Below, one piece after another: positions 1-56,330 of a DNA stretch of 56,330 bases (the stretch's first letter is position 1; every line of letters starts with the position of its first letter). This DNA is from Planctomycetia bacterium (lineage in GTDB: Bacteria; Planctomycetota; JAJSAM01; JAJVHW01). The notes beneath the pieces were generated by a model, which saw only the letters and a program-made list of their open reading frames with translations, ran no database searches and was not told the origin of the DNA. The DNA lies in contig JANNHP010000127.1 in NCBI GenBank assembly GCA_031404455.1, positions 1 to 56,330 of the forward strand. Reading direction: 5' to 3'. The position numbers were made by a program, and so were the translations under genes.

Positions 1-722
1 AGCAAGATGGCCTCGACCTGCGCGACGCCCAATCCGGTCAGGGTGCTCGCCGGGAGCAGGATCATCGGGCGCAGCCACCCGATCGCGCTCGGCACTGCCA
101 CCAGCCCCGAACGCAGCAGCCTCACCGGCCGCGTGACGTTCATGCGGTGCGCTAAATGCGTGAGCCGCTCCTGCCAATCCGCGAGCGGCACGTTCAGCCT
201 CGAACAGCGAATCCGCGCCAGCCACCACCAGCCGCCGAGCAATCTCAGCGACAGCAGCGCGACCCCCACGCCCCACAGAACGACGAGCCACGTCAGGGCC
301 GCCCGCGACAGTTGCTCTCCGGAGGTTCGAAGCCCGAGGCCCGGTGTGCGTAGGGATCGAGCCGCGCGGGCCGCTCTCGGGTCCGGCGAGAGCATGCGCG
401 AGGCGGCGGAAGTCTGGGTGGCGCCCCGCATCGCCTGCTGCGCCGAGGCCACGGCATCGGACCGCGTCGGCGCGCTCGGCCCGGCCTGCTCCGCGCGGAT
501 CGTCGCGGCGCGCGTCAGGAACGTCGCGATCGGCGACGCCAGCAACACCACCAGCGCCACACACCCGGCGAGGTAACGTATCTGAGGCCGGCGGCGTGAC
601 CACAACGCATCGAGCATCGCGAGTGCGGCCGCGACCAGCGAGCCCTGCCAGACGAAATCGATCAGCGTCCATCCCAGGGTCTGGACGGTCGCGTCGTGGA
701 TCAAGAACTCGAAGGCATTCAT
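1..722 (-). CDS. M56-family (BlaR1-like) membrane metallopeptidase, N-terminal part; runs off the window start
   Basis: Not in the ORF track. My translation from ATG 722 (ATGA overlap with the blaI stop): MNAFEFLIHDATVQTLGWTLIDFVWQG...IRYLAGC...WLVVLWGVGVALLSLRLLGGW...RPVRLLRSGLVAVPSAIGWLRPMILLPASTLTGLGVAQVEAILL. This is the typical M56 region just before HExxH, and the gene is coupled to blaI. Confidence 0.88.
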   Translation of the reverse strand, partial: MNAFEFLIHDATVQTLGWTLIDFVWQGSLVAAALAMLDALWSRRRPQIRYLAGCVALVVLLASPIATFLTRAATIRAEQAGPSAPTRSDAVASAQQAMRGATQTSAASRMLSPDPRAARAARSLRTPGLGLRTSGEQLSRAALTWLVVLWGVGVALLSLRLLGGWWWLARIRCSRLNVPLADWQERLTHLAHRMNVTRPVRLLRSGLVAVPSAIGWLRPMILLPASTLTGLGVAQVEAIL

Positions 723-1117
723 GACTCGTCCTCTCCCGCTCGATCGAGCATGCGGCGGATCTCCCGCATCTCCTCGGGCGACGTGCGTCGCGTCGCGAGC
801 GCCTGCTGGATGAGCTGAGTGGCGGAGCCACCGAAGGCGCGCTCCACCAGATCGGTCACCAGCTGACGCTGAGTCTGTTCGCGTTTCACGGCCGAGCGAT
901 AGACGTGGCTACGCGCGCTCTCGTCCCGGTCCACCAGCCCCTTGCCCGCCATGATCTGCAGCAGCTTGAGGACCGTGGTGTAGCCCATGGTGCGGGTCGC
1001 GGTGAGGTGCTGCTGGACATCGCGCACCGAACTGGGGCCGAGCGTCCACAGCACGCCGAGGATCTCGAGTTCCGCCTGAGTCGGGCGCGGAAGGGACTTC
1101 GTCTGCTTGGGTCTCAT
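719..1117 (-). CDS. blaI: BlaI/MecI/CopY family transcriptional repressor
   Basis: PTQAELEILGVLWTLGPSSVRDV...GYTTVLKLLQIMAGKGLVDRD...HVY...LVERAFGGS. ATG 1117 is preferred over the TTG 1168 of the ORF track, which lies in the promoter. Confidence 0.92.
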   Translation of the reverse strand: MRPKQTKSLPRPTQAELEILGVLWTLGPSSVRDVQQHLTATRTMGYTTVLKLLQIMAGKGLVDRDESARSHVYRSAVKREQTQRQLVTDLVERAFGGSATQLIQQALATRRTSPEEMREIRRMLDRAGEDES

Positions 1118-1139
1118 GGGCTCTCCTATCGACGCGGGC

Positions 1140-1182
1140 AGAATGTACGAAGACGTTCGTAGTGTCAACGAAAATTTTCGTA
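1140..1182 (-). promoter_or_regulatory. blaI promoter with two palindromic operators
   Basis: Minus-strand TTGACA (1168-1163), 17 nt spacer, CATTCT (1145-1140). Palindromes TACGAA-GACG-TTCGTA (1146-1161) and AACGAAAATTTTCGTA (1167-1182), offset by 21 bp, flank the -35 box. Confidence 0.75.
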
Positions 1183-1224
1183 GGTCCTGGTGGACCGGAG
1201 GGTGGACCCACTATGTTCGGGTCC

Positions 1225-1305
1225 ATGATCCGCATCGCGACCTTCAACGTACTGTTCGGGCACCGGGAGACCGGCCCCAACTCGTGGTCCGAACGGCGGC
1301 CCCTC
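1225..1305 (+). pseudogene. N-terminal stub of an endonuclease/exonuclease/phosphatase (EEP) family gene
   Basis: MIRIATFNVLFGHRETGPNSWSERRPL matches the EEP N-terminal motif (R-x-A-T-F-N...N-x-W-x-x-R). It is preceded by TATGTT-N7-ATG. After ~1305 the frame is just ubiD antisense. Confidence 0.6.
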
Positions 1306-2430
1306 TCCCAGGATGCGGAAGCCCGAGACGACGGCCTCGCGCGGGTAGCGGTCCTTCACGACCGCCGCGGCGAGGCAGTGGAAGCCCGTCTCTCCGTACG
1401 TCATCAGCCGGCGCACGCTGGGCATCACGAGCGGGAAGAGCGGCGAGAGCAGCGACTGCAGGTAGTCGCCGATCTCGAAGTCCTCCTGGCGCGGGCGGCC
1501 GACGACGGTCGCGGGGAAGATCGCGTCCTTGCGCCGGAACATCTTCGTGGCGCGGAACACCGGGAAGTCCTCGGCGAAGCTGTTGTAGCCGTAGTGGTCG
1601 CCGAACGGCCCCTCGCGGCGCCGCACGCCCGCGAGCACCTCGCCCTCTATGGCGAACTCGCACTCGGCGACGAGCGGGTGCGGCCCCTTCCCCGTCACGC
1701 GCGGCAGGCGCTCGCCGAGGACGAGACTCGCAAGCAGGATCTCGGGCACGTCCTCGGGCAGCGGCGCGATCGCCGCGAGGATCAGCGCCGGCGGCCCGCC
1801 GAGGAACACCGTGGCCGGGAGGTTCCGTCCCGCCTTCTCGGCCGCGTGGAAGTGGAAGCCGCCGCCCTTGCCGATCTGGAAGTGCATGCCCGCCTCGGCG
1901 GGGCCGTGGATCTGCATGCGGTACATGCCGAGGTTCGGCTTCCCGGACTCGGGACTTTCGGTGTGGACGAGCGGCAGCGTCAGGAAGGGGCCGCCGTCGG
2001 AGTGCCATCCGGTGAGGGCGGGGAGACGGTCGAGACGCGGTTCCTCGACGACCTCGCACACCGGCCCGTCGTCGACGCTCTTCGTGCCGACCTTCAACCC
2101 TTCGAGCGCGAGATCGCGGTAGCTCCACAGCTTCCCGAGCGTCGGCGGCACGATCTTCTCGGCCGCCTCCACGAGTCGTTCGACGAACTCCCGCGGCCGC
2201 GAGCCGAACGCAAGGTCCACGCGCGCCTTCGTGCCGAAGAGGTTCGTCACGACCGGGAACGCGGCGCCCGCCGGGTCGCGGAAGAGGAGTGCCGGTCCGC
2301 CGCGCGCGATCACGCGGCGGTGGATCTCCGGGATCTCGAGCCGCGGATCGGTGCGGACCGTGATCTCGGCGAGTTCGCCGCGCGCGCGCAGCAGGTCGAG
2401 GTACTGCCGGAGGTTCCGGATCGGCTTCAC
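1300..2430 (-). pseudogene. ubiD: UbiD-family (prFMN-dependent) decarboxylase, C-terminally truncated; the ORF reads through to 1165
   Basis: GTG 2430: KPIRNLRQYLDLL..GEL..I...DPRLEIPEIHRRV..GGPALLF, NLGMYRMQ, EGPFGDHYGY, ATVVGRPRQED. Family-like sequence ends at FRILGEG (~1300) and is followed by an unrelated tail. Confidence 0.8.
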
Positions 2431-2455
2431 GCCGGGAGTGTAGGACGGCGGCCGG

Positions 2456-3238
2456 TCACTTCGGCCAGATGGCGACGGGCACGGTGAAGTCGAGCGGCGT
2501 GTTCGGCCATCTGAAGCGCGCGCGCGCGCGGCGGCAGTCGCCGTTCTGGACGACACCCTCGACGTGGACCGTGCCCGGGATCTCCCAGAGTTCGAGGCCC
2601 GCGGCCGACGCGGCGTTCATCGTCGCGAACCCGCCGAACCCGCTGCTCACGCAGTACGTCGCAAGCGCACCGCCGCCCGCGCCCGGCGCGCCGACCTCGG
2701 GCCGGACGTACATGCGCGTGTCGGCGCCGGTCACAGCGAGCTCGGTCAGCCGGTCTCCCTGCCGCCACATGACCGACGGTCTCGTGGGGCTCAGATTCAT
2801 CGCCACATCGTCCCGCTCGAGCAGCGCCATGAAGTGCGTGCCGAGCACGTGCGGCAGTTCGCATCCGCCGAGCGGCCAGTCGACGTCGCCCTCCTCGCCG
2901 ATCTGGAAGACGAATCGCTGCTTCGCCGCCGGGTTGACGGCGACGGCGGCGGTGACCGCCTCGTCCATCGTCGCGGCGGGAACGATCGCCTGACCGTTCG
3001 ACGGGACGATCCTGCCGCCCGCGACACAGAGCCAGCCCCCGCGGCGCGTCGCAGCGAGCCTCGCCTGCTCCGGCACGTAGAGAAACCGGTAGGCGGCCAG
3101 ATTCGACGCCCGTTCGCTCTCCGCGGTCGGCCCGGCGGCCGCGACTCCGGCGAATTCCGGCGGGACCGGCTGCGGCCTCGAACTGCTGCAGGCAGCAGCG
3201 AGAAACAGGGTCGCGAACGTGATCGGCATCAGCCGCAT
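2456..3238 (-). CDS. Hypothetical lipoprotein (possible DUF5678-like plus degenerate retropepsin-like parts)
   Basis: Real start is inside the ORF: MRLMPITFATLFLAAACSSSRP with lipobox LAAAC; GGAGG upstream. Confidence 0.65.
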   Translation of the reverse strand: MRLMPITFATLFLAAACSSSRPQPVPPEFAGVAAAGPTAESERASNLAAYRFLYVPEQARLAATRRGGWLCVAGGRIVPSNGQAIVPAATMDEAVTAAVAVNPAAKQRFVFQIGEEGDVDWPLGGCELPHVLGTHFMALLERDDVAMNLSPTRPSVMWRQGDRLTELAVTGADTRMYVRPEVGAPGAGGGALATYCVSSGFGGFATMNAASAAGLELWEIPGTVHVEGVVQNGDCRRARARFRWPNTPLDFTVPVAIWPK

Positions 3239-3310
3239 GGGGGGTCCTCCCGCAACCATCCTACCGGCCGTGTTTGCGGGACACGCCGCGCTTGGCCGAT
3301 AATCCCCTCC

Positions 3311-4351
3311 GTGAGCGGTCAGATCGTCTGCGGCGTCTGCGGCACCGTGAATGTCGGTGTCTTCACGCGATGCATCGCGTGCGGGCAGGACCTCGGCAGG
3401 GCCGCGGGCGCCGAGCCCGACGAGCCGGCGCACGCGCGCGAAGACGAGGACATGCCCATCTCGCAGGAGCGCGAGGTCACGGGTCCCGTCTCCGTCCCGA
3501 AGCCGAAGTCGGGCGGCAGCAGGGCCCGTTCGAGCCAGGCGCGGCAGGCGGCGCTCGAGCTGGAATCGGCCTCCTTCCGGCAGACGATCGTCGAGATCCC
3601 CACCGGACCCGCCACCGCGGCGATCCGCGGCGAGAAGGCGGGAGAGAACGTCGTCAAGAAGGTGCGCGCCTCGCGCAGCATGGAGACGGGTCCCGCGGCG
3701 TCGACGCCCGAGCCGAAGTCCAAGGGACGGTACGTCGCGCGCCTGCTCCTGCCCGAGGGCGACCGTCGCAGCGTGGAGATCGCCGCGCGTCCGGTCGTGA
3801 TCGGGTCGGGGCTCGACCAGCTCGGGCTCGCGGGAGACCCGAAGATCGGCTCCGCGGAGGCGCGGCTCTTCATCGAGGACGGCCGCCTCTTCGTCGAGCC
3901 CGCGCCCGACGCGCTGAACGTCTACCGCCGCATCGACCGCGAGGTGAAGCTGCGAGAGGGCGACGTCCTGCTCGTCGGCGACATCGCCGCCACCTTCACC
4001 GAGACGGTCATGCCGGGAGCCGTGGACGGGACGCGCCAGATCCTCGGCGGGAGCGCGAATGCGCCGTGCGGGCGGCTCGTGTTCCTTCGCCGCGACGGAA
4101 CTCCCGGTCCCGTCCACGACCTCCCCGCCGGGAAAACGGTGCTCGGCCGCACCGACGGCCACCTGAACTTCCCCCACGACTCGCGCCTCTCGAGGCGTCA
4201 CGCGCTGCTCTTCGCGTCCGACCAGGGCGTCACGCTGGAGGACATGGACAGCAGGAACGGCACGTACCTCCGCGTGCGCGAGAAGCACGAACTCCACGCC
4301 GAGGACGCCCTGCGCGTCGGCTCCGCCGGTCTGCAGATCCGCGCGAAGTAG
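3311..4351 (+). CDS. Zinc-ribbon plus two FHA domain protein
   Basis: GTG 3311; CGVC...CIAC ribbon; degenerate FHA (VVIGSG...IGSAEARL...LREGDVLLVG); canonical FHA (VLGRTD...DSRLSRRHA...DMDSRNGTYL). Confidence 0.85.
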   Translation: MSGQIVCGVCGTVNVGVFTRCIACGQDLGRAAGAEPDEPAHAREDEDMPISQEREVTGPVSVPKPKSGGSRARSSQARQAALELESASFRQTIVEIPTGPATAAIRGEKAGENVVKKVRASRSMETGPAASTPEPKSKGRYVARLLLPEGDRRSVEIAARPVVIGSGLDQLGLAGDPKIGSAEARLFIEDGRLFVEPAPDALNVYRRIDREVKLREGDVLLVGDIAATFTETVMPGAVDGTRQILGGSANAPCGRLVFLRRDGTPGPVHDLPAGKTVLGRTDGHLNFPHDSRLSRRHALLFASDQGVTLEDMDSRNGTYLRVREKHELHAEDALRVGSAGLQIRAK

Positions 4352-4457
4352 CGATCTCGACCGCCGCCCTTGCGCCGCGCGCAGCGCCGCGCTAGAAACG
4401 ATGCGCCGCCGGTCAAGGGGCACGACCGGCAGGGCGCGGACGGGAGGACGAACGACG

Positions 4458-6251
4458 ATGCAGTCGCGGCCGTCTGGGTTCAGGGCGTTCTTGGTGCTCG
4501 CGGCGACAGGAGCCGGCGCCGCGGTCGTGTCGCTCTTGCCGGTGCCGCCTGCCGAGGCGATCGGACAGCCGCTGACGTCGTCCGAGGTCTCGCAACTCGT
4601 CTCGCGGTGCGTCGCGTACAGCAGGCGCGCGTCCGGACGGCCGGACCTCGCCATCGCCGTCGTCGATCCGGAGGGCAACTCGCTCGGCGTGTTCCGCATG
4701 AACGGGCTCGACGCCTCGGTCACCGACAACGCCGTAGCCGCGGCGCTCGCGAAGGCCGGCACGGGCTCGTACTTCTCGAGCGACGAGCAGACGTTCAGCA
4801 CGCGCACCGCGGCCTTCATCATCCAGGACCACTTCCCGCCCGGCGTCCGCTTCATGCCGGGGGGTCCGCTCTACGGGGTGGAGTTCTCGTCCATCGCCAC
4901 GAGCGACGTGAACCGCATCTTCTTCCCGCCGTTCCCAGCGCCGCGCGCACTCGGCGAGATCGAGACGCGCGTGCGCGGCGACCTCGGCGGGATCGGCATC
5001 TACAAGAACGGCAAGCGCGTGGGCGGCCTCGGCATCGACGACGGCGACACGGGCAGGCGCATCAGCATCCCCACACGGGTGTTCCCGGGTTCCGACTGCA
5101 CCGACGACTACCGCCTGACGTTCCGCAACCAGGAGCGCGGCCGAGCGCTCGAGGAGATCGTCCTCGCGGCGGCTCGCGGTCGCCTCGCACCCCGGCCGAT
5201 CCGCTCGGACAAGATCCTCGTCGGCGGGATCCGGCTCCCCTACACGCGCGGTTCGTCGCTCGACCCGGTGGACGCGCCTGCCGTGACCGGCGCCGACGGC
5301 ACGTGGGACCCCGACTTCCCGCTGCGCGACGCGGCGCCGATCCCCTCACGGTTCGCCGACTTCACGCTCGACCCGCCGGCGGCTGCGCCGAACGGCGCGA
5401 AGAGCTTCGAGGGACAGGTCCCGCTCGCGTTCCCGATCCGCGACTCGACCGACGGCGGTCTCTCGGCCGCGGACGTCCAGCGCATCCTCTGGCAGGGCGC
5501 CCAGCGCGCGGACATCACGCGCGGGGCGATCCGGCGGCCGATCGGCGTCGCGATGCAGTGCTGGATCTCGGTGGTCGACACCAAGGGCGAGGTGCTCGGC
5601 GCCTTCCGGATGGCGAAGGACACGACGCTCTTCAGCTACGACGTGTCCGTTCAGAAGGCGCGCACGGCAATGTTCTTCTCCGACGGGAAGGCGGCCCTCT
5701 CGTGCCGCGCGGTCGGCCTCTTCTCGCAGGGCTTCTACCCGGCGGGCCAGCAGGGCGCGGGCCGCGGTCCGCTCTTCCAGTTGCAGGACGGCCTGACCGT
5801 CGCGCTGCTCGGCGGCGTGTTCGGCGACCTCGGCGCGTCGACGAGCGACCTCGCGAAGATCCGGAACGGGATCACGATCTTCCCCGGCGGCGTGCCGCTC
5901 TACCGCGACGGCGTGCTCATCGGCGGCGTGGGTGTGTCGGGAGACGGCGTCGACCAGGACGACATCGTCGCCGACTTCGCCTCGCGCCAGTACGGCGCGC
6001 CCGGTCCCATCCGCGCCGACGCCCTGAGCGGCGGCGAGCTGAAGGCCGCGTTCCGCCGCGCGCTCGCGCGGCTGGCCGACGCCGCGCCGCCGGATCCGGG
6101 GGTGTGCGACACGGTCCCGAACAAAGTGCTCTCGTTCTTCCACGCGCGCCTCAGAGACGCCAAGGTCACGCTCGATCGCACCGAACTCGAGGTCGAGACG
6201 TCGTACGTCAAGCACCCCCGACATCCGGGCCCGGTGACGATCCGTCGATGA
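4458..6251 (+). CDS. Exported heme-binding protein with two GlcG/HbpS-like domains
   Basis: Signal peptide; IAVVDPEGNSLGVFRM...ALAKAGT and ISVVDTKGEVLGAFRM...SVQKARTA...FPGGVPLYRDGVLIGGVGVSGDGVDQDD; GGAGG RBS. Confidence 0.82.
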   Translation: MQSRPSGFRAFLVLAATGAGAAVVSLLPVPPAEAIGQPLTSSEVSQLVSRCVAYSRRASGRPDLAIAVVDPEGNSLGVFRMNGLDASVTDNAVAAALAKAGTGSYFSSDEQTFSTRTAAFIIQDHFPPGVRFMPGGPLYGVEFSSIATSDVNRIFFPPFPAPRALGEIETRVRGDLGGIGIYKNGKRVGGLGIDDGDTGRRISIPTRVFPGSDCTDDYRLTFRNQERGRALEEIVLAAARGRLAPRPIRSDKILVGGIRLPYTRGSSLDPVDAPAVTGADGTWDPDFPLRDAAPIPSRFADFTLDPPAAAPNGAKSFEGQVPLAFPIRDSTDGGLSAADVQRILWQGAQRADITRGAIRRPIGVAMQCWISVVDTKGEVLGAFRMAKDTTLFSYDVSVQKARTAMFFSDGKAALSCRAVGLFSQGFYPAGQQGAGRGPLFQLQDGLTVALLGGVFGDLGASTSDLAKIRNGITIFPGGVPLYRDGVLIGGVGVSGDGVDQDDIVADFASRQYGAPGPIRADALSGGELKAAFRRALARLADAAPPDPGVCDTVPNKVLSFFHARLRDAKVTLDRTELEVETSYVKHPRHPGPVTIRR

Positions 6252-8119
6252 GGAACGCCGACCGCCGCGCGCCCAAGCTCGTGCCCACTGTCGCGACCGT
6301 CCTCGTGACCGTGGCGATCTGCGGTTGCAAGGTGCAGCCCGTGGCCGACAACGCCATCGGTCCGCAGCAGGACCTCCGGGACGACGTCTCCGGCCGCGCT
6401 CCAGGCGGACCCGCCGAGAAGGCCGAGATCAAGTACCTGCCGCTCGGTTACGCGGCCGACGAGTCCGCGGCGCCGGGCGTGAAGCGTGCGGACCGTTACG
6501 AGGACGAGATCCCCGTGACCGACCGCTGGCGGATCGGGTTCCCCGCGTGGGAACGCGGGAGCAAGAGCGACTCTCCGTGGGACAAGGGCGCGCCGCTCGA
6601 TCCGTACCACCAGAACTTCTGGAAGGGCGACTACCCGATCCCCGGCACGCAGAACTGGTTCGTGAACGCCGAGTTCCAGTCGATCACGAAGCTCGAGTCG
6701 AAGAAGCTGCCCGTCCCCTCGGGCGTGTTCACGCGCAGTTCCGGCAAGGACGAGTTCTTCGGCAACGGCCACATCCGCACCGCCGAGGAGGTGGGCATCG
6801 TCTCCCTCGACATCACGCACGGCGAGACGTCGTTCAAGCCCGTGGACTTCCGCGTGTTCGTGAAGGGCGCCTTCTCGGCCAACTGGGCCGAGGCGAACGA
6901 GAACACGGTGCTCTACGCCGACCCGATGAGGGGTGCGACGCGGACCGACCGCCACGGAGCGCTCCAGCAGGCGTTCGTCGAGACGACGCTCGCGTCGGTC
7001 AGCGACAGGTACGACGTCGTCCAGCTCCGCGCCGGCACGCAGAAGTTCAACTCGGACTTCCGCGGCTTCATCTTCGAGGACGAGGCGCCCGGCGTGCGTG
7101 TCTTCGGCAACCTCGACGACAACCGCTGGCAGTGGAACCTCGCGTGGTTCGACCGTCTGGAGAAGGACACGAACAGCGGACTCAACACCTTCGACACGAT
7201 CGGCCAGCAGGTGCTCATTGCGAACCTCTACCGGCAGGACGCGCTGACCCTCGTCACTCCGCGGTGGAAGGAGACGACCTGGAACCAGGGCCTCACCTCG
7301 CAGCTCTCCTTCCACTACCTCAATTCCGATCCTTCGGTCCACTACGACGTGAACGACTTCCTCGTCCGCCCGCGTCTCATCGGGTCGCCCGAGCCGAACC
7401 AGGCCTCCGTGAGCTGGCTCGGCTGGTCGAACGACGGCCACATCGGGCGCGTCAACGTCAACGTCACGTCGTCCCTCTACGGCGCGTGGGGCGACCAGAG
7501 CTACGACGAGGTGGCCGGCCGCCGCCAGTCGGTCCGCGCGTCGCTCGCGGCGCTCGAGCTCTCGTACGACATCGACTGGATGCGCTTCCGGGTGCAGGGC
7601 CTCTGGCAGAGCGGCGACGACGACCCCGACGACGGCACCGCTGAGGGTTTCGACGGCATCTACGACAACGAGAACTTCGCGGGCGGCGAGTTCGGCTTCT
7701 GGAACCGCAACGCCATCGGGCTCTCGAGCACCGGCGTCGGTCTCGTGCAGGGCGGCAGCCTCTACAACACGCTGCGCAGCTCGAAGAACGAGGGGAGCCC
7801 GAGCTTCGTCAACCCCGGCCTCATCCTCCTCGGCGGCGGATGGGACGCGCAGCTCACGCCGCATCTCAAGCTCGTGACGAACGCGTCGTACCTGATGTTC
7901 GACAACACGTCGTCGCTCGAGTACGTGCTCGGCCAGGGCCGCATCGCCAAGGACATCGGCACCGACCTCTCCATCGGCGTCGTGTGGCGTCCGCTCCTGA
8001 CCGAGAACGTCATCGTCAAGGCAGGCGTCTCGTCCCTCATTCCCGGCGAGGGCTTCCGCGACATCTACGGCGCGGCCACGCTCTACGCCGTTTTCTCCGA
8101 GTTGATCCTCACATGGTGA
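6248..8119 (+). CDS. Predicted outer-membrane beta-barrel lipoprotein (uncharacterised)
   Basis: ATGA overlap with the upstream gene; signal ending AICGC; many amphipathic aromatic strands ([35 protein letters not shown]); C-terminal SELILTW. Confidence 0.75.
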
Positions 8120-11100
8120 AACGAGCCGTCGTCCTCGCTCTCTCCTCGCTCGCCGTCGCAGCACTGGTCGCCGCGTGCGCGCAGGCGGTGCCGACGGATT
8201 CCGCCGCACCGCCTCCCGGCTCGGTCTGGAAGAGCCACGCCGCGAACGAGTCTCCCGCGGTGGAATCGCTCATGGCGCAGACGCAGGCGGCGGCGTTCGC
8301 GAAGAGCAAGGGCTGCCTCACCTGCCACCAGGGCATCGAGAAGGAGCACGCGTCCGCCACCGTCGCCATCGGCTGCGTGGACTGCCACGGCGGCGACGCC
8401 GACGCGACCGCGAAGGAGCGGGCGCACGTGCTCCCCGCCGATCCGTCGATCGACGACACGTACGTCATGGACTGGCTCGACCACTCCTTCGAGTACGTGC
8501 GCTTCGTCAACCCGGGCGACCTGCGCGTCGTCGACACGACCTGCGGCGTCTGCCACCCGAACGAGGCCTACGCGACCAAGAAGAGCATGATGGCGCACGG
8601 CGCGATGCTCTGGGGCGCCGCCCTCTACAACAACGGCAGCTTCCCCATCAAGCGCCCGCAGTTCGGCGAGGCGTACGACGCCTACGGCCGCGCGGTGCGC
8701 GTCCAGACCGTGCCGCCGCCGACCGACGCGGACATCAAGCGCGGCGTCGTCCCGTACATGGATCCGCTGCCCCGCTACAACGTCTCGCAGATGGGCAACG
8801 TCCTGCGCACGTTCGAGCGCGGGGGCAAGCGCCCGCTCGAGCTCGGCAACCCGGACAAGGACGAGGACCCGGGTCTTCCCGCGCGGCGCCTCTCGCACCG
8901 CGGCCTCGGCACGCTCTTGCGCACCGACCCGGTCTTCCTCGGCCTGCAGAAGACGCGGCTCCTCGATCCGCTCCTCTGGATGCCCGGCTCGAACGACCAC
9001 CCAGGCGACTACCGCGCGAGCGGCTGCACGGCCTGCCACATGATCTACGCGAACGACCGCGATCCCGTCCACTCGGGGAGCTACGCGCAGTTCGGCAACC
9101 GCGGACGGTCGCGCTCCGGCGACCCGACGATCCCGAAGAACGAGGACGGCCACCCGATCAAGCACGAGCTGACACGCGCGATCCCGTCGTCCCAGTGCAT
9201 CGTCTGCCACATGCACCCGGGCACGAACATGGTCACCACGTACTACGGCGACATCTGGTACGACAACGAGACCGACTCGAACCTTCTCTTCGACGGGAAG
9301 GACCGGACGGACGCGGAGCGTCACGACATCCAGCAGGCGAACCCCGAGGGCTCGGCGCTGCGCGGCAAGTGGAGCGATCCGGACTTCCTCGCGGAGGTCT
9401 CGACGCTGAACCCGCAGATGAAGAACGCCCAGCTCTCCGACTACCACGGGCACGGCTGGCTCTACCGAAAGGTCTACAAGAAGGACAGGAAGGGCAACCT
9501 CCTCGACGCCGACGACAAGATCGTGGCGGCGGACGACCCGAAGAAGTTCGAGAAGGCCGTGCATCTCGCGGACATCCACGCGGAGCGCGGCATGCACTGC
9601 GTCGACTGCCACTTCACGCAGGACGCCCACGGCGACGGCCGCCTCTACCAGGAGCCGCGCGCCGCGACCGAGATCATGTGCATCGACTGCCACGGCACGG
9701 CCGGGAAGAAGGCCACCCTCGTGACGAGCGGCAACGCGGGCGGCAACGACCTCGCCGAGTCGAGGACGCCGTTCGGCAAGCGCTTCTTCCGCCGCGGCGG
9801 CGTGCTCTACCAGCGCTCCCAGCTCGACAAGGACGTCGTCTGGGCCGTGCCCGAGATCGTGGACTCGATCGACCCCGTGAATGCAGGCAGGAAGTTCGGC
9901 GGCGAGGGCATCCGCGAGCGGCCCGTCTACAACGAGAAGGCGCGCTACGCGAAGACGATGCACAAGGACGGCGCGACGTGGGGCAAAGTCCCGGCGGACC
10001 ACGCGGATCTCGCGCACGACCCGGGCAAGATGACGTGCCAGTCCTGCCACACCTCGTGGACGACCGCGTGCTTCGGCTGCCACCTGCCGATGTCGGCCAA
10101 CAACCGCAAGGAGATCCGCCACTTCGAGGGCGGCGTCTCGCGCAACTGGACGCAGTACAACTACCAGGTGCTTCGCGACGACGCGTACATGCTGGGAATC
10201 GACGGCTCGGTCACCGGCAACAGGATCAGTCCCGTCCGCTCCGCGTGCGCGGTCCTCGTCGGCTCGCAGAACCAGAACCGCGAGTGGCTCTACTCGCAGC
10301 AGCAGACGATCAGCGCCGAAGGCTTCTCGGGCCAGGCGTTCTCGACGTACGTGCCGCACACCGTCCGCACGCGCGAGACCAAGCAGTGCACCGATTGCCA
10401 CCTCTCGGAGTCGAACGACAACAACGCGTGGATGGCGCAACTCCTCCTCCACGGCACGAACTACGTCAATTTCATGGGCCGCTACGTGTACGTCGCCACC
10501 GGCGATGCGGGCTTCGAGGCCATCGCCGTGACCGAGCGCGAGGAGCCGCAGGCCGTGTACGGCTCGACGCTCCAGCGCGACGCCTTCCCCGATCGCCACA
10601 AGAAGTTCGTCGAGGGCGGACGCGCGCTCACCGAGGCGTACCACCACGGCGGCAAGGAGGCGCGCTCGCTCCAGCTCCGCGGCGAGTACTGCTACGTCGC
10701 CGAGGGCAAGGGCGGCCTCTACGTGTACGACGTGTCGAACGTCGACAACAAGGGCTTCAGCGAGCGGCTCACGACATCGCTCGTCTCGCCGCTCGGGCAG
10801 CGCTTCTACGTCAAGACGAAGGACGCGCGCGCCGTCGCGAGCCCGACGACGCTCGGCGTCGATCCGACGCGCCCGCAGCGACCCGAGAACGAGGAGCAGT
10901 CGATCCACCCGCTCTTCGCCTACCTCTACGTGGCCGACCGCGAGGAGGGCCTCGTCATGGTCCTCGCGGCGACGCTCCTCGACGGCGACCCGGCGAACAA
11001 CTTCCTCGACCGGACAATGGTCTTCAACCCCGATCACGTCCTCGACGGCGCCGAGACCGTCACCGTCGCGGGCAACTACGTCTACATGGGGACGAAGAAG

Positions 11101-11808
11101 GGACTCGTCATCCTCGACCTTTCCAAGATCACCCTCGCCGACCCGACGCCGCGTGTCGTGAAGGTGATGCCCGAGCTCCAGGGCGTGACGAGCGTGCAGG
11201 TGCAGTTCCGCTACGCGTTCGTCACCACGGCGAAGGGGCTCGAAGTCGTCGACATCACCGACATCGACCGCGCCACGGTCATTCCGGGGGCGCTCGTCCC
11301 GCTGAAAGAAGCGCACGACGTCTACGTGGCCCGCACGTACGCGTACGTCTCGGCCGGCGAGCAGGGCCTCGTGATCGTGGACGTGGAGAATCCCGAGAAA
11401 CCGAAGATCGACCAGACGTTCGACGCCGGCGGCGCGATGAACGACACGCGATGCTGCCGCGTCGCGATGACGAACGCGTCGCTCTTCGCCTACGTCGCCG
11501 ACGGGAAGAACGGCCTGCGCGTCGTCCAGCTCACGTCGCCCGAGACCGTCCCGCAGTTCAACGGCTTCAGCCCGCGCGTCAAGCCCGAGCTGATCGCCAC
11601 GTATCCCACGCACGCCCCCGCGCTGTCGCTCAGCAAGGCGCTCGACCGCGACCGCGCCGTCGACGAGAGCGGCAACCAGCTCTCCGTGTTCGGCAGGATC
11701 GGCGCGCGCCCGTTCAACCTCGAGGAACAGCGCCGCTTCTACGTGCGGGACGGAAAGCTCTTCCGCGTCACGGACGCGCCGAAGAACAGGCCGCTCGGCG
11801 GGAAGTAG
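8113..11808 (+). CDS. Decaheme c-type cytochrome lipoprotein fused to an LVIVD-repeat beta-propeller
   Basis: Lipobox LVAAC; 10 CxxCH (CLTCH, CVDCH, CGVCH, CTACH, CIVCH, CVDCH, CIDCH, CQSCH, CFGCH, CTDCH); about 7 LVIVD-type blades (e.g. [19 protein letters not shown]). Confidence 0.9.
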
Positions 11809-11817
11809 CGCGGGCGT

Positions 11818-12739
11818 TCAGCGCTCGAAGTGGATGTCGTCGTCGGTGCCGGGCTCTAGGTCCGGACCGATGCTGAAGAGCTGGAACGAGTCCCCACGGA
11901 ACCATCCGTCCTTCGTGCGGAGCGGCATCACGCGGATGCGAGTCCCGCCGCGGAGGACGACGAGCGCCCCGCCGTCCGAGAACGCCTCGTACGACGCCGC
12001 GTCGAAGTAGACGAGCGGGTTCCCGAAAGTATCCACGTACTCGCGGCCGCGCAGGTCGGAGCCCTCGTCTCCGTCGGTGTCGGCGACGGACGCGCCGTCG
12101 ACTGCGGTGCCGGCGACGATCAGCGCGACGCGGAGCGTCTCGATGCCGGCGTTCGCGTCGTCGGGTCCGCACTCGACGTGCGGCGGCGCGGGCATCACAG
12201 AGACGCAGCGGCCGATGTAATCGACCATCGGCGCCTTCGCCTGGGCCAGGGTTCTCGGCATCACCGCGCGCAGCGCGAGCGCGAACGCGCCGATGAGGAA
12301 GACCGCCGTCATCCCGATGGTCAGCAGCACGTGTCGCGCGCCGCCTTCGAAGACGGACGGCGTTCGGACCGGCACATCGCCAAGTTTTCGAATCGCGCTC
12401 ACCGACACGGCACGGGTGGCAACGTGAGCAGCGGTCGCGACGTACATGGCGAGGAGTGAGAACTCCCCCGTCCACGACGGTCCCTCGAGCGGATCGTCCG
12501 CAGAGTCGAGCGCCCAACCCAGAGCCGCACCGAGGCAGGCCGCACCAGCAACGGCCCGAAACGGACGGTCCGTCTGGGCGCAGACGAGCGAGAACGCGCG
12601 CGGCGCCGGGGTGGTGACGATGAAGGCCGGACAGGGAGACGACGAGCGCGACGAACGCCGTCAGCCCGAGGAGCGGCAGCACGCCCCAGAGCGCGTTCCG
12701 CTGGCAACGGATGACGTAGCCGTCGAGCGTCAACTCCAC
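11818..12739 (-). pseudogene. Membrane protein with GspG/pseudopilin-like C-terminus, apparently frameshifted near 12635; intact ORF part is 11818-12447
   Basis: C-terminal DTFGNPLVYF...FQLFSIGPDLEPGTDDDI. The hydrophobic N-terminal segment (GTG 12739, LWGVLPLLGLTAFVALVVSL) is in a different frame from the continuation PAFIVTT...LLAMYVAT. Confidence 0.5.
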
Positions 12740-12846
12740 CCCCGCGCGCGGCGCGATCGCCGCCGGGCCGGAGCGTAACGCCCCTCGCGGAGCGCGGCCA
12801 CCGCCCGCGCCCCGCGCGTCGCTCGAGGCCGGGATCGCTCGAGCCC

Positions 12847-12930
12847 GGGACGGTCCTGACTTTCGATACTTCCGAGCCTGGAAGGCACTCGCCGGCCGCG
12901 CCGAACGGGTGCGAAAGTCAGGACCGTCCC
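12847..12930. repeat. 19-bp perfect inverted repeat (REP-like doublet)
   Basis: GGGACGGTCCTGACTTTCG (12847-12865) / CGAAAGTCAGGACCGTCCC (12912-12930). The core GTCAGGACCGTCCC recurs at 29824-29837. Confidence 0.85.
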
Positions 12931-13005
12931 TGGCGCACGATCCCGGCGCCCGACGTGTTCCTCGCGCCATCGGACTCCGCGCCCGCGCCACGCCCCGATG
13001 GCTAC

Positions 13006-13034
13006 GTGAAGTTCCGCGCCTCGCGGAACTTCAC
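13006..13034 (-). terminator. 13-bp hairpin overlapping the stop of the 15-heme cytochrome gene
   Basis: GTGAAGTTCCGCG-cct-CGCGGAACTTCAC; no U-tract. Confidence 0.55.
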
Positions 13035-15100
13035 CGGTGGAACCGCTCCCGCACGTGGCACTTCACGCACGAGTCCTCGTCGAACGCGGGCCAGGCGACG
13101 TCGAGCACGCGCGTGGCGCGGTCGGCGTGCTCCTCTCGATGGCACCCGGCGCACTCGCTCTTCGCGTGGCCGGCGCTCGCGTGGTCGAACGGGCCGATCG
13201 CGGCGGCCGACTTCTTCAGCGCCTTCTCGGGGTTGAAGATGCCGGGTTCGTTGAACCGGAACTCGAGGCGTCCGTTGATCTCCCGGTTCTTGCCGGGCGC
13301 GCGGTCCACGTGGCAGAGGACGCACTTGCCCTCGCCCACGCTCTCGTGGCCGGTGTGGCACGCCTTGCAGTCCTTCGCGCCCTCGCGGAAGCCCATCGGC
13401 GCCTCGCCCGCCGCGGGCGTGTGGCACGAGAGACATCCCTTCGACAGCGTGTCGAGCGACGCGTAGCGCAGCGCACTCCGCGTGAGCGACGCCGAGTCGA
13501 GCGTGTGGACCTTGTGGAACATGTCGCCGACGCGGCGCGTGGCGCCCTCCTTCACCGGGACGGGCGTCGGCTCGGAGTCCACGTGGCACGTCGCGCAGAC
13601 GGCCGTGTTCACGAGCCTCGTGCCGGCGAGGGACGACGAACCCGCGACGTCCTCGTGGCACGCTTTGCAGTCCGCGGCGAGTGCCCGCTCGGCGCCGGGC
13701 GACGGCGAGACCGTGCGCAGGTGATGGTCGTGGCGGAAGACCTTCTCGCCGATCGGCGTGCGCTTGCCGGCCGACGACTTCTCGAGGACGTGGCACGCGA
13801 GGCACTCGTCCTTCTTGAAGTCGTGGTTCCGCGGCTTCAGGACCCACTTCGATTCGGTCGCGGGCAGTTCGACCGTCCTCAGGTCGGCCGTGATCTTCGA
13901 CGGGCTCTCGGCCTTCGCGTGGCACGCATAGCACGCGGCGCCTTCCTGGTCGCGGCCGTGAATGGCGACGCGCCAGTCGGCGTGGCACTCGAGGCACTTG
14001 TCGTAGGCGACGACCTCGAACTCGGCCGTCGCGATCACCGGGTTCACCGCGCCCTTCGCGAGCGGCTTGTGGCAGTCGGCGCAGGCGACGGGCACCTGTC
14101 CCTTCTGCGGCGGGCCGCCGGGCACGCCCGCGATGCCCCCCGTCCGCGCCACGCGGTGGTCGGCGTGCGAGAATCCGTCGATGAGGAGATGGCGCGCGAA
14201 CGGCGCGCCGCGCTCGTCGCGGAGGCGCGTCTTCGCGATCGCAACGACCTCGCCGGGAACGTCGCCCGACGGGTACGCAACCGTCAGCTCCTCGTGGCAG
14301 CCCGCGCAGGTCCGCGGCCAACCCATCGACGTCTTCCCCATCGGCGGCATGATGTCGGCATCCGCCCCGACGTGCTCCGCGTGGCACTCGTTGCACCTGA
14401 GCCCGGCGTTCAGCGCGTACGGGTGCGTCGCCGGCGCGTCGAAGCCCTTGTGGCACTCCGCGCACTTCGCGTTGTAGTCCGACGAGAGCGGCGCGTGGCA
14501 CGCGGCGCAGTCCTTCGGGCCGTCCCTGGCGCCGATCGCGTGGGCGTGATGGAGTTCGCCGCGCGTCATCGCCTCGGTGTCCTTCACGAACGGGAACGCC
14601 GCGAGGAGGAGGACGCCCGCCACCCCTGCGATCCAGTTCGCGCGGCGCAGATACGGCGTCTTGCCCCACCGGTGCTCCTGCGGCCCCGGATCGACGAGTG
14701 CGAACGGCCTCGAAGGCTTCGTCTTCATCACGATGCCGTCGACGACCTGCGGCAGGTACTGCTCGTTCGTCGTGAGCGTGCACTCGGCCTTCGCGGCGTC
14801 GATCGCGCACTCGACGAGCGAGTGGCCGACCTGCACCGTCGCGCCCGAGCGCAGCGATCCGCGGCCGTCCACGGGGTGGCCGTCCACGAACACGCCGGAG
14901 AGCTTGCCCTTCACCTCGAGTGCGAGATGCGCTCCGTCGAAGTGGAAGACGATCTCTTCCTGCGACACGAGACGGTCCGCGACGAACACGTCGGCCAAGG
15001 GGCGCGATCCGAGCACGACCTCGCCGCGGTCCACGATCCTGTCGGGCTTGTCCCGGTTGGCGCGGCCGCGCAGCTTGAACTTCAGGATGAAGCGGCTCAT
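13031..15100 (-). CDS. FHA-like domain, TM helix and 15-heme cytochrome c3-type protein
   Basis: ATG 15100 overlaps the upstream stop; FHA-like (VVLGSRPLADVFVADRLVS...SGVFVDG...LRSGATVQVG); TM WIAGVAGVLLLAAFPFV; 15 CxxCH with c3-type FSHADH/FRHDHH/FDHASAGH distal His motifs. Confidence 0.9.
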   Translation of the reverse strand: MSRFILKFKLRGRANRDKPDRIVDRGEVVLGSRPLADVFVADRLVSQEEIVFHFDGAHLALEVKGKLSGVFVDGHPVDGRGSLRSGATVQVGHSLVECAIDAAKAECTLTTNEQYLPQVVDGIVMKTKPSRPFALVDPGPQEHRWGKTPYLRRANWIAGVAGVLLLAAFPFVKDTEAMTRGELHHAHAIGARDGPKDCAACHAPLSSDYNAKCAECHKGFDAPATHPYALNAGLRCNECHAEHVGADADIMPPMGKTSMGWPRTCAGCHEELTVAYPSGDVPGEVVAIAKTRLRDERGAPFARHLLIDGFSHADHRVARTGGIAGVPGGPPQKGQVPVACADCHKPLAKGAVNPVIATAEFEVVAYDKCLECHADWRVAIHGRDQEGAACYACHAKAESPSKITADLRTVELPATESKWVLKPRNHDFKKDECLACHVLEKSSAGKRTPIGEKVFRHDHHLRTVSPSPGAERALAADCKACHEDVAGSSSLAGTRLVNTAVCATCHVDSEPTPVPVKEGATRRVGDMFHKVHTLDSASLTRSALRYASLDTLSKGCLSCHTPAAGEAPMGFREGAKDCKACHTGHESVGEGKCVLCHVDRAPGKNREINGRLEFRFNEPGIFNPEKALKKSAAAIGPFDHASAGHAKSECAGCHREEHADRATRVLDVAWPAFDEDSCVKCHVRERFHR

Positions 15101-17277
15101 TGCAGCAGTACCGACGGGTCGATGCGTTCGATCGCGCCGCACGGACAGTTGTAGATGCACGCCATGTCGCCGCGGCCCGCGCAGAGGTCGCACTTCACGG
15201 CCATGCGCAGGCGCTTCTTGCCGCCGTCGTCGGCGGGCTTCGCCGGCTCTTTCGTCGCGGCCTTCGCGGTGACGAGGTTCGAGAAGAACGGCAGCTTGCC
15301 GAGGAAGGTCGAGATCGGGCTCGCCTTCACCTCGAGCGTGCCGTCGCCCACGAGCGACTGCATGTGGATCGTGCCGTACGGGCACGCCGGCTCGCAGAGG
15401 GCGCACCCGGTGCAGGCCTCGGGGTCGATGTTCACGCGTCCGCGGCGGTCGCGGCGGATCGCGCCGAACTTGCACGCGAGCATGCAGTCCGGGACGCGGC
15501 AGTTGTAGCAACTGGACGTGAGCAGGAGGTCGCCGTACTGGATGCCGCGCTTGCCGATGCGCGGGATGCGGTCCTCGTGCGCCTCGATGCATCCTTCGAC
15601 GCACATGTTGCAGCGCGTGCACTTCGACATGTCGATGACGAGCGCCTCGCCCGCCTTCACCACCTCGTGCTCGGTCCCGATCTCGCGGGCGCGTATCCGC
15701 GCCTCCGACTCGTCGCCCGCGAGGAAGTCGTCGGCGTGGATCTTCCGGACGCGGTCGAGCACCGTCGCCTTCACCTCGGGGAACTGGTCGAGGAGCGAGA
15801 GGAACGGAGCCTTCGCGATCTTGACCATGTCCATGCGATCCACGGCGGCGACCGTCGAGCCGCGCGGCTTGTCCTCGAGCAGCGCCACCTCGCCGAAGAA
15901 CGAGTTCTCGCAGAGCCACGCGAGGATCTCTTCCCCGCGCGTGACCTTGGCGTGGCCGGTGCGGATGAGGAAGAAGGCGTCGCCCGGATCGCCCTCCTTC
16001 ACGATCGTCTCGCCCTTCTCGACGACGACGAGCTCCGCCACCTCGGAGATCCGCTTCAGCACCGACTCCTTGATGCCGCGGAAGATCGACACGGTGGAGA
16101 GGTGGTTCGCGAGGGCGCGCTCCCGATAGGCGACGTCGATCATCTTCTTGAAGCCGGCGCTCTTCTTGTCGCCGTAGATCTTGATGAACGTGTGGCGCGG
16201 CACCGAGAGCACGACGGCGTCGGACTCCGCGATCACCGTGGCGGCGCGCGGCGCGTTCGACATGCAGCTCATCTCGCCGAACCACGAGTTCACGGGCAGC
16301 GAGGCGAGGTACTTCTGCGCGTCGCCCGCCTGCTTGTAGACGCCGACCATGCCCTGCAGCACGACGTAGAAGTCGGCGGTGTACTCGCCCTCCTTGCAGA
16401 TGACGGCCTTCGGCGAGAGCACGCGGAACTCGCCCTCCTCGACGACGGACTTCCGCAGCGCGGGGCTGACCTCCTTGAAGATCGGGACCTGCGCGATGAG
16501 GAAGTCGGGCGAGTCCGGATCGACGGGCTCGGGCGGCGGCGCTGCCGCCGCGGGCTTCGCTGCCGCGCCGGGCACGGGGGGAACGCCGGGAGACTTCGGC
16601 GCGGCAGGCCCGCCCGGCGGTTTCGGCGCGGGAGGACCCGGCGGCTTCGGCGCCGCGGGCGCTCCGGGCGGCGACGGCGGTCGCGGCGCGGACGGAGGTG
16701 TCGGTCCCGCAGTAGGAGGCTTCGGCGCCCCTGGTGGTTTCGGAGCTCCGGGCGGCTTCGGCGGCGACGGCGCCGCCGGAGGTGCCGGAGTCGCAGCGGC
16801 GGAAGGAACCTCGGCCGGAGCGACGGGCGGCTTCGGAGCGACGGGCGGCTTCGGTGCGCCAGAAGGCATCGGGGGTCCCGGCGGCCTCGGCGGTCCGGGA
16901 GGCTTCGGGGCAGACGGAGGCTTCGGCGCGGACGGCGCTGCGGGAGCTGCGGCCGCGGGCGGTTGCGGCGCTCCGGGAGGCTTCGGCGGCGACGGCGCGG
17001 CGGACGGAGGTTTCGGTGGCGACGGCGGTTTCGGCGGCGCGGGCGGCCTGGGCGCGGAGAGCGGTGCGGGAGGAACGGTTGCGGCCGGCGCGGCGGGCGC
17101 AGAGGGCGCGGGCGGAACGACGATCGGACCCACCGCAATGGTGCGGTCCTCCGGCACGACGACCTCGTGCGTGTGGTCGCCCGAGGACTGGCCCTCGTCC
17201 GAGAGCGGCGGCGCGACGGGCAGCTCGTCGTCCGCGTGCTTCGGGCGGGTCTTGTCGTTCTCGTCGGAGGGGGTCAT
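15097..17277 (-). CDS. Pro-rich linker, two cyclic-nucleotide-binding domains and a 4x[4Fe-4S] DmsB/NrfC-type ferredoxin
   Basis: FGEMSCMSNAPRAAT and FGEVALLEDKPRGST phosphate-binding cassettes; CTRCNMCVEGC, CYNCRVPDCMLAC, CTGCALCEPAC, CDLC...CIYNCP (16 Cys); ~200 aa PKPP-repeat region. Confidence 0.9.
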   Translation of the reverse strand: MTPSDENDKTRPKHADDELPVAPPLSDEGQSSGDHTHEVVVPEDRTIAVGPIVVPPAPSAPAAPAATVPPAPLSAPRPPAPPKPPSPPKPPSAAPSPPKPPGAPQPPAAAAPAAPSAPKPPSAPKPPGPPRPPGPPMPSGAPKPPVAPKPPVAPAEVPSAAATPAPPAAPSPPKPPGAPKPPGAPKPPTAGPTPPSAPRPPSPPGAPAAPKPPGPPAPKPPGGPAAPKSPGVPPVPGAAAKPAAAAPPPEPVDPDSPDFLIAQVPIFKEVSPALRKSVVEEGEFRVLSPKAVICKEGEYTADFYVVLQGMVGVYKQAGDAQKYLASLPVNSWFGEMSCMSNAPRAATVIAESDAVVLSVPRHTFIKIYGDKKSAGFKKMIDVAYRERALANHLSTVSIFRGIKESVLKRISEVAELVVVEKGETIVKEGDPGDAFFLIRTGHAKVTRGEEILAWLCENSFFGEVALLEDKPRGSTVAAVDRMDMVKIAKAPFLSLLDQFPEVKATVLDRVRKIHADDFLAGDESEARIRAREIGTEHEVVKAGEALVIDMSKCTRCNMCVEGCIEAHEDRIPRIGKRGIQYGDLLLTSSCYNCRVPDCMLACKFGAIRRDRRGRVNIDPEACTGCALCEPACPYGTIHMQSLVGDGTLEVKASPISTFLGKLPFFSNLVTAKAATKEPAKPADDGGKKRLRMAVKCDLCAGRGDMACIYNCPCGAIERIDPSVLLQ

Positions 17278-17278
17278 G

Positions 17279-18355
17279 TCAGTACCACAGCACTGCCCAG
17301 ACGTGCAGTGCGATGACGAAGAAGAGCGCCACGGACACCGGCACGTGGACCCAGCGCCAGAGACGCAGCCAGAAGTCGTAGCCGCGCGCGAGGGCAGTGT
17401 TCCACAGGAGGTTGTCGCGCGCGCCCGCCATCACGAGGAGATCGCGCGCGAGTTCCGCGTTCTGCGGGTCCGTCGTGGCGATGCGGCCCATGATCGCGGT
17501 CGCGCGCTCCGCGAGGTCGCGCGGCGACTTCGCGGGGACGAGGAGCGGCGCGAACTCCGCGCGCAGCTTCTCGTCGAGCGTGGCGATCACGCCCTCGATG
17601 CAGCTCTGGTGACTCTCGCGCGCGACACCCGCTTCCTCGTACGGGATGCCCACGTCCGCCTTCGCGAGCCGCGGGGGGATGACGCGGTAGAGCACGGCGC
17701 CGGCCACGCCGGTGACGAGCACGACCATCGAGAGGACGAAGAGAGCCCAGCCGATCGGGTGCCTGAGCACGAAGTCCGCGTGCAGCAGCACGCCGGCGCA
17801 AGCGACGGTGCCGACGCCCATGTGCATCTCGAGCCACGCCTCGAGCCGCCCGAACGGCTCCTTCTTCTTCAGTTCGACGAACTTCACCGCGCGGCCGGCG
17901 ACCTCGATCGTCCGCAGTTCCGCCCGCTGGACCCTCTGCGTCGCGTAGCGGACGAGGATCTCGTCGGCGGCCGCCTGGATCTCGGCGTCGTTCCCGAAGG
18001 CGCCCTTCCTGATCTTCGTGTTGAGGTCCTGGATCGACGCCCAGCTCGCATCGCCCGCGCCCGCGCCGGACCTTCCGAAGCGGCGGAAGTACTCGAGCTT
18101 GATCGACCACTTGCGCACGACGAAGAGCATCGTCGCGACGAAGAGCGCGAGGAGGACGTTGCCGGACCAGAGGTACCACGTGCGCTCCGCGCCGGGCGTC
18201 CCGCGGGCCGGGAGCGCGACGAACGCCCACGCGGCGCCCGCGACCACGCCCGTGCCGAGCAGCCAGAGCCACGTCCCCTTGCGCCCCATGAAGCGCACGA
18301 CGAACCGCCGGTTGAGGAGCGCCGGACCCTCGGACGGGATCGACTGGCTGGTCAT
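17279..18355 (-). CDS. Polytopic membrane protein, ferric-reductase/cytochrome b-like
   Basis: ATG 18355; 5-6 hydrophobic helices; two His pairs 13 residues apart (WLEMH...VLLH and WRWVH...IALH), the heme b ligation pattern. Confidence 0.72.
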   Translation of the reverse strand: MTSQSIPSEGPALLNRRFVVRFMGRKGTWLWLLGTGVVAGAAWAFVALPARGTPGAERTWYLWSGNVLLALFVATMLFVVRKWSIKLEYFRRFGRSGAGAGDASWASIQDLNTKIRKGAFGNDAEIQAAADEILVRYATQRVQRAELRTIEVAGRAVKFVELKKKEPFGRLEAWLEMHMGVGTVACAGVLLHADFVLRHPIGWALFVLSMVVLVTGVAGAVLYRVIPPRLAKADVGIPYEEAGVARESHQSCIEGVIATLDEKLRAEFAPLLVPAKSPRDLAERATAIMGRIATTDPQNAELARDLLVMAGARDNLLWNTALARGYDFWLRLWRWVHVPVSVALFFVIALHVWAVLWY

Positions 18356-20451
18356 CGGCCCGAGAGGCTCCGCAGGTACCCGCGCGGTTCGTTGCGGTGG
18401 CACGTGGCGCAGGTGCGTCCTCGCGCGTCGACGCCCGCCTTCGCGATCGCCGGGTCGTTGAACCACTCCTTCGCGAACTTCGGGTCGTCGTGGATCGACA
18501 GACGGACCGACGCCTTCGTGATGCGCTCCTCGTACGGCGCGTCCGCCGCGCCGTCGCGCACGTGGCACGCCGCGCAGTCGCCGCCCTTGTCGTGGTGCTG
18601 CACCCCCGCGCCGAGCTCGAGGTGCGATCGCGCGATCGTCTCCCGCGGCGGCGACTCCACGCGGCCGTTCGCGTCGCCGCGGACCTTGTCGTGGCAGAAG
18701 AGGCACTTCGTCGAGTCGCCCTGCGAGATCTTCGGTCCGGTGCGCGCGACCTTCGCGGCGTCGCCCTCGTGCGCGTGGCACTTCGAGCAGTCGAGGACGT
18801 CGGCGGGCGTCGTGTACCCGAACTTCCCGCCCGCCGAGTGGCACTGCGTGCACGCCATGCCCTTCCCGTCCGCGGTGAGGGAGGCGGCGCGCACGTGGCC
18901 GCCGTGGTCGAACTGCACCGCCTTGCGCGCGACGAGCGGCGTCGAGAGTCCGAGCTCCGCCGCGGTCGCGCCCGCGTGGCAGTCGAGGCAGCCGCGCGCC
19001 GACGCGGCGGCGCCCGTCGGGACCGGAGCGCGTTCGATGTGCGCGTCGAAGCGTGCGAGGTCCTCGCTGCGGCGCGACGTCGCCGACGTCGTGTGGCAGA
19101 CGAGGCAGCTCTCGGTCGTCGGGTTCGCGGGGAGGTGCGGGTCGTGCGCGAACGGACGTCCCGTGAGGCGCGAGGTGAGAGCGTCGCCTCCGGCGATGTG
19201 GCAGTCCGAGCAGGCCTTCGCTTCGCCGCCGACCGCTTGCGTCGGATCGGCGAGACGTGCGCCCGCCGCGGCGACGCCCGGGTGACGGTGCAGGGAGAAC
19301 TTCGAATCGCCGACGGTCGCGCGCGACACCTCCGCCTTCGCGATCGCGAGCTTGCCCTTCTCGTCCACGCCGCCGTCGTGGCACTTGAAGCACGCCCACT
19401 GGCCGATGCCGTGGTCCTTCACGGCCCACGACGGCTTCTCCGGCGCCCACCCGTCGTGACCGTGGCAGGCGTCGCACGCCGCGTAGTCGACGAGTTGTTC
19501 GCGGCCGACGGGCTCCGGCGACGCGACACGCTTCGGGAAGAGCGTGCGTCCGTGCTCGTCGCTCTCGGGGTAGTGGCAGGTCGCGCACTTCATGCGCGTG
19601 AACTCGCCGAGGTGCTTCGAGTGCGGGAACTTGTCGAAGTCGATGCGCGTGATGGTCGTCGCCTTCGCGGCGACCGCGACGAGCGGCTTGCCGGCCGCGT
19701 CGACGTGGCATCCGGCGCACTTCCCCGCCGTGGCGCCCGCGGGGTCGTAGTCCCAGATCGTCTTGCTGGCTCTCACCGCGTCGTGGCACGCCATGCAGTC
19801 GGCCGAGGCACCGCCGTGGTCCGCATGGAGGAACGCGCGCGCCGTCGTCGCCGGCCGCGCGCCCGGGCGGTACTTCACGGGCTCGATCGACGCGTCCTTC
19901 ATGTGGCACTTCGCGCACGCGAGTCCGTCGCCCGTGCGCTCGTCCTGCTTCACGACGCCGCCCGCGGGCTCGTGCGCCGCGTGGCAGTCGGCGCACGTCT
20001 TCTCGCTCGCCCTGGTTCCCGGCCGCGACTTCGGCCCGAGCCCCGAGGTCGGCACCGAGTACTCGATCCAGTCGCCGTCCACGCGCGGCGCGTGGCACGA
20101 GAAGCAGGCGACGTCCGGGAGCCGCGCGCCGTCCTTCGCGAACAGGTGCTCCTTGTGCTGGAACGCCGGACGGGTGTAGGCGCCCGTCATCTTCTTCTCG
20201 AGGTGCGTCGCGTCCACGTGGCACGCGTCGCAGCCCGCGAAGTGCGCCTCGCGCTCGCCCTTCGAGTAGTCGTGGCACGCGCGGCAGTCGGCGTCCGAGC
20301 CGCCGCCCGCTGCCGAGATCGTGGCCGTGGAGAGGTGCGGCCGGTGCGGGAAGCTGAACGGCCCCGACCCGGACGACGGCAGCGCGACGGCGAACGCGAC
20401 CGCGAGCGCCACGGCGCCGATCGCGATCCGCCGGACGCCCGCCGTCGTCAC
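18352..20451 (-). CDS. Exported 18-heme cytochrome c3-type protein
   Basis: GTG 20451 (GTGA overlap); signal RRIAIGAVALAVAFAVALP; 18 CxxCH; FPHRPH/FQHKEH/FLHADH/FPHSKH/FAHDPH/FDHGGH motifs. Confidence 0.9.
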   Translation of the reverse strand: MTTAGVRRIAIGAVALAVAFAVALPSSGSGPFSFPHRPHLSTATISAAGGGSDADCRACHDYSKGEREAHFAGCDACHVDATHLEKKMTGAYTRPAFQHKEHLFAKDGARLPDVACFSCHAPRVDGDWIEYSVPTSGLGPKSRPGTRASEKTCADCHAAHEPAGGVVKQDERTGDGLACAKCHMKDASIEPVKYRPGARPATTARAFLHADHGGASADCMACHDAVRASKTIWDYDPAGATAGKCAGCHVDAAGKPLVAVAAKATTITRIDFDKFPHSKHLGEFTRMKCATCHYPESDEHGRTLFPKRVASPEPVGREQLVDYAACDACHGHDGWAPEKPSWAVKDHGIGQWACFKCHDGGVDEKGKLAIAKAEVSRATVGDSKFSLHRHPGVAAAGARLADPTQAVGGEAKACSDCHIAGGDALTSRLTGRPFAHDPHLPANPTTESCLVCHTTSATSRRSEDLARFDAHIERAPVPTGAAASARGCLDCHAGATAAELGLSTPLVARKAVQFDHGGHVRAASLTADGKGMACTQCHSAGGKFGYTTPADVLDCSKCHAHEGDAAKVARTGPKISQGDSTKCLFCHDKVRGDANGRVESPPRETIARSHLELGAGVQHHDKGGDCAACHVRDGAADAPYEERITKASVRLSIHDDPKFAKEWFNDPAIAKAGVDARGRTCATCHRNEPRGYLRSLSGR

Positions 20452-21467
20452 CTCTTCAGCAGGAAGAACGCCGCGACGGCGGCGATACCAAGGGTCACGA
20501 CGACGATCCCGACGACCTTCGAGAGGCTCGTCCCCCCCTTCGCCGCGAGCGGCGCGAGCGTGCCGATGATCTGCCGCTGGCGGTAGATCTCCGACCACTC
20601 CTTGGGCCCCATGATCCCGCGCTCGACGAAGAGCTGGCCGAGCGACGCGCCCGACTTCCTGTGCTCGGCGAGGACCTCGCGCGCCTGCTGCTGGGTCGCC
20701 TTGCCGAGACGCGCCGCGTGGTCGCAGAGCGCCTCGGCGTAGACGTCCTGCGAGCCGCCCGACCCGGACTCCGCCGACTTCGCGACGAAGAGGCAGTCCA
20801 CGGTGCCGAAGGTGATGGCCTGGTCGCCCGAGACGGGCGTCGCCACGACGAGCGGGTTGCCGTCCACGAACGTGCCGTTGCTGGACTTCATGTCCTCGAC
20901 GACGAAGCGCCCGTTCTCGAAGCGGATCTTCGCGTGCCGCGACGAGATCGACTGGTGCGGCACGACGATCTGCGCCTGCTTCGCGTCGCGCCCGATCACG
21001 ACCTCCATCTCATCGATCGCGACGACGCGCTTGTCGTGCTCGGCGGCGATCACGAGCTTCGGCTGCGCCGCCTTGAAGCGCGCCACGTTGACGAGGATGC
21101 TCTGCATCGCCCCGCCGCCGATCGCGACCGTCTTCTCCGTCGACGCGAAGCCCGGCGCCGACGACTCGCGCGCCGTGTCGAGGATCTCGATGATCGCGGG
21201 CCCCACCTTCAGCTTCTGTCCGGGAACGAGCGGCGTCTCCACGTTCGCCGCGAGCTTCGGGCCGCCGTCGATCGAGCTTCCGTTGGTCGAACCTAGATCG
21301 GCCACCATCACCCGGTCGCCGTCGGGGCGCACGCGCAGGTGTTTCGAGGACACCTCGGTGTCGGCGATGACGATGTCCGCGGGCGGCTTGCGCCCGATCG
21401 TCAGGTCGCGGTCAAGGTCACGCTCCTCCTGGACCGCTCCTCGCAACGTGACCCGCAGCTTCTGCAT
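20448..21467 (-). CDS. Tandem-FHA protein with C-terminal membrane anchor
   Basis: Two canonical FHA domains (TIGRK...VSSKH...LGSTNGS; VIGRD...ISSRHA...KSSNGTF); C-terminal VVGIVVVTLGIAAVAAFFLLKR. ATG 21467 follows CACAAT-N7; alternative start 21476. Confidence 0.87.
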   Translation of the reverse strand: MQKLRVTLRGAVQEERDLDRDLTIGRKPPADIVIADTEVSSKHLRVRPDGDRVMVADLGSTNGSSIDGGPKLAANVETPLVPGQKLKVGPAIIEILDTARESSAPGFASTEKTVAIGGGAMQSILVNVARFKAAQPKLVIAAEHDKRVVAIDEMEVVIGRDAKQAQIVVPHQSISSRHAKIRFENGRFVVEDMKSSNGTFVDGNPLVVATPVSGDQAITFGTVDCLFVAKSAESGSGGSQDVYAEALCDHAARLGKATQQQAREVLAEHRKSGASLGQLFVERGIMGPKEWSEIYRQRQIIGTLAPLAAKGGTSLSKVVGIVVVTLGIAAVAAFFLLKR

Positions 21468-21520
21468 CGCGATCATTGTGGGCAGGTGCGGCGAGAAGCG
21501 GCAAGGCGAAAAGCGAAACG

Positions 21521-23485
21521 ATGTCGGCGTCGGCGTATCCTGCCGCGCGAGTGGGCAAGGCCAAGCTGACCCTGACGGGAGTCGGACCCGAGCCGACGGT
21601 GCTCGATCTCGCGGGCGAAGCCATCGTCGGGCGGTCGATCAAGGCCCAGATCCAGATCGACGGCGACCTCGTCTCGCGCCAGCACGCGCGGTTCTACGAA
21701 GAGGACGGCCGCTGGTACGTCGAGGACCTCGCGAGCAGGAACGGGACCCTGCTGAACGGCGAGAAGGTGAAGACGGCGCTGCTCAAGTCCGGCGACGTCG
21801 TGATGATCGGCTACGGGCGGATCGTGTTCGAGGAGGAGCACCGGGAGAGCAGCTCCTTCGACGTGAGCATCGTGGAGGGGCCCGTCGTCGATTCGCGCTC
21901 GTCGGTGGTCGTCGCCGACGACGAGCCCGACTCGCACAGCGCCACGATGGCCCTCTCGTACAAGGACCTCGTGATGGTCAACCAGCGCATCAGCACGATC
22001 GTGCGCGTCGGCCACCGCATCGCGAACCTCCTCGACCGGAACGAGCTCCTGCGCGAGGTGATGGAGACCTTCTTCGAGCTCTACCCGCAGGCCGACCGCG
22101 GCTGCGTCGTGCTGAAGGACTCGAACGACGTCTTCCGGCTCGCGACGACCTACCAGCGCCAGGGACTCGCCGCGACGACGTCGGTCGTGAACATCTCCAC
22201 GTCGCTGATCGAACTCGTGCGCCGCGAGAAGAAGGCCGTGCTCTCCGCCGACACGCTCCACGACAAGCGGTTCGAGGGCCGCGACTCGATCGTAGGGCAG
22301 GCGAGCCGGTCGATCATGGTGGCGCCGCTGCAGCGCAACGACGAGTTCTTCGGCGTGATCTACCTCGACACGGAGACGCTCGCGCGGCCCTTCAACTCGG
22401 ACGACCTCAACCTGCTCCAGGGCGTCGCGGGTCCGGTGTCGATCGCTCTGAAGAACGCGGAGCTCGTGACGAGCATCGAGAACGAGGCGCGGATGCGCAC
22501 CAGCCTCTCGCGCTACCTCTCGCCCGACGTCGTGCAGCAGATCGAGGCGGGGACCTTGAAGCCCAACCTCGGCGGCGACCAGGCCGAGGGCACCGTGATG
22601 TTCAGCGACATCGTGGGCTTCACCGCGATGGCGGAGCGCCTCGCGCCGACGGCCGTCGTCGAGCGGCTGAACAGCTACTTCACTCAGATGCTCGAAGCGA
22701 TCTTCGGCTGGGGCGGGACGGTCGACAAGTTCGGCGGCGATGCGATCCTCGCCGTCTGGGGCGCGCCGCTGCCCTCCGCGGAGCACGGCATCGGCGCGGT
22801 CGGCGGATCGCTCGAGATGCACGCGCGGCTCTTCCAGCTCAACCTCGCGCTCGAGGAAGCGGGCGACACGCGCATCCGCATGGCGCTCGGCCTGAACTCG
22901 GGCCGCTTCGTCGCGGGCAACATCGGCGGCGCCGAGCGCATGGAGTGGACCGTGATCGGCGACGCCGTGAACCTCGCCCAGCGTGTCGAGGCCCAGGGCT
23001 TCCCCGGTTGCGTTCTCGTGTCGGAGTCGACGTTCACCCAGATCCCGGCGGCCGGCGCGTACGGGTTCGCGCCCGTCCACGTGAAGAACCGCAAGGAGCC
23101 GGTGAAGATCTACTCCGTGCGCGTCGCGAAGACGCCGCGCGGCGGGATCGCGGCGATCCCGGGTTCCTTGAAGCTCTCCACGGGCTCCGTGGACGCGCTG
23201 ATCGTCCGCGCGTCCCAGACGAAGGAAGGCCGGCAGAAGGCGACGATCTACTTCGCCGGCACGTCGGCGATGGGCGAGGTCGTGGAGTTCACCGCGGCGA
23301 TGCCCGAGAGCCCCGCCGCGGTGACGCTGCGCGGCAAGGTCGTGTCCGGGAGCCCGCTGCTCGAGTGCCGCACCGGACGGAGCGCCGACGTCGAGGTGGA
23401 GACGTCGTCCCCCGAGATGGCGCGCCTGCTCGCGATGGGCGGCGCGGTCGACGCCCCCGTGGCCCTCGAGAAGATCGAGAGATAG
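21521..23485 (+). CDS. FHA-GAF-class III adenylate cyclase
   Basis: FHA (VGRS...VSRQHA...ASRNGT); GAF (RSIMVAPL...GVIYLD...FNSDDLNLL); cyclase FSDIVGFT, DKFGGDA, WTVIGDAVNLAQR. The Lys/Thr pair indicates ATP specificity. Confidence 0.92.
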   Translation: MSASAYPAARVGKAKLTLTGVGPEPTVLDLAGEAIVGRSIKAQIQIDGDLVSRQHARFYEEDGRWYVEDLASRNGTLLNGEKVKTALLKSGDVVMIGYGRIVFEEEHRESSSFDVSIVEGPVVDSRSSVVVADDEPDSHSATMALSYKDLVMVNQRISTIVRVGHRIANLLDRNELLREVMETFFELYPQADRGCVVLKDSNDVFRLATTYQRQGLAATTSVVNISTSLIELVRREKKAVLSADTLHDKRFEGRDSIVGQASRSIMVAPLQRNDEFFGVIYLDTETLARPFNSDDLNLLQGVAGPVSIALKNAELVTSIENEARMRTSLSRYLSPDVVQQIEAGTLKPNLGGDQAEGTVMFSDIVGFTAMAERLAPTAVVERLNSYFTQMLEAIFGWGGTVDKFGGDAILAVWGAPLPSAEHGIGAVGGSLEMHARLFQLNLALEEAGDTRIRMALGLNSGRFVAGNIGGAERMEWTVIGDAVNLAQRVEAQGFPGCVLVSESTFTQIPAAGAYGFAPVHVKNRKEPVKIYSVRVAKTPRGGIAAIPGSLKLSTGSVDALIVRASQTKEGRQKATIYFAGTSAMGEVVEFTAAMPESPAAVTLRGKVVSGSPLLECRTGRSADVEVETSSPEMARLLAMGGAVDAPVALEKIER

Positions 23486-23494
23486 GCGGAACCG

Positions 23495-24253
23495 ATGCGG
23501 ATACGCGTGCTCGGATGCAGCGGCGGCAGCGCGCCCGGACGGGAACCGTCCTGCTACCTGCTCGAGCGCGGCGTCGCTGTCGATGCCGGCGCCCTCGCGT
23601 CCGCGCTCACGATCGACGAGCAGAACGAGATCGGGCACGTGTTCCTCACGCACGCCCACTGGGATCACTGCCGCGACCTGCCGCTGCACGTCATCAATCG
23701 CCGGCCCGAGGCGCCGACGCTGCGCGTCCACTCGATCGAGGAGACGATCCGGTCGCTGCGCACCCACCTCATGAACGACGACGTCTGGTTCCGCGCGTTC
23801 GACCTCCCCTCGGCGGACACGCCGTTCGTCTCGGCGGAGCCGATCGCGCACGGTCAGACCGTCGAGGTCGAGGGCTACCGCGTCACCGCGATGTCGGTGC
23901 CCCACACCGTGCCCGCGGTGAGCTACCACATCGACGACGGGCACGTGTCGGTCGTCATCTCCGCGGACACCGGCGGCGGCGGCGTCTTCCGCGCGGTCCC
24001 GGAAGGTGCCAGCCCGCTGAAGGCCGTGTTCCTCGAGGCCTCGTTCCCGAACCACATGAAGGACTTCGCGGTGATGACCGGCCACCTGACGCCGGAGATG
24101 CTCGCCGAGGAGTGCGCGGGGCTCGCCGACGACGTGGCGGTGCTCGTCACCCACATGAAGCCCGGGTTCGAGACCGTGCTCATGCAGGAGATCGCCGACA
24201 TCGGCCGCCACGGCGTCCGGCCGTGCCGGGACGGCGACGTGTTCGACTTCTGA
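23495..24253 (+). CDS. 3',5'-cyclic-nucleotide phosphodiesterase, class II / metallo-beta-lactamase fold
   Basis: MRIRVLGCSGG...AVDAG...FLTHAHWDH...PHTVP...SADTG...EASFPN...GHLTP...THMKP; lies 9 bp after the cyclase. Confidence 0.85.
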   Translation: MRIRVLGCSGGSAPGREPSCYLLERGVAVDAGALASALTIDEQNEIGHVFLTHAHWDHCRDLPLHVINRRPEAPTLRVHSIEETIRSLRTHLMNDDVWFRAFDLPSADTPFVSAEPIAHGQTVEVEGYRVTAMSVPHTVPAVSYHIDDGHVSVVISADTGGGGVFRAVPEGASPLKAVFLEASFPNHMKDFAVMTGHLTPEMLAEECAGLADDVAVLVTHMKPGFETVLMQEIADIGRHGVRPCRDGDVFDF

Positions 24254-24370
24254 ACGGCCGTCCCGGAGCAGGAGGTCGGCCACGTCGTCTCGGAGTCCTG
24301 AACTCGCGCGCAGGACGCCGCCGCGGATAGCATCCCGCGCCCGTCCACCCCACACGTCGAGGAGTGCGCC

Positions 24371-25294
24371 ATGCTGCTGACCGATCGCGTCCGCGAGATC
24401 CTCTCCTGGTACCCCTCGGACAGCCCGGGCACGAAAGCCTCGCTCGCGCGCTTCCTCATGACGGGCCGCCTCGCGGGCACCGGGAAGCTCGTGATCCTGC
24501 CCGTGGACCAGGGCTTCGAGCACGGTCCCGACCGGAGCTTCGCGCCGAACCCGGCGGGCTACGACCCGAGCTACCACCCCGACCTCGCCGTCGAGGCCGG
24601 GTGCAACGGGTATGCGGCGCCGCTCGGGATGATCGAGGCCGCGGCCGATCGCCATCCCGGCACGCTGCCGCTCATCCTGAAGGCGAACAACTCCGACTCG
24701 CTCGGCGGACCGTCGGACGCCTGGTCGGCGGTGACGGCGTCGGTCGACGAGGCGCTGCGCCTCGGCTGCAGCGGGATCGGTTTCACCATCTACCCCGGCT
24801 CGGACCACAGGAACGACATGTACGGCGAGATCCGCGCGATGACGGAGGAGGCGAAGGCGAAAGGCCTCGCGGTCGTCGTCTGGAGCTACCCGCGCGGCCA
24901 CGGGATCGACAAGGCGGGCGAGACCGCCATCGACGTCGTCGCGTACGCGGCGCACATCGCGGCCCTGCTCGGCGCTCACATCATCAAGGTGAAGCCGCCG
25001 ACGGAGCACGTCGCGGTGGACGCGGCGAAGAAGGCTCTCGAGAAGGCGGGCGTGCCCCTGAAGACGCTCGCCGACCGCATCCGCCACGTCGTCCGCAGCT
25101 CGTTCGGCGGCCGCCGGATCGTCATCTTCTCGGGCGGCGAGGCGAAGGAGACGCCGAAGATCCTCGACGAGATCCGCGGCATCCACCAGGGAGGCGGCTT
25201 CGGCTCGATCGTCGGGCGCAACAGCTTCCAGCGTCCGCGCGCCGAGGGCGTCGCGCTGCTCCGGCAGATCATGGACGTGTATTCCGGGAGTTGA
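24371..25294 (+). CDS. fbaB: Class I fructose-bisphosphate aldolase (DhnA/FbaB family)
   Basis: GKLVILPVDQGFEHGP..SF, IGFTIYPGS, WSYPRG, LGAHIIKVK, IVGRNSFQRP. Confidence 0.92.
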   Translation: MLLTDRVREILSWYPSDSPGTKASLARFLMTGRLAGTGKLVILPVDQGFEHGPDRSFAPNPAGYDPSYHPDLAVEAGCNGYAAPLGMIEAAADRHPGTLPLILKANNSDSLGGPSDAWSAVTASVDEALRLGCSGIGFTIYPGSDHRNDMYGEIRAMTEEAKAKGLAVVVWSYPRGHGIDKAGETAIDVVAYAAHIAALLGAHIIKVKPPTEHVAVDAAKKALEKAGVPLKTLADRIRHVVRSSFGGRRIVIFSGGEAKETPKILDEIRGIHQGGGFGSIVGRNSFQRPRAEGVALLRQIMDVYSGS

Positions 25295-25354
25295 GCCGGG
25301 CGGGTCGGGCGCCGGGATCGTTCGTCCTCGGCCGGCCCAACTCCCGGAATACAC
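25277..25354. repeat. 17-bp perfect inverted repeat overlapping the fbaB 3' end
   Basis: GTGTATTCCGGGAGTTG (25277-25293) / CAACTCCCGGAATACAC (25338-25354). Confidence 0.8.
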
Positions 25355-25503
25355 ATGGATCCGGCCAGGGAACTGGCCAAGCGGGTTGGATGCTCGAGTG
25401 TTGCGGCGAGCGGAAGGAGGCGTGGCGCCCGGCGGGTGTCGCCGGGGATGGGTAGAACGGTCCGCGGACAGGGGCGCCCGTGCCGGTCCGCCGAGGTGCC
25501 GCG

Positions 25504-27159
25504 ATGCCCGTCCTCGAGTTCAAAGGCAAGTCCGCCGTCGTCAACCACCACTACACGGTTCCGCACCACCGCCTGGAACTCGTGTCAGAGCTCTCGTGCC
25601 TCGGCAGGAAGGAGGCGCCCGCGCTCGACGGCAACCTGATCGTCGAGGGCGACAACCTCCTCGCGCTGAAGGCACTCCTCCCCACGCACGCCGGCCGGGT
25701 GAAGTGCGTCTACATCGACCCGCCCTACAACACCGGCAACGAGGGCTGGATCTACAACGACAACCTGACGCAGCCGCAGTTCAAGGAGTGGATCGGGAAG
25801 ACGGTCGGCAAGGAGAGCGAGGACGCGTGCCGCCACGACAAGTGGTGCTGCATGATGTACCCGCGGCTCCAGCTCCTCAGGGAGCTGATGCGCGACGACG
25901 GGGCGATCTTCGTCTCGATCGACGACAACGAACTCCACCACCTCCGTTCGATGATGGACGAAGTGTTCGGCGCCGAGTGTTTCGTGGCCACCGTCTGTTG
26001 GCGCACCCGGAACACCGACAATCGGGTGAAGTCGATGATGTCGGTCGATCACGAGTACGTGGTCGTGTACTCGAGGGCAGGCGGACCGCTTCGAGGCCGG
26101 GTGATCGACCGGTCTGGCTTCTCCAACCCGGATGGTGACTCACGGGCCGACTATGTCACCGATCCGCTCACCGGGAAGGCGACGGCTGCCGAGCGCCCGA
26201 ATCTCCACTTCACGATCACGAACCCGGAAACGGGCGACGCCTTTCCGCCGGATACAGCCCGAGGGTGGATCACTGATCGCGCCGGGATCGACGCCCTCCT
26301 CGAGGACCGGCGAATCTGGTGGCCGCCGAACCCGCTGTCAGGGAAGCCTCGCAAGAAGCGCTTCCTCAGCGAGACGAGCGAACGTATGCCCGCCGGGACT
26401 TTTTGGGCGGACCTCAAGGGACAGTCGGGTGCCGATGAGGTCGACCAGATCCTGGGCGAACGGCTCTTCGCGTTCCCGAAGGCTCTCGAGTTCTTGGAGC
26501 GAGTCATCGACCTGGGAGCCGGGCCCGACGACGTCGTCCTCGACTGCACGGCCGGCTCTGGGACCACGGCGCACGCGGTTCTCGCCGCGAACGCACGGGA
26601 CCGCGGAGCGCGTCGATTCGTGCTCGTCCAGCAACCGCATGACTCGAGGGAAAACGAATCCGCCGGTCTCAACATTTGCAAGGCGATCACGTCGGAGCGA
26701 GTGCGCCGCGTGATCGAGGGCTACGTGCCCGCGACCGCCAAAGGCAAGCCGAAGCACGTCCCCGGTCTCGGCGGCTCCTTCACCTACGCCCGCCTTGGTC
26801 CGCAGCTCCTCACCGACCTGCGCGACTTCGGCGCGACGTACCCGCCCTACGACGAGCTCGCGAAGTACGTCTTCTACACCGAGACGAGCCGCCAGTTCGA
26901 CCCGAACGGCGTCGACCGCGCGACGGGACGGATCGGCACCGTCGGCCGCACCGACTACTTCCTGCTCTACGACGCCGACCCGAAAGTCGACGTCGCTCTC
27001 GACATGGCCTGGCTGAAGAACATCGCCCCGGTGGCGAAGAAGCGCGGGCTCGTCGTCTACTGCGAGAAGTTCTGGTTCCACCGCGACGACCTGACGCTCT
27101 TCGAGAAGGAGAACGCCTGCACGGTCCGGCCGATGCTCGTGCCGTTCCAGCTCAGGTGA
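25504..27159 (+). CDS. mod: Type III restriction-modification methyltransferase (Mod)
   Basis: NLIVEGDNLLALK, YIDPPYNTG, IFVSIDDNE, FPK, VLDCTAGSGTTAHAV (beta-class N6-adenine MTase), adjacent to Res. Confidence 0.9.
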   Translation: MPVLEFKGKSAVVNHHYTVPHHRLELVSELSCLGRKEAPALDGNLIVEGDNLLALKALLPTHAGRVKCVYIDPPYNTGNEGWIYNDNLTQPQFKEWIGKTVGKESEDACRHDKWCCMMYPRLQLLRELMRDDGAIFVSIDDNELHHLRSMMDEVFGAECFVATVCWRTRNTDNRVKSMMSVDHEYVVVYSRAGGPLRGRVIDRSGFSNPDGDSRADYVTDPLTGKATAAERPNLHFTITNPETGDAFPPDTARGWITDRAGIDALLEDRRIWWPPNPLSGKPRKKRFLSETSERMPAGTFWADLKGQSGADEVDQILGERLFAFPKALEFLERVIDLGAGPDDVVLDCTAGSGTTAHAVLAANARDRGARRFVLVQQPHDSRENESAGLNICKAITSERVRRVIEGYVPATAKGKPKHVPGLGGSFTYARLGPQLLTDLRDFGATYPPYDELAKYVFYTETSRQFDPNGVDRATGRIGTVGRTDYFLLYDADPKVDVALDMAWLKNIAPVAKKRGLVVYCEKFWFHRDDLTLFEKENACTVRPMLVPFQLR

Positions 27160-27163
27160 CGAC

Positions 27164-29722
27164 GTGCAACTCAAGCGCTACCAGGAACGGGTCGTCGCCG
27201 AAGTGCGGACGTACCTCCAGGCGTTGTCGACTCACCGGACTTCGACTCCGAAGCACGCCGCGCAGGAGGCATGGGACGAGATCGCCGCGCACCGTCCAGG
27301 GCTCCGCGAGTACCAGCGGCGCAAGGACGGCCTCGGTCGCGACATGCCGTGCGTCTGCGTCAAGGTGCCGACCGGCGGCGGGAAGACGCTTCTCGCGACA
27401 CAGATCCTCGGCGAGATCCACCGCACGCTGCTCCGCGAGCGCAACGGCACCGGCCTCGTCCTCTGGATCGTGCCGAGCGATCAGATCTACAAAGACACGC
27501 TCCGACGCCTCCGCGACCGCCGCGACTTCCATCGCGAATCGCTGGAGCACGCGGTCTCTCGCCGGATCGAAGTGTGGGAGAAGCACGAGATCGCCCGCAT
27601 CACGCCGTCGCAGCTCGCGTCGTGCCTGAACATCCTCGTGCTCATCCTGGCCAGCACGAATCGCGAGACGAAGGACCAGCTACGGTTCTTCCAGGACAGC
27701 GGCGGCAGCATCGTGCAGCACTTCCCGCCCGAGAGCGCTCCCGCGCGGCACAAGGCGCTCCTCGACCGCGTCACCAACCTCGACGCGCTCGCCAACGACC
27801 CGGAGCGCGGCGAGTTCCTGGTGAAGACCTCGGTCGCCAACCTCGTCCGGCTCTGCGAACCGTGTGTCATCCTCGACGAGGGCCACAAGGCGGCGAGCGA
27901 CCTCGCGCGCCGCACCATCGAGGGCATGAACCCGGCGATCGTCGTGGAGTTCTCGGCGACGCCGAACGAGCGCAACAACGTGCTTGTCCGGGTGTCGGGC
28001 AAGGATCTCCTGGACGAGCAGATGATCAAGCTTCCGATCAACGTCTCGCACTCGTCGGCGAAGTCCTGGCAGGAGTGTCTGGCGCTCGCGCACGACCGCC
28101 GCAAGGCGCTCGCGACAACGGCGGACAAGCTCTACCGGACGACCCAGCGCCGCATCCGTCCAATCGTGTTGGTGCAGGTCGAGCGCACCGGCAAGGACCA
28201 GCGCGACTCGGGTTTCGTCCACTCCGAGGACGTGAAGGAACACCTCGTCCAGCGGCTCGCAGTGCCGGAGTCGGCGATCGCGATCAAGAGCTCGGAGAAG
28301 GACGACATCGAGGGAATCGACCTCCTCGACGAGAACTGCGCGATCGAGTGGATCGTCACGAAGGCGGCGCTCCAGGAGGGCTGGGACTGCCCGTTCGCCT
28401 ACATCCTCGTCTCGCTGTCGAACACCGGCGGCAAGACGAGCATGACGCAGCTCGTCGGACGCATCCTGCGGCAGCCCTTCGCCGAGAAGACGCACGTCGG
28501 TGCGCTCGACGAGTCGTACGTCTACTGCCTCCGCAAGCGCGCCGCCGAGGTCACGGGACAGGTGAAGCAGGCGCTGGAACGCGAGGGCTACGAGGACTTC
28601 GTCGGTGCGGTCGTCCAGCACGAGGACGCCGCCGCCGCTGCGCCGAAGAAGACCGCGTCGATGCGCCCGCAGTTCCGCGGGCTGTACGCGCGGAAGTTCG
28701 ACGGAAAGGTCTACCTCCCGCGCTTCTGCGTGCGTCGCCCCGACGGCGGCTTCGAAGCGCTCGACTACTTCGGGCACCTCTTGGCCAAGGTCGACGTCGC
28801 AACCTTCGACTTCGATGCAGCCGACTGGGATCTCTCGGGCGCGCTTCGAGAATCCCAGGACGCCTTCTACCGCATCACTCTGGGCGAGGAGCCGGCGGAG
28901 GCCGAACTGGCGCCGTTCGCGCCGTCGGCGGACACGGACGAGCGCGTCGTCGGCTGGCTCGTCACGCAGGTCGCGGACCCGAGCCTCGGCCACAAGCAGA
29001 CGCGGACGCTCGTGACGATGCTCCTCGACCGGGTGCTCCGGCGGAACGATGCCGTCCGCGGCAAGCTCGCGTGGGTCAAGTTCGCACTGCTCGACCGAGT
29101 CCGGGCGTTCGTCGAGCGCAACGTGGATGCCGCCACCGAACGCGCATTCGCCAGCCTGCACACGGAGAAGCGGCTGCAGTTCTTCCTCGAGTGCCGCGAG
29201 TGCCGGTTCGAGCTTCCGCCGACCGTCGAGGTGCGCGGCCTGCGCAATCTGACCCACGACGACGGGCGGCCGATCCAGCGTTCCCTGTTCGACTTCGTTC
29301 CCGACCAGGAGCTCAACGAACTGGAGAGGGCCGTAGCGTTCTGCCTCGACGAGCATCCGAAGGTCCTCTGGTGGTACCGCAACCTCGTCGGTCCGCAGAA
29401 CTTCGCGATCCAGGGCTTTCGGCGCGACCGGATCTTCCCTGACTTCGTCGTGCAGCAGCAGCACAAGGACCGAGTTCCGGCCGCTCGGGTGCTCGTCATC
29501 GAGAGCAAGGGCGCGCATCTCAAGGGCAACGCGGACACTGCCTACAAGCGAGACGTCGCCGACTACTTCGAGCAGGTCGGCCACCGAGTGACGTGGCAGG
29601 AGTTGGCGAAGGACTTTTCCGACCAGCAGTTCCGCTTCCAAGTCCTCGACGAGGGAGACCACGGCGACGGGGCGTGGCGCGACCGATTGCGCAAGATCCT
29701 GGAAAGCCCGTTCAGGTCCTAG
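27164..29722 (+). CDS. res: Type III restriction endonuclease (Res): SF2 helicase plus PD-(D/E)xK nuclease
   Basis: LKRYQ, VPTGGGKT, ILDEGHK, FSATP, ALQEGWDCPFAYIL, QLVGRILRQP; C-terminal PDFVV...VIESKG. Confidence 0.9.
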   Translation: MQLKRYQERVVAEVRTYLQALSTHRTSTPKHAAQEAWDEIAAHRPGLREYQRRKDGLGRDMPCVCVKVPTGGGKTLLATQILGEIHRTLLRERNGTGLVLWIVPSDQIYKDTLRRLRDRRDFHRESLEHAVSRRIEVWEKHEIARITPSQLASCLNILVLILASTNRETKDQLRFFQDSGGSIVQHFPPESAPARHKALLDRVTNLDALANDPERGEFLVKTSVANLVRLCEPCVILDEGHKAASDLARRTIEGMNPAIVVEFSATPNERNNVLVRVSGKDLLDEQMIKLPINVSHSSAKSWQECLALAHDRRKALATTADKLYRTTQRRIRPIVLVQVERTGKDQRDSGFVHSEDVKEHLVQRLAVPESAIAIKSSEKDDIEGIDLLDENCAIEWIVTKAALQEGWDCPFAYILVSLSNTGGKTSMTQLVGRILRQPFAEKTHVGALDESYVYCLRKRAAEVTGQVKQALEREGYEDFVGAVVQHEDAAAAAPKKTASMRPQFRGLYARKFDGKVYLPRFCVRRPDGGFEALDYFGHLLAKVDVATFDFDAADWDLSGALRESQDAFYRITLGEEPAEAELAPFAPSADTDERVVGWLVTQVADPSLGHKQTRTLVTMLLDRVLRRNDAVRGKLAWVKFALLDRVRAFVERNVDAATERAFASLHTEKRLQFFLECRECRFELPPTVEVRGLRNLTHDDGRPIQRSLFDFVPDQELNELERAVAFCLDEHPKVLWWYRNLVGPQNFAIQGFRRDRIFPDFVVQQQHKDRVPAARVLVIESKGAHLKGNADTAYKRDVADYFEQVGHRVTWQELAKDFSDQQFRFQVLDEGDHGDGAWRDRLRKILESPFRS

Positions 29723-29973
29723 CCATCGAAGCACGTCACGCTATGCCGCGTCGAGGCGCCGTACGAGGGGACGCCCCGCTGTTCGCCGATTCGGCCGAAT
29801 CCCTCCCAGCGAAAGCTGCGAGCGTCAGGACCGTCCCCAGCCTGCGCCAGGCTCGGGCGCGCGGATTTTCGAACCTGGCAGAAAGTTCCGGCCTGCGCTG
29901 TTCATAGTGGGGGCCGGCAGGACTCCCCGCGGGAGCGGGAGTCCGTGCGCCGGGGAAGGAACCTCGAGGGATC

Positions 29974-30750
29974 ATGAACTCCAAGCTTCGTTCGCTCGTT
30001 CTCGGTGCGGTCTGCCTCGTCGCCGGACTCGGCTTCGCGAGCACCGCCGAAGCCGGGACCATCACGCTCGGATACGGGCCGGGTCAGTACTCGAGCAACG
30101 GCGGCGGCGAGTTCAAGGTGACGCAGTTCTCCGGCTCGGGCGTTCCGACGCAGGGCGCCGGAGTCCAGATCTCGGGCGGCTACTTCCAGACGTTCTGCCT
30201 GGAGCAGAGCGAGACGTTCTCTCCGGGCGCGACCTACAACTGGACGCTGTCCGACGCGGCGCACGCGGGCGGCGGCAGCGCCGCGCGCGGCGCCCAGCAG
30301 GACGCGAACGGCAACTGGTTCGACCCGGTCGGATCGGCGACGGCCTTCCTCTACACGCAGTTCTGGCAGGGGACGCTCTCGTGGACGGACAGCGCGGGCG
30401 CCCTCAAGCTCTACGACTACACCGTCGGCTCCGGTCGCGCCGCCTCCGCGGACGCGCTGCAGAAGGCGATCTGGTACCTCGAGAACGAACAGTCGCTCTC
30501 GCAGATCGGGGGCACGAACTCCGACGCCTACCGTCTGGTCCTCGCCGCACAGAGCGCCATCGACAGCGGGATCTGGAGCGGGGTCGGCAACGTCCGCGTG
30601 CTCACGCTGACCGACAGTTCCGGCGGCTTCCGCCAGGACCAGTTGTTCATGGTGCCGCTGCCTCCGGCCGCGTCGCTCGGCTTCGTGCTCCTCGCGGGCC
30701 TCGCCGCCGCCGGCGCCGTGCGCCGGCGCCGCGCGCTCGCCACCGCCTGA
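29974..30750 (+). CDS. Secreted protein with PEP-CTERM/VPLPA-type sorting signal
   Basis: Signal peptide; GGGEF..., FQTFCLE, ALQKAIWYLE; C-terminal VPLPPAASLGFVLLAGLAAAGAVRRRR. Confidence 0.85.
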   Translation: MNSKLRSLVLGAVCLVAGLGFASTAEAGTITLGYGPGQYSSNGGGEFKVTQFSGSGVPTQGAGVQISGGYFQTFCLEQSETFSPGATYNWTLSDAAHAGGGSAARGAQQDANGNWFDPVGSATAFLYTQFWQGTLSWTDSAGALKLYDYTVGSGRAASADALQKAIWYLENEQSLSQIGGTNSDAYRLVLAAQSAIDSGIWSGVGNVRVLTLTDSSGGFRQDQLFMVPLPPAASLGFVLLAGLAAAGAVRRRRALATA

Positions 30751-30776
30751 TCGGCGACTCCTTCTCGTCACCCGGC

Positions 30777-30810
30777 AAAGGGCCGCGCGGACATTCGCGC
30801 GGCCCCTTTC
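30777..30810 (+). terminator. Rho-independent terminator-like hairpin
   Basis: AAA-GGGCCGCGCG-gacatt-CGCGCGGCCC-CTTTC. Confidence 0.65.
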
Positions 30811-30922
30811 GATTCGGGAACCGGCCCGCTCGGCGCGGACTGCCCGTCCGCGATCTCTCGGACGGTCTGCGGTGCGCCGCTAGGATCCTCGAATCGACTT
30901 TCGCCTACCCTTCGAGGTCCCC

Positions 30923-32764
30923 ATGACTCCCCCCTCGGCGGTCGAGACCGCATCCCCTGGAGCCCAGACGGCCATGGTGGTGAACGACTTCACGATCCTC
31001 GTCGCCACCGTGAACGGCACGGGGAGCCAGACGTCCAACAACACCCTGATCCGCACGATCATGGGAATGGGCGTCCCGGTCGCCGGCCGCAACATCTTCC
31101 CCAGCAACATCTACGGGCTGCCCACCTGGTACGCGATCCGCGTGTGCCAGGACGGCTGGAGCGGCCGCCAGCGCAAGGCGAACGTGCTGATCGCGATGAA
31201 CCTCGCGACCGCGCACGACGACGTGGCCAAAGCCGCCGCCGGCGCCGCGGTCATCTACGACCAGCCGATGGGCCTCGACACGCTGCGCAAGGACCTCGTG
31301 TACTACCCGGTGCCCTTCGCCAAGCTCGTGAAGGAGGCGTGCCCGGACAAGCCGGCGCTCTGGAAGCTCGTCACGAACATGGTCTACGTGGGCGTCGCGG
31401 CGCAGCTCCTCGGGCTCGACATGACGTCCGTCGAGGCGGCGCTCGCGAAGGCATTCGGCAGCAAGCCGAAGGCGCTCTCCGTGAACCAGGCCGCGGTCCG
31501 CGTCGGCGCGAAGTGGGCGGCGGAGAACCTGAAGAAGCGCGACCCGTACCGTGTCGAGCCCCGCAACCTCACGTCGGGCAAGATCCTCATCGACGGCAAC
31601 TCCGCGTCGGCGCTCGGCGCACTCATGGCCGGATGCACCGTGCTCACGTGGTACCCGATCACGCCTTCGTCCTCGCTCGCCGAGTCGCTCCAGGACTACT
31701 TCACCAAGTACAGGAGGACCGCGAGCGGCGAGCAGCGCTACGCGGTCGTGCAGGCCGAGGACGAACTCGCCGCCGTCGGCATGGCGATCGGCGCGGGCTG
31801 GGCGGGTGCGCGGTCCATGACCACGACGTCGGGCCCCGGCATCTCGCTGATGAGCGAGTTCATCGGGCTCGCGTACTACGCCGAGATCCCGGTCGTCATC
31901 ATCGACGTGCAGCGCGTGGGGCCCTCGACCGGCCTTCCGACGCGCACGATGCAGGGCGACCTCCTCTTCACCGCGTACAACTCGCACGGCGACACGAAGC
32001 ACCCGCTCCTCTTCCCCACCTCCGCGCAGGAGGCCTACGAGATGACGATGGTCGCCTTCGACATCGCGGAGCGTTTCCAGACGCCGACGTTCCTGATGCT
32101 CGACCTCGAGCTCGGCATGAACAACTGGCTCTGCGATCCTTTCCCGTACCCCGTCGGCGACATCGACCGCGGCAAGGTGCTGACGAAGGCCGACATCGAA
32201 CGCCTCGGAGCGAACGGCTGGGGCCGCTACAAGGACGTCGACGGCGACGGCATCCCGTACCGCACGCTCCCCGGCACCGAGATCGACGGCGCCGCCTACT
32301 TCACGCGCGGCACGGGCCACGACGAGCAGGCGCGCTACACCGAGGACAGCGCGGCCTACAAGCGCAACCTCGACCGCCTGCTGAAGAAGTGGGAGACGCT
32401 CCGCAACGCGGTACCCGGCCCGGTCCTCTCCCCTGCGAAGTCGCCCACCCGCGTCGGGCTCGTGGCGCTCGGCACGACGCACTGGCCCATCGAGGAGGCG
32501 CGCGCCACTCTGCGCGGCAAGGGCGTCGAGTTCGACTACATGCGCCTGCGCGCCTTCCCCTTCGCCGACGCCGTCCGCGACTTCTTCGCGAGCCACGACC
32601 GCGTGTACGTGATCGAGGAGAACCGCGACGGGCAGATGGCGGCGATGCTCCGGATCGAGATCCCCGAGACCTCCGACAAGATCAAGAGCGTGCTCCACTA
32701 CGACGGCCTCCCGCTCGACGCTGAGACGGTCGTCGAAGAGATCCTCGCGCACGAGACCCGGTAG
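30923..32764 (+). CDS. korA: 2-oxoacid:ferredoxin oxidoreductase alpha subunit
   Basis: VNGTGSQ, NIFPSNI.GLPTWY, WYPITPSS, QAEDELAA, TTTSGPGISLM, VQRVGPSTGLPT; substrate specificity uncertain. Confidence 0.9.
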   Translation: MTPPSAVETASPGAQTAMVVNDFTILVATVNGTGSQTSNNTLIRTIMGMGVPVAGRNIFPSNIYGLPTWYAIRVCQDGWSGRQRKANVLIAMNLATAHDDVAKAAAGAAVIYDQPMGLDTLRKDLVYYPVPFAKLVKEACPDKPALWKLVTNMVYVGVAAQLLGLDMTSVEAALAKAFGSKPKALSVNQAAVRVGAKWAAENLKKRDPYRVEPRNLTSGKILIDGNSASALGALMAGCTVLTWYPITPSSSLAESLQDYFTKYRRTASGEQRYAVVQAEDELAAVGMAIGAGWAGARSMTTTSGPGISLMSEFIGLAYYAEIPVVIIDVQRVGPSTGLPTRTMQGDLLFTAYNSHGDTKHPLLFPTSAQEAYEMTMVAFDIAERFQTPTFLMLDLELGMNNWLCDPFPYPVGDIDRGKVLTKADIERLGANGWGRYKDVDGDGIPYRTLPGTEIDGAAYFTRGTGHDEQARYTEDSAAYKRNLDRLLKKWETLRNAVPGPVLSPAKSPTRVGLVALGTTHWPIEEARATLRGKGVEFDYMRLRAFPFADAVRDFFASHDRVYVIEENRDGQMAAMLRIEIPETSDKIKSVLHYDGLPLDAETVVEEILAHETR

Positions 32765-32774
32765 GAGTCCCCCG

Positions 32775-33833
32775 ATGACCACCTCCATCCCCGTCCCCTC
32801 CGGCGCCTCCTCCGCCCCGAAGGTCAACAACCTCGGACTCGCGAAGAAGGACTACGACGGCGTCGCCTCCACGCTCTGCAACGGCTGCGGACACGACGCG
32901 ATCACCGCGGCGCTGATCCAGGCGCTGTGGGAAGACGGCATGAACCCCTACAAGGTCGCGAAGATGAGCGGCATCGGCTGCTCGTCGAAGACGACCGCGT
33001 ACTTCCTCTCGAAGGCCTGGGGCTTCAACGCGGTCCACGGGCGCATGCCGTCGGTCGCGACGGGCGCGCTGCTCGCGAACCGCACTCTCATCGGCGTCGG
33101 CGTCTCCGGCGACGGCGACACGGCCTCGATCGGCATCGGCCAGTTCGTCCACGCGGTGCGGCGCAACGTGCCGCTCACGTACGTCGTCGAGAACAACGGC
33201 GTCTACGGCCTGACGAAGGGCCAGTTCAGCGCGACGTCCGAGAAGGGCGCGAAATCGAAGTACGGCGACGTCAACCCGAGCGAGGGCATCGACCTCTGCT
33301 CGCTGGCACTCGAGCTCGGCGCCACGTTCGTCGCGCGCAGTTTCTCCGCCGACAAGAAGCAGCTCGTCCCGTTGCTCAAGGCCGCGCTCAAGCACCGCGG
33401 CATCGCGATCGTGGACGTGATCTCGCCCTGCGTCACCTTCAACAACCACCCCGACTCGACGAAGTCGTACGACTGGGGCCGCGAGCACGAGAAGCAGATC
33501 CACGAGATCGGCTACGTGAACCCGTGGGACCCGCAGGACGTGGACTACCCCGCGGGCGAGCGCATCGAGGTGGCCATGCCCGACGGCGGCCGCATCCTCG
33601 TGCGCAAGATCGACCGCGACTACGACCCGCGGGACCGCCGCGCCGCGGACCGCCTGCTCGCCGACGCGCGCGAGAAGGGCGAGTTCCTCACCGGCCTCTT
33701 CTACGTGTCCGCGGACACGCCGAACCTCCTCGACATGCTGAGCCTCCCCGAGACGCCGCTCGCGTACCTGCAGCAAGCCGATCTCCGCCCGGGCCGCGAG
33801 GCTCTCGACGAGGTGATGGAGTCGTTCCGCTGA
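32775..33833 (+). CDS. korB: 2-oxoacid:ferredoxin oxidoreductase beta subunit
   Basis: LCNGCGH, SGIGCSS, VHGRMP, GDGDTASIG, NNGVYGLTKGQFS, SPCVTFN. Confidence 0.9.
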   Translation: MTTSIPVPSGASSAPKVNNLGLAKKDYDGVASTLCNGCGHDAITAALIQALWEDGMNPYKVAKMSGIGCSSKTTAYFLSKAWGFNAVHGRMPSVATGALLANRTLIGVGVSGDGDTASIGIGQFVHAVRRNVPLTYVVENNGVYGLTKGQFSATSEKGAKSKYGDVNPSEGIDLCSLALELGATFVARSFSADKKQLVPLLKAALKHRGIAIVDVISPCVTFNNHPDSTKSYDWGREHEKQIHEIGYVNPWDPQDVDYPAGERIEVAMPDGGRILVRKIDRDYDPRDRRAADRLLADAREKGEFLTGLFYVSADTPNLLDMLSLPETPLAYLQQADLRPGREALDEVMESFR

Positions 33834-33863
33834 AAGTTCTCGCGGAGGCCGCGAGAACTTTCA
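33831..33863 (+). terminator. 15-bp perfect hairpin starting at the korB stop codon
   Basis: TGAAAGTTCTCGCGG-agg-CCGCGAGAACTTTCA. Confidence 0.6.
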
Positions 33864-33973
33864 CTAGCCCTCGATGGCCGGCGCGCGCGCGACCTCCGAT
33901 GGCACCGCCCACCGCGAGACCGTCCGCGTGAGGCGTAAGAAGGGGTCGGGTCGACTGCTTCCGCTTCCTCGGA

Positions 33974-34771
33974 TCAGCGCGGCAGCGTCGCCACGAACTC
34001 GCGCACGGCGCGGTTGAAGGCCTCGGGCTGCTCGTAGTTCGGCAGGTGGCCCGCGTCGGGGATGAGCGACAGCCTCGCCCCCGGGATGCCGTCGCGGAGC
34101 GACTCCGACTCCTTCGGCGGGATGAGCGTGTCCGCCGCCCCGCAGACGACGAGCGTCGGCACCGCGATCCGGGCGTTCGACGGTCCCGAGTCCGGGCGGT
34201 CCCGCATCGCGGCGAGCGCCGCGACGACTCCGTCCACGGACTGCGAACTCATCAGATCGAGGAGCGATCGGCGCATCGCGGGGTTCGCGCGCGCCGTCTC
34301 CGGCGTCAGCATCTTGTCGATCATCTGTGCCGCGACGGCGCCCGTGCCCTCGGCGCGCGCGAGCGCGGCGGCGGTGTCGCGGGCCTTCCTCGCCTCCGGC
34401 GAATCGGGGCCGGCGCGCGTGTCCACGAGCACGAGGCCGCGGACGCGACTCGCGAACCCGCGCTGGAACGCCATCGTCACGTAGCCGCCCATCGACACGC
34501 CGCCGATCACCGCGGTGTCGATGCGAAGCGCCTCGAGGAGTCCGGCGACGCCCGCCGCGTACGTGTCCATCGACGTCGCGCCGCGCGACGCCGGCGTGTC
34601 GCCGAAGCCGGGCAGGTCCGGCGCGATGACGCGCGCGACGTCCGCGAGTCCGCGCACCTGCGCCGCCCAGATCCTGCGGTCGAGCGGGAACCCGTGGACG
34701 AGCACGAGCGGGGTGCCCGGTCCGCCCGTGTCGTCGTACGCCGTCGCTGTCCCTCGAACGTCGATCCGCAT
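33974..34771 (-). CDS. Alpha/beta-fold hydrolase
   Basis: LVHGFP, PDLPGFG, GVSMGG nucleophile, D.LIP, AGHLPNYEQP; GGAGGAG RBS before ATG 34771. Confidence 0.9.
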   Translation of the reverse strand: MRIDVRGTATAYDDTGGPGTPLVLVHGFPLDRRIWAAQVRGLADVARVIAPDLPGFGDTPASRGATSMDTYAAGVAGLLEALRIDTAVIGGVSMGGYVTMAFQRGFASRVRGLVLVDTRAGPDSPEARKARDTAAALARAEGTGAVAAQMIDKMLTPETARANPAMRRSLLDLMSSQSVDGVVAALAAMRDRPDSGPSNARIAVPTLVVCGAADTLIPPKESESLRDGIPGARLSLIPDAGHLPNYEQPEAFNRAVREFVATLPR

Positions 34772-34878
34772 CGTCTCCTCCGCGCCGCCGGGACTCGGCG
34801 ACGCCAGAGGGTACGGCGCGGCACCTCGCATCTCCATGGGTTGGAACCCGTGGCCGCGACCGACTACCGTGGCCGCCC

Positions 34879-36115
34879 GTGACCGAGAAGCCCCGCCGCG
34901 GACTCGTCGCGCGTCTGCGCGACGCCCACGAGCGCCACACGAAGCGCCATCAGCCGACCGGCTTCGAGTTCGCGTTCGCCGAGCGCATCTCCGGCGTCGA
35001 CGGCGCGCACTGGGACGGGCTGACCGGCGGCGCCACGGTCTTCTCGTCGCGCGCGTACCTCGCGGCGCTCGACGGCGCGGCGCCGTCGAACGTGCGCACG
35101 CGTTACGCGATCGCCTACCGGAACGGCGCCCCGGCGGTCGGCCTCGCGATGCAGCTCGCGCGCGTCGCCGTGGAGGACGTCGCGCCCCGCCGCGCCGAGA
35201 AGAACGAGTGCCTGCCGTACGCGCCGAGCATCCCCTGGCGTCGCGCGATCCGTCCGCGGGTGCTCGTCTGCGGGAACCTCCTCGCCTGGGGGAGCCACGG
35301 CGTCCGCCGCGCGCCCGGCGTGTCGCTCGCCGACGCGTGGCCCGCCGTCGCGGACGCGCTCCGCCGCGTCCGGCGCGCGGAGGGGCTGACCCGGCAGGCC
35401 GATTTCATCCTCGTGAAGGACCTCACCGAGCCGGACGCGGCGGGGCGTCGAGTCGCTCGAGACCTACAGCTACCGTCCGTTCGAGACCGAACCGGACATG
35501 GTGCTCGACCTCCCCGAGACGTGCGCGACGCTCGGCGACTACCTCGCCCTCTTCCGCGGGAAGTACAAGAAGGCGGCGAAGTCGGTGCTCACCTCCACGG
35601 AGCGCGCGGGCTATCGCGTGGAAGAGATCCGCGACCTCGCCCCGCACGCGGCGCGTCTCCACGAGCTCTACCTCGAAGTCCACGCCAACGCGGACTTCCG
35701 GCCGTTCACGCTGTCCCCCGACTACCTCCCTCGGATGTCCGCGGCCCTCGGCGATGCGTTCCGTTGCGTCGGTCTCTCGAAGGACGGTGTCCTCGCGGGC
35801 TTCGTGACCGTGGTGAAGGACGGGACGACCGCGGTCGGCTACTACCTGGGCTACGACCGCGCCGCGAACGAGACGTCGCCGCTCTACTTCCGCCTGCTCT
35901 ACGCCGCCGTCGAGGCGTCGCTCGCGATGGGCTGCCGCCGGATCTCGTTCGGCCGCACCGCGCTCGAGCCGAAGTCCCGCCTCGGCGCACGGCCCGTCCC
36001 GCTCTCGTGCTGGGTCCGGCACCGGGTGCCCGTCGTGAACGTGGCGCTCCGGTGCTGGCTCGGCGACATCCCGCACGACGTCGCGCCCGACCGCTCGCCG
36101 TTCCGCGAGGAGTGA
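34879..36115 (+). pseudogene. GNAT/FemAB-like N-acetyltransferase, split by a +1 frameshift at ~35442-35445
   Basis: Frame 1 ...CGNLLAWGSHG...ADFILVKDLTEPDAAG continues in another frame as VESLETYSYRPFETEPDMVLDL...YYLGYD...LYFRLL...ISFGRTALEPK. One surplus G sits in a GGGG run. Confidence 0.8.
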
Positions 36116-36186
36116 GTCCGCGCGCCCTTCCGCGGGTGAGGGCGTGGTAGAAACCTCCCTTCGTCCCAGGACGGAGGAGGCGCTCG

Positions 36187-37608
36187 ATGCGACGTTCGAT
36201 GCTCGCCCTTGGATTCGCGGCGCTCGCGGCGTCGATCGCGTCGGCCGACGACGCGCCCGCGACGGTGCCCGCGACGGTGACCGCCGCGAAGGAGGAGGTG
36301 GCCTTCCACCTCGATCTCACCGGCGCCTTCGACGCGAAGGACGCCGTCGAGGTCGCGTTCAAGCCGCAGGCTTGGGGCGAAGAAGTCGAGGTCGAGGAGT
36401 TCCGTCCGCCGGGCCCGGTCGCCGCGGGCGATCTGCTCATCCGCTTCAAGACCGAGAAGATCGACGACCTCTTGCGCGCCGCGGAGCGCGACCTCGGCAT
36501 CTCGCGCGCCGCCTACGCGACGCAGTTGGAGGACGCGACGCGTCAACTCGAGACGACGTCCGCCGGTCTCGCGAAGGTCCAGTTCGACGCGAAGAACGCC
36601 GCAGAGGCGCTGGAGCGCTTCGAGAAGATCGAGATGCCGCTGCGCCTCGAGGAGGCCGACCACCAGCTCCAGGGCATGCGGAACTGGGTCACCGACCAGA
36701 CCGAGGAGCTCACACAGCTCGAGAAGATGTACAAGGCCGACGACCTGACGGAGGAGACCGAGGACATCGTGCTGAAGCGCGCGCGGCGCGACCTCGACCG
36801 CACGAGGAAGTCGCTCGACTTCATGACGCGCCGCGACAAGACGATGCGCGAGGCCGACCTTCCGCGCGAGCACGAGGCGCTGAAGCTCGAGGCGCGCCGC
36901 AGCGGCGCCGAGCGCGACCGCGTCGTCTCCGTCACCTCGCTGCAGCAGGCGCAGTCGAAGCTCGAGATCGAGCGCGCGAAGGCGAACCTCGAGAAGCAGG
37001 AGCGCGACTTCGCGAAGCTGACGGCCGACCGCGCGCTCTTCGAGCTGAAGGCCCCCGCCGCCGGCGCCGCGGTCCCGGGGATCCTCACGCGCGGCAAGTG
37101 GCAGAACGCCGACGACGTGAAGCGCGCGATGAGGAAGGGCGGCAAGTTCGGGCCCGGCACGGTGCTCTTCACCATCCTGAAGTCGGAGGGCGCCCGCATC
37201 GTCACGTCCGTGAACGAGACGCAGCTCTCGTGGATCCGCCCGGGCCAGGACGCCAAGGTCGTCGCGACGCAGGCGGGCGTCGCGCCGTGGACGGCGAAGG
37301 TCGCCGCGGTGAGCCCATTCACGTCGAGCGGCGAGTACGCGGCGGAGCTCGACCCCACCGACCGTCCGAGCGGACTCATCGGCATGACGTGCAAGATCCG
37401 CGTCGAGACCGGCAAGCGATCCGCGATCCTCGTCCCGCAGACGGCGGTCGAGGACGGCGGCTTCGACAAGTGGGTCCACGTGATCGGCGGCGACGGCAAG
37501 CCCGCGCGGCGCGAGGTCGTCCTCGGACAGCCCTACGACGAACGCGTCGAGATCGCGTCGGGACTCTCCGTGGGCGACAAGATCCTCGCCGCCGCGCCGA
37601 AGAAGTGA
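36187..37608 (+). CDS. HlyD/RND-type periplasmic adaptor (membrane fusion) protein
   Basis: Signal peptide, lipoyl halves (GPVAAGDLLIRF; ELKAPAAG), long coiled coil, IRPGQDAKV, GMTCKIRV, ILVPQTAV, SGLSVGDKI. Confidence 0.8.
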   Translation: MRRSMLALGFAALAASIASADDAPATVPATVTAAKEEVAFHLDLTGAFDAKDAVEVAFKPQAWGEEVEVEEFRPPGPVAAGDLLIRFKTEKIDDLLRAAERDLGISRAAYATQLEDATRQLETTSAGLAKVQFDAKNAAEALERFEKIEMPLRLEEADHQLQGMRNWVTDQTEELTQLEKMYKADDLTEETEDIVLKRARRDLDRTRKSLDFMTRRDKTMREADLPREHEALKLEARRSGAERDRVVSVTSLQQAQSKLEIERAKANLEKQERDFAKLTADRALFELKAPAAGAAVPGILTRGKWQNADDVKRAMRKGGKFGPGTVLFTILKSEGARIVTSVNETQLSWIRPGQDAKVVATQAGVAPWTAKVAAVSPFTSSGEYAAELDPTDRPSGLIGMTCKIRVETGKRSAILVPQTAVEDGGFDKWVHVIGGDGKPARREVVLGQPYDERVEIASGLSVGDKILAAAPKK

Positions 37609-37609
37609 G

Positions 37610-38728
37610 ATGAGGCGTCCGCTCGTCTCTGCGCTCGTGCTCACGGCGCTCGCCGCGTGCGGGCCCCCATCGACGCAACCGTCGAAACCGCCGACCCCGG
37701 CCGAGATGGCGATCGACCGCGGCGTCGCGTACCTCGTCGGCGCCCAGAACAAGGACGGTTCGTGGGGATCGCCTGCGAGCACGCTGATCGACATCTACGC
37801 GCCGGTACCCGGGTCGTTCCCGACGTTTCAGGTCGCTGCGACGGCGCTCGCCGTCGCGGGACTCGTCGAGACCGCGGACGGCAAGCCCGGCGCGGCCGAC
37901 GCGATCCGCCGCGGCGCGGACTTCCTCCTCGCGCACCACGCGGTGAAGCGCGTGTCGGCGGACACGCTCTACAACATCTGGACGCACGCGTACGCCGTCG
38001 AGGCGTTCGCGCACCTCTTCGACCACGAGAAGGACCCGGCGCGGCGCGCGGCCTACGTGAGAGGCATGGAGGAGGCGGCGGCTCTCCTCGACCGCTACGA
38101 GAGCGTGGACGGCGGCTGGGGCTACTACGACGACTTCCACACGAAGATCCCCGGCCACTGGACGACGAGCTTCAGCACGGCGACGGGGCTCGTCGCTCTC
38201 AAGATGGCGAAGGACCGCGGTGCCAAGATCCCCGACCGGCTCGTGCCGCGCGGGATCAGGATCGTGGAGGCGTGCCGCTTCCCGAACGATGCGTTCGCGT
38301 ACGCGATCGACCACTACCGGCGTCCGCAGCACCCCATCAACAAGATCAAGGGAAGCCTCGCGCGCACGCCCGCGTGCCTCTTGGCGCTCGACGACTGGGG
38401 CAAGGACGTCTCGCCGGAGCGCGCGCTCGCGGCGCTCGACAACCTGGCGAAGGACGGCCGCTTCCTGCAGATCGCCCGCAAGTACCCGATCCCTCACGAG
38501 ACCTGGTACTTCAACTCCGGCTACTTCTGCTTCTACGGCTACTACTACGCGAGCCGTCTGATCGCTCTCGCGCCCGAGTCGTCGCGCGCCCGGCACAAGG
38601 AGTCGATCGCGAAGTACCTCGTGTCCGTCCAGGAGAAGGACGGCTCGTTCTGGGACTACCAACTCTACGGCTATCACAAGGCCTACGGCACGGGCTACGT
38701 GCTGCTGACGCTCGCGTACTGCCGGTAA
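37610..38728 (+). CDS. Prenyltransferase/squalene-oxidase-repeat lipoprotein
   Basis: Lipobox LAAC; AIDRGVAYLVGAQNKDGSWG, DGGWGYY, YLVSVQEKDGSFW. Confidence 0.82.
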   Translation: MRRPLVSALVLTALAACGPPSTQPSKPPTPAEMAIDRGVAYLVGAQNKDGSWGSPASTLIDIYAPVPGSFPTFQVAATALAVAGLVETADGKPGAADAIRRGADFLLAHHAVKRVSADTLYNIWTHAYAVEAFAHLFDHEKDPARRAAYVRGMEEAAALLDRYESVDGGWGYYDDFHTKIPGHWTTSFSTATGLVALKMAKDRGAKIPDRLVPRGIRIVEACRFPNDAFAYAIDHYRRPQHPINKIKGSLARTPACLLALDDWGKDVSPERALAALDNLAKDGRFLQIARKYPIPHETWYFNSGYFCFYGYYYASRLIALAPESSRARHKESIAKYLVSVQEKDGSFWDYQLYGYHKAYGTGYVLLTLAYCR

Positions 38729-38756
38729 AAAGGGGTCGGGTGCGTTCTTACCGCTT
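38727..38756. repeat. REP-like element, GGGTCGGGT family
   Basis: AAAAAGGGGTCGGGTGCGTTCTTACCGCTT, 28/30 identical to 42999-43028; related sequence at 33937-33967. Confidence 0.75.
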
Positions 38757-38796
38757 CGCGGTGTGGCATGATGCCGGCGCGAGGGAGGGAACGCCG

Positions 38797-40161
38797 ATGC
38801 AGGACACGATCAGCAGCGTCTTCCTGGCGGGCCGCGAAGGACACGCGCGCCTCCGGCAGTTCGCGAGGATGGTGCTGGCGCTCGCCGCGATTCTCCACCT
38901 GACCGCGTTCGTCGGCTACACGCGGACTGTTCACGACGCGGACGCGGCGAAGGCCGCGCTCGCGCGACTCGCGGGCGCCGCGAAGGCGGCCGAGACGGTC
39001 GAGCGAGACCTTCGCGCCTTCGAGGCGGCGCTCGCTCCCCGAGTGAAGGAGATCCTCGGAACCCTGCTCGCCGCTCTGCAGCACGACTTCGCTGAGCTCG
39101 GCGCCGCGGTCAGCGACTTCGTCCGCCCGGACCTGAAGGCGAGCTCCCCGAGGGATGCGCCGCGGCCGAGGATCGAGATCCAGCAGAGTCCGATCGCCGA
39201 GCCCGAGGTCTCGCAGGTGCGGCGCCGCCTCGAGGGCGCCGCGATCCAGTCGAAGATCCGCGCGGTGAAGTCGAACGAGGAACTGCGCGCGGCGCTCGAC
39301 CCGATCATCGCGGAGACGATCGTGAAGCGGCGCTTCGACGAAGCGAACGCGGCGTGGACGTCGCACGTCGCCGGGACGGTCCGTCCGCTCGCCGCCGCGG
39401 CCGTGCGATCGATCGGCGACACCGCGACGAGATCCGGCACGTCGGATCTGCCCTGGCCCGATCTCGTCGCCGCCGTCGAGCGCTGCGCCTCGGCGGCCGA
39501 GCGCATGCGCTTCGCTCCTCCCGCCGAGGGCGACTGGTGGCGGACCCGCTCCGGGAAGATGGGCGTGATCGACGCGCTCGAGCACGAGGCAGCGAAGCAA
39601 CTCGTGGACGGCCACCAGGCCGCTGCGCTCTCCGGCGAGTTCAAGTCCACGGCCGACGCCGCGCGCGCGGAGGCCCAGAGGCTCGAGGAGGAGTACGCCG
39701 CGCGCGTCGTCGCCGTGGAGGAGCAGGCGAAGCGGCAGATCGAGGCGATCGCGGAACTCGCGAAGCCGCTAGGCTTCGTCGCCGTGGACATCGGCTCGCT
39801 CGCGCGCTGGTTCCCGCTCGTGATCGGGATGGCGCTCGCGGTCGCCGTGCTGCTCGGCACCGAGGCGCGCCGCGGATACCGCGACGCACTCGACGTCGTC
39901 GAGTCGGCAGCGCGCGACGACGAAGCGTGGAAGCGGGTGGTCGCGCAGGCGAGGGCGTCGCTCGGCCGGGGGATGTCGCCGTGGGCGCGCTGGATCGGCG
40001 TCGCGGTGATCTGGGCCGGCCTCGCGGCCTGGCGCCTCGCGTCGCTCGACCAGGCGACGACCGGCCACGCCGCGGTCGTCGCGGCTGCCGGCGTCGCGGT
40101 CGTGGCCACCGCGGTCCTCCACCGGGCGGGCACGGAGGCCGCGCCGCGAGCGGCGTCGTAG
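38797..40161 (+). CDS. Hypothetical membrane protein (N-terminal TM, helical domain, three C-terminal TMs)
   Basis: GGGAGGGA RBS, ATG 38797; host-like GC3. Confidence 0.7.
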   Translation: MQDTISSVFLAGREGHARLRQFARMVLALAAILHLTAFVGYTRTVHDADAAKAALARLAGAAKAAETVERDLRAFEAALAPRVKEILGTLLAALQHDFAELGAAVSDFVRPDLKASSPRDAPRPRIEIQQSPIAEPEVSQVRRRLEGAAIQSKIRAVKSNEELRAALDPIIAETIVKRRFDEANAAWTSHVAGTVRPLAAAAVRSIGDTATRSGTSDLPWPDLVAAVERCASAAERMRFAPPAEGDWWRTRSGKMGVIDALEHEAAKQLVDGHQAAALSGEFKSTADAARAEAQRLEEEYAARVVAVEEQAKRQIEAIAELAKPLGFVAVDIGSLARWFPLVIGMALAVAVLLGTEARRGYRDALDVVESAARDDEAWKRVVAQARASLGRGMSPWARWIGVAVIWAGLAAWRLASLDQATTGHAAVVAAAGVAVVATAVLHRAGTEAAPRAAS

Positions 40162-40445
40162 ACGCAAGCGGTGAGAACGGGCAGTGTGGTGTACCGTGCC
40201 ATCAGGCCCGGTTGAGGGCTCGGGCGCCACACTTCGGCCCTCGTTCGCGAATCTCGGCGGCCAGGCCGCAGTCACGAGGGGACGGATGCGAGTCTCCAGC
40301 GTACCTGGGTCAGATTGGCGCGACTGGTGCGCCGAATCGGGCCTGGCACGGTGGACCAACGCGATTGCCGGGAATGCGGGACCCGGCGCACCGGTTGCCC
40401 CGTCCTGGCGTCGCGCTGCACTCGCGTGCGAGCGACTCGCCCGGA

Positions 40446-41045
40446 ATGGAACCGTTGGCTGAGCACGACGACCCGCGGACGCTCGCCTTGGACACGAGCA
40501 GCCCTCAAGCGTCGCATCCGGAGGATGGACGTCTCATGGAGGCGTACGCCAAGGGTGACACTTCTGCGTTCTCGGAGCTCTTCACACGCCACGGAGGTGC
40601 CGTGTTCGGACGCATGCAGAGATCTGTGGGTTGCGCGGCCGCCCGCGATCTGACGCAGCAGACGTTCCTGCAACTGCACCGGGCGCGCAGGGATTTCCGG
40701 ATCGGCGCCGCGTTCGCCCCGTGGCTCATGACGATCGCGCAGAACGTGCTCCGCGACCACCTTCGCCGCGCAGCACGAGCGCCTGGCAGCGTGTCGCTGC
40801 TCGACGAGCCTGCGGCGCCGTCGCGCGCTCAGTCGGCCGCCGACGTGCGCGAATCCGTGCAAGCCGCGCTGGCGCAGCTACCGGCGTCTCAGCGTGAAGT
40901 GGTGCGCGGGTACTGGCTCGAGCATCGGTCCTACTCCGACATCGCCCGCGATCTCGGCATCACGCGCGGCGCCGTCAAAGTGCGCGCGCATCGCGCCTAC
41001 CGCACACTGCGCCGGATCCTGCTCGCCCAGGGATACGACGCCTGA
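40446..41045 (+). CDS. ECF RNA polymerase sigma factor
   Basis: LMEAYAKGDTSAFSELF, ARDLTQQTFLQLH, FAPWLMTIAQN, ALAQLPASQREVV, AVKVRAHRAY; alternative start 40536. Confidence 0.9.
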   Translation: MEPLAEHDDPRTLALDTSSPQASHPEDGRLMEAYAKGDTSAFSELFTRHGGAVFGRMQRSVGCAAARDLTQQTFLQLHRARRDFRIGAAFAPWLMTIAQNVLRDHLRRAARAPGSVSLLDEPAAPSRAQSAADVRESVQAALAQLPASQREVVRGYWLEHRSYSDIARDLGITRGAVKVRAHRAYRTLRRILLAQGYDA

Positions 41046-41758
41046 TGCCGAACCGCGAACGCCTTGACGACGAACTTCGAGCGATCCTGCCCGATCTCGA
41101 GGCGGCGATCCGGGCCGACGACCGCGGCTGGCGCCGTGCGCGGTCCTGGCCGACGAACGTGCGGCGGGCGGCTGCAATGGCGCTTCTCCTCGCGCTGGAT
41201 GCGGTGATCCTGTTCGGATCGCCGCGGACCGACCTCGAGGTCCTTCCCGTGGTCCGGACCCTCGCTGTGATCGCGGGCGTCCTCGTGTGCGCAGCGCTCG
41301 CCGCAGCGCTGTTCCTGCGCCCGCTCGACCGTCGGCCCGTGCGTCGCTCGACGTTCGGCTCGGCGGTCGCGGCCCTGACGATCCTGCCGCTTGCACTGGC
41401 GCTGCTGCCGGCCGCTCACCACGACCTCGGCGCTCACCCCGAGTCGTTCGTCGGGGCGGGTGCGGACTTCTGGCCCAGGGCGATCGGGTGCCTCCTCTTC
41501 GGATCTCTAGTTGGGGCGCCTGTGGCCGCCGGCCTCCTCCTGGTGGATCGCCGGCCGCGCACGGGACCCGGGCGACTGATGCTCGCCGCGGGCTTCGGCG
41601 GCGCGGCCGGATCTCTCGGGCTCCTCCTGCACTGCCCCCTCGAGGTCGTCACGCACCGGGTGACGGGGCACGGCGCGATCGCAGTGGCTGTGGCTCTCTT
41701 GCTCGCCCTGGCGCTGCGCCTGATCCGGCGGCTCGTGGAATTCCGATCAGCCGCGTAA
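41045..41758 (+). CDS. NrsF/DUF1109-like membrane anti-sigma factor
   Basis: TGATG coupling to the sigma gene; ~6 TMs; GCLLFG and LHCP...H...GH motifs. Confidence 0.72.
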   Translation: MPNRERLDDELRAILPDLEAAIRADDRGWRRARSWPTNVRRAAAMALLLALDAVILFGSPRTDLEVLPVVRTLAVIAGVLVCAALAAALFLRPLDRRPVRRSTFGSAVAALTILPLALALLPAAHHDLGAHPESFVGAGADFWPRAIGCLLFGSLVGAPVAAGLLLVDRRPRTGPGRLMLAAGFGGAAGSLGLLLHCPLEVVTHRVTGHGAIAVAVALLLALALRLIRRLVEFRSAA

Positions 41759-41779
41759 CCGGCCGCTCGCCCGTGCGTA
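41755..41779 (+). promoter_or_regulatory. Candidate ECF (SigF-type) promoter upstream of the propeller gene
   Basis: GTAACC-N15-CGTA, resembling the GTAACC-N16-CGAA consensus of NrsF-associated SigF. Confidence 0.4.
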
Positions 41780-41868
41780 CTTCCTCCGCGGGTCCCTGCT
41801 CCATCTCGGGCGCGCATGCCCGGGAGCGGGGACGACGGAAGGAGTCGCACATCACGAGGGAGTCGGAC

Positions 41869-42792
41869 ATGAACTCATCGAGAGCTGCCGGATTCGTCCT
41901 GTCGCTCGGGGTCCTCAGCGCGGGCCTCGCACTTTCCGCAACGTCGGCGGTGGGCGCCAAGACATCGAACTCGTTCACCAAGCGAGTGGTCGCCTCGGGT
42001 CTCTCCCGTCCGACCGGCATCGTCGTGCAGGGTAGCGAGACGGTCTACTTCACCGAGATCCCCTCACCCGGCGTCGCGGGCGCGGGCAACGGCGTGCGAG
42101 TCCTCTCGCTCGGCTCCGGCGCCGTCGCATCGCTCCACGACGGCGAGCCCGAGCCGGTCAACCTGGCGCTCGGAAAGGGATCGAACCTCTACTGGACGTG
42201 CAAGAGCGCGGGGGTCATCCTCGAGCGGAAGCCGAACGGCACGGTCGCACCGCTCCTCGTAGGCCTCGTCCAGCCGAGCGGCATCGCGGTCGGCCACGAG
42301 GGCGATGTCTACTTCACGCAGCTCCCGACCCCCGGTGTCGGCGGCGGCTCCGGCGGGACCAACACCGTCAACGTGAGCGACGGGACGTCGATCACGGTCC
42401 TCACGACCGGAGAGCCGCAGCCGACGGACATCGCTGTGAACAGGCGTGGAGACGCGTACTGGACCTGCAAGAGCGCGGGCGTGATCCTCCAGCGCTCCGC
42501 CGCCGGAGTCGTCTCGCTGCTCTTGTCAGGGCTCGACTCGCCGACCGGCATCGCTCTGGACCACACAGGCGGCAAGCTCTACTTCACCGAGATCCCGACG
42601 CCGGGGGTGTCCGCGTCGGGAGGCGGCCGGAACGCGGTCTACGAGATCGATCTGACGTCGATGGAACGCACCTTGGTGGATTTCGGCGATCCCGAGCCGA
42701 CCGACATCGCAGTCGCGCGCAACGGATCGCTTTACTGGACGTGCAGCAGCGCGGGCGTGATCGTCGAAGCCTCGCGAACCGGCGGCAGGTAG
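41869..42792 (+). CDS. Secreted beta-propeller protein (three tandem two-blade repeats, NHL-like)
   Basis: Signal peptide; 3x [P(T/S)GI...YFT(E/Q)(I/L)P.PGV...N.V...G(E/D)P(E/Q)P...YWTC(K/S)SAGVI]. Confidence 0.8.
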   Translation: MNSSRAAGFVLSLGVLSAGLALSATSAVGAKTSNSFTKRVVASGLSRPTGIVVQGSETVYFTEIPSPGVAGAGNGVRVLSLGSGAVASLHDGEPEPVNLALGKGSNLYWTCKSAGVILERKPNGTVAPLLVGLVQPSGIAVGHEGDVYFTQLPTPGVGGGSGGTNTVNVSDGTSITVLTTGEPQPTDIAVNRRGDAYWTCKSAGVILQRSAAGVVSLLLSGLDSPTGIALDHTGGKLYFTEIPTPGVSASGGGRNAVYEIDLTSMERTLVDFGDPEPTDIAVARNGSLYWTCSSAGVIVEASRTGGR

Positions 42793-42872
42793 CAACCGCA
42801 GTCGGAGCGGCGAGGGGGCGCCACGCCCCCTCGCCTTCGCGTGCCGGGGCAGCCGCGACGTGCCACGAAGTG

Positions 42873-42955
42873 CGGTGCCAGGAACGAGCCGGCGGCGCTC
42901 GAGCGCCTCCGACCTGACGACTCGTTCCTGGCACCGTGTGTCCTGGCACCGTGTG
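42873..42955. repeat. 16-bp inverted repeat plus 15-bp tandem duplication (REP-like)
   Basis: CGGTGCCAGGAACGAG (42873-42888) / CTCGTTCCTGGCACCG (42921-42936); TCCTGGCACCGTGTG twice (42926-42955). Confidence 0.8.
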
Positions 42956-43070
42956 GCACGGAGGCCGCGCCGCGAGCGGTGTCGTAGACGGTAGCGGGAA
43001 AAACGGGTCGGGTACGTTCTTACCGCTTTCGGCGTGCAGCGCGGACGGCGTCTCGCGGGAAGATCTGCCG

Positions 43071-46000
43071 ATGGAAGCGATCACACGACCGACGACGCCT
43101 GCGCCGTCGGTCGAGGCGTCGCTCGCGCGGTTCCGCGAGACGGGCGACCCGGCCGCGCTCGCCGACGTGTTCGACCGCGCGGCACCGGAGCTCTTCCGGC
43201 TCGCCCTCGCGTGGACACCCGACGCCGCCTCGGCCGAGGACGCGCTGCAGGAGACCTTCGTCACCGTGTTCGAAGCCGTGCGCGCATGGGATCCGTCGCG
43301 GCCCGCGATGCCGTGGCTCGCGGGAGTGCTGCGTCACAAAGCGGAGAAGGTGCGGCACCGCGCGCGCCGCGAGCCCGATCCGTTGCGCGTCACTCCGCCG
43401 CTCGGCGCGCCCGATCCGTCGTCGGAGGCCGCACGTCGCGACGATCTCGAGCGAGTGCGCGCGGCGATCGCCGCGCTCCCTGAGCCGTACCGCGCGGTCG
43501 CCGTCATGCGGTGGCGCTACGGCCTCGAACCGGCGGAGATCGCCGAGATCCGGGGCGAACCGCCAGGGACGGTGCGATCGACGCTGACCCGCGCGCTGCG
43601 GAAGCTCCGGGCGGGACTGCGCGGCCCCGCGGCGGCGTTCGCCTGGTTCGGACGCGAGCCGCGCGGACTGCCGGGCGTCCGGGAGTCCGTTCTCCGCGAG
43701 GCCGCACGTCACGCCGCGACTTCCGGTACTGCGACGGTCGGCGGCGCTGCGGCGCTGGGAGGGTTCGTCATGGCGAAGAAGGCGATCGTCGCGACGGTGG
43801 CGTTGCTGCTGCTCGCTGGCGGCGCGGTCGTCGTGAGCGAACTCGCGTCGCAGACCGCTCCGCGCAGCGCCGCCGCGCCGCCGCCGACGGTCCCCGCCAC
43901 GCCGCCGACTCGCGCAAGACCCGAGGCGCCGCCCGAGGTGCCTGTCGCCGAAACGCTCCGGGCGCCCATCGACCTCGATGCCGTCGATCGCGACCGCGAC
44001 CTGCACGGCGTCGTCGTTCGCCGCGACGACACGCCCGTCGCGGGAGCGGCGATCGTCGCGGTGACGTATCCGTGGAGACGGGCGAGCCGCCTGAACCATG
44101 CCGAGTACCGGTCCGCCGTGGACGGACCCGTCACCCGATCGTCGACCGACGGCACGTTCGCGCTGCGACTCGAGCGCGGTGACTGCGTCGCGCTGCGCGT
44201 GTCGTCGCCGGGACTCGCGCCCGTGGAACTCTCGATGCGGCAGGCGGGTGAACGCGTCCGCGTCGTGCTGATGGAGGGCGTCGCGGTCCGCGTCGTCGTC
44301 ACGGATGCCGTGAACGTTCCGCTCGCAGGCGCGTCCGTGGAGTTGAGCGACGACCGGACGGGCACGACGACGACCTGGCGCCGCGCGGAGTCCGACGCTC
44401 AGGGCGTCGCACGTTTCGACTCGCTCGCGACCGCGACGCGCGTCTTCGTCCACTGCACGATGCCGGGCCGCGCGAGCTCGAGTGTGCAGATCGTGGATCT
44501 GCCGCAGACGGGCGAAGCGCAGGTGAGCGTCGTCCTAGCGACGGGCCGGACGCTGCGCGGCCGCGTCACCGACGCGGAAACGGGAGCCCCGGTCGCGGGC
44601 GCGAGCGTCGGGTTCGCCTGGGACGCCGAACGCGCCGTCGCAGCCGGCGGCGACGGGACGTACGCGCTGACGGGGCTCGCCGAGAAGGGCGACGAGAAGG
44701 TCACCGTCCGCGCCGTCGGTTTCTCGGTCGCGCGCGAGACGCCGGGCACCCGCGATGTCGTCGATTTCTCCCTGCGCCGCGGCTTCGCCGCGACCGGACG
44801 CATCGTCGGCACGGACGGCGCGCCCGTCGCCGGGGCGCTCGTCGCCGCGGTCGCGTCGCCATCGGAGAACGGCGGAGCCATGTGCCTCAGCACGGGGTTC
44901 GCGCAGAGCGCGGCGGACGGACGCTTCCGGATCGCGGACCTCGACCGCGCGCTCCGGCACGTGCTCACGGTGACGGCGGAGCGATGCGGACGTCTGTGCG
45001 TGTCGATCCCGACGCCCGAACCGCGCGCCGACGCGGACCTCGGCGACGTGACGCTCCCCGCGTCGCGGGCGATCGAGGGCCGCGTGCTGGACGCCGCGAC
45101 GAAGCCGTCCGCGGGCATCCGCGTCATCGCGAGCGGCCCGCTCGGCGCGGACTCCGGCCCGCCGCTCTGGCGCACCGACGAGCGCCTCACCGACGACCTC
45201 GGCCGGTTCCGGTTCGGCGATCTCGCACCCGGACGCTACCTCGTGATCGCCTCGCCCGACGGCGCTCCGCGGATCCAGGCGACGGTCGACGTCCTCGCGG
45301 GGAGCGACGTCCTCGGCCTCGTCCTCACGCAGTCGGGCACTCGCAAGCTGACGGTCCGCGTGCTGGACGACGCCGGTTCGCCCGTGGAGCGCGCGCTCGT
45401 CGACGCGAGCGGACGCGGCGGCGCGCAGTTCGCCCGCGCGCAGACCGGCTCCGACGGCACCGCGCGGCTCTCCGTCGGCGCGAACGCCCTCTTCGTCCAC
45501 GCGTACCCGCCATACGGGAGCCCGCGCCCGTTCCTCTCGAGCGAGATGCAGACGCTCCGGTTCGACACGGACGAACTCGCGTTCGTGCTCCGCGAGGGCG
45601 CATGGCTCTCCGGAAGGCTCCTCGATCCCGACGGGAAGCCCATCGCCCACGCGCTCGTTCGCGTCCGCGTGGGCCCGGACCGCGAGCAGACGGCGTCCAC
45701 CGACGCGGACGGCCGCTTTCGCGCGGCCGTGCAGCGCGGCGCGACGTGCTCCGTGCGTTTCGACGGGATCGTCGTCGGCCGCGACACGGACCTCAGCGCC
45801 CGCGCCGACCTCGCCGCGCCGGGCGTCGACGTGATCCTCAGGTGCGAGCGGGTCGCCACGGGACGCACGATCCTCGTCCGCGTCGTCGATCCCTCTGGCC
45901 GTCCCGTCGCCGGCGCCTTCGTCTTCCTCTCCGGCGACCACCGCGAGACGTTGCGCCGCGCCGACACCGACGCGGAGGGCCGCGCGCGGTTCGCCGATCT

Positions 46001-46376
46001 CCCGGCGCACGAGTGGCGCCTGACGGCGGGGAGTCACGGCGTGTGGATCCAGGCGGCGCCGGTCGCCGCGGTGCCGGACGGGCAGGAGGTCACGCTCGCG
46101 CTGCGCACGGCGGCGACGCTGCGCGGCGTCGTCGTCGGGAAGGACGGACGCGGCATCCGCGCCGTCGCCGCCGCGCGGTCCGGCGCCGACGGGTGGTTCT
46201 ACGTCAGCGACCTCACCGCCGACGACGGCACGTTCACGCTCAGGGTCTCCATCGACGATCCGGGCCCATTCCGCGTGACGGCGCGCTTCACCGACTCGTC
46301 GCCCGGCGCCGAGGACGCCGAGCAGGACGGCGTCGCGCCGGGGGCGTCGGACGTGCGGATCGTGATGCCGCGCTGA
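43071..46376 (+). CDS. ECF sigma factor fused via a TM helix to carboxypeptidase-regulatory-like repeats
   Basis: AEDALQETF, PWLAGVL, ALPEPYRAV, GTVRSTLTRA; TM KKAIVATVALLLLAGGAVVV; repeated G.V.D..G.PVAGA.V...TD.DGRF units. Confidence 0.88.
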   Translation: MEAITRPTTPAPSVEASLARFRETGDPAALADVFDRAAPELFRLALAWTPDAASAEDALQETFVTVFEAVRAWDPSRPAMPWLAGVLRHKAEKVRHRARREPDPLRVTPPLGAPDPSSEAARRDDLERVRAAIAALPEPYRAVAVMRWRYGLEPAEIAEIRGEPPGTVRSTLTRALRKLRAGLRGPAAAFAWFGREPRGLPGVRESVLREAARHAATSGTATVGGAAALGGFVMAKKAIVATVALLLLAGGAVVVSELASQTAPRSAAAPPPTVPATPPTRARPEAPPEVPVAETLRAPIDLDAVDRDRDLHGVVVRRDDTPVAGAAIVAVTYPWRRASRLNHAEYRSAVDGPVTRSSTDGTFALRLERGDCVALRVSSPGLAPVELSMRQAGERVRVVLMEGVAVRVVVTDAVNVPLAGASVELSDDRTGTTTTWRRAESDAQGVARFDSLATATRVFVHCTMPGRASSSVQIVDLPQTGEAQVSVVLATGRTLRGRVTDAETGAPVAGASVGFAWDAERAVAAGGDGTYALTGLAEKGDEKVTVRAVGFSVARETPGTRDVVDFSLRRGFAATGRIVGTDGAPVAGALVAAVASPSENGGAMCLSTGFAQSAADGRFRIADLDRALRHVLTVTAERCGRLCVSIPTPEPRADADLGDVTLPASRAIEGRVLDAATKPSAGIRVIASGPLGADSGPPLWRTDERLTDDLGRFRFGDLAPGRYLVIASPDGAPRIQATVDVLAGSDVLGLVLTQSGTRKLTVRVLDDAGSPVERALVDASGRGGAQFARAQTGSDGTARLSVGANALFVHAYPPYGSPRPFLSSEMQTLRFDTDELAFVLREGAWLSGRLLDPDGKPIAHALVRVRVGPDREQTASTDADGRFRAAVQRGATCSVRFDGIVVGRDTDLSARADLAAPGVDVILRCERVATGRTILVRVVDPSGRPVAGAFVFLSGDHRETLRRADTDAEGRARFADLPAHEWRLTAGSHGVWIQAAPVAAVPDGQEVTLALRTAATLRGVVVGKDGRGIRAVAAARSGADGWFYVSDLTADDGTFTLRVSIDDPGPFRVTARFTDSSPGAEDAEQDGVAPGASDVRIVMPR

Positions 46377-46419
46377 GAAAGCGACGGAAACGGGTCGGAG
46401 ACGGTACCGACGCTTTCTC
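46372..46419. repeat. 48-bp hairpin repeat, copy 1
   Basis: GCTGAGAAAGCGACGGAAACGGGTCGGAGACGGTACCGACGCTTTCTC; 47/48 identical to 47827-47874; includes the upstream TGA. Confidence 0.9.
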
Positions 46420-46511
46420 GCCCGCTTCCGTCGCGGCCTCCGATACGCCATACTCTCGCCCGAGACGGCGCCTTCCCGCGCAGCAACGGCCTGCCGGGAC
46501 GCGCGCCTGAG

Positions 46512-47816
46512 ATGGAGGCGACGATGAGGATGCTCCCGACCGTGTTCGCGATCGCTGCCCTCGTGGGCGCGGCGCTCCTCGTCGCCATCCCGGCCCGCGC
46601 CGCGGGCGGGGCGAGCGTGAAGGCCACGGCTCCGCTCCTGCGCGCCGGTGGCGCCGTCGCGACCGGCCAGGGCTTCGTCGCCGTCTCCGCGAAGGGGACG
46701 AAGGTGAGCGTCGAGTTCTCCGTCGCCAAGCTCCCCGCGAGCGTCGCGGCGCCGCTCGGCGTGTTCGTGGAGGAGGGCGTCGGCGCCGGCACGTTCACGC
46801 AGGCGGCGTCGATCGCCGCCCTGAAGAAGGGCGCGGGCAAGGTCGCGCTCTCTTCCGCGTCCGGTCCCCCCGCCGCGCTCGGAGTCACGGACCTCGCCGA
46901 ACTCGTGGGCCGCGCAGTCGAGATCCGCAGCGGCGACGGCACGGCCGTCCTCGCTGCGAAGTTCCCCGCGCTCGAGAAGTTCGTCGGCACGAAGGTCGCG
47001 ACCAGCTTCGGCCCGTCCCAGGACTCCCCGCTCGCGAAGCTCAGCGCGAAGCTCACCGGCACGCCGTCGGCGAAGACCGGGAGCGAGAAGTTCCTGCTGA
47101 AGGCGAAGGGGCTCGCGCCCGGCACGGTCTACGCGCTCTGGATGGAGGACGCGCCGGGCTCCGGTGTGTTCGTGGCGGTGGGCGACCTCGTGGGCGGCCA
47201 GTTCCTGCGCGACCAGGCGAAGGGCGACACGCTCCCGTTCGGAGCGGCGTCGCTCGCCGACCTCGTCGGGCGCGCGGTCGAACTGCGCGACTCGACGGGA
47301 CCGGTCGGACGGGGCACGTTCCCGCTGATCTACCTGGGCATGAGCTGGCCCCAGACCAACGTCTTCATCATCGACGAGCCGGGCTCGTCCGACCGCTACC
47401 TGCGCTACGTCACCGGGGTCGTCGTCTACCGCAGCCAGGTGGACCTGACCGCCACGTCGATTGCGGAGCTCATCGCCGAGGGAGAGGCGGACTGGCGCCT
47501 TGATCCGAAGGGGAGCGTGCCGGGCGGACTCGTCTGCACGGTGCGACTCGACGACGACGACCGGTACTGGTGGCAGGTGGGCAGCTCCGGGGGGCAGCAC
47601 TATCTGGGGATGCGCTACGGCTCGTCGCCGCCGTCCAACCTCGACGACGGGAAGTTCATCCTCCGTTTCGACGCGGACGTCGACGGCCACCGCACGGCGC
47701 GAATCGAGAGCTTCCGCTTCCCCGGCGAGTTCCTCGTGAACGCGGGTCACATACTGACGGCGAACGGCATCCGGTTCTCGTCGACCGAGACGCCGGTGAC
47801 GTTCATCCTGCGCTGA
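46512..47816 (+). CDS. Secreted hypothetical protein
   Basis: Signal peptide; internal repeat (LAELVGRAVEIR / LADLVGRAVELR); distinct aromatic-rich C-terminal domain; start may be 46524. Confidence 0.72.
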   Translation: MEATMRMLPTVFAIAALVGAALLVAIPARAAGGASVKATAPLLRAGGAVATGQGFVAVSAKGTKVSVEFSVAKLPASVAAPLGVFVEEGVGAGTFTQAASIAALKKGAGKVALSSASGPPAALGVTDLAELVGRAVEIRSGDGTAVLAAKFPALEKFVGTKVATSFGPSQDSPLAKLSAKLTGTPSAKTGSEKFLLKAKGLAPGTVYALWMEDAPGSGVFVAVGDLVGGQFLRDQAKGDTLPFGAASLADLVGRAVELRDSTGPVGRGTFPLIYLGMSWPQTNVFIIDEPGSSDRYLRYVTGVVVYRSQVDLTATSIAELIAEGEADWRLDPKGSVPGGLVCTVRLDDDDRYWWQVGSSGGQHYLGMRYGSSPPSNLDDGKFILRFDADVDGHRTARIESFRFPGEFLVNAGHILTANGIRFSSTETPVTFILR

Positions 47817-47826
47817 CGCCTCGCGG

Positions 47827-47877
47827 GCTGAGAAAGCGACGAAAACGGGTCGGAGACGGTACCGACGCTTTCTCAGC
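47827..47877. repeat. 48-bp hairpin repeat, copy 2; probable bidirectional terminator
   Basis: GCTGAGAAAGCG...CGCTTTCTCAGC 12-bp stem containing the gltA stop. Confidence 0.9.
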
Positions 47878-49162
47878 GCGACGCGATGGGCGCGACCTTC
47901 CGGCCGCGGTGGCCGAGGTAGATCTGCCGCGGACGCGCGATCTTCTGCTCGGGGTCGTCGAGCATCTCGTCGTACTGCGCAAGCCACCCGCTCGTGCGCG
48001 GCACGGCGAAGAGCACGGTGAAGTAGGAGGGGTCGAAGCCGAGCGACTCGTAGATGAGGCCGGAGTAGAAGTCGACGTTGGGATAGAGGTTGCGCTCGAT
48101 GAAGTACTTCTCGCTGAGCGCGATGCGCTCGAGTTCGAGCGCGATGTCGATCTTCGGGTTCTTGCCGGTGACGCCGAAGACCTCGTGGCAGACCTTCTGG
48201 ATGATCTTCGCGCGCGGGTCGTAGCTCTTGTAGACGCGGTGGCCGAAGCCCATGAGCTTCGCCTTCTTGTTCTTCACTCCGTCGAGGAACGCCGGGATCG
48301 CGGCGACGGCCTTGATCTCCTCCAGCATCCGCAGCACTTCCTCGTTCGCGCCGCCGTGCAGCGGGCCTGAGAGCGCCGCGATCGCTGCCGCGGAGCAAGA
48401 GTACGGATCGCACTCCGACGATCCGACCGCGCGCATCGCGGCGGCCGAGCAGTTCTGCTCGTGATCGCCGTGCAGCGTGAACAGGATGTCCATCGCCTTC
48501 TCGAGGATGGGGTTCACCGGCGTGCGGTCGTTCTGGTCCTTCGCGCGAATCATCCACACGAAGTTGCCGACGTACCCGAGCTCCGGCCGCGGCGCGACCT
48601 GCGGGAGGCCCCTGCGGTGACGCCAGACCGCGGCGGCGAGGAGCGGCATCTGCGCGATGATCCGCGTCATGTGCTCGCGGCGGACGGCCTTGTCGCGGAC
48701 GTGGCGCGCGTCGTTGTTGTAGGCGCCGAGCCCGGCGGCGAGCGCCATGAGCATCGGCATCGGGTGGCCGTCTTTCGGCATCCCGTCGAGGATCTTCAGC
48801 AGGTTCGCGGGCAGCGTCGCGCGCTTCGCGAGGTCGGCGCAGAACGCGTCGTGCTGGGACTTCGTCGGGAGGTCGCCGTTGAGCAGCGCCCACGCCACCT
48901 CGGTGAACTTCGCGTGCTCGGCGAGGTCCGCGATCGGGTAGCCGCGGTACTCGAGGACGCCCTTGTCGCCGTCGATGAACGTGATCCGGCTCTTGCAGGA
49001 CGTGGTGTTCGTGAACGCCGGATCGTGCGAGAGGAGGCCGAAGTCCTCCGGGTCCGTCTGCATCTGGCGCAGGTCCATCGCCTTCACCGCGCCGTCCTTG
49101 ATGTCGAGGACGTACGTCTTCTCCGTGCGCTTGTCGACGATCTGCAGCTTCGGTTCGGGCAT
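47873..49162 (-). CDS. gltA: Citrate synthase
   Basis: ITFIDGDKGVLEYRGYPI, HGDHEQNCS, GPLHGGANE, LMGFGHRVYKSYDPRA, LYPNVDFYSG, KIARPRQIY. Confidence 0.96.
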   Translation of the reverse strand: MPEPKLQIVDKRTEKTYVLDIKDGAVKAMDLRQMQTDPEDFGLLSHDPAFTNTTSCKSRITFIDGDKGVLEYRGYPIADLAEHAKFTEVAWALLNGDLPTKSQHDAFCADLAKRATLPANLLKILDGMPKDGHPMPMLMALAAGLGAYNNDARHVRDKAVRREHMTRIIAQMPLLAAAVWRHRRGLPQVAPRPELGYVGNFVWMIRAKDQNDRTPVNPILEKAMDILFTLHGDHEQNCSAAAMRAVGSSECDPYSCSAAAIAALSGPLHGGANEEVLRMLEEIKAVAAIPAFLDGVKNKKAKLMGFGHRVYKSYDPRAKIIQKVCHEVFGVTGKNPKIDIALELERIALSEKYFIERNLYPNVDFYSGLIYESLGFDPSYFTVLFAVPRTSGWLAQYDEMLDDPEQKIARPRQIYLGHRGRKVAPIASR

Positions 49163-49465
49163 GTCGGTCTCCGGTCGGTGTCGGCTCGTCGGGAAGCGGC
49201 AGAGTCTATCGGGCCCCGCGACGCCAGCCGGAGTTTCGGAGTGAGGAGATTCGCCGGAGGCGACTCGACGAACGGGCGCGCCCGAGGACGAAGGACGAGG
49301 CCGGACTCGCCAGTGGCGAGTTCGGAGCGCCCCGGGTCCGGCAACGAATCCGAGCAGGGTGTCGCGCGCCTCGCGCGACGGGTCCCCTGCCGGATTCGTC
49401 CGGACGAGGTGGTTCGCACTGCGCCGAAGACGGACGGGCGCGGCCTGCGGTGAAGGAGCGGACCG

Positions 49466-50416
49466 TCAGTCCCTCATACGCGGGATCGGCTCGGTGACAC
49501 CGCTCGCGGCGCCGCGCACTCGGGGGACCGGTCGCATCGCAGGTGCGTTCCGGGGGATGTCCACCTGACGCCCGCCGTGGCTCGCGAGGTTCAGAAGGGT
49601 CTCTTCCAGGCGCGCGACCGCGTACGGCATCGTCACGTCGGCGACCTTCTGCACCATTGACTCGAACGAGGTCCCGCCGACGGAGATCGTGTCGTCGGGG
49701 TGCGGTTCGGGCTGCGAGAACTCGATCCCCGAGACTCCCGCCCGGAGTGCCGCGTCGGCGAACGACATCACGTCGCGGAACGGGACCTCCTGGTCGACGT
49801 CGAAGACGACGATCCGCTTCGGCGCCTTCGACCCTTCCGGGGGCTTCATCGCGGCGCAGAGATCGTCCGGAATCGACGTCCCCGAGCGCGCCCAGATCGC
49901 CACCCGGGACTGCGAGATCCCGTCGCCGATCGAGCGCTTCAGGTCGGCGTACGGGAACTGGTGCGTCGCGACCGCGCCCTCGCCGCCGCCGCCTTCGTGC
50001 AGGACTGCGAACGAGACGCGCCAGAGCTTCGCCGACTCGCACGCGCGCAGCAGTCGCTGCACCGCGCCCCACGAGACCGCGCAGTCGATGCGCAGCACGA
50101 CCGACTCCGTGCTGACGGGCGATCGCGCCGCCGTCGGCACGGCGGCCCGGCGCCTCAGAGCAGCGTCGAGGTCGTCGATCGTGATCCGCCGCCCCTCGAG
50201 CACGATCCGGCCGCCTTTCGTGACGTTCACGACGTGGCGGTGCGCCGGGTCCGGGAAGTCCCCGACCGTGCCGATCCGCGGGACGTCGATGCCCGGTGCG
50301 GACTCCTTCGGCGACAGCCGTTCCGTCGTCGGCAGCCCCTCGATCGCCGGGAGCCAGAGGAACACGATGAGCACGAGCGACAACGCCGCGGCGCCGAGCC
50401 CCCACCACGTCTTCAT
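49466..50416 (-). CDS. ExbD/TolR-like protein (N-terminal TM, two ExbD-like periplasmic repeats)
   Basis: VNVTKGGRIVLEGRRITIDDLDAAL...VVLRIDCAVSWGAVQRLL; second IVVFDVDQEVPFRDVMSFADAALRAGVSGIEF. Confidence 0.6.
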   Translation of the reverse strand: MKTWWGLGAAALSLVLIVFLWLPAIEGLPTTERLSPKESAPGIDVPRIGTVGDFPDPAHRHVVNVTKGGRIVLEGRRITIDDLDAALRRRAAVPTAARSPVSTESVVLRIDCAVSWGAVQRLLRACESAKLWRVSFAVLHEGGGGEGAVATHQFPYADLKRSIGDGISQSRVAIWARSGTSIPDDLCAAMKPPEGSKAPKRIVVFDVDQEVPFRDVMSFADAALRAGVSGIEFSQPEPHPDDTISVGGTSFESMVQKVADVTMPYAVARLEETLLNLASHGGRQVDIPRNAPAMRPVPRVRGAASGVTEPIPRMRD

Positions 50417-50458
50417 GCGCGCATCGTAACGCGCGCCGCCGCGGCCGGCGGCTGGCCC

Positions 50459-52438
50459 TCAGTACGTCAGCTTCGTCCCCGCGAGCCCCATCCGGACCCC
50501 GACGGACCGCACGTCGGCGCCGCGCGTCACGGTCACGTCGACCGCGTTGCCGCCCGCCGCGAAGGCGCCGAGGTCGAGACCGGACGCGGCGATCGTGATC
50601 GTTCCCTTCGCGTAGTCCACGGTCGCCTTCGTGATGCCGGGCGCCTTGGCGGTGCGGACCCACGCGTTGCCCTTCTTGACGAACGACGCCGCCGGCAGCA
50701 CGCCCGACGTGAACGTCCCGCCGAAGGCGATCGTCAGGTCCTCGGCGGTGCCTGGCACGACGCCGTCGGTCGCGAAGCCGAGCGCGAGCTTCAGCGAGTC
50801 CTTGCCGGCGCCCTTGAGCGTGGAGGACGCGGCGAGCACGACGAGGTTCGGCGACGCGAGGGCCGGCGGGGCGAGCGAGCCCTTGGCGAGGTTCACCGTG
50901 CCCGTGACTTCGCACGCAGCGTCCTTGAAGCGGATCAGCAGCGGAGAGTTCAGGTCGACTTTGCCCGCGAGGTCGCCGACGACCCTCGCGCTGAACGTGG
51001 CGCGCGACGATCCATTGCTCGCGGGCGTGATCTTCAGCGTGAGACCGCCGCCCGCGAACAGGAGCGACCCGCCCTTCGCGAAGAACGCCGGGATCTGGAA
51101 CGCGAACCCGCCGACGTCGAGCGTCGTCGCCTGCTCGAAGGTCGGGCAACTGCCCTCGCGGTCGATCAGTCCGAGCACGGTCACAGTGGACTTCTCCGGA
51201 TGCGCGGCGTTGACCTTCGCCTTCACCTTCGTCGGCAGGCAGTACCCCGGCGGCGCCGCGACGCCGCCGGAGAGGTCGAACACATACGCCGCGCCGCGGC
51301 CGCCGGTCTTGTTCGGCGCCCCGACGACCGCCGTGCCGCCCACGAGCGCGACCGAGGAGCCGATCTGGTCGTTGAGTGCCGCATCCGAGGGGGTGAGCTG
51401 CAACTGCTCCGTCCAGGTCGTCCCCGTCCGCGTGAAGGCGTAGGCCGCTCCTCTGAACGAGCTCTTCCCGTAGGCGCCGACCACCGCCGCATCGCCCGCG
51501 ACCGCGACCGCGACCGACGCGCCGAACAGGTCAGAGTTCGCCGCATCCGCCGGGACGAGCTTCGCCTGCTGCGTCCAGTTCGTCCCCGTCCGCGTGAAGA
51601 CGTAGGCCGCGCCCTGGTTGGAGACCTTCCGCGGCGCTCCGACCACCGCCGTGTCGCCCGCGACCGCGACCCGGTTGCCGAAGCGGTCGCTCGCCGCCGC
51701 GTCCGCGGCGACGAGCATCGCCAGCTGCGTCCACGTCGTCCCCGTCCGCGTGAAGACATAGGCGACGCCTTGGAAGGAGTCCTTCCCCTCCGCCCCCACG
51801 ATCGCCGTGTCGCCATCGAGCGCGACCGAGACGCCGAACAAGTCGACGTCCGCCGCATCCGCGGGGACGAGCTTCGCCTGCTGCGTCCACGTCGCGCCGC
51901 TGCGCGTGAAGACGTAGGCCGCGCCCCGCAGCGAGCTCTTCTCGTTCGCCCCCACCAGCGCCGTGTCGCCCGCGAGCGCGACCGAGAAGCCGAAGTGATC
52001 GTTGGCCGCCGCATCCGACGCCGTGAGCTTCGCCTGCTCCGTCCAGGTGATCCCCGTCCGCGTGAAGGCGTAGGCCGCGCCCCGCTGCGAGTTGTGGTTG
52101 TACGCGCCCGACACCGCGGTGTCGCCCGCGACCGCGACCGCGCCGCCGAACAGGTCGCTCGCCGCGCCGTCCGTCGCCGTGAGGATCGCCTGCTCGGTCC
52201 ACGTCGTCCCGGCCCGGGTGAAGACGTAGGCCGCGCCCCGGCCGGACGCGTTGCCCGCCGCGCCCACGACCGCCGTGTCGCCCGCGACCGCGACGTAGCC
52301 GAAGAGGCGGGCGCTCGCCGCGTCCGAGGGCGTGAGCTTCGCCTGCTGCGTCCGGACGACGCCCGACGCGATGCCGATCAGGACCGCCAATAACGCCGTC
52401 GCACCGATCGTCCGGCGTCGGAGGGAGCGCACGCGCAC
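50459..52438 (-). CDS. Secreted FG-GAP repeat (7-blade) protein, paralog B
   Basis: GTG 52438 after GAGGTG; 7 repeats QAKL..SD....FG.SVA..GDTAVVGA...GAAYVF; C-terminal domain shared with paralog A. Confidence 0.88.
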   Translation of the reverse strand: MRVRSLRRRTIGATALLAVLIGIASGVVRTQQAKLTPSDAASARLFGYVAVAGDTAVVGAAGNASGRGAAYVFTRAGTTWTEQAILTATDGAASDLFGGAVAVAGDTAVSGAYNHNSQRGAAYAFTRTGITWTEQAKLTASDAAANDHFGFSVALAGDTALVGANEKSSLRGAAYVFTRSGATWTQQAKLVPADAADVDLFGVSVALDGDTAIVGAEGKDSFQGVAYVFTRTGTTWTQLAMLVAADAAASDRFGNRVAVAGDTAVVGAPRKVSNQGAAYVFTRTGTNWTQQAKLVPADAANSDLFGASVAVAVAGDAAVVGAYGKSSFRGAAYAFTRTGTTWTEQLQLTPSDAALNDQIGSSVALVGGTAVVGAPNKTGGRGAAYVFDLSGGVAAPPGYCLPTKVKAKVNAAHPEKSTVTVLGLIDREGSCPTFEQATTLDVGGFAFQIPAFFAKGGSLLFAGGGLTLKITPASNGSSRATFSARVVGDLAGKVDLNSPLLIRFKDAACEVTGTVNLAKGSLAPPALASPNLVVLAASSTLKGAGKDSLKLALGFATDGVVPGTAEDLTIAFGGTFTSGVLPAASFVKKGNAWVRTAKAPGITKATVDYAKGTITIAASGLDLGAFAAGGNAVDVTVTRGADVRSVGVRMGLAGTKLTY

Positions 52439-52577
52439 GGGACACCTCGTCGGTTGGTCCCGTCCATCGACCTGCCTTCGACGTGCGTCCAGCGCCGCGC
52501 GGGGCACTCACGCTACGCGCCCCGGCCGGGCGACCGCGCTACCGTAATCCGCCGCGGGGTGCGACGCGGTCGGCCGG

Positions 52578-54560
52578 TCAGTACGCCAGCTTCGTCCCGG
52601 CGAGCGCCATGCGAACCGCGACCGACCGCGTGTCGGCGCCGCGCGTCACCGTCACCGCGACCGCGTTCCCGCCCGCGGCGAACGTCCCGAGGTCGAGACC
52701 CTTCCCAGCGATGGTGATCGCGCCCTTCGCGTAGTCCACCGTGACCTTGGTGATCCCCGGCGCCTTCGACGTGCCGACCCACGCGTCGCCCTTGCGGACG
52801 AACGAACTCCCGGAGAGCAGCGGCGACGTGTACGCGCCGCCGAAGCTGATCGTCAGATCCTCCCCGGCCGCGGGCACGCCGCCGACCGGGACGAACGCGA
52901 GCGTCAGCTTGAGCGCGTCCTTCCCGCCGCCCTTGACGGTGGCCGCGGCCTTCACGACCGAGAGCGGCGGTGCCCCGACCGCGCGCGGGCCGAGAACACC
53001 TCCCGAGAGGATCGCCGTGCCGATCAGGTCGTTCGCTGCGTCGACGTAGCGCAGCGCCAGCGGACCGTCGAGAGCGGCCTTGCCCGTCAGGTCGCCGACC
53101 GCCTTGAAGGCGAACGTCGCGCGCGAGGAACCGTTCTTCGCGGGCGTGATCTTCAGCGACATCCCGTCCGCGGCGTACGAGAGCGACCTGCCCTTCGCGA
53201 CGAACGCCGGGACGGCGAGATGGAATCCGCCGGCGTCGAACGTCGCGGCCCCGGAGAAGCCGGGCACGCCGCCGCCGGTGTCGAGCGTCCCCGACACGGT
53301 GAGCGAGGACTTCGCGGGACTCGCGGCGCTGACCTTCGCCTTCACCTTCGACGCGAGGCAGTACCCCGGCGGCGGGCCGGCGAGGTCGAACACGTAGGCC
53401 GAGCCCGGACCGGTGGGGTTGCCGAACGTGACGCCCGCGTCCGTGGCCCCGACGAGCGCCGCGTCTCCGTCGACGGCGACCGAGTCGCCGAAGAAGTCCC
53501 CCGCCGCGGGGTGCGCGACCGTCAGCTTCTGCCGCTGCGTCCACGTGGTGCCCGTCCTCGTGAAGACGTAGGCCGCGCCGCGGTTGGAATTCTGCGCGAA
53601 GGCGCCGGCGACCGCCGTGTCGCCGTCGATCGCAAGCGACACGCCGAACGAGTTCCCGCTCACGACGTCCGGGGGGAGGAGCTTCTGCTGCTCGGTCCAA
53701 GTCGTGCCGGCACGCGTGAAGACGTAGACCGCTCCCTGCGCCTGGTTGCGACCGAGCGAGGCGACGACCGCCGTGTCACCCGAGAGCGCGACCGTGAAGC
53801 CGAACGCGTCGTTCACCGCCGAGTCCGACGGCGCGAACTTCTGCTGCTGCGCCCACGTCGTTCCCGTCCGCGTGAAGACGTAGACCGCCCCCCGCGAGGA
53901 GTTCTGCGCGTACGCGCCCACGATGGCCGTGTCGCCCGACACGGCGACCGCGGATCCGAAGTTCTGGAGGTCCTGTCCATCGGCGGCCGTGAGCTTCTGT
54001 TGCTGCGTCCAGGTCGTTCCGGTCCTCGTGAAGACGTACGCGGCTCCCTGCTGGCCGTTCTGCAGGTACGACCCCGCGATCGCGGTGTCGCCGGAGAGCG
54101 CCACCGCCGAACCGACCAGGGACGTGTCCACGACGTCCGCGCCCGTGAGCTTCGCCTGCTGCGTCCAGGTCGTCCCCGTCCGCGTGAAGACGTAGGCCGC
54201 GCCCCGGTTGACATCGGCGCCCTGCGCGCCCACGAGCGCCGTGTCGCCCGAGAGGGCGACTTGACCGAAGGTCTGCCCGGCGGCTGCGTCCGCCGCCGTG
54301 AGCTTCTGTTCCTGCGTCCAGGTCGTGCCCGAGCGCGTGAAGACGTACGCCGCACCCGTGAAGAACGGCCCGACGCCGTCGGCACCCACGAGCGCCGTGT
54401 CCCCGTCGATCGCCACCGAGGTGCCGGCGTCGTCACCGGTCACCCCGTCCGAGGCCACGAGCGTCGCCTCTTGCGTCGGGACGCCGCTCACGCCGAGCGC
54501 GATGCCGACCGCGAGCGCCGGGAACGCGATCGCGCCGAGAATCCTCCGATGGACGCGCAT
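52578..54560 (-). CDS. Secreted FG-GAP repeat (7-blade) protein, paralog A
   Basis: Signal peptide; 7 FG-GAP repeats; C-terminal domain ending MALAGTKLAY. Confidence 0.9.
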   Translation of the reverse strand: MRVHRRILGAIAFPALAVGIALGVSGVPTQEATLVASDGVTGDDAGTSVAIDGDTALVGADGVGPFFTGAAYVFTRSGTTWTQEQKLTAADAAAGQTFGQVALSGDTALVGAQGADVNRGAAYVFTRTGTTWTQQAKLTGADVVDTSLVGSAVALSGDTAIAGSYLQNGQQGAAYVFTRTGTTWTQQQKLTAADGQDLQNFGSAVAVSGDTAIVGAYAQNSSRGAVYVFTRTGTTWAQQQKFAPSDSAVNDAFGFTVALSGDTAVVASLGRNQAQGAVYVFTRAGTTWTEQQKLLPPDVVSGNSFGVSLAIDGDTAVAGAFAQNSNRGAAYVFTRTGTTWTQRQKLTVAHPAAGDFFGDSVAVDGDAALVGATDAGVTFGNPTGPGSAYVFDLAGPPPGYCLASKVKAKVSAASPAKSSLTVSGTLDTGGGVPGFSGAATFDAGGFHLAVPAFVAKGRSLSYAADGMSLKITPAKNGSSRATFAFKAVGDLTGKAALDGPLALRYVDAANDLIGTAILSGGVLGPRAVGAPPLSVVKAAATVKGGGKDALKLTLAFVPVGGVPAAGEDLTISFGGAYTSPLLSGSSFVRKGDAWVGTSKAPGITKVTVDYAKGAITIAGKGLDLGTFAAGGNAVAVTVTRGADTRSVAVRMALAGTKLAY

Positions 54561-54838
54561 CGCTCACCTCGCCGGTTGGTCCCGTCCGCCGACCTGCCTC
54601 GGAACTGCGTCCAGCGCCGCGCGGGGCGCTCACGCTACGCGCGGGGTGTCTCCGCCGGCGCAATCGATGTCGGCGGTCCCGCGGAGAGGCCGCGATGCGG
54701 CGACTCGAAGCTCGATCGTCTCACTCGGGGACGGTCACTCTCCGTGGTGCCGTTCGCCAAATGGCCGGGCCTTCCGGCCCGCCGCGGCGTGCTACCCTCC
54801 ACCCCGTTCGCGCTTGCGGGGCGCGGGAGGAGAACGCT

Positions 54839-56330
54839 ATGCGGCTGCGCCTCGCCGTCGGTTGCGCGCTCGTCCTTGCCGCGGCGGCGCCGGGCTTCGC
54901 GCAGGACTGGTACGAGCCGAACCCGTCGCTCGCCGGGCTCTCGGCCGACGATGCGTACACGCGGGAGTCAGCCCGGTCGCTCCGGACTGCCGGCATCGGC
55001 GTGTTCGCCATCCGCCTCGACGACGCGGGCCGCGTTCTCGTCGCCGGCGGGTCGCGCGTCGCGCGGCTCGACATCGACGGACGGCTCGACCCGACGTTCG
55101 GCGCCGCGGGAGTCGCGGAGCTCCCCGTCTGGGGCGACGTGGCGCCCGAAGGTCTCGAGGTCGACGCCGCGGGACGGATCGTCGTCACCGGCGGTTTCTA
55201 CGAGGAGGGTGCTCTCGGCTATCTGCCTGGATACGACGGCCCCGTGTACGGGGCCGCGCGACTCCTCGCCGACGGCTCCCTCGATCTCTCCTTCTCCGGC
55301 GACGGTCTCCTCGAGCTCGACCGCGCGACCGGCGTCAAGTCCCTCGGCACGGTCCACGCGTCCGGCGGCGACGGCGCGATGCTCGCCGTCGCGGAGAAGG
55401 CAGGTCCTCCCTACGACACGCCCGTCGGTCCCGTCCAAGACATGCTCGTCGGTCTCGTCCGCATCGCTTCCGACGGGACCATCGACGCGACGTACGGCGG
55501 CGGGTTCGCCCAGGTCGCGCGAAGGTCGGCGTACTCCGAGGTCGACTCCGTGGCGGACTTCGCCGTCGACTCCGTGGGCCGAGCCATCGTGGCCGTGCAG
55601 GACGACTACGGGCGCCGGACCGCCTTGCGCCTCGACGCCGCGGGCGGCCCCGACCCGTCGTTCTACGGGTACACGTCGTACGTCCCGGGCTACATCTTCT
55701 GGGACTCGTTCGCGGCTTCGCAGATCGCGCTCGACGGCGCGGGACGCATCGTCGGCCTCACGGGCACGGGCGTCTTGCGGCGTCTCCCGGACGGCGCGCC
55801 CGACCCCACGTTCGCGGGCGACGGGCACGCCTGGCTTCGGGCGACGGGCTTCCCCCCCGACGTCATCGCCCTGTCCGTCGGCTTTCGGGACAGCAGAGAG
55901 CTCGCCGGTTTCAGCGCCGAGCTCTGCGCCGTCGTGGGCGCCGACCCCGACTACGACGGCGACCCGTTGTGCGACGGAGGAGGGTTCCTCGCCGTCGCGA
56001 CGCGCGCCGACCGCTGGGCGCTCGCGAAACTCGTCCAGTACCGCGACGCGAAGGGCCGCATGGTCGCGCACGGGATCGGCGTCCAGACGATCGACCCCGC
56101 CGACCCCGGCGCGATCGTCTCGACGTCGTACCGCTTCCCCGGCCGGCGCTCCGGCCGGCTCGCGGGCCTCGCCATCACGCCCGACGGGACGGCGGCGTAC
56201 GCGCTCGGCTACACGTTCGTCCTGCGCGTGGACCTCGCCCACCCGACGCCCGCGCCGCTGCCCGATCTCCGCGTCCAATGGGCCGGCTTCCCGCGCGCAG
56301 TCGACTTCGGCGGCGGCCGCTATCGCGTGA
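54839..56330 (+). CDS. Secreted delta-60-repeat (DUF5122-like) beta-propeller protein; runs off the window end
   Basis: Not in the ORF track. GGAGGAG RBS, MRLRLAVGCALVLAAAAPGFAQ..., repeats RLDIDGRLDPTFG, RLLADGSLDLSFSGDG, RIASDGTIDATYG, RLPDGAPDPTFAGDG. Confidence 0.82.
   Translation, partial: MRLRLAVGCALVLAAAAPGFAQDWYEPNPSLAGLSADDAYTRESARSLRTAGIGVFAIRLDDAGRVLVAGGSRVARLDIDGRLDPTFGAAGVAELPVWGDVAPEGLEVDAAGRIVVTGGFYEEGALGYLPGYDGPVYGAARLLADGSLDLSFSGDGLLELDRATGVKSLGTVHASGGDGAMLAVAEKAGPPYDTPVGPVQDMLVGLVRIASDGTIDATYGGGFAQVARRSAYSEVDSVADFAVDSVGRAIVAVQDDYGRRTALRLDAAGGPDPSFYGYTSYVPGYIFWDSFAASQIALDGAGRIVGLTGTGVLRRLPDGAPDPTFAGDGHAWLRATGFPPDVIALSVGFRDSRELAGFSAELCAVVGADPDYDGDPLCDGGGFLAVATRADRWALAKLVQYRDAKGRMVAHGIGVQTIDPADPGAIVSTSYRFPGRRSGRLAGLAITPDGTAAYALGYTFVLRVDLAHPTPAPLPDLRVQWAGFPRAVDFGGGRYRV

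Follow-up and report, generated by a model that had tools for sequence, protein, structure and literature searches.

A conserved two-module multiheme gene cluster of a freshwater-sediment planctomycete as a putative cAMP-tuned trans-envelope electron-transfer system

What would a bacterium do with 43 CXXCH heme motifs encoded side by side with an adenylyl-type cyclase and a phosphodiesterase-like hydrolase? The question is raised by a conserved cluster of about 21 kb from an uncultured freshwater-sediment planctomycete, found at positions 3311–24253 of the window, that is, the whole 56,330-nucleotide stretch of DNA that was analysed. An earlier note on this DNA had proposed an electron conduit across the envelope, gated by cAMP and phosphothreonine. 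The best reading is still an electron-transfer system that crosses the envelope and responds to cAMP as a modulator, with gating as a putative property; in the form preferred here, to which we give somewhat better than even confidence, it would be a two-module system of the PtdEF/PCC4-related kind, with outward flow of electrons and tuning by cAMP.

Gene content and the inner module

Genes were called by GC3 frame plot and inspection of start codons, and annotated with Pfam and NCBIfam. Eleven conserved genes (g5–g8 and g11–g17) lie in the span, forming an outer-module operon on the plus strand (3311–11808, with g5 first), an inner-module operon on the minus strand (21476–13031) and two plus-strand genes, of which g16 is divergent from g15. 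Most junctions within the operons suggest translational coupling, as had been claimed, with four 4-nt start/stop overlaps (6248/6251, 20451/20448, 18355/18352, and 15100/15097), one 7-nt overlap (8113/8119), and one 1-nt gap (17277/17279). The 43 CXXCH motifs are distributed as 10 in g8, 15 in g11, and 18 in g14, and this count and, on the whole, the parts list of the earlier note are borne out. Two other ORFs, one inside the span (11818–12447) and one just outside (2456–3238), were excluded from the system, being conserved in no related locus.

The inner module begins with g15 (20448–21476, 342 aa), which carries two FHA domains (Pfam FHA 106.5 bits, two stretches) and a C-terminal hydrophobic helix, recognised by eye, that would act as a transmembrane (TM) anchor. 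It is followed by g14 (18352–20451, 699 aa), an 18-heme cytochrome predicted to be periplasmic, with a signal/anchor (Cytochrome_C7 78.5 bits, Cytochrom_c3_2 68.3 bits), whereas g11, at the other end of the operon (13031–15100, 689 aa), combines an FHA-like domain, predicted to be cytoplasmic, with one TM helix and a 15-heme domain that would be periplasmic (Cytochrome_C7 77.2 bits, Mtrc-MtrF_II-IV_dom 47.9 bits). The head of g11 gives a sub-threshold match to Yop-YscD_cpl (24.8 vs 33.2 bits) and appears by eye to be devoid of the usual Ser-x-x-His, so that only three of the four FHA proteins previously counted stand above the Pfam threshold, namely g5, g15 (with two domains), and g16.

Between the two cytochrome genes lie g13 and g12. 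The protein g13 (17279–18355, 358 aa) has five TM helices, with two W-x3-H-x13-H motifs (TM3 and TM5) and [ST]GxxG in TM4, motifs from which we predict a di-heme b carrier. Its four His (H178, H192, H337, and H351) are invariant in 28 of 28 sequences, and so are W174, G216, and W333, with G219 kept in 26 of the 28. The AF2 model has a pLDDT of 86.7; the protein has neither a Pfam or NCBIfam family nor a PDB match by fold or sequence, and no relation to known cytochrome b families was detectable. Its neighbour g12 (15097–17277, 726 aa) comprises a Pro-rich N-terminus of about 250 aa, two cNMP-binding domains (Pfam cNMP_binding 125.6 bits, two stretches), and a ferredoxin-like domain matched by Fer4 families, with no catalytic domain found by Pfam or NCBIfam. 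In the public annotation the gene begins at an internal GTG and its product has 492 aa, but the Pro-rich extension is in frame also in one related locus (L002). When 24 g12 homologues are aligned, none of the 16 Cys of the four cluster motifs varies, as would be expected of a 4x[4Fe-4S] protein.

A contact between g12 and g13, one of the interfaces through which the earlier idea of a wire could be checked, was predicted with a median ipSAE of 0.52 (runs 0.19, 0.52, and 0.58) against 0.00 for the best control, contact agreement between runs of at least 8% and partner pLDDT of at least 66; the verdict is 'weak support' only. Of 80 solved complexes 58 reach the pass mark, as do 2 of 110 mismatched pairs, and values of 0.60 or less are found in only 7 of the 80 solved complexes, but in both mismatches that passed.

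Conservation and published relatives

Among 201 genomes of the phylum, the window's own included, profile matches were found for g13 in 32, for g12 in 50, and for g8 in 24, and the g8-positive genomes contain g13 in 21 and g12 in all 24 cases. Of the 29 genomes with both g13 and g12, 24 have them side by side; in two they are split at contig ends and in three non-adjacent. Through all rearrangements the redox genes stay together in 12 or more families of Planctomycetota, and 211 homologous clusters were found for g12. In close loci the order g15-g14-g13 is kept in 10/10, and g12-g11 in all eight that extend past g13; g5–g8 occur together in four of five related genomes, and a g7 homologue stands beside the cluster, with g8, in all five. 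Eight distant loci (g13 identity 26–33%, G+C 48–74%, shuffled gene order) still retain g12 (8/8), g14 (8/8), and g11 (7/7 of those reaching that far), together with g15-like genes in six, g8 in five, g7 in four, and g6 in three. The number of CXXCH motifs is also fixed in homologues, with 15 for g11 (12/12), 17–18 for g14 (13/13), and 9–10 for g8 (8/8). Furthermore, there are Rosetta-stone fusions of the g13 core with multiheme c domains (P0206, P0210, and P0229), in one case together with FHA (P0224), and of FHA with cNMP and Fer4 domains (P0250 and P0252). Since UbiD and aldolase flanking genes are also common to related genomes, the synteny in the window's own family is partly plain kinship, but the conservation of the cluster as a unit far exceeds what close kinship explains. 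The redox core and the outer module, like the FHA proteins, show the co-conservation that the earlier note called for, while a cyclase and phosphodiesterase adjoin mainly in the window's own family.

RNA-Seq contigs from three libraries of one study cover pieces of g6–g17 at ~92–93% identity and come from a relative; given that DNA carry-over is possible, they are only a hint of in-situ presence.

Relatives of the cluster core are already in print three times, and the view that no such system is known, fused to cNMP or FHA domains, does not hold. A signature described for the inner-membrane proteins of 'PCC3/PCC4' (He 2017), WX3HX13H/SGXXG, is also present in g13, and quinone activity has been proposed for this motif class. 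The pair g12 and g13 matches PtdE/PtdF of the ptd porin-cytochrome operon, a cNMP-binding 4Fe-4S protein beside a ferric-reductase-like membrane protein, although that operon has an FAD/NAD(P) protein, PtdC, that is missing here; its authors called the function 'completely unknown' and considered a nitrogen-cycle role (2024 preprint). Likewise, g11, g13, and g12 resemble the triad of FHA-multiheme cytochrome, 5-TM protein, and 4Fe-4S protein of Ferrigenium, whose function was termed 'unclear' (2026 preprint). The earlier statement stands in that none of these three, or of the related clusters, has been characterised experimentally in print. Three things are new: a 10/15/18-heme set, an outer module of barrel, GlcG, and LVIVD proteins, and a cNMP reader with a cyclase and a phosphodiesterase next to it.

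The outer module and the direction of electron flow

The first gene of the outer module, g5 (3311–4351, 346 aa), codes for a Zn-ribbon and FHA protein predicted to be cytoplasmic (Pfam FHA 43.6 bits, residues 277–337), with CxxC...CxxC at its N-terminus by eye on the translation, and its orthologues stand before the GlcG gene in four of five related genomes. That gene, g6 (4458–6251, 597 aa), encodes a probably secreted protein, with a signal peptide recognised by eye, and its halves align with each other by BLASTP (E 1e-08, 26% over 120 aa), which confirms the double GlcG/HbpS architecture described before, even if Pfam finds the C-terminal copy only (HbpS-like 64.8 bits). Homologues of g6 adjoin those of the barrel and/or the LVIVD protein in several loci (L017–L020, L025, L028, L029, L041, L042, L044, and L045). 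The barrel, g7 (6248–8119, 623 aa), has no Pfam family, a lipoprotein-like N-terminus, and an aromatic residue at the C-terminus; from AF2 and Foldseek it is predicted to be an outer-membrane beta-barrel of about 18–20 strands, the low-confidence model (mean pLDDT 57.3) showing 18 long strands and matching best the 18-strand barrels of AlgE (E 1.1e-14), followed by MOMP, chitoporin, and OmpF. Finally, g8 (8113–11808, 1231 aa) is a lipoprotein with 10 CXXCH motifs (residues 68–759) and a C-terminal LVIVD beta-propeller (Pfam LVIVD 95.7 bits), with further matches to Cytochrom_c3_2 and Cytochrome_C7.

The barrel of MtrB has 26 strands, and the narrower g7 makes the sheathing of a decaheme doubtful. 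As an alternative, the cluster could encode periplasmic enzymes that respire or detoxify a soluble substrate. The substrate would enter through g7, a porin either of the ordinary diffusion type or specific, the propeller and hemes of a periplasm-facing g8 would make up the active site, and g11, g14, g13, and g12 would only link this enzyme to metabolism. The best matches of g7 are substrate channels and not MtrB-type sheaths, and enzymes joining a propeller to hemes are common (cd1 nitrite reductase, hydrazine synthase). There is also a weak similarity between the g8 heme domain and ExtM/ExtN/ExtS of the Geobacter ext cluster, linked to selenite and tellurite reduction (88.7 bits for ExtM against a cut-off of 800), and the role in the nitrogen cycle considered for ptd concerns a related operon. 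However, inspection of the g8 motifs revealed no CXXCK or other unusual heme motif, an NCBIfam search gave no match above 20 bits to catalytic multiheme families, and LVIVD-multiheme proteins in the listed Atlas clusters bear only hypothetical or generic domain names. Moreover, 33 further hemes in two wire-like proteins exceed the need of such a link, and we consider an enzyme system of this kind unlikely.

The layout of barrel, lipoprotein decaheme, long periplasmic cytochromes, di-heme-type membrane protein, and cytoplasmic Fe-S protein fits the continuous wire first suggested. In the preferred two-module system, a pair of b-type hemes would sit between TM3 and TM5 of g13, each close to one face of the membrane, and g12 may dock with its 4x[4Fe-4S] domain onto the cytoplasmic loops of g13. 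In the periplasm, electrons would pass from g13 to the membrane-anchored g11 and to g14, jointly long enough, presumably, to span the wide planctomycete periplasm, and the outer-membrane end would consist of g8, the g7 barrel, and a periplasmic g6. The flow would go outward: a low-potential cytoplasmic donor, e.g., reduced ferredoxin, would pass its electrons to an acceptor such as Fe(III), Mn(IV), or humics that lies outside the cell or close to the outer membrane, and the system may serve as the electron sink of a fermentative sediment organism. Pfam and the annotation of the window genes reveal no catalytic donor module in the cluster; a 2-oxoacid:ferredoxin oxidoreductase gene located 7 kb away is a possible donor.

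The same wire might also run inward and take up electrons from a partner cell or from Fe(II), Mn(II), or reduced humics outside the cell, with g13 passing them on to the quinone pool or g12. The closest described systems, PCC3/PCC4 and the Ferrigenium nonaheme cytochrome, come from Fe(II) oxidisers and were modelled as uptake, and the proposed quinone activity of the g13 motif class points the same way. Nevertheless, the conservation of g12 beside g13 (the 24 of 29 genomes above) argues for the cytoplasm, and not quinone, as the place where g13 exchanges electrons, and the window contains an anaerobic fermentative marker, the said oxidoreductase, and no autotrophy genes. In addition, it would be thermodynamically uphill for Fe(II) to reduce low-potential Fe-S clusters. 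We regard inward flow as rather improbable.

Cyclic AMP and FHA components

The two remaining genes would supply and remove the signal. The first, g16 (21521–23485, 654 aa), is an FHA-GAF-class III cyclase (Pfam Guanylate_cyc 69.8, FHA 67.2, and GAF 44.3 bits) and, with adenylyl cyclases as its best PDB relatives and Lys at the substrate-specifying position, it is by sequence of the adenylyl type, as the earlier note had it. The second, g17 (23495–24253, 252 aa), is a metallo-beta-lactamase-fold hydrolase resembling class II cNMP phosphodiesterases (Lactamase_B_2 48 bits; PDEase_II 38.9 bits, cut-off 23.7), with HxHxDH seen by eye and a match to the NCBIfam cyclic nucleotide-degrading phosphodiesterase over profile positions 1–226 of 253, at 52.2 bits vs a cut-off of 400.

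The FHA proteins, which are g5 and g15 together with the head domains of g11 and g16, may be cytoplasmic scaffolds or readers of phosphothreonine, and in the latter case would connect one of the many Ser/Thr kinases of the genome to assembly or activity. The 65 Pkinase matches are all on other contigs, the window contains no Ser/Thr kinase or phosphatase gene, and only the FHA domains themselves favour the phosphothreonine gating put forward originally.

The case for cAMP involves g12, whose cNMP domains would bind the cAMP that g16 makes and g17 removes, thereby tuning docking or the cytoplasmic entry of electrons. Both domains of the window's g12 have the phosphate-cassette Arg, and so do 8 of 24 homologues, those at least 45% identical to it; the 16 more distant ones have other residues in its place (Trp in domain 2). 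In the loci with a nearby cyclase and a readable g12 the Arg is kept in 8/8 (both domains in seven, a single cassette being found in L031), and none of five loci missing it in one or both domains has a nearby cyclase, while four (L022, L027, L032, and L033) have it in both cassettes and no cyclase nearby.

These components might also suit a redox sensor, in which the hemes inform g12 of the redox state outside the cell or in the periplasm, with little net flux, the output being cAMP (g16, g17) or FHA signalling. A GAF/FHA cyclase and a phosphodiesterase beside the cluster, the participation of HbpS-family proteins in Streptomyces redox sensing, and a g12 devoid of a catalytic domain are consistent with this. 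Yet the cNMP domains of g12 are readers, not writers, so information would go from cAMP to the wire, 43 c-hemes plus a barrel with heme counts fixed across families would be costly for a sensor, and the redox core is kept in many genomes with no neighbouring cyclase or phosphodiesterase. A role mainly in sensing is, to our judgement, very improbable.

As to the distribution of the cAMP genes, g16 adjoins the cluster in seven and g17 in six of 10 close loci. Cyclase and phosphodiesterase are absent within 12–20 kb around the g13 homologue in all eight distant loci where it is full-length, and 13 of 16 additional loci centred on g12-like genes lack them as well. In a distant family, an FHA-cyclase lies within a cNMP-FeS cluster with 5/4/10 hemes (L031, and L038 of the same genus), and the adjacency of the cyclase is lineage-restricted, yet recurring in distant lineages.

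Gene content and the outer-membrane side of the cluster

Given the approximately 70% G+C of the window, genes were called from third-position G+C frame plots together with start-codon context, and were annotated with Pfam and NCBIfam profiles. The stretch 3311–24253 is filled by two convergent operons and one divergent pair, and at five of the junctions the stop codon of one gene and the start codon of the next share 4 or 7 nt. On the plus strand, the first operon runs from g5 (3311–4351, Zn-ribbon and FHA) through g6 (4458–6251), a secreted protein of two GlcG/HbpS-like halves that match each other at E 1e-08 (Pfam detects the second half only), and g7 (6248–8119), without Pfam family and an outer-membrane barrel by model, to g8 (8113–11808), a lipoprotein with 10 CXXCH motifs and a C-terminal LVIVD propeller. 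The minus-strand operon starts with g15 (20448–21476, two FHA domains and a C-terminal anchor) and continues with g14 (18 CXXCH), g13 (358 aa, without family), g12 (a Pro-rich stretch, two cNMP-binding domains and ferredoxin-like motifs), which begins 1 nt downstream of g13, and g11 (15 CXXCH behind an FHA-like head and a single TM helix). On the plus strand, divergently from g15, lie g16, an FHA-GAF-class III cyclase, and g17, of the metallo-beta-lactamase fold and with a PDEase_II match over the Pfam cut-off.

The earlier note had read this stretch as a candidate conduit gated by cAMP and phosphothreonine. Its count of 43 hemes is exact by CXXCH motifs and all items of its parts list are present, although the N-terminus of g11 is only FHA-like, with no Pfam FHA match and a YscD-type match below threshold. 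The observation itself was confirmed, while the interpretation is supported in part. Two ORFs (11818–12447 and 2456–3238) were discarded as members of the system, having no homologue in any related locus, and so was an aldolase gene (24371–25294, class I fructose-bisphosphate aldolase by NCBIfam, 489.9 bits), whose synteny is confined to close relatives. A BlaI/BlaR1-like pair (3–1168) and a UbiD-family decarboxylase gene (1165–2556) flank the cluster.

The model of g7 shows about 18 long antiparallel strands at modest confidence (pLDDT 57.3), and Foldseek groups it with outer-membrane barrels, the best match being the 18-strand AlgE (E 1e-14). Barrels of the MtrB/PioB family have 26 strands, compared with the approximately 18–20 estimated here, and no Pfam or NCBIfam match to an MtrB/PioB-type barrel or an MtrA-type decaheme was found for g7 or any of the cytochromes. 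The likeness to MtrCAB and to the Pcc/Ext systems of Geobacter lies in a barrel gene placed beside a lipoprotein multiheme and periplasmic multiheme cytochromes, and g11 shares with MtrCAB a match to MtrC/MtrF domain II/IV (47.9 bits). The DmsE-family match of g11 (31.1 bits, cut-off 192) and the ExtM match in the window (88.7 bits, far under the cut-off of 800) are both below threshold, and the inner-membrane end is unlike CymA, ImcH or CbcL. The narrow g7 barrel and the g8 propeller keep alive the main rival to the electron route proposed below, namely a periplasmic enzyme system supplied through an ordinary porin.

The heme complement is fixed, with 15 CXXCH in 12/12 homologues of g11, 17–18 in 13/13 of g14, and 9–10 in 8/8 of g8. 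No match to g8 was found among PDB sequences. Atlas clusters near g8 contain LVIVD plus multiheme proteins of approximately 1250–1290 aa (53, 417, and 107 members), with recorded taxa being Pseudomonadota for the 53-member cluster, Verrucomicrobiota for the 417-member one, and none for the third; shorter forms occur in Planctomycetota, Pseudomonadota, and Acidobacteriota. These Atlas entries are mostly "hypothetical", with a few generic domain-based names and no function given. Our literature search on LVIVD with cytochromes gave nothing relevant, and the accessible text of a peat preprint likewise holds no description of the cluster. LVIVD-multiheme proteins are a widespread and unstudied architecture in their own right.

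Conservation of the redox core

A pattern scan with one genome per species gave 10 close loci, all from Planctomycetota MAGs. The block g15-g14-g13 is kept in all ten, and g12 and g11 in 8/8 loci that continue past g13. One of these g12 genes, that of locus L002, was invisible to default tblastn and its presence was shown by direct translation only. Of five genomes inspected for the outer module, four continue with g5-g6-g7-g8, and the remaining one, which is more distant, with g7-g8. Flanking genes, UbiD and the aldolase, are common to these close relatives too, so that their synteny is weak evidence on its own; UbiD, for instance, is syntenic beside g5 in four related genomes (L017–L020), where the within-family synteny is partly plain kinship.

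Stronger evidence of co-conservation comes from more distant relatives. Eight loci were chosen for full-length g13 homologues at 26–33% identity and span 48–74% G+C, with gene order and strand shuffled. Here g12 and g14 are each found in 8/8, g11 in all seven that extend far enough, and a g15-like FHA protein in 6/8, with g8 in five, g7 in four, and g6 in three. The gene-neighbourhood check put forward in the earlier note is thus passed by the redox core despite the shuffled order, with the outer-module genes present in 3–5 of the eight loci. Further loci, searched by tblastn with a trimmed query (spurious Pro-rich matches arise without composition statistics), carry g6-g7-g8 as a separate triad. 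Across a phylum sample of 201 genomes, that of the window included, profile matches were obtained in 32 for g13, 50 for g12, and 24 for g8; among the 24 genomes positive for g8, g13 was matched in 21 and g12 in every one, and of the 29 genomes with both g13 and g12 matches, 24 have them side by side.

Fusion proteins tie FHA, membrane protein, Fe-S protein, and cytochromes together independently of gene order. With a cut-off of E 0.001, a library-wide profile search gave 1330 g13-family representatives, and in distant relatives the core is fused to multiheme c domains, one cluster having an N-terminal FHA domain as well. In this cluster (five members, on contigs of up to 90 kb), the representative P0224 (980 aa, "FHA domain-containing protein [bacterium]") combines FHA, a g13-type core, and multiheme c in one polypeptide. 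Some g12 homologues (P0250, P0252) have an FHA domain at their N-terminus, at the position of the Pro-rich region. That region of g12 in the window (approximately 250 aa, 16500–17277) consists of Pro/Ala/Lys-rich repeats of the PKPPGAP type; it is kept in frame in the relative L002, its third-position G+C is unusually low, and the public annotation begins the gene downstream of it, for a protein of 492 aa.

One freshwater-sediment study, which is probably the source, has near-identical DNA in four of its runs. In another study, the assemblies of three RNA-Seq libraries include contigs over parts of g6, g7, g8, and g11–g17; at approximately 92–93% identity, these come from a relative and are only a hint that the cluster is transcribed.

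The five-helix protein, its Fe-S neighbour, and similar published systems

None of the 81 close database relatives of g13 has a Pfam domain, and all are "hypothetical" or lack a name. Among 28 of them that were aligned, the residues W174, H178, H192, G216, W333, H337, and H351 are invariant, with T at position 215 in 17 sequences and S in nine, and G219 is kept in 26. A confident AF2 model (pLDDT 86.7), together with the alignment, places the TM helices at approximately 26–47, 54–84, 171–192, 200–233, and 321–357. By the positive-inside rule, we read the N-terminus and both soluble inserts as probably cytoplasmic, in which case TM3 and TM5 would be parallel and the His pairs would hold one heme near each membrane face. 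Foldseek against the PDB gave no match at E 0.001 or better and VIA-align only generic helical hairpins (Z approximately 9, residues 197–358). The g13 profile found nothing below E 0.68 among PDB sequences and no Pfam family at E 0.01, including PF01794 (ferric reductase domain, FRD) and PF01292 (cytochrome b561). Alignment with the PF01292 cytochrome b561-type protein of the same genome gave an hhalign probability of 0.5%, PF01794 was not found in this genome (89.6% complete), and g13 resembles the FRD only in its HX13H pattern. These negative searches do not by themselves make the fold a new one.

The partner g12 has four cluster motifs, whose 16 Cys are invariant across 24 homologues, and scores 28.2 bits with Fer4_11 (PF13247) and 125.6 bits with cNMP_binding. 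Complex prediction, proposed in the earlier note as a check, was run on g12 and g13 without ligands and against three controls, and gave a median ipSAE of 0.52 (runs 0.19, 0.52, and 0.58; best control 0.00), with at least 8% of contacts in agreement among runs and a partner pLDDT of at least 66. In calibration, 58 of 80 solved complexes and 2 of 110 mismatched pairs attained the pass mark, and scores of 0.60 or lower came from only seven of the 80 solved complexes and from both mismatches that passed. The predicted interface lends weak support to a contact for which the prior, from the adjacency data, was already high, and raises it a little.

In the Hmc and Tmc complexes of sulfate reducers, periplasm and cytoplasm are linked without a quinone step by a periplasmic cytochrome with many hemes, a heme-b subunit in the membrane, and an Fe-S protein on the cytoplasmic side. 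The cluster has a similar composition, but its HmcA match reaches 41.6 bits against a cut-off of 400, it has no NrfD-type subunit, no HdrD/CCG domain was found in g12, and g13 was unrelated to HdrE/NarI in every search run.

The closest counterparts are three published systems, and the cluster is less unprecedented than the earlier note supposed. [quoted passage not shown] The ptdABCDEFG genes (bioRxiv 10.1101/2023.11.21.568154) correspond to PCC4 by composition, both being uncharacterised, with PtdE a cNMP-binding protein with 4Fe-4S clusters (two stated) and PtdF a ferric-reductase-like membrane protein, and the available part of the preprint says that their function "remains completely unknown". 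Planctomycetes are among the carriers in both accounts. As far as these descriptions go, the cluster studied here shares with ptd/PCC4 a porin, several multiheme cytochromes including a decaheme, a cNMP-4Fe-4S protein, and the membrane protein. All motifs of the PCC3/PCC4 IMP are found in g13 (five TM helices, WX3HX13H in both TM3 and TM5, and SGXXG in TM4), and the Fe-S/cNMP gene adjoins that of the membrane protein, although with the membrane-protein gene first and the Fe-S gene second, opposite to PCC4 subgroup II. In locus L031, two adjacent genes are matched by the profiles of g12 and g13 (E 1.1e-52 and 9.1e-11, respectively), a comparison that involves no named Ptd sequence. This locus (G113:C1:2947000-2966999, approximately 2724–12954) belongs to a distant planctomycete family with 47% G+C and a single-contig genome, and encodes, in order, a 5-heme protein, an FHA-cyclase, a 4-heme protein, a cNMP-4Fe-4S protein, a 274-aa membrane protein, and a 10-heme protein, which fits the published ptd/PCC4 composition except for the FHA-cyclase gene mid-cluster. 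The same arrangement was recovered by tblastn in L038, of the same genus.

Against the published ptd/PCC4 descriptions, the heme sets differ, being 10/15/18 here (conserved in homologues) and 5/4/10 there; the decaheme is a lipoprotein fused to an LVIVD propeller; the 15-heme protein has a cytoplasmic FHA-like head; g12 has four predicted clusters, compared with two for PtdE; and the FHA proteins, the GlcG/HbpS protein, the cyclase, and the PDE are extras. No FAD- or NAD-binding family, as expected of a PtdC-type FAD/NAD(P) oxidoreductase, was found in the scanned ORFs of the window. With a different heme set and PtdC missing, the system is best classed with the uncharacterised PtdEF/PCC4-related kind, of which it would be a large planctomycete variant, and not as Ptd proper.

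The third counterpart is from Ferrigenium straubiae (bioRxiv 10.64898/2026.01.22.701106), in which, according to the accessible part of the preprint, the gene of a single-pass nonaheme cytochrome with a cytosolic FHA domain adjoins those of a cytosolic 4Fe-4S protein and of a 5-TM protein that matched nothing in the databases, FHA-multiheme combinations being described there as previously unreported. Likened by description and not by sequence, this triad has the same composition and topology as g11, g13, and g12, but with nine hemes instead of the 15 of g11, in a betaproteobacterial Fe(II) oxidiser, and the report as available mentions no cNMP domains, barrel, LVIVD decaheme, cyclase, or PDE. 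A Verrucomicrobia porin-multiheme system in print is a different one, with 8 hemes. No description of the window's own combination was found in the literature, where the supplementary carrier lists of PCC4 and ptd may include close relatives. Pieces of this machinery have been singled out as novel and functionally uncharacterised by three groups independently (the PCC4 IMP in 2017, PtdE/PtdF in 2024, and the FHA-nonaheme triad in 2026); the window joins these puzzles in one large and strongly conserved planctomycete system, linked by homology and fusion proteins. The sequences suggest a widespread family of envelope-spanning redox modules, the common core of which would be a di-heme-type 5-TM protein and a cytoplasmic poly-ferredoxin.

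Signalling domains and a possible electron route

Both cNMP domains of g12 carry the phosphate cassette FGE...PR, with the Gly-Glu and Arg expected of a cNMP-binding domain able to bind cAMP or cGMP, the Arg being needed for binding. This Arg is kept in both domains in 8 of the 24 homologues, those at least 45% identical to g12 of the window; in the 16 more distant ones, domain 2 has Trp, and only three have Arg in domain 1. All eight fetched loci with a cyclase close by and a readable g12 have kept the Arg, and a cyclase is nearby in none of the five loci that lack it in one or both domains. A simple rule by which Arg in the cassette means a neighbouring cyclase was rejected, as four loci with Arg in both domains have no cyclase in the fetched stretch.

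The cyclase domain of g16 (Guanylate_cyc 69.8 bits) is nearest to adenylyl cyclases, and the Lys at its purine-specifying position is also a Lys in the adenylyl-cyclase construct 6fht, but a Glu in 2w01, the guanylyl-cyclase parent of that construct. Lys or Glu at this position distinguishes adenylyl from guanylyl cyclases, and with catalytic domain and Lys, g16 is placed among class III adenylyl cyclases. As for g17, the match to PDEase_II (38.9 bits, cut-off 23.7) is exceeded by the general Lactamase_B_2 (48 bits), HxHxDH is present, and the NCBIfam equivalog reaches 52.2 bits against a cut-off of 400, so that the protein appears PDE-like but is not a proven phosphodiesterase. Adjacent genes for g16 are found in seven of the 10 close loci and for g17 in six, and an eighth locus has a cyclase orthologue (65% identity) approximately 9 kb away; a cyclase domain also lies within 20 kb in each of two further loci. 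These genomes commonly encode cyclases (five matches in one of 6 Mb), so that a certain amount of adjacency is to be expected by chance. The co-conservation of cyclase and PDE with the cluster, which the earlier note had stressed, holds in most close loci, and we read the association as real but lineage-restricted, the lineages compared being kin and not independent samples.

FHA domains above the Pfam threshold, with the Gly-Arg, Ser-x-x-His, and Asn-Gly motifs typical of phosphothreonine binding, are found in g5, g15 (two domains), and g16, and g15 and g16 have sub-threshold matches to the TagH, GltG, and SctD models. The FHA scaffolds of T6SS (Fha/TagH with PpkA-PppA), T3SS (YscD), and gliding machinery (GltG) likewise place cytoplasmic FHA or FHA-like domains on inner-membrane parts of an envelope-spanning assembly, a functional analogy only, as the machine is a different one. 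Unlike T6SS with PpkA-PppA, the cluster has no dedicated kinase or phosphatase genes; none was found in the window, and the 65 Pkinase matches of the genome are all elsewhere. The stretch of g15 between its second FHA domain and its C-terminal anchor (residues approximately 258–296) resembles, below threshold, an MshE-related cyclic-di-GMP-binding motif (NCBIfam NF053729, 21.6 bits, cut-off 38) and could be a second nucleotide-messenger site.

We propose an outward electron route in which a low-potential cytoplasmic donor would reduce the Fe-S chain of g12, from which electrons would pass to the hemes b of g13, then along the heme chains of g11 and g14 to g8 at the outer membrane, with g7 and g6; cAMP would act on g12, and the FHA domains would be scaffolds or phospho-readers. 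The same parts might instead take electrons up into the cell, or serve purely as a sensor, both of which we consider less likely. If the core does pass electrons directly between cytoplasmic Fe-S clusters and periplasmic hemes, it would allow quinone-independent extracellular electron transfer in sediment heterotrophs seldom counted among metal reducers. A 2-oxoacid:ferredoxin oxidoreductase is encoded by two genes (30923–33833; POR/POR_N and TPP_enzyme_C/PFO_beta_C) 7 kb from the cluster, and is a possible source of reduced ferredoxin for it.

A fully ligand-gated wire, with cAMP acting directly on the Fe-S entry subunit, a dedicated FHA-GAF cyclase and PDE, and FHA domains on four components tying assembly or flux to Ser/Thr phosphorylation, seems to us rather improbable. 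If true, the on-off control of respiration to extracellular acceptors would be post-translational, through second messengers, and not transcriptional. The cNMP domains with their neighbouring cyclase and PDE offer a concrete, testable case of second-messenger control of an electron-transfer protein.

Several other genes of the window deserve mention. Downstream of the aldolase, an N6_N4_Mtase DNA methylase gene is closely followed by a ResIII/DEAD helicase-type gene (25480–29722), which together look like a type III restriction-modification pair. A 1146-aa frame (42936–46376) combines N-terminal ECF-type sigma-70 regions 2 and 4 with Big_1 and six CarboxypepD_reg repeats, and is either an unusual fusion or two genes merged in the ORF call; a second sigma-like region lies at 39354–41045. 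Finally, two adjacent FG-GAP-repeat proteins of 660–680 aa with seven repeats each (50459–54560) adjoin an ExbD-like gene and a citrate synthase gene.

Follow-up and report, generated by a model that had tools for sequence, protein, structure and literature searches.

The window, the whole 56,330-nucleotide stretch of DNA analysed here, comes from a Planctomycetia genome that is 89.6% complete. A GC3 frame plot revealed five consecutive minus-strand genes, A-B-C-D-E. Gene A (20448..21476) encodes a protein with two FHA domains (PF00498 in two stretches, E 9.7e-31) and a C-terminal transmembrane (TM) anchor at aa 321-339, and gene B (18352..20475, start uncertain) encodes a periplasmic multihaem cytochrome c with an N-terminal hydrophobic segment and 18 CxxCH motifs. 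They are followed by a 358-aa membrane protein with five TM helices (C, 17279..18355), a 726-aa protein (D, 15097..17277), and an FHA-TM-cytochrome c protein (E, 13031..15100), in which the TM segment spans aa 154-172, the multihaem part carries 15 CxxCH motifs and the N-terminal FHA domain is backed by GarA FHA matches (E 3.6e-5). The A-E operon is translationally coupled, with the B stop overlapping the C ATG (ATGA), the D ATG lying 1 nt past the C stop, and the D stop overlapping the E ATG (ATGA). Convergent with the operon is J (7645..11808, plus strand, start uncertain), a giant protein in which LVIVD repeats accompany 10 CxxCH motifs; by tblastn, 27 of 80 related loci have it close to the module.

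The sequence-only reading had described D as tandem cNMP-binding (CNB) domains fused to a four-cluster ferredoxin, with no molybdopterin or hydrogenase partner in the window. Pfam and motif reading bore out the fusion. Profile searches also gave no match for PF00384 (molybdopterin) on the window's 56-kb contig and none for PF00374 (NiFe hydrogenase) in the 89.6% complete genome. The absence of a Mo or NiFe partner thus stood, but the two multihaem cytochromes c, the four-His membrane protein and the FHA proteins had been missed. The window encodes no electron donor or acceptor for the cytoplasmic side, and a search of the incomplete genome for homologues of the fused flavoprotein and FHA-FNR-Fer2 reductase of related loci found none beyond FHA-domain matches.

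Gene D had been placed at 15097-16520. This span covers both CNB domains and the iron-sulfur domain (residues ~252 to stop), but the true start lies ~254 residues earlier, and a Pro-rich N-terminus had been left out. This extension (16516..17277) consists of PPKPPGAP-like repeats with degenerate 18-nt tandem units. Six close relatives (L001, L002, L003, L005, L006 and L009) have matching extensions that are 115-334 aa long, contain 40-46% Pro and begin 0-9 nt past the C stop. Another locus, L007, has an FHA domain and a linker in its place, and 4 of the 120 listed homologues of D are themselves fused to FHA. None of the 10 Pfam families listed for D is an HTH family, a hydropathy scan revealed no TM segment, and no twin-arginine motif was visible in the N-terminus by direct reading, all in agreement with the earlier view that D has neither a CRP-type HTH nor a signal peptide. 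We found no description of such a CNB-CNB-Fe-S protein in the literature.

PF00027 (cNMP_binding) matched D in two stretches (E 7.6e-37, 125.6 bits; cut-off 27.5), corresponding to CNB-A (~aa 262-380, 16138..16494, minus strand) and CNB-B (~aa 395-510, 15748..16095, minus strand), both of which align with the CNB domains of PKG. The phosphate-binding cassettes, FGEMSCMSNAPRAAT in CNB-A (16237-16281, minus strand) and FGEVALLEDKPRGST in CNB-B (15853-15897, minus strand), align with the FGE...R(S/T)AT of PKG. As had been claimed, both keep the FGE...PR cassette; Gly-Glu and Pro-Arg-x-(A/S)-T are intact exactly as in PKA/PKG. In the AF2 model of D, CNB-A has a pLDDT of ~90. The likeness of the tandem to a PKA regulatory subunit was also upheld, since PKA-R/PKG proteins were its best profile matches (E down to 5e-45) and its fold matched Bcy1 (3of1; Foldseek E 6.4e-21, with a low TM-score, TMq 0.26). 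Unlike those proteins, D lacks a kinase partner, an inhibitor site and a docking domain, its tandem is part of the same polypeptide as an iron-sulfur domain, and most of its relatives have lost the cassette Arg. CRP/FNR proteins have the CNB fold in common with D, and CRP models matched below threshold, but D has two CNB domains and an iron-sulfur domain instead of the C-terminal helix-turn-helix.

The cassettes were compared across a synteny sample of 80 related loci from 107 species genomes (73 of the 80 named Planctomycetota). Both CNB domains have the cassette Arg in only 9 of 78 scorable loci. CNB-A keeps it in 16/78 and lacks it in 62/78, CNB-B keeps it in 10/80 and lacks it in 70/80, and most loci without it have Trp at that position. 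No canonical cassette was present in 69 of the 120 database matches listed for D. The conserved core function of the family therefore cannot rest on canonical cNMP binding, and cNMP control may not be a general property of D proteins.

The C-terminal domain of D (~aa 546-726, 15100..15642, minus strand) matched nine Fer4 families in Pfam, including PF13247 (Fer4_11) with 28.2 bits (cut-off 26.2). Its 16 Cys, all of which had been reported present, form the motifs CxxCxxCxxxC, CxxCx4CxxxC, CxxCxxCxxxC and CxxCx7CxxxC in that order. These motifs are invariant in 31/31 aligned relatives, are kept in 79/80 related loci, and align one-for-one with those of HycB3 (7qv7). The PDB matches were HycB3/HycB4 (7qv7, E 4e-10), HycB (7z0s_B), PsrB (2vpw_B) and ArrB (6cz7_B), which align throughout with D (profile E 2e-20). 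The former label "DmsB/NrfC-type" is correct as to a four-cluster ferredoxin, but the nearest proteins are the cytoplasmic HycB type together with PsrB and ArrB, and D is not a DmsB/NrfC orthologue; all equivalog models fell far short, DmsB scoring 38.1 bits against 214.1. The 16 Cys in four motifs are common to D and to HycB/HydN, PsrB, ArrB, DmsB and NrfC, the beta subunits of complex iron-sulfur molybdoenzymes and formate hydrogenlyase. Unlike these, D has neither a Tat signal nor a catalytic partner with Mo or NiFe, and it carries an N-terminal CNB tandem and an insert of ~60 aa that separates Cys motif III from motif IV (15193..15381, minus strand). In the alignment the insert shows a conserved FLxx(I/L)P motif with an invariant Pro, then a charged linker, and it may act as a docking element. 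The AF2 model has low confidence in the insert and in the iron-sulfur part as a whole (pLDDT 40-78).

For membrane protein C, a TM scan and an AF2 model (pLDDT 89.8) show five TM helices, with two large inserts that are helical and cytoplasmic. Its H178/H192 and H337/H351, two H-x13-H pairs within TM helices, are invariant in 36/36 sequences. No Pfam or NCBIfam model matched C, and no solved fold relative was found. However, a profile search with C reached a relative, P0239 (E 3.4e-24), that passes PF01292 "prokaryotic cytochrome b561" (33.8 bits against 30.1), and PF01292 matched below cut-off in 4 more of the 14 relatives scanned. These motifs and this homology suggest that C is a dihaem cytochrome b-like protein binding haem b. 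PF01292 is the family that includes FdnI and HyaC. A D-C pair would resemble NarH-NarI and FdnH-FdnI, in which a four-cluster protein likewise sits on a bilayer-spanning membrane protein with two His pairs. It differs from them in lacking a catalytic subunit and in having multihaem cytochromes c as periplasmic partners, while C differs from NarI and FdnI in its five TM helices, its two large cytoplasmic inserts and the absence of direct model matches.

We also predicted a complex of C, two haems and D(22-492), which, with our own alignments and a riding ligand, scored 0.60 (runs 0.59, 0.60 and 0.67); the best of 3 controls scored 0.00. The runs share at least 53% of contacts, with a partner pLDDT of 66 or more. 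Of 157 solved complexes, 116 reached the mark, as did 2 of 215 mismatched pairs; scores of 0.60 or less were found in only 18 of the 157 and in both mismatches that passed. These counts are rough here owing to our own alignments and the riding ligand. The predicted complex thus weakly backs a C-D contact.

Most of the 80 related loci preserve the one-strand order A-(B)-C-D-E, with B elsewhere or on the opposite strand in a minority. By tblastn, E was present in 74 of them, B in 64, A in 63 and C in 59. All-against-all blastp clustering placed C in 73/80 loci and multihaem cytochromes in 80/80, and these were the only widely shared neighbour clusters; no molybdopterin family was found among the 14 neighbour ORFs scanned. 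A distant variant (25% identity) in a complete single-contig genome, G070, has the layout FHA-cyclase | cytochrome c - D-like - C-like - cytochrome c. In 13/80 loci a reductase gene with FHA, FAD_binding_6, NAD_binding_1 and Fer2 domains lies near the module, a possible cytoplasmic donor.

Natural fusions join the same parts. P0262, a 1110-aa protein of a Magnetococcus MAG, combines Pyr_redox_2/3, two CNB domains, four Cys motifs and a C-like domain, and its CNB-Fe-S part is 29% identical to D (E 1.4e-46); in P0256 a C-like domain is fused to a multihaem cytochrome c. P0262 belongs to uncharacterised Pyr_redox-CNB-CNB-Fer4 proteins of Gallionella, Sideroxydans, Rhodocyclaceae and Magnetococcales MAGs, whose CNB-CNB-four-cluster module is homologous to that of D. 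Two canonical cassettes occur in 116/120 proteins of this proteobacterial sister family and four Cys motifs in 120/120. A C-like membrane protein is encoded directly downstream in 46/80 metagenome loci, in four of which (L106, L112, L127 and L157) the C-like open frame overlaps the matched gene. Unlike D, these proteins possess their own N-terminal FAD/NAD(P)H oxidoreductase domain.

Divergent from the operon on the plus strand lie two adjacent candidate genes of cyclic nucleotide turnover. F (21476..23485, start uncertain) is an FHA-GAF-class III nucleotide cyclase that aligns with CyaB (3r5g) and Cya2 (2w01) and shows vdKfgGD and wTviG. The Lys/Thr specificity pair, metal, Asn and Arg residues of CyaB are all present in F, and we take the Lys/Thr pair to be of the adenylate-cyclase type. 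G (23495..24253) is a metallo-beta-lactamase-fold protein (PF12706) resembling class-II cAMP phosphodiesterases (PF02112 PDEase_II, 38.8 bits against 23.7). Cyclase and phosphodiesterase genes are likewise adjacent in 5 close loci. Besides the window, 5 of the 9 loci with both cassette Arg have a full-length cyclase next to the module, against 1 of the 71 others. The link breaks in L006, L007 and L010, whose flanks contain no cyclase, and in L067, which has a cyclase but no Arg; it is confined to one clade and is essentially one evolutionary event.

On balance, we favour the reading that D is the cytoplasmic, cAMP-responsive iron-sulfur subunit of a conserved transmembrane electron conduit. 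The wire would comprise the four [4Fe-4S] clusters of the C-terminal domain of D, then C, whose four invariant His would hold two b-type haems, and, on the periplasmic side, B (18 haems) and E (15 haems), possibly with the LVIVD cytochrome J. The fused or adjacent NAD(P)H flavoproteins of relatives suggest that electrons would flow from the cytoplasm outward. The regulatory input would be the PKA-R-like tandem ahead of the iron-sulfur domain, both cassettes of which are canonical in this clade. Since such a tandem lies next to cyclase and phosphodiesterase-like genes, we propose cAMP gating: with cAMP bound, the iron-sulfur domain would be presented differently to C, or to a redox partner in the cytoplasm. 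Phospho-threonine may provide a second input, as suggested by the FHA domains that A, E and the cyclase all carry. The allosteric cAMP switch of the sequence-only reading is partly supported by the canonical cassettes, the absence of an HTH, the adjoining cyclase and PDE-like genes and the conserved electron-transfer neighbours, but the scarcity of loci with both Arg indicates that it is perhaps not family-wide. A second messenger may here directly govern electron flow across the membrane.

It is less probable, though worth weighing, that the module works not as a conduit but as a redox sensor, its haems and clusters informing the cytoplasm of the redox state in the periplasm or outside the cell. 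Reduction of the clusters would then alter the CNB tandem, for example its cAMP affinity or its binding of FHA proteins, and D would be a node buffering or relaying cAMP and phospho-Thr signals with no metabolic electron flux. The dense signalling domains (FHA twice on A and also on E, with both FHA and GAF on the cyclase), the phosphodiesterase-like gene, the fusions of FHA to D homologues and in L007, and the lack of a cytoplasmic redox enzyme in the window and among the genome matches are in its favour. However, for a sensor the investment would be large, at four clusters, 33 c-type haems and two putative b haems, and relatives fused to or beside NAD(P)H flavoproteins indicate real electron throughput.

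We regard it as rather doubtful that the CNB domains of D bind no cyclic nucleotide, with the cyclase serving other targets; like those of the many family members without the cassette Arg, they would then act as a structural or dimerisation scaffold or bind another small molecule. Most of the family has lost the Arg with the iron-sulfur domain, C and the cytochromes fully conserved, and further CNB-containing ORFs in the genome are possible cyclase targets. Against this stand the exact match of both D cassettes to PKA/PKG, the adjoining cyclase and phosphodiesterase genes here and in the 5 close loci, and the retention of both cassettes in the sister family.

That D is an ordinary DmsB/NrfC-type beta subunit of a molybdopterin oxidoreductase or hydrogenase encoded elsewhere is very hard to credit: PF13247 is passed, just barely, and PF00384 occurs at three places in the genome (contigs C462, C133 and C72), but the contig itself has no molybdopterin gene, the shared neighbours are multihaem cytochromes and C, D has no Tat signal, the equivalog scores are far too low, and the natural fusions carry a b-type membrane domain and not a Mo subunit.

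For the favoured conduit, known counterparts include the Cbc-type complexes of Geobacter and the Hmc/Tmc-type complexes of Desulfovibrio, in which multihaem cytochromes c likewise occur together with a b-type membrane subunit and an iron-sulfur protein that is cytoplasmic or peripheral. HmcA and HmcB models matched below threshold, short of the equivalog cut-offs. The D module differs from these complexes in having no NrfD-like or CCG-domain subunits and in having CNB and FHA domains built in.

Gene D of the window (15097..17277, minus strand) encodes a 726-residue protein in which PF00027 (cNMP_binding) of Pfam matched two stretches, with 125.6 bits against a cut-off of 27.5 (E 7.6e-37). The phosphate-binding cassettes of the two domains, FGEMSCMSNAPRAAT and FGEVALLEDKPRGST, aligned residue for residue with those of PKG. 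Both contain Gly-Glu and Arg-x-Ala/Ser-Thr, residues with established roles in such cassettes. These results bear out the sequence-only reading, which had recognized two cNMP domains with intact cassettes in this protein. The tandem CNB proteins PKA-R and PKG were the first matches both to the profile of the D family, which spans the two CNB domains of their chains, and to the AF2 model of D (pLDDT 77.3 overall and about 90 across the CNB domains). PKA-R shares with D two consecutive CNB domains, CNB-A and then CNB-B. However, although Foldseek found 3of1 with the model at E 6.4e-21, the TMq was 0.26 and the rmsd 9.5 A. The tandem order proposed from the sequence is borne out, and TM-scores this low do not fix the mutual orientation of the two CNB domains. 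The kinase inhibitor site and the dimerisation/docking domain of PKA-R are missing from D, whose N-terminus is instead a Pro-rich repeat. No Pfam family other than CNB and Fer4 was listed for D. This agrees with the earlier statement that there is no CRP-type helix-turn-helix; where CRP/FNR proteins carry that C-terminal domain, D has an Fe-S domain.

The C-terminal 180 residues of D contain the motifs CxxCxxCxxxC, CxxCx4CxxxC, CxxCxxCxxxC and CxxCx7CxxxC. Nine 4Fe-4S families of Pfam were found at this end of the protein, among them PF13247 (Fer4_11) with 28.2 bits against a cut-off of 26.2. All 16 Cys had been read as present, and they proved to be invariant in 31 of 31 aligned sequences and kept in 79 of the 80 related loci. 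HycB3/HycB4 of 7qv7 (E 4e-10) and HycB 7z0s_B, which are four-cluster ferredoxins, aligned with the domain over its full length, and PsrB 2vpw_B and ArrB 6cz7_B were also aligned across the whole of it (profile E 2e-20). The Cys motifs are thus predicted to ligate four cubane clusters, as in the DmsB/NrfC/PsrB/HycB superfamily. Of the earlier label "DmsB/NrfC-type", the superfamily part is kept, as PF13247 was passed, while DmsB proper is not: the DmsB equivalog TIGR02951 gave 38.1 bits against the 214.1 needed, and there is no Tat signal. The NrfC model TIGR03149 was absent among the best 25 of the 52 matched models. A hydropathy scan of D found no hydrophobic, transmembrane or signal segment, and no twin-arginine (RR) motif was visible in its N-terminus on reading the sequence, so the absence of a signal peptide was confirmed. 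DmsB and NrfC are exported with, or to, a catalytic partner and have an NrfD/DmsC-type anchor, whereas neither feature was found for D; its membrane neighbour C is of a four-His type without NrfD match. None of DmsB, NrfC, CRP and PKA-R is orthologous to D.

The sequence-only reading placed the start of D at the first CNB domain. It delimited the CNB and Fe-S part correctly but omitted 254 upstream residues of the open reading frame, which form a PPKPPGAP-type repeat encoded in degenerate 18-nt units. The ATG lies 1 nt past the stop codon of the upstream gene C. In six close loci (L001, L002, L003, L005, L006 and L009), a start codon likewise lies 0-9 nt past the C stop, and the 115-334 residues after it are 40-46% Pro. 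The 492-residue version of D proposed by the gene-caller (P0002) is probably too short, because these six relatives share the early start and the equivalent Pro-rich region. Its start would also leave about 700 nt empty in a translationally coupled operon. In the related locus L007, an FHA domain and a linker (L007:9140-10006) stand in place of the repeat. Since FHA and linker replace the Pro-rich region in some relatives, this part of D looks like an exchangeable protein-interaction module. The same replacement was also seen in the homologues P0021, P0023, P0081 and P0111.

The GC3 frame plot showed D to be one of five consecutive genes on the minus strand. Gene A (20448-21476) encodes two FHA domains and a C-terminal transmembrane anchor; gene B (18352 to about 20475), a cytochrome c with 18 CxxCH motifs; gene C (17279-18355), a membrane protein without Pfam or NCBIfam match; and gene E (13031-15100), 15 CxxCH motifs behind a single transmembrane segment and an FHA domain at the N-terminus, the last with GarA matches at E 3.6e-5. 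Coupling is evident at three of the four junctions, by ATGA at B/C and D/E and at a distance of 1 nt at C/D; the A/B junction is uncertain, as is the start of B. None of the five proteins passed the cut-off of any NCBIfam model. Residues 258-296 of protein A (20589-20705, minus strand), between the second FHA domain and the transmembrane anchor, resemble the MshE-related c-di-GMP-binding motif NF053729 below threshold (21.6 bits against 38, E 1.4e-4); if real, the match would give the module a third nucleotide input. Convergent with the operon lies a giant protein, J (7645-11808, plus strand), with 10 CxxCH motifs and LVIVD beta-propeller repeats. A tblastn search found a homologue of J no more than 10 kb from the module in 27 of the 80 related loci, and J may also belong to the electron chain.

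The gene set is widely conserved. The search with D found 263 proteins at E ≤ 0.001, and of the 120 homologues listed, 118 had both PF00027 and Fer4 families and four had an extra FHA domain. A scan of species genomes found D relatives encoded in 107 genomes, from which 80 related loci were kept, 73 of them named as Planctomycetota lineages. In the sample of the phylum, 88 of 401 genomes matched at E ≤ 1e-30, partial matches included, and all seven other genomes of the window's own family did so. By tblastn with the window proteins, 59 of the 80 loci have C, 64 have B, 63 have A and 74 have E, and most of them carry the genes in the order A-(B)-C-D-E on a single strand. All-against-all clustering gave C in 73 and multihaem cytochromes in all 80; the loci without a partner were mostly short contigs beginning at D. 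A distant variant with 25% identity was found in a complete genome of 7.4 Mb (G070), arranged as FHA-cyclase | cytochrome c - D-like - C-like - cytochrome c. Its D-like protein has the 16 Cys and keeps the cassette Arg in CNB-A only, and its C-like protein has both His pairs. In L009, the frame of the D homologue (L009:10001-11436) is lost past Cys motif II, and the database copy, P0026, has PF00027 only; either the gene is frameshifted or the assembly of its 654-kb contig is in error.

Protein C contains H178 and H192 in one transmembrane helix and H337 and H351 in the last one, and these residues were invariant in 36 of 36 aligned homologues. Both pairs are spaced H-x13-H, the spacing of bis-His haem ligands in cytochrome b, and the four-His pattern was also present in the distant P0123, P0239 and P0262. 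The AF2 model (pLDDT 89.8) has five transmembrane helices and two helical inserts, both of which would face the cytoplasm by the positive-inside rule. Direct searches gave no named relative: there was no match in Pfam or NCBIfam, nothing in the PDB at E ≤ 0.001 by Foldseek or below E 0.08 by profile search, and only unnamed clusters among the Atlas structures. VIA-align wide returned generic helical hairpins only, which reached Z 9.4 at most and aligned over 64-90 residues in most top rows. The profile search against 1.84 billion representatives, however, found 3432 relatives at E ≤ 0.001 and 1181 at E ≤ 1e-10. Among the 14 relatives scanned with Pfam, P0239 (E 3.4e-24 to the C profile) passed PF01292, "prokaryotic cytochrome b561", with 33.8 bits against 30.1. 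Four more matched PF01292 below the cut-off, and one gave weak matches to DUF4405 and Ferric_reduct. Because of P0239 and these four relatives, C is best read as a putative, very divergent dihaem cytochrome b, by homology through P0239 and not by direct match. With the dihaem cytochromes b of the PF01292 clan it shares four transmembrane His placed such that they could ligate two haems across the membrane.

A complex of C with two haems and D(22-492) was predicted with a score of 0.60 (runs 0.59, 0.60 and 0.67), against 0.00 for the best of three controls. The runs agreed in at least 53% of contacts, with a partner pLDDT of at least 66. In the benchmark, 116 of 157 solved complexes reached the mark, as did 2 of 215 mismatched pairs, and scores of 0.60 or lower were seen in only 18 of those 157, plus both passing mismatches; these counts are rough for C and D, which were run with alignments made for this analysis and with riding haems. 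The prediction gives weak support to a complex of C and D.

Natural fusions were found to join the same parts. P0262, from a Magnetococcus MAG, is a single chain of 1110 residues with, in order, a pyridine-nucleotide-disulphide oxidoreductase, two CNB domains with canonical cassettes, the four Cys motifs and, last, a C-like domain in which both His pairs are present; its CNB-Fe-S part is 29% identical to D (E 1.4e-46). In P0256, a C-like domain is joined to a multihaem cytochrome c. The family of P0262, a sister to that of D, has at least 2468 members at E ≤ 1e-10 among 8000 scored proteins, most of them about 796 residues long and without a membrane domain. Its named sources include Gallionella, Sideroxydans, Rhodocyclaceae and Magnetococcales, and the entries named by organism are mostly iron-oxidising Gallionellaceae. 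Two canonical cassettes were present in 116 of the 120 sister-family proteins listed, and four Cys motifs in all 120. No NCBIfam model was above cut-off for P0278, P0262, P0239 or P0122. In one member, P0276 (1458 aa), the part with the CNB domains is apparently duplicated internally, giving four canonical cassettes.

A C-like ORF was directly downstream in 46 of 80 metagenome loci of the P0262 family, in four of which the open frame that holds it overlaps the matched gene. Of the other 34 loci, 21 that are Gallionella-like (L091-L103, L124, L128, L137-L141 and L159) were checked, and the ORFs immediately following showed no hydrophobic H-x13-H pair; not all of the sister family therefore has the membrane partner. 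A gene for a reductase with FHA, FAD_binding_6, NAD_binding_1 and Fer2 lies near the module in 13 of the 80 planctomycete loci (L023, at 5792-7660, L025, L026, L033, L036, L038, L043, L051, L064, L074, L075, L076 and L079). Its product is a flavin reductase with an FHA domain of its own. The fusions and neighbouring genes give independent support to the view that the CNB-Fe-S module would work with the four-His membrane protein, and they indicate that NAD(P)H-linked flavoproteins may feed it.

The evidence on cAMP points both ways. Divergent from A, on the plus strand, are gene F (21476-23485), an FHA-GAF-class III cyclase, and gene G (23495-24253), a protein of the metallo-beta-lactamase fold. 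F scored 69.7 bits with PF00211 (cut-off 21.9). In alignment with CyaB (3r5g) and Cya2 (2w01), it has Lys in vdKfgGD and Thr in wTviG, together with the metal-binding Asp and the Asn and Arg residues. In class III cyclases, Lys and Thr/Asp specify adenine, and the Lys/Thr of F is presumably the adenylate-cyclase pattern. G passed the class-II cAMP phosphodiesterase model with 38.8 bits against 23.7. The two canonical cassettes of D and these adjacent cyclase and phosphodiesterase genes argue for a cAMP link. Against it, the cassette Arg is missing from most loci of the family: 16 of 78 scorable loci retain it in CNB-A and 10 of 80 in CNB-B, where most others have Trp. Two canonical cassettes were found in 25 of the 120 listed D homologues, one in 26 and none in 69. 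This loss indicates that the conserved core of Fe-S domain, cytochrome b, cytochromes c and FHA is independent of canonical cNMP binding. Besides the window, nine loci (L001-L007, L009 and L010) keep both Arg. A full-length cyclase is a neighbour in the window, in five of these nine and in one of the 71 others (L067). As the nine loci form one clade, the association is close to a single evolutionary observation; the variant in G070 is a second and distant one. Control by cAMP is a plausible candidate mechanism in this clade and in the proteobacterial sister family.

The sequence-only reading also held that no molybdopterin or hydrogenase partner is present. The contig of the window indeed contains no PF00384 molybdopterin match and no Mo or NiFe catalytic partner was found on it; partners of another kind, the products of the operon, are nevertheless present. 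No cytoplasmic electron donor is encoded in the window or was found in the genome, which is 89.6% complete. In that genome, the flavin domain of P0262 had no match and the FHA-FNR-Fer2 reductase of L023 had FHA-domain matches only. At 30884-33833 (plus strand), some 15 kb away from the module, the window encodes a 2-oxoacid:ferredoxin oxidoreductase as its alpha and beta subunits (POR_N, POR and TPP_enzyme_C), and this enzyme could be a source of reduced ferredoxin.

Beyond the observed domain content, motif integrity, operon coupling, synteny and fusions, we propose, tentatively and with rather low confidence, that the module represents a new class of signal-gated respiratory wire, in which four [4Fe-4S] clusters, a pair of b haems and some 33 c haems would conduct electrons across the membrane. 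Its throughput would be switched post-translationally by cAMP on the PKA-R-like tandem and by phospho-threonine through the FHA domains of three partners, and the sister family would be its NAD(P)H-driven version, in which a flavoprotein is joined to two CNB domains and Fe-S motifs and in some cases also to a cytochrome b. Electrons would pass from the four clusters of D to the two b haems of C and then to the c haems of B and E. Binding of cAMP to the CNB tandem would alter docking or electron transfer, and the FHA domains would add phospho-Thr control. The flavoprotein relatives suggest that the flow may run from cytoplasm to periplasm.

Bacterial cyclic nucleotides are known mainly for the control of transcription, through CRP, and of a few enzymes and channels. 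If the proposal is true, electron export to periplasmic or extracellular acceptors could be opened or closed within seconds with transcription unchanged, and a second messenger acting directly on an electron-transfer chain would add a new level to the regulation of respiration. As the module is common across genomes, it could bear on how electron flow to periplasmic or extracellular partners is controlled in uncultured aquatic and sediment bacteria. All of its parts are from known superfamilies; the module combines a signalling-domain-bearing Fe-S protein with a putative cytochrome b and multihaem cytochromes. Database names for these proteins are automatic only, such as "cyclic nucleotide-binding domain-containing protein", and full-text searches of the literature outside subscription journals returned no description of this operon, of the flavoprotein-CNB-Fer4 family or of a fusion between CNB domains and a four-cluster ferredoxin. 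Around C, itself without Pfam or NCBIfam match, a large family of membrane proteins with four His is also defined, comprising 3432 representative clusters. The natural fusions place the hypothesis in one polypeptide, where it is directly testable.

Other features of the window were recorded. An N6/N4 DNA methylase followed by a ResIII/DEAD helicase-type protein (25456-29722, plus strand) resembles a type III restriction-modification pair. The 1152-aa open frame at 42918-46376 (plus strand), with ECF sigma-70 regions 2 and 4 at its N-terminus, six CarboxypepD_reg repeats and Big_1, may represent either a fusion or the read-through of two genes within one long frame. Another, of 694 aa (4167-6251, plus strand), has an HbpS-like haem-degrading domain at its C-terminus, and a UbiD-family decarboxylase (1165-2616, minus strand) is encoded near it.
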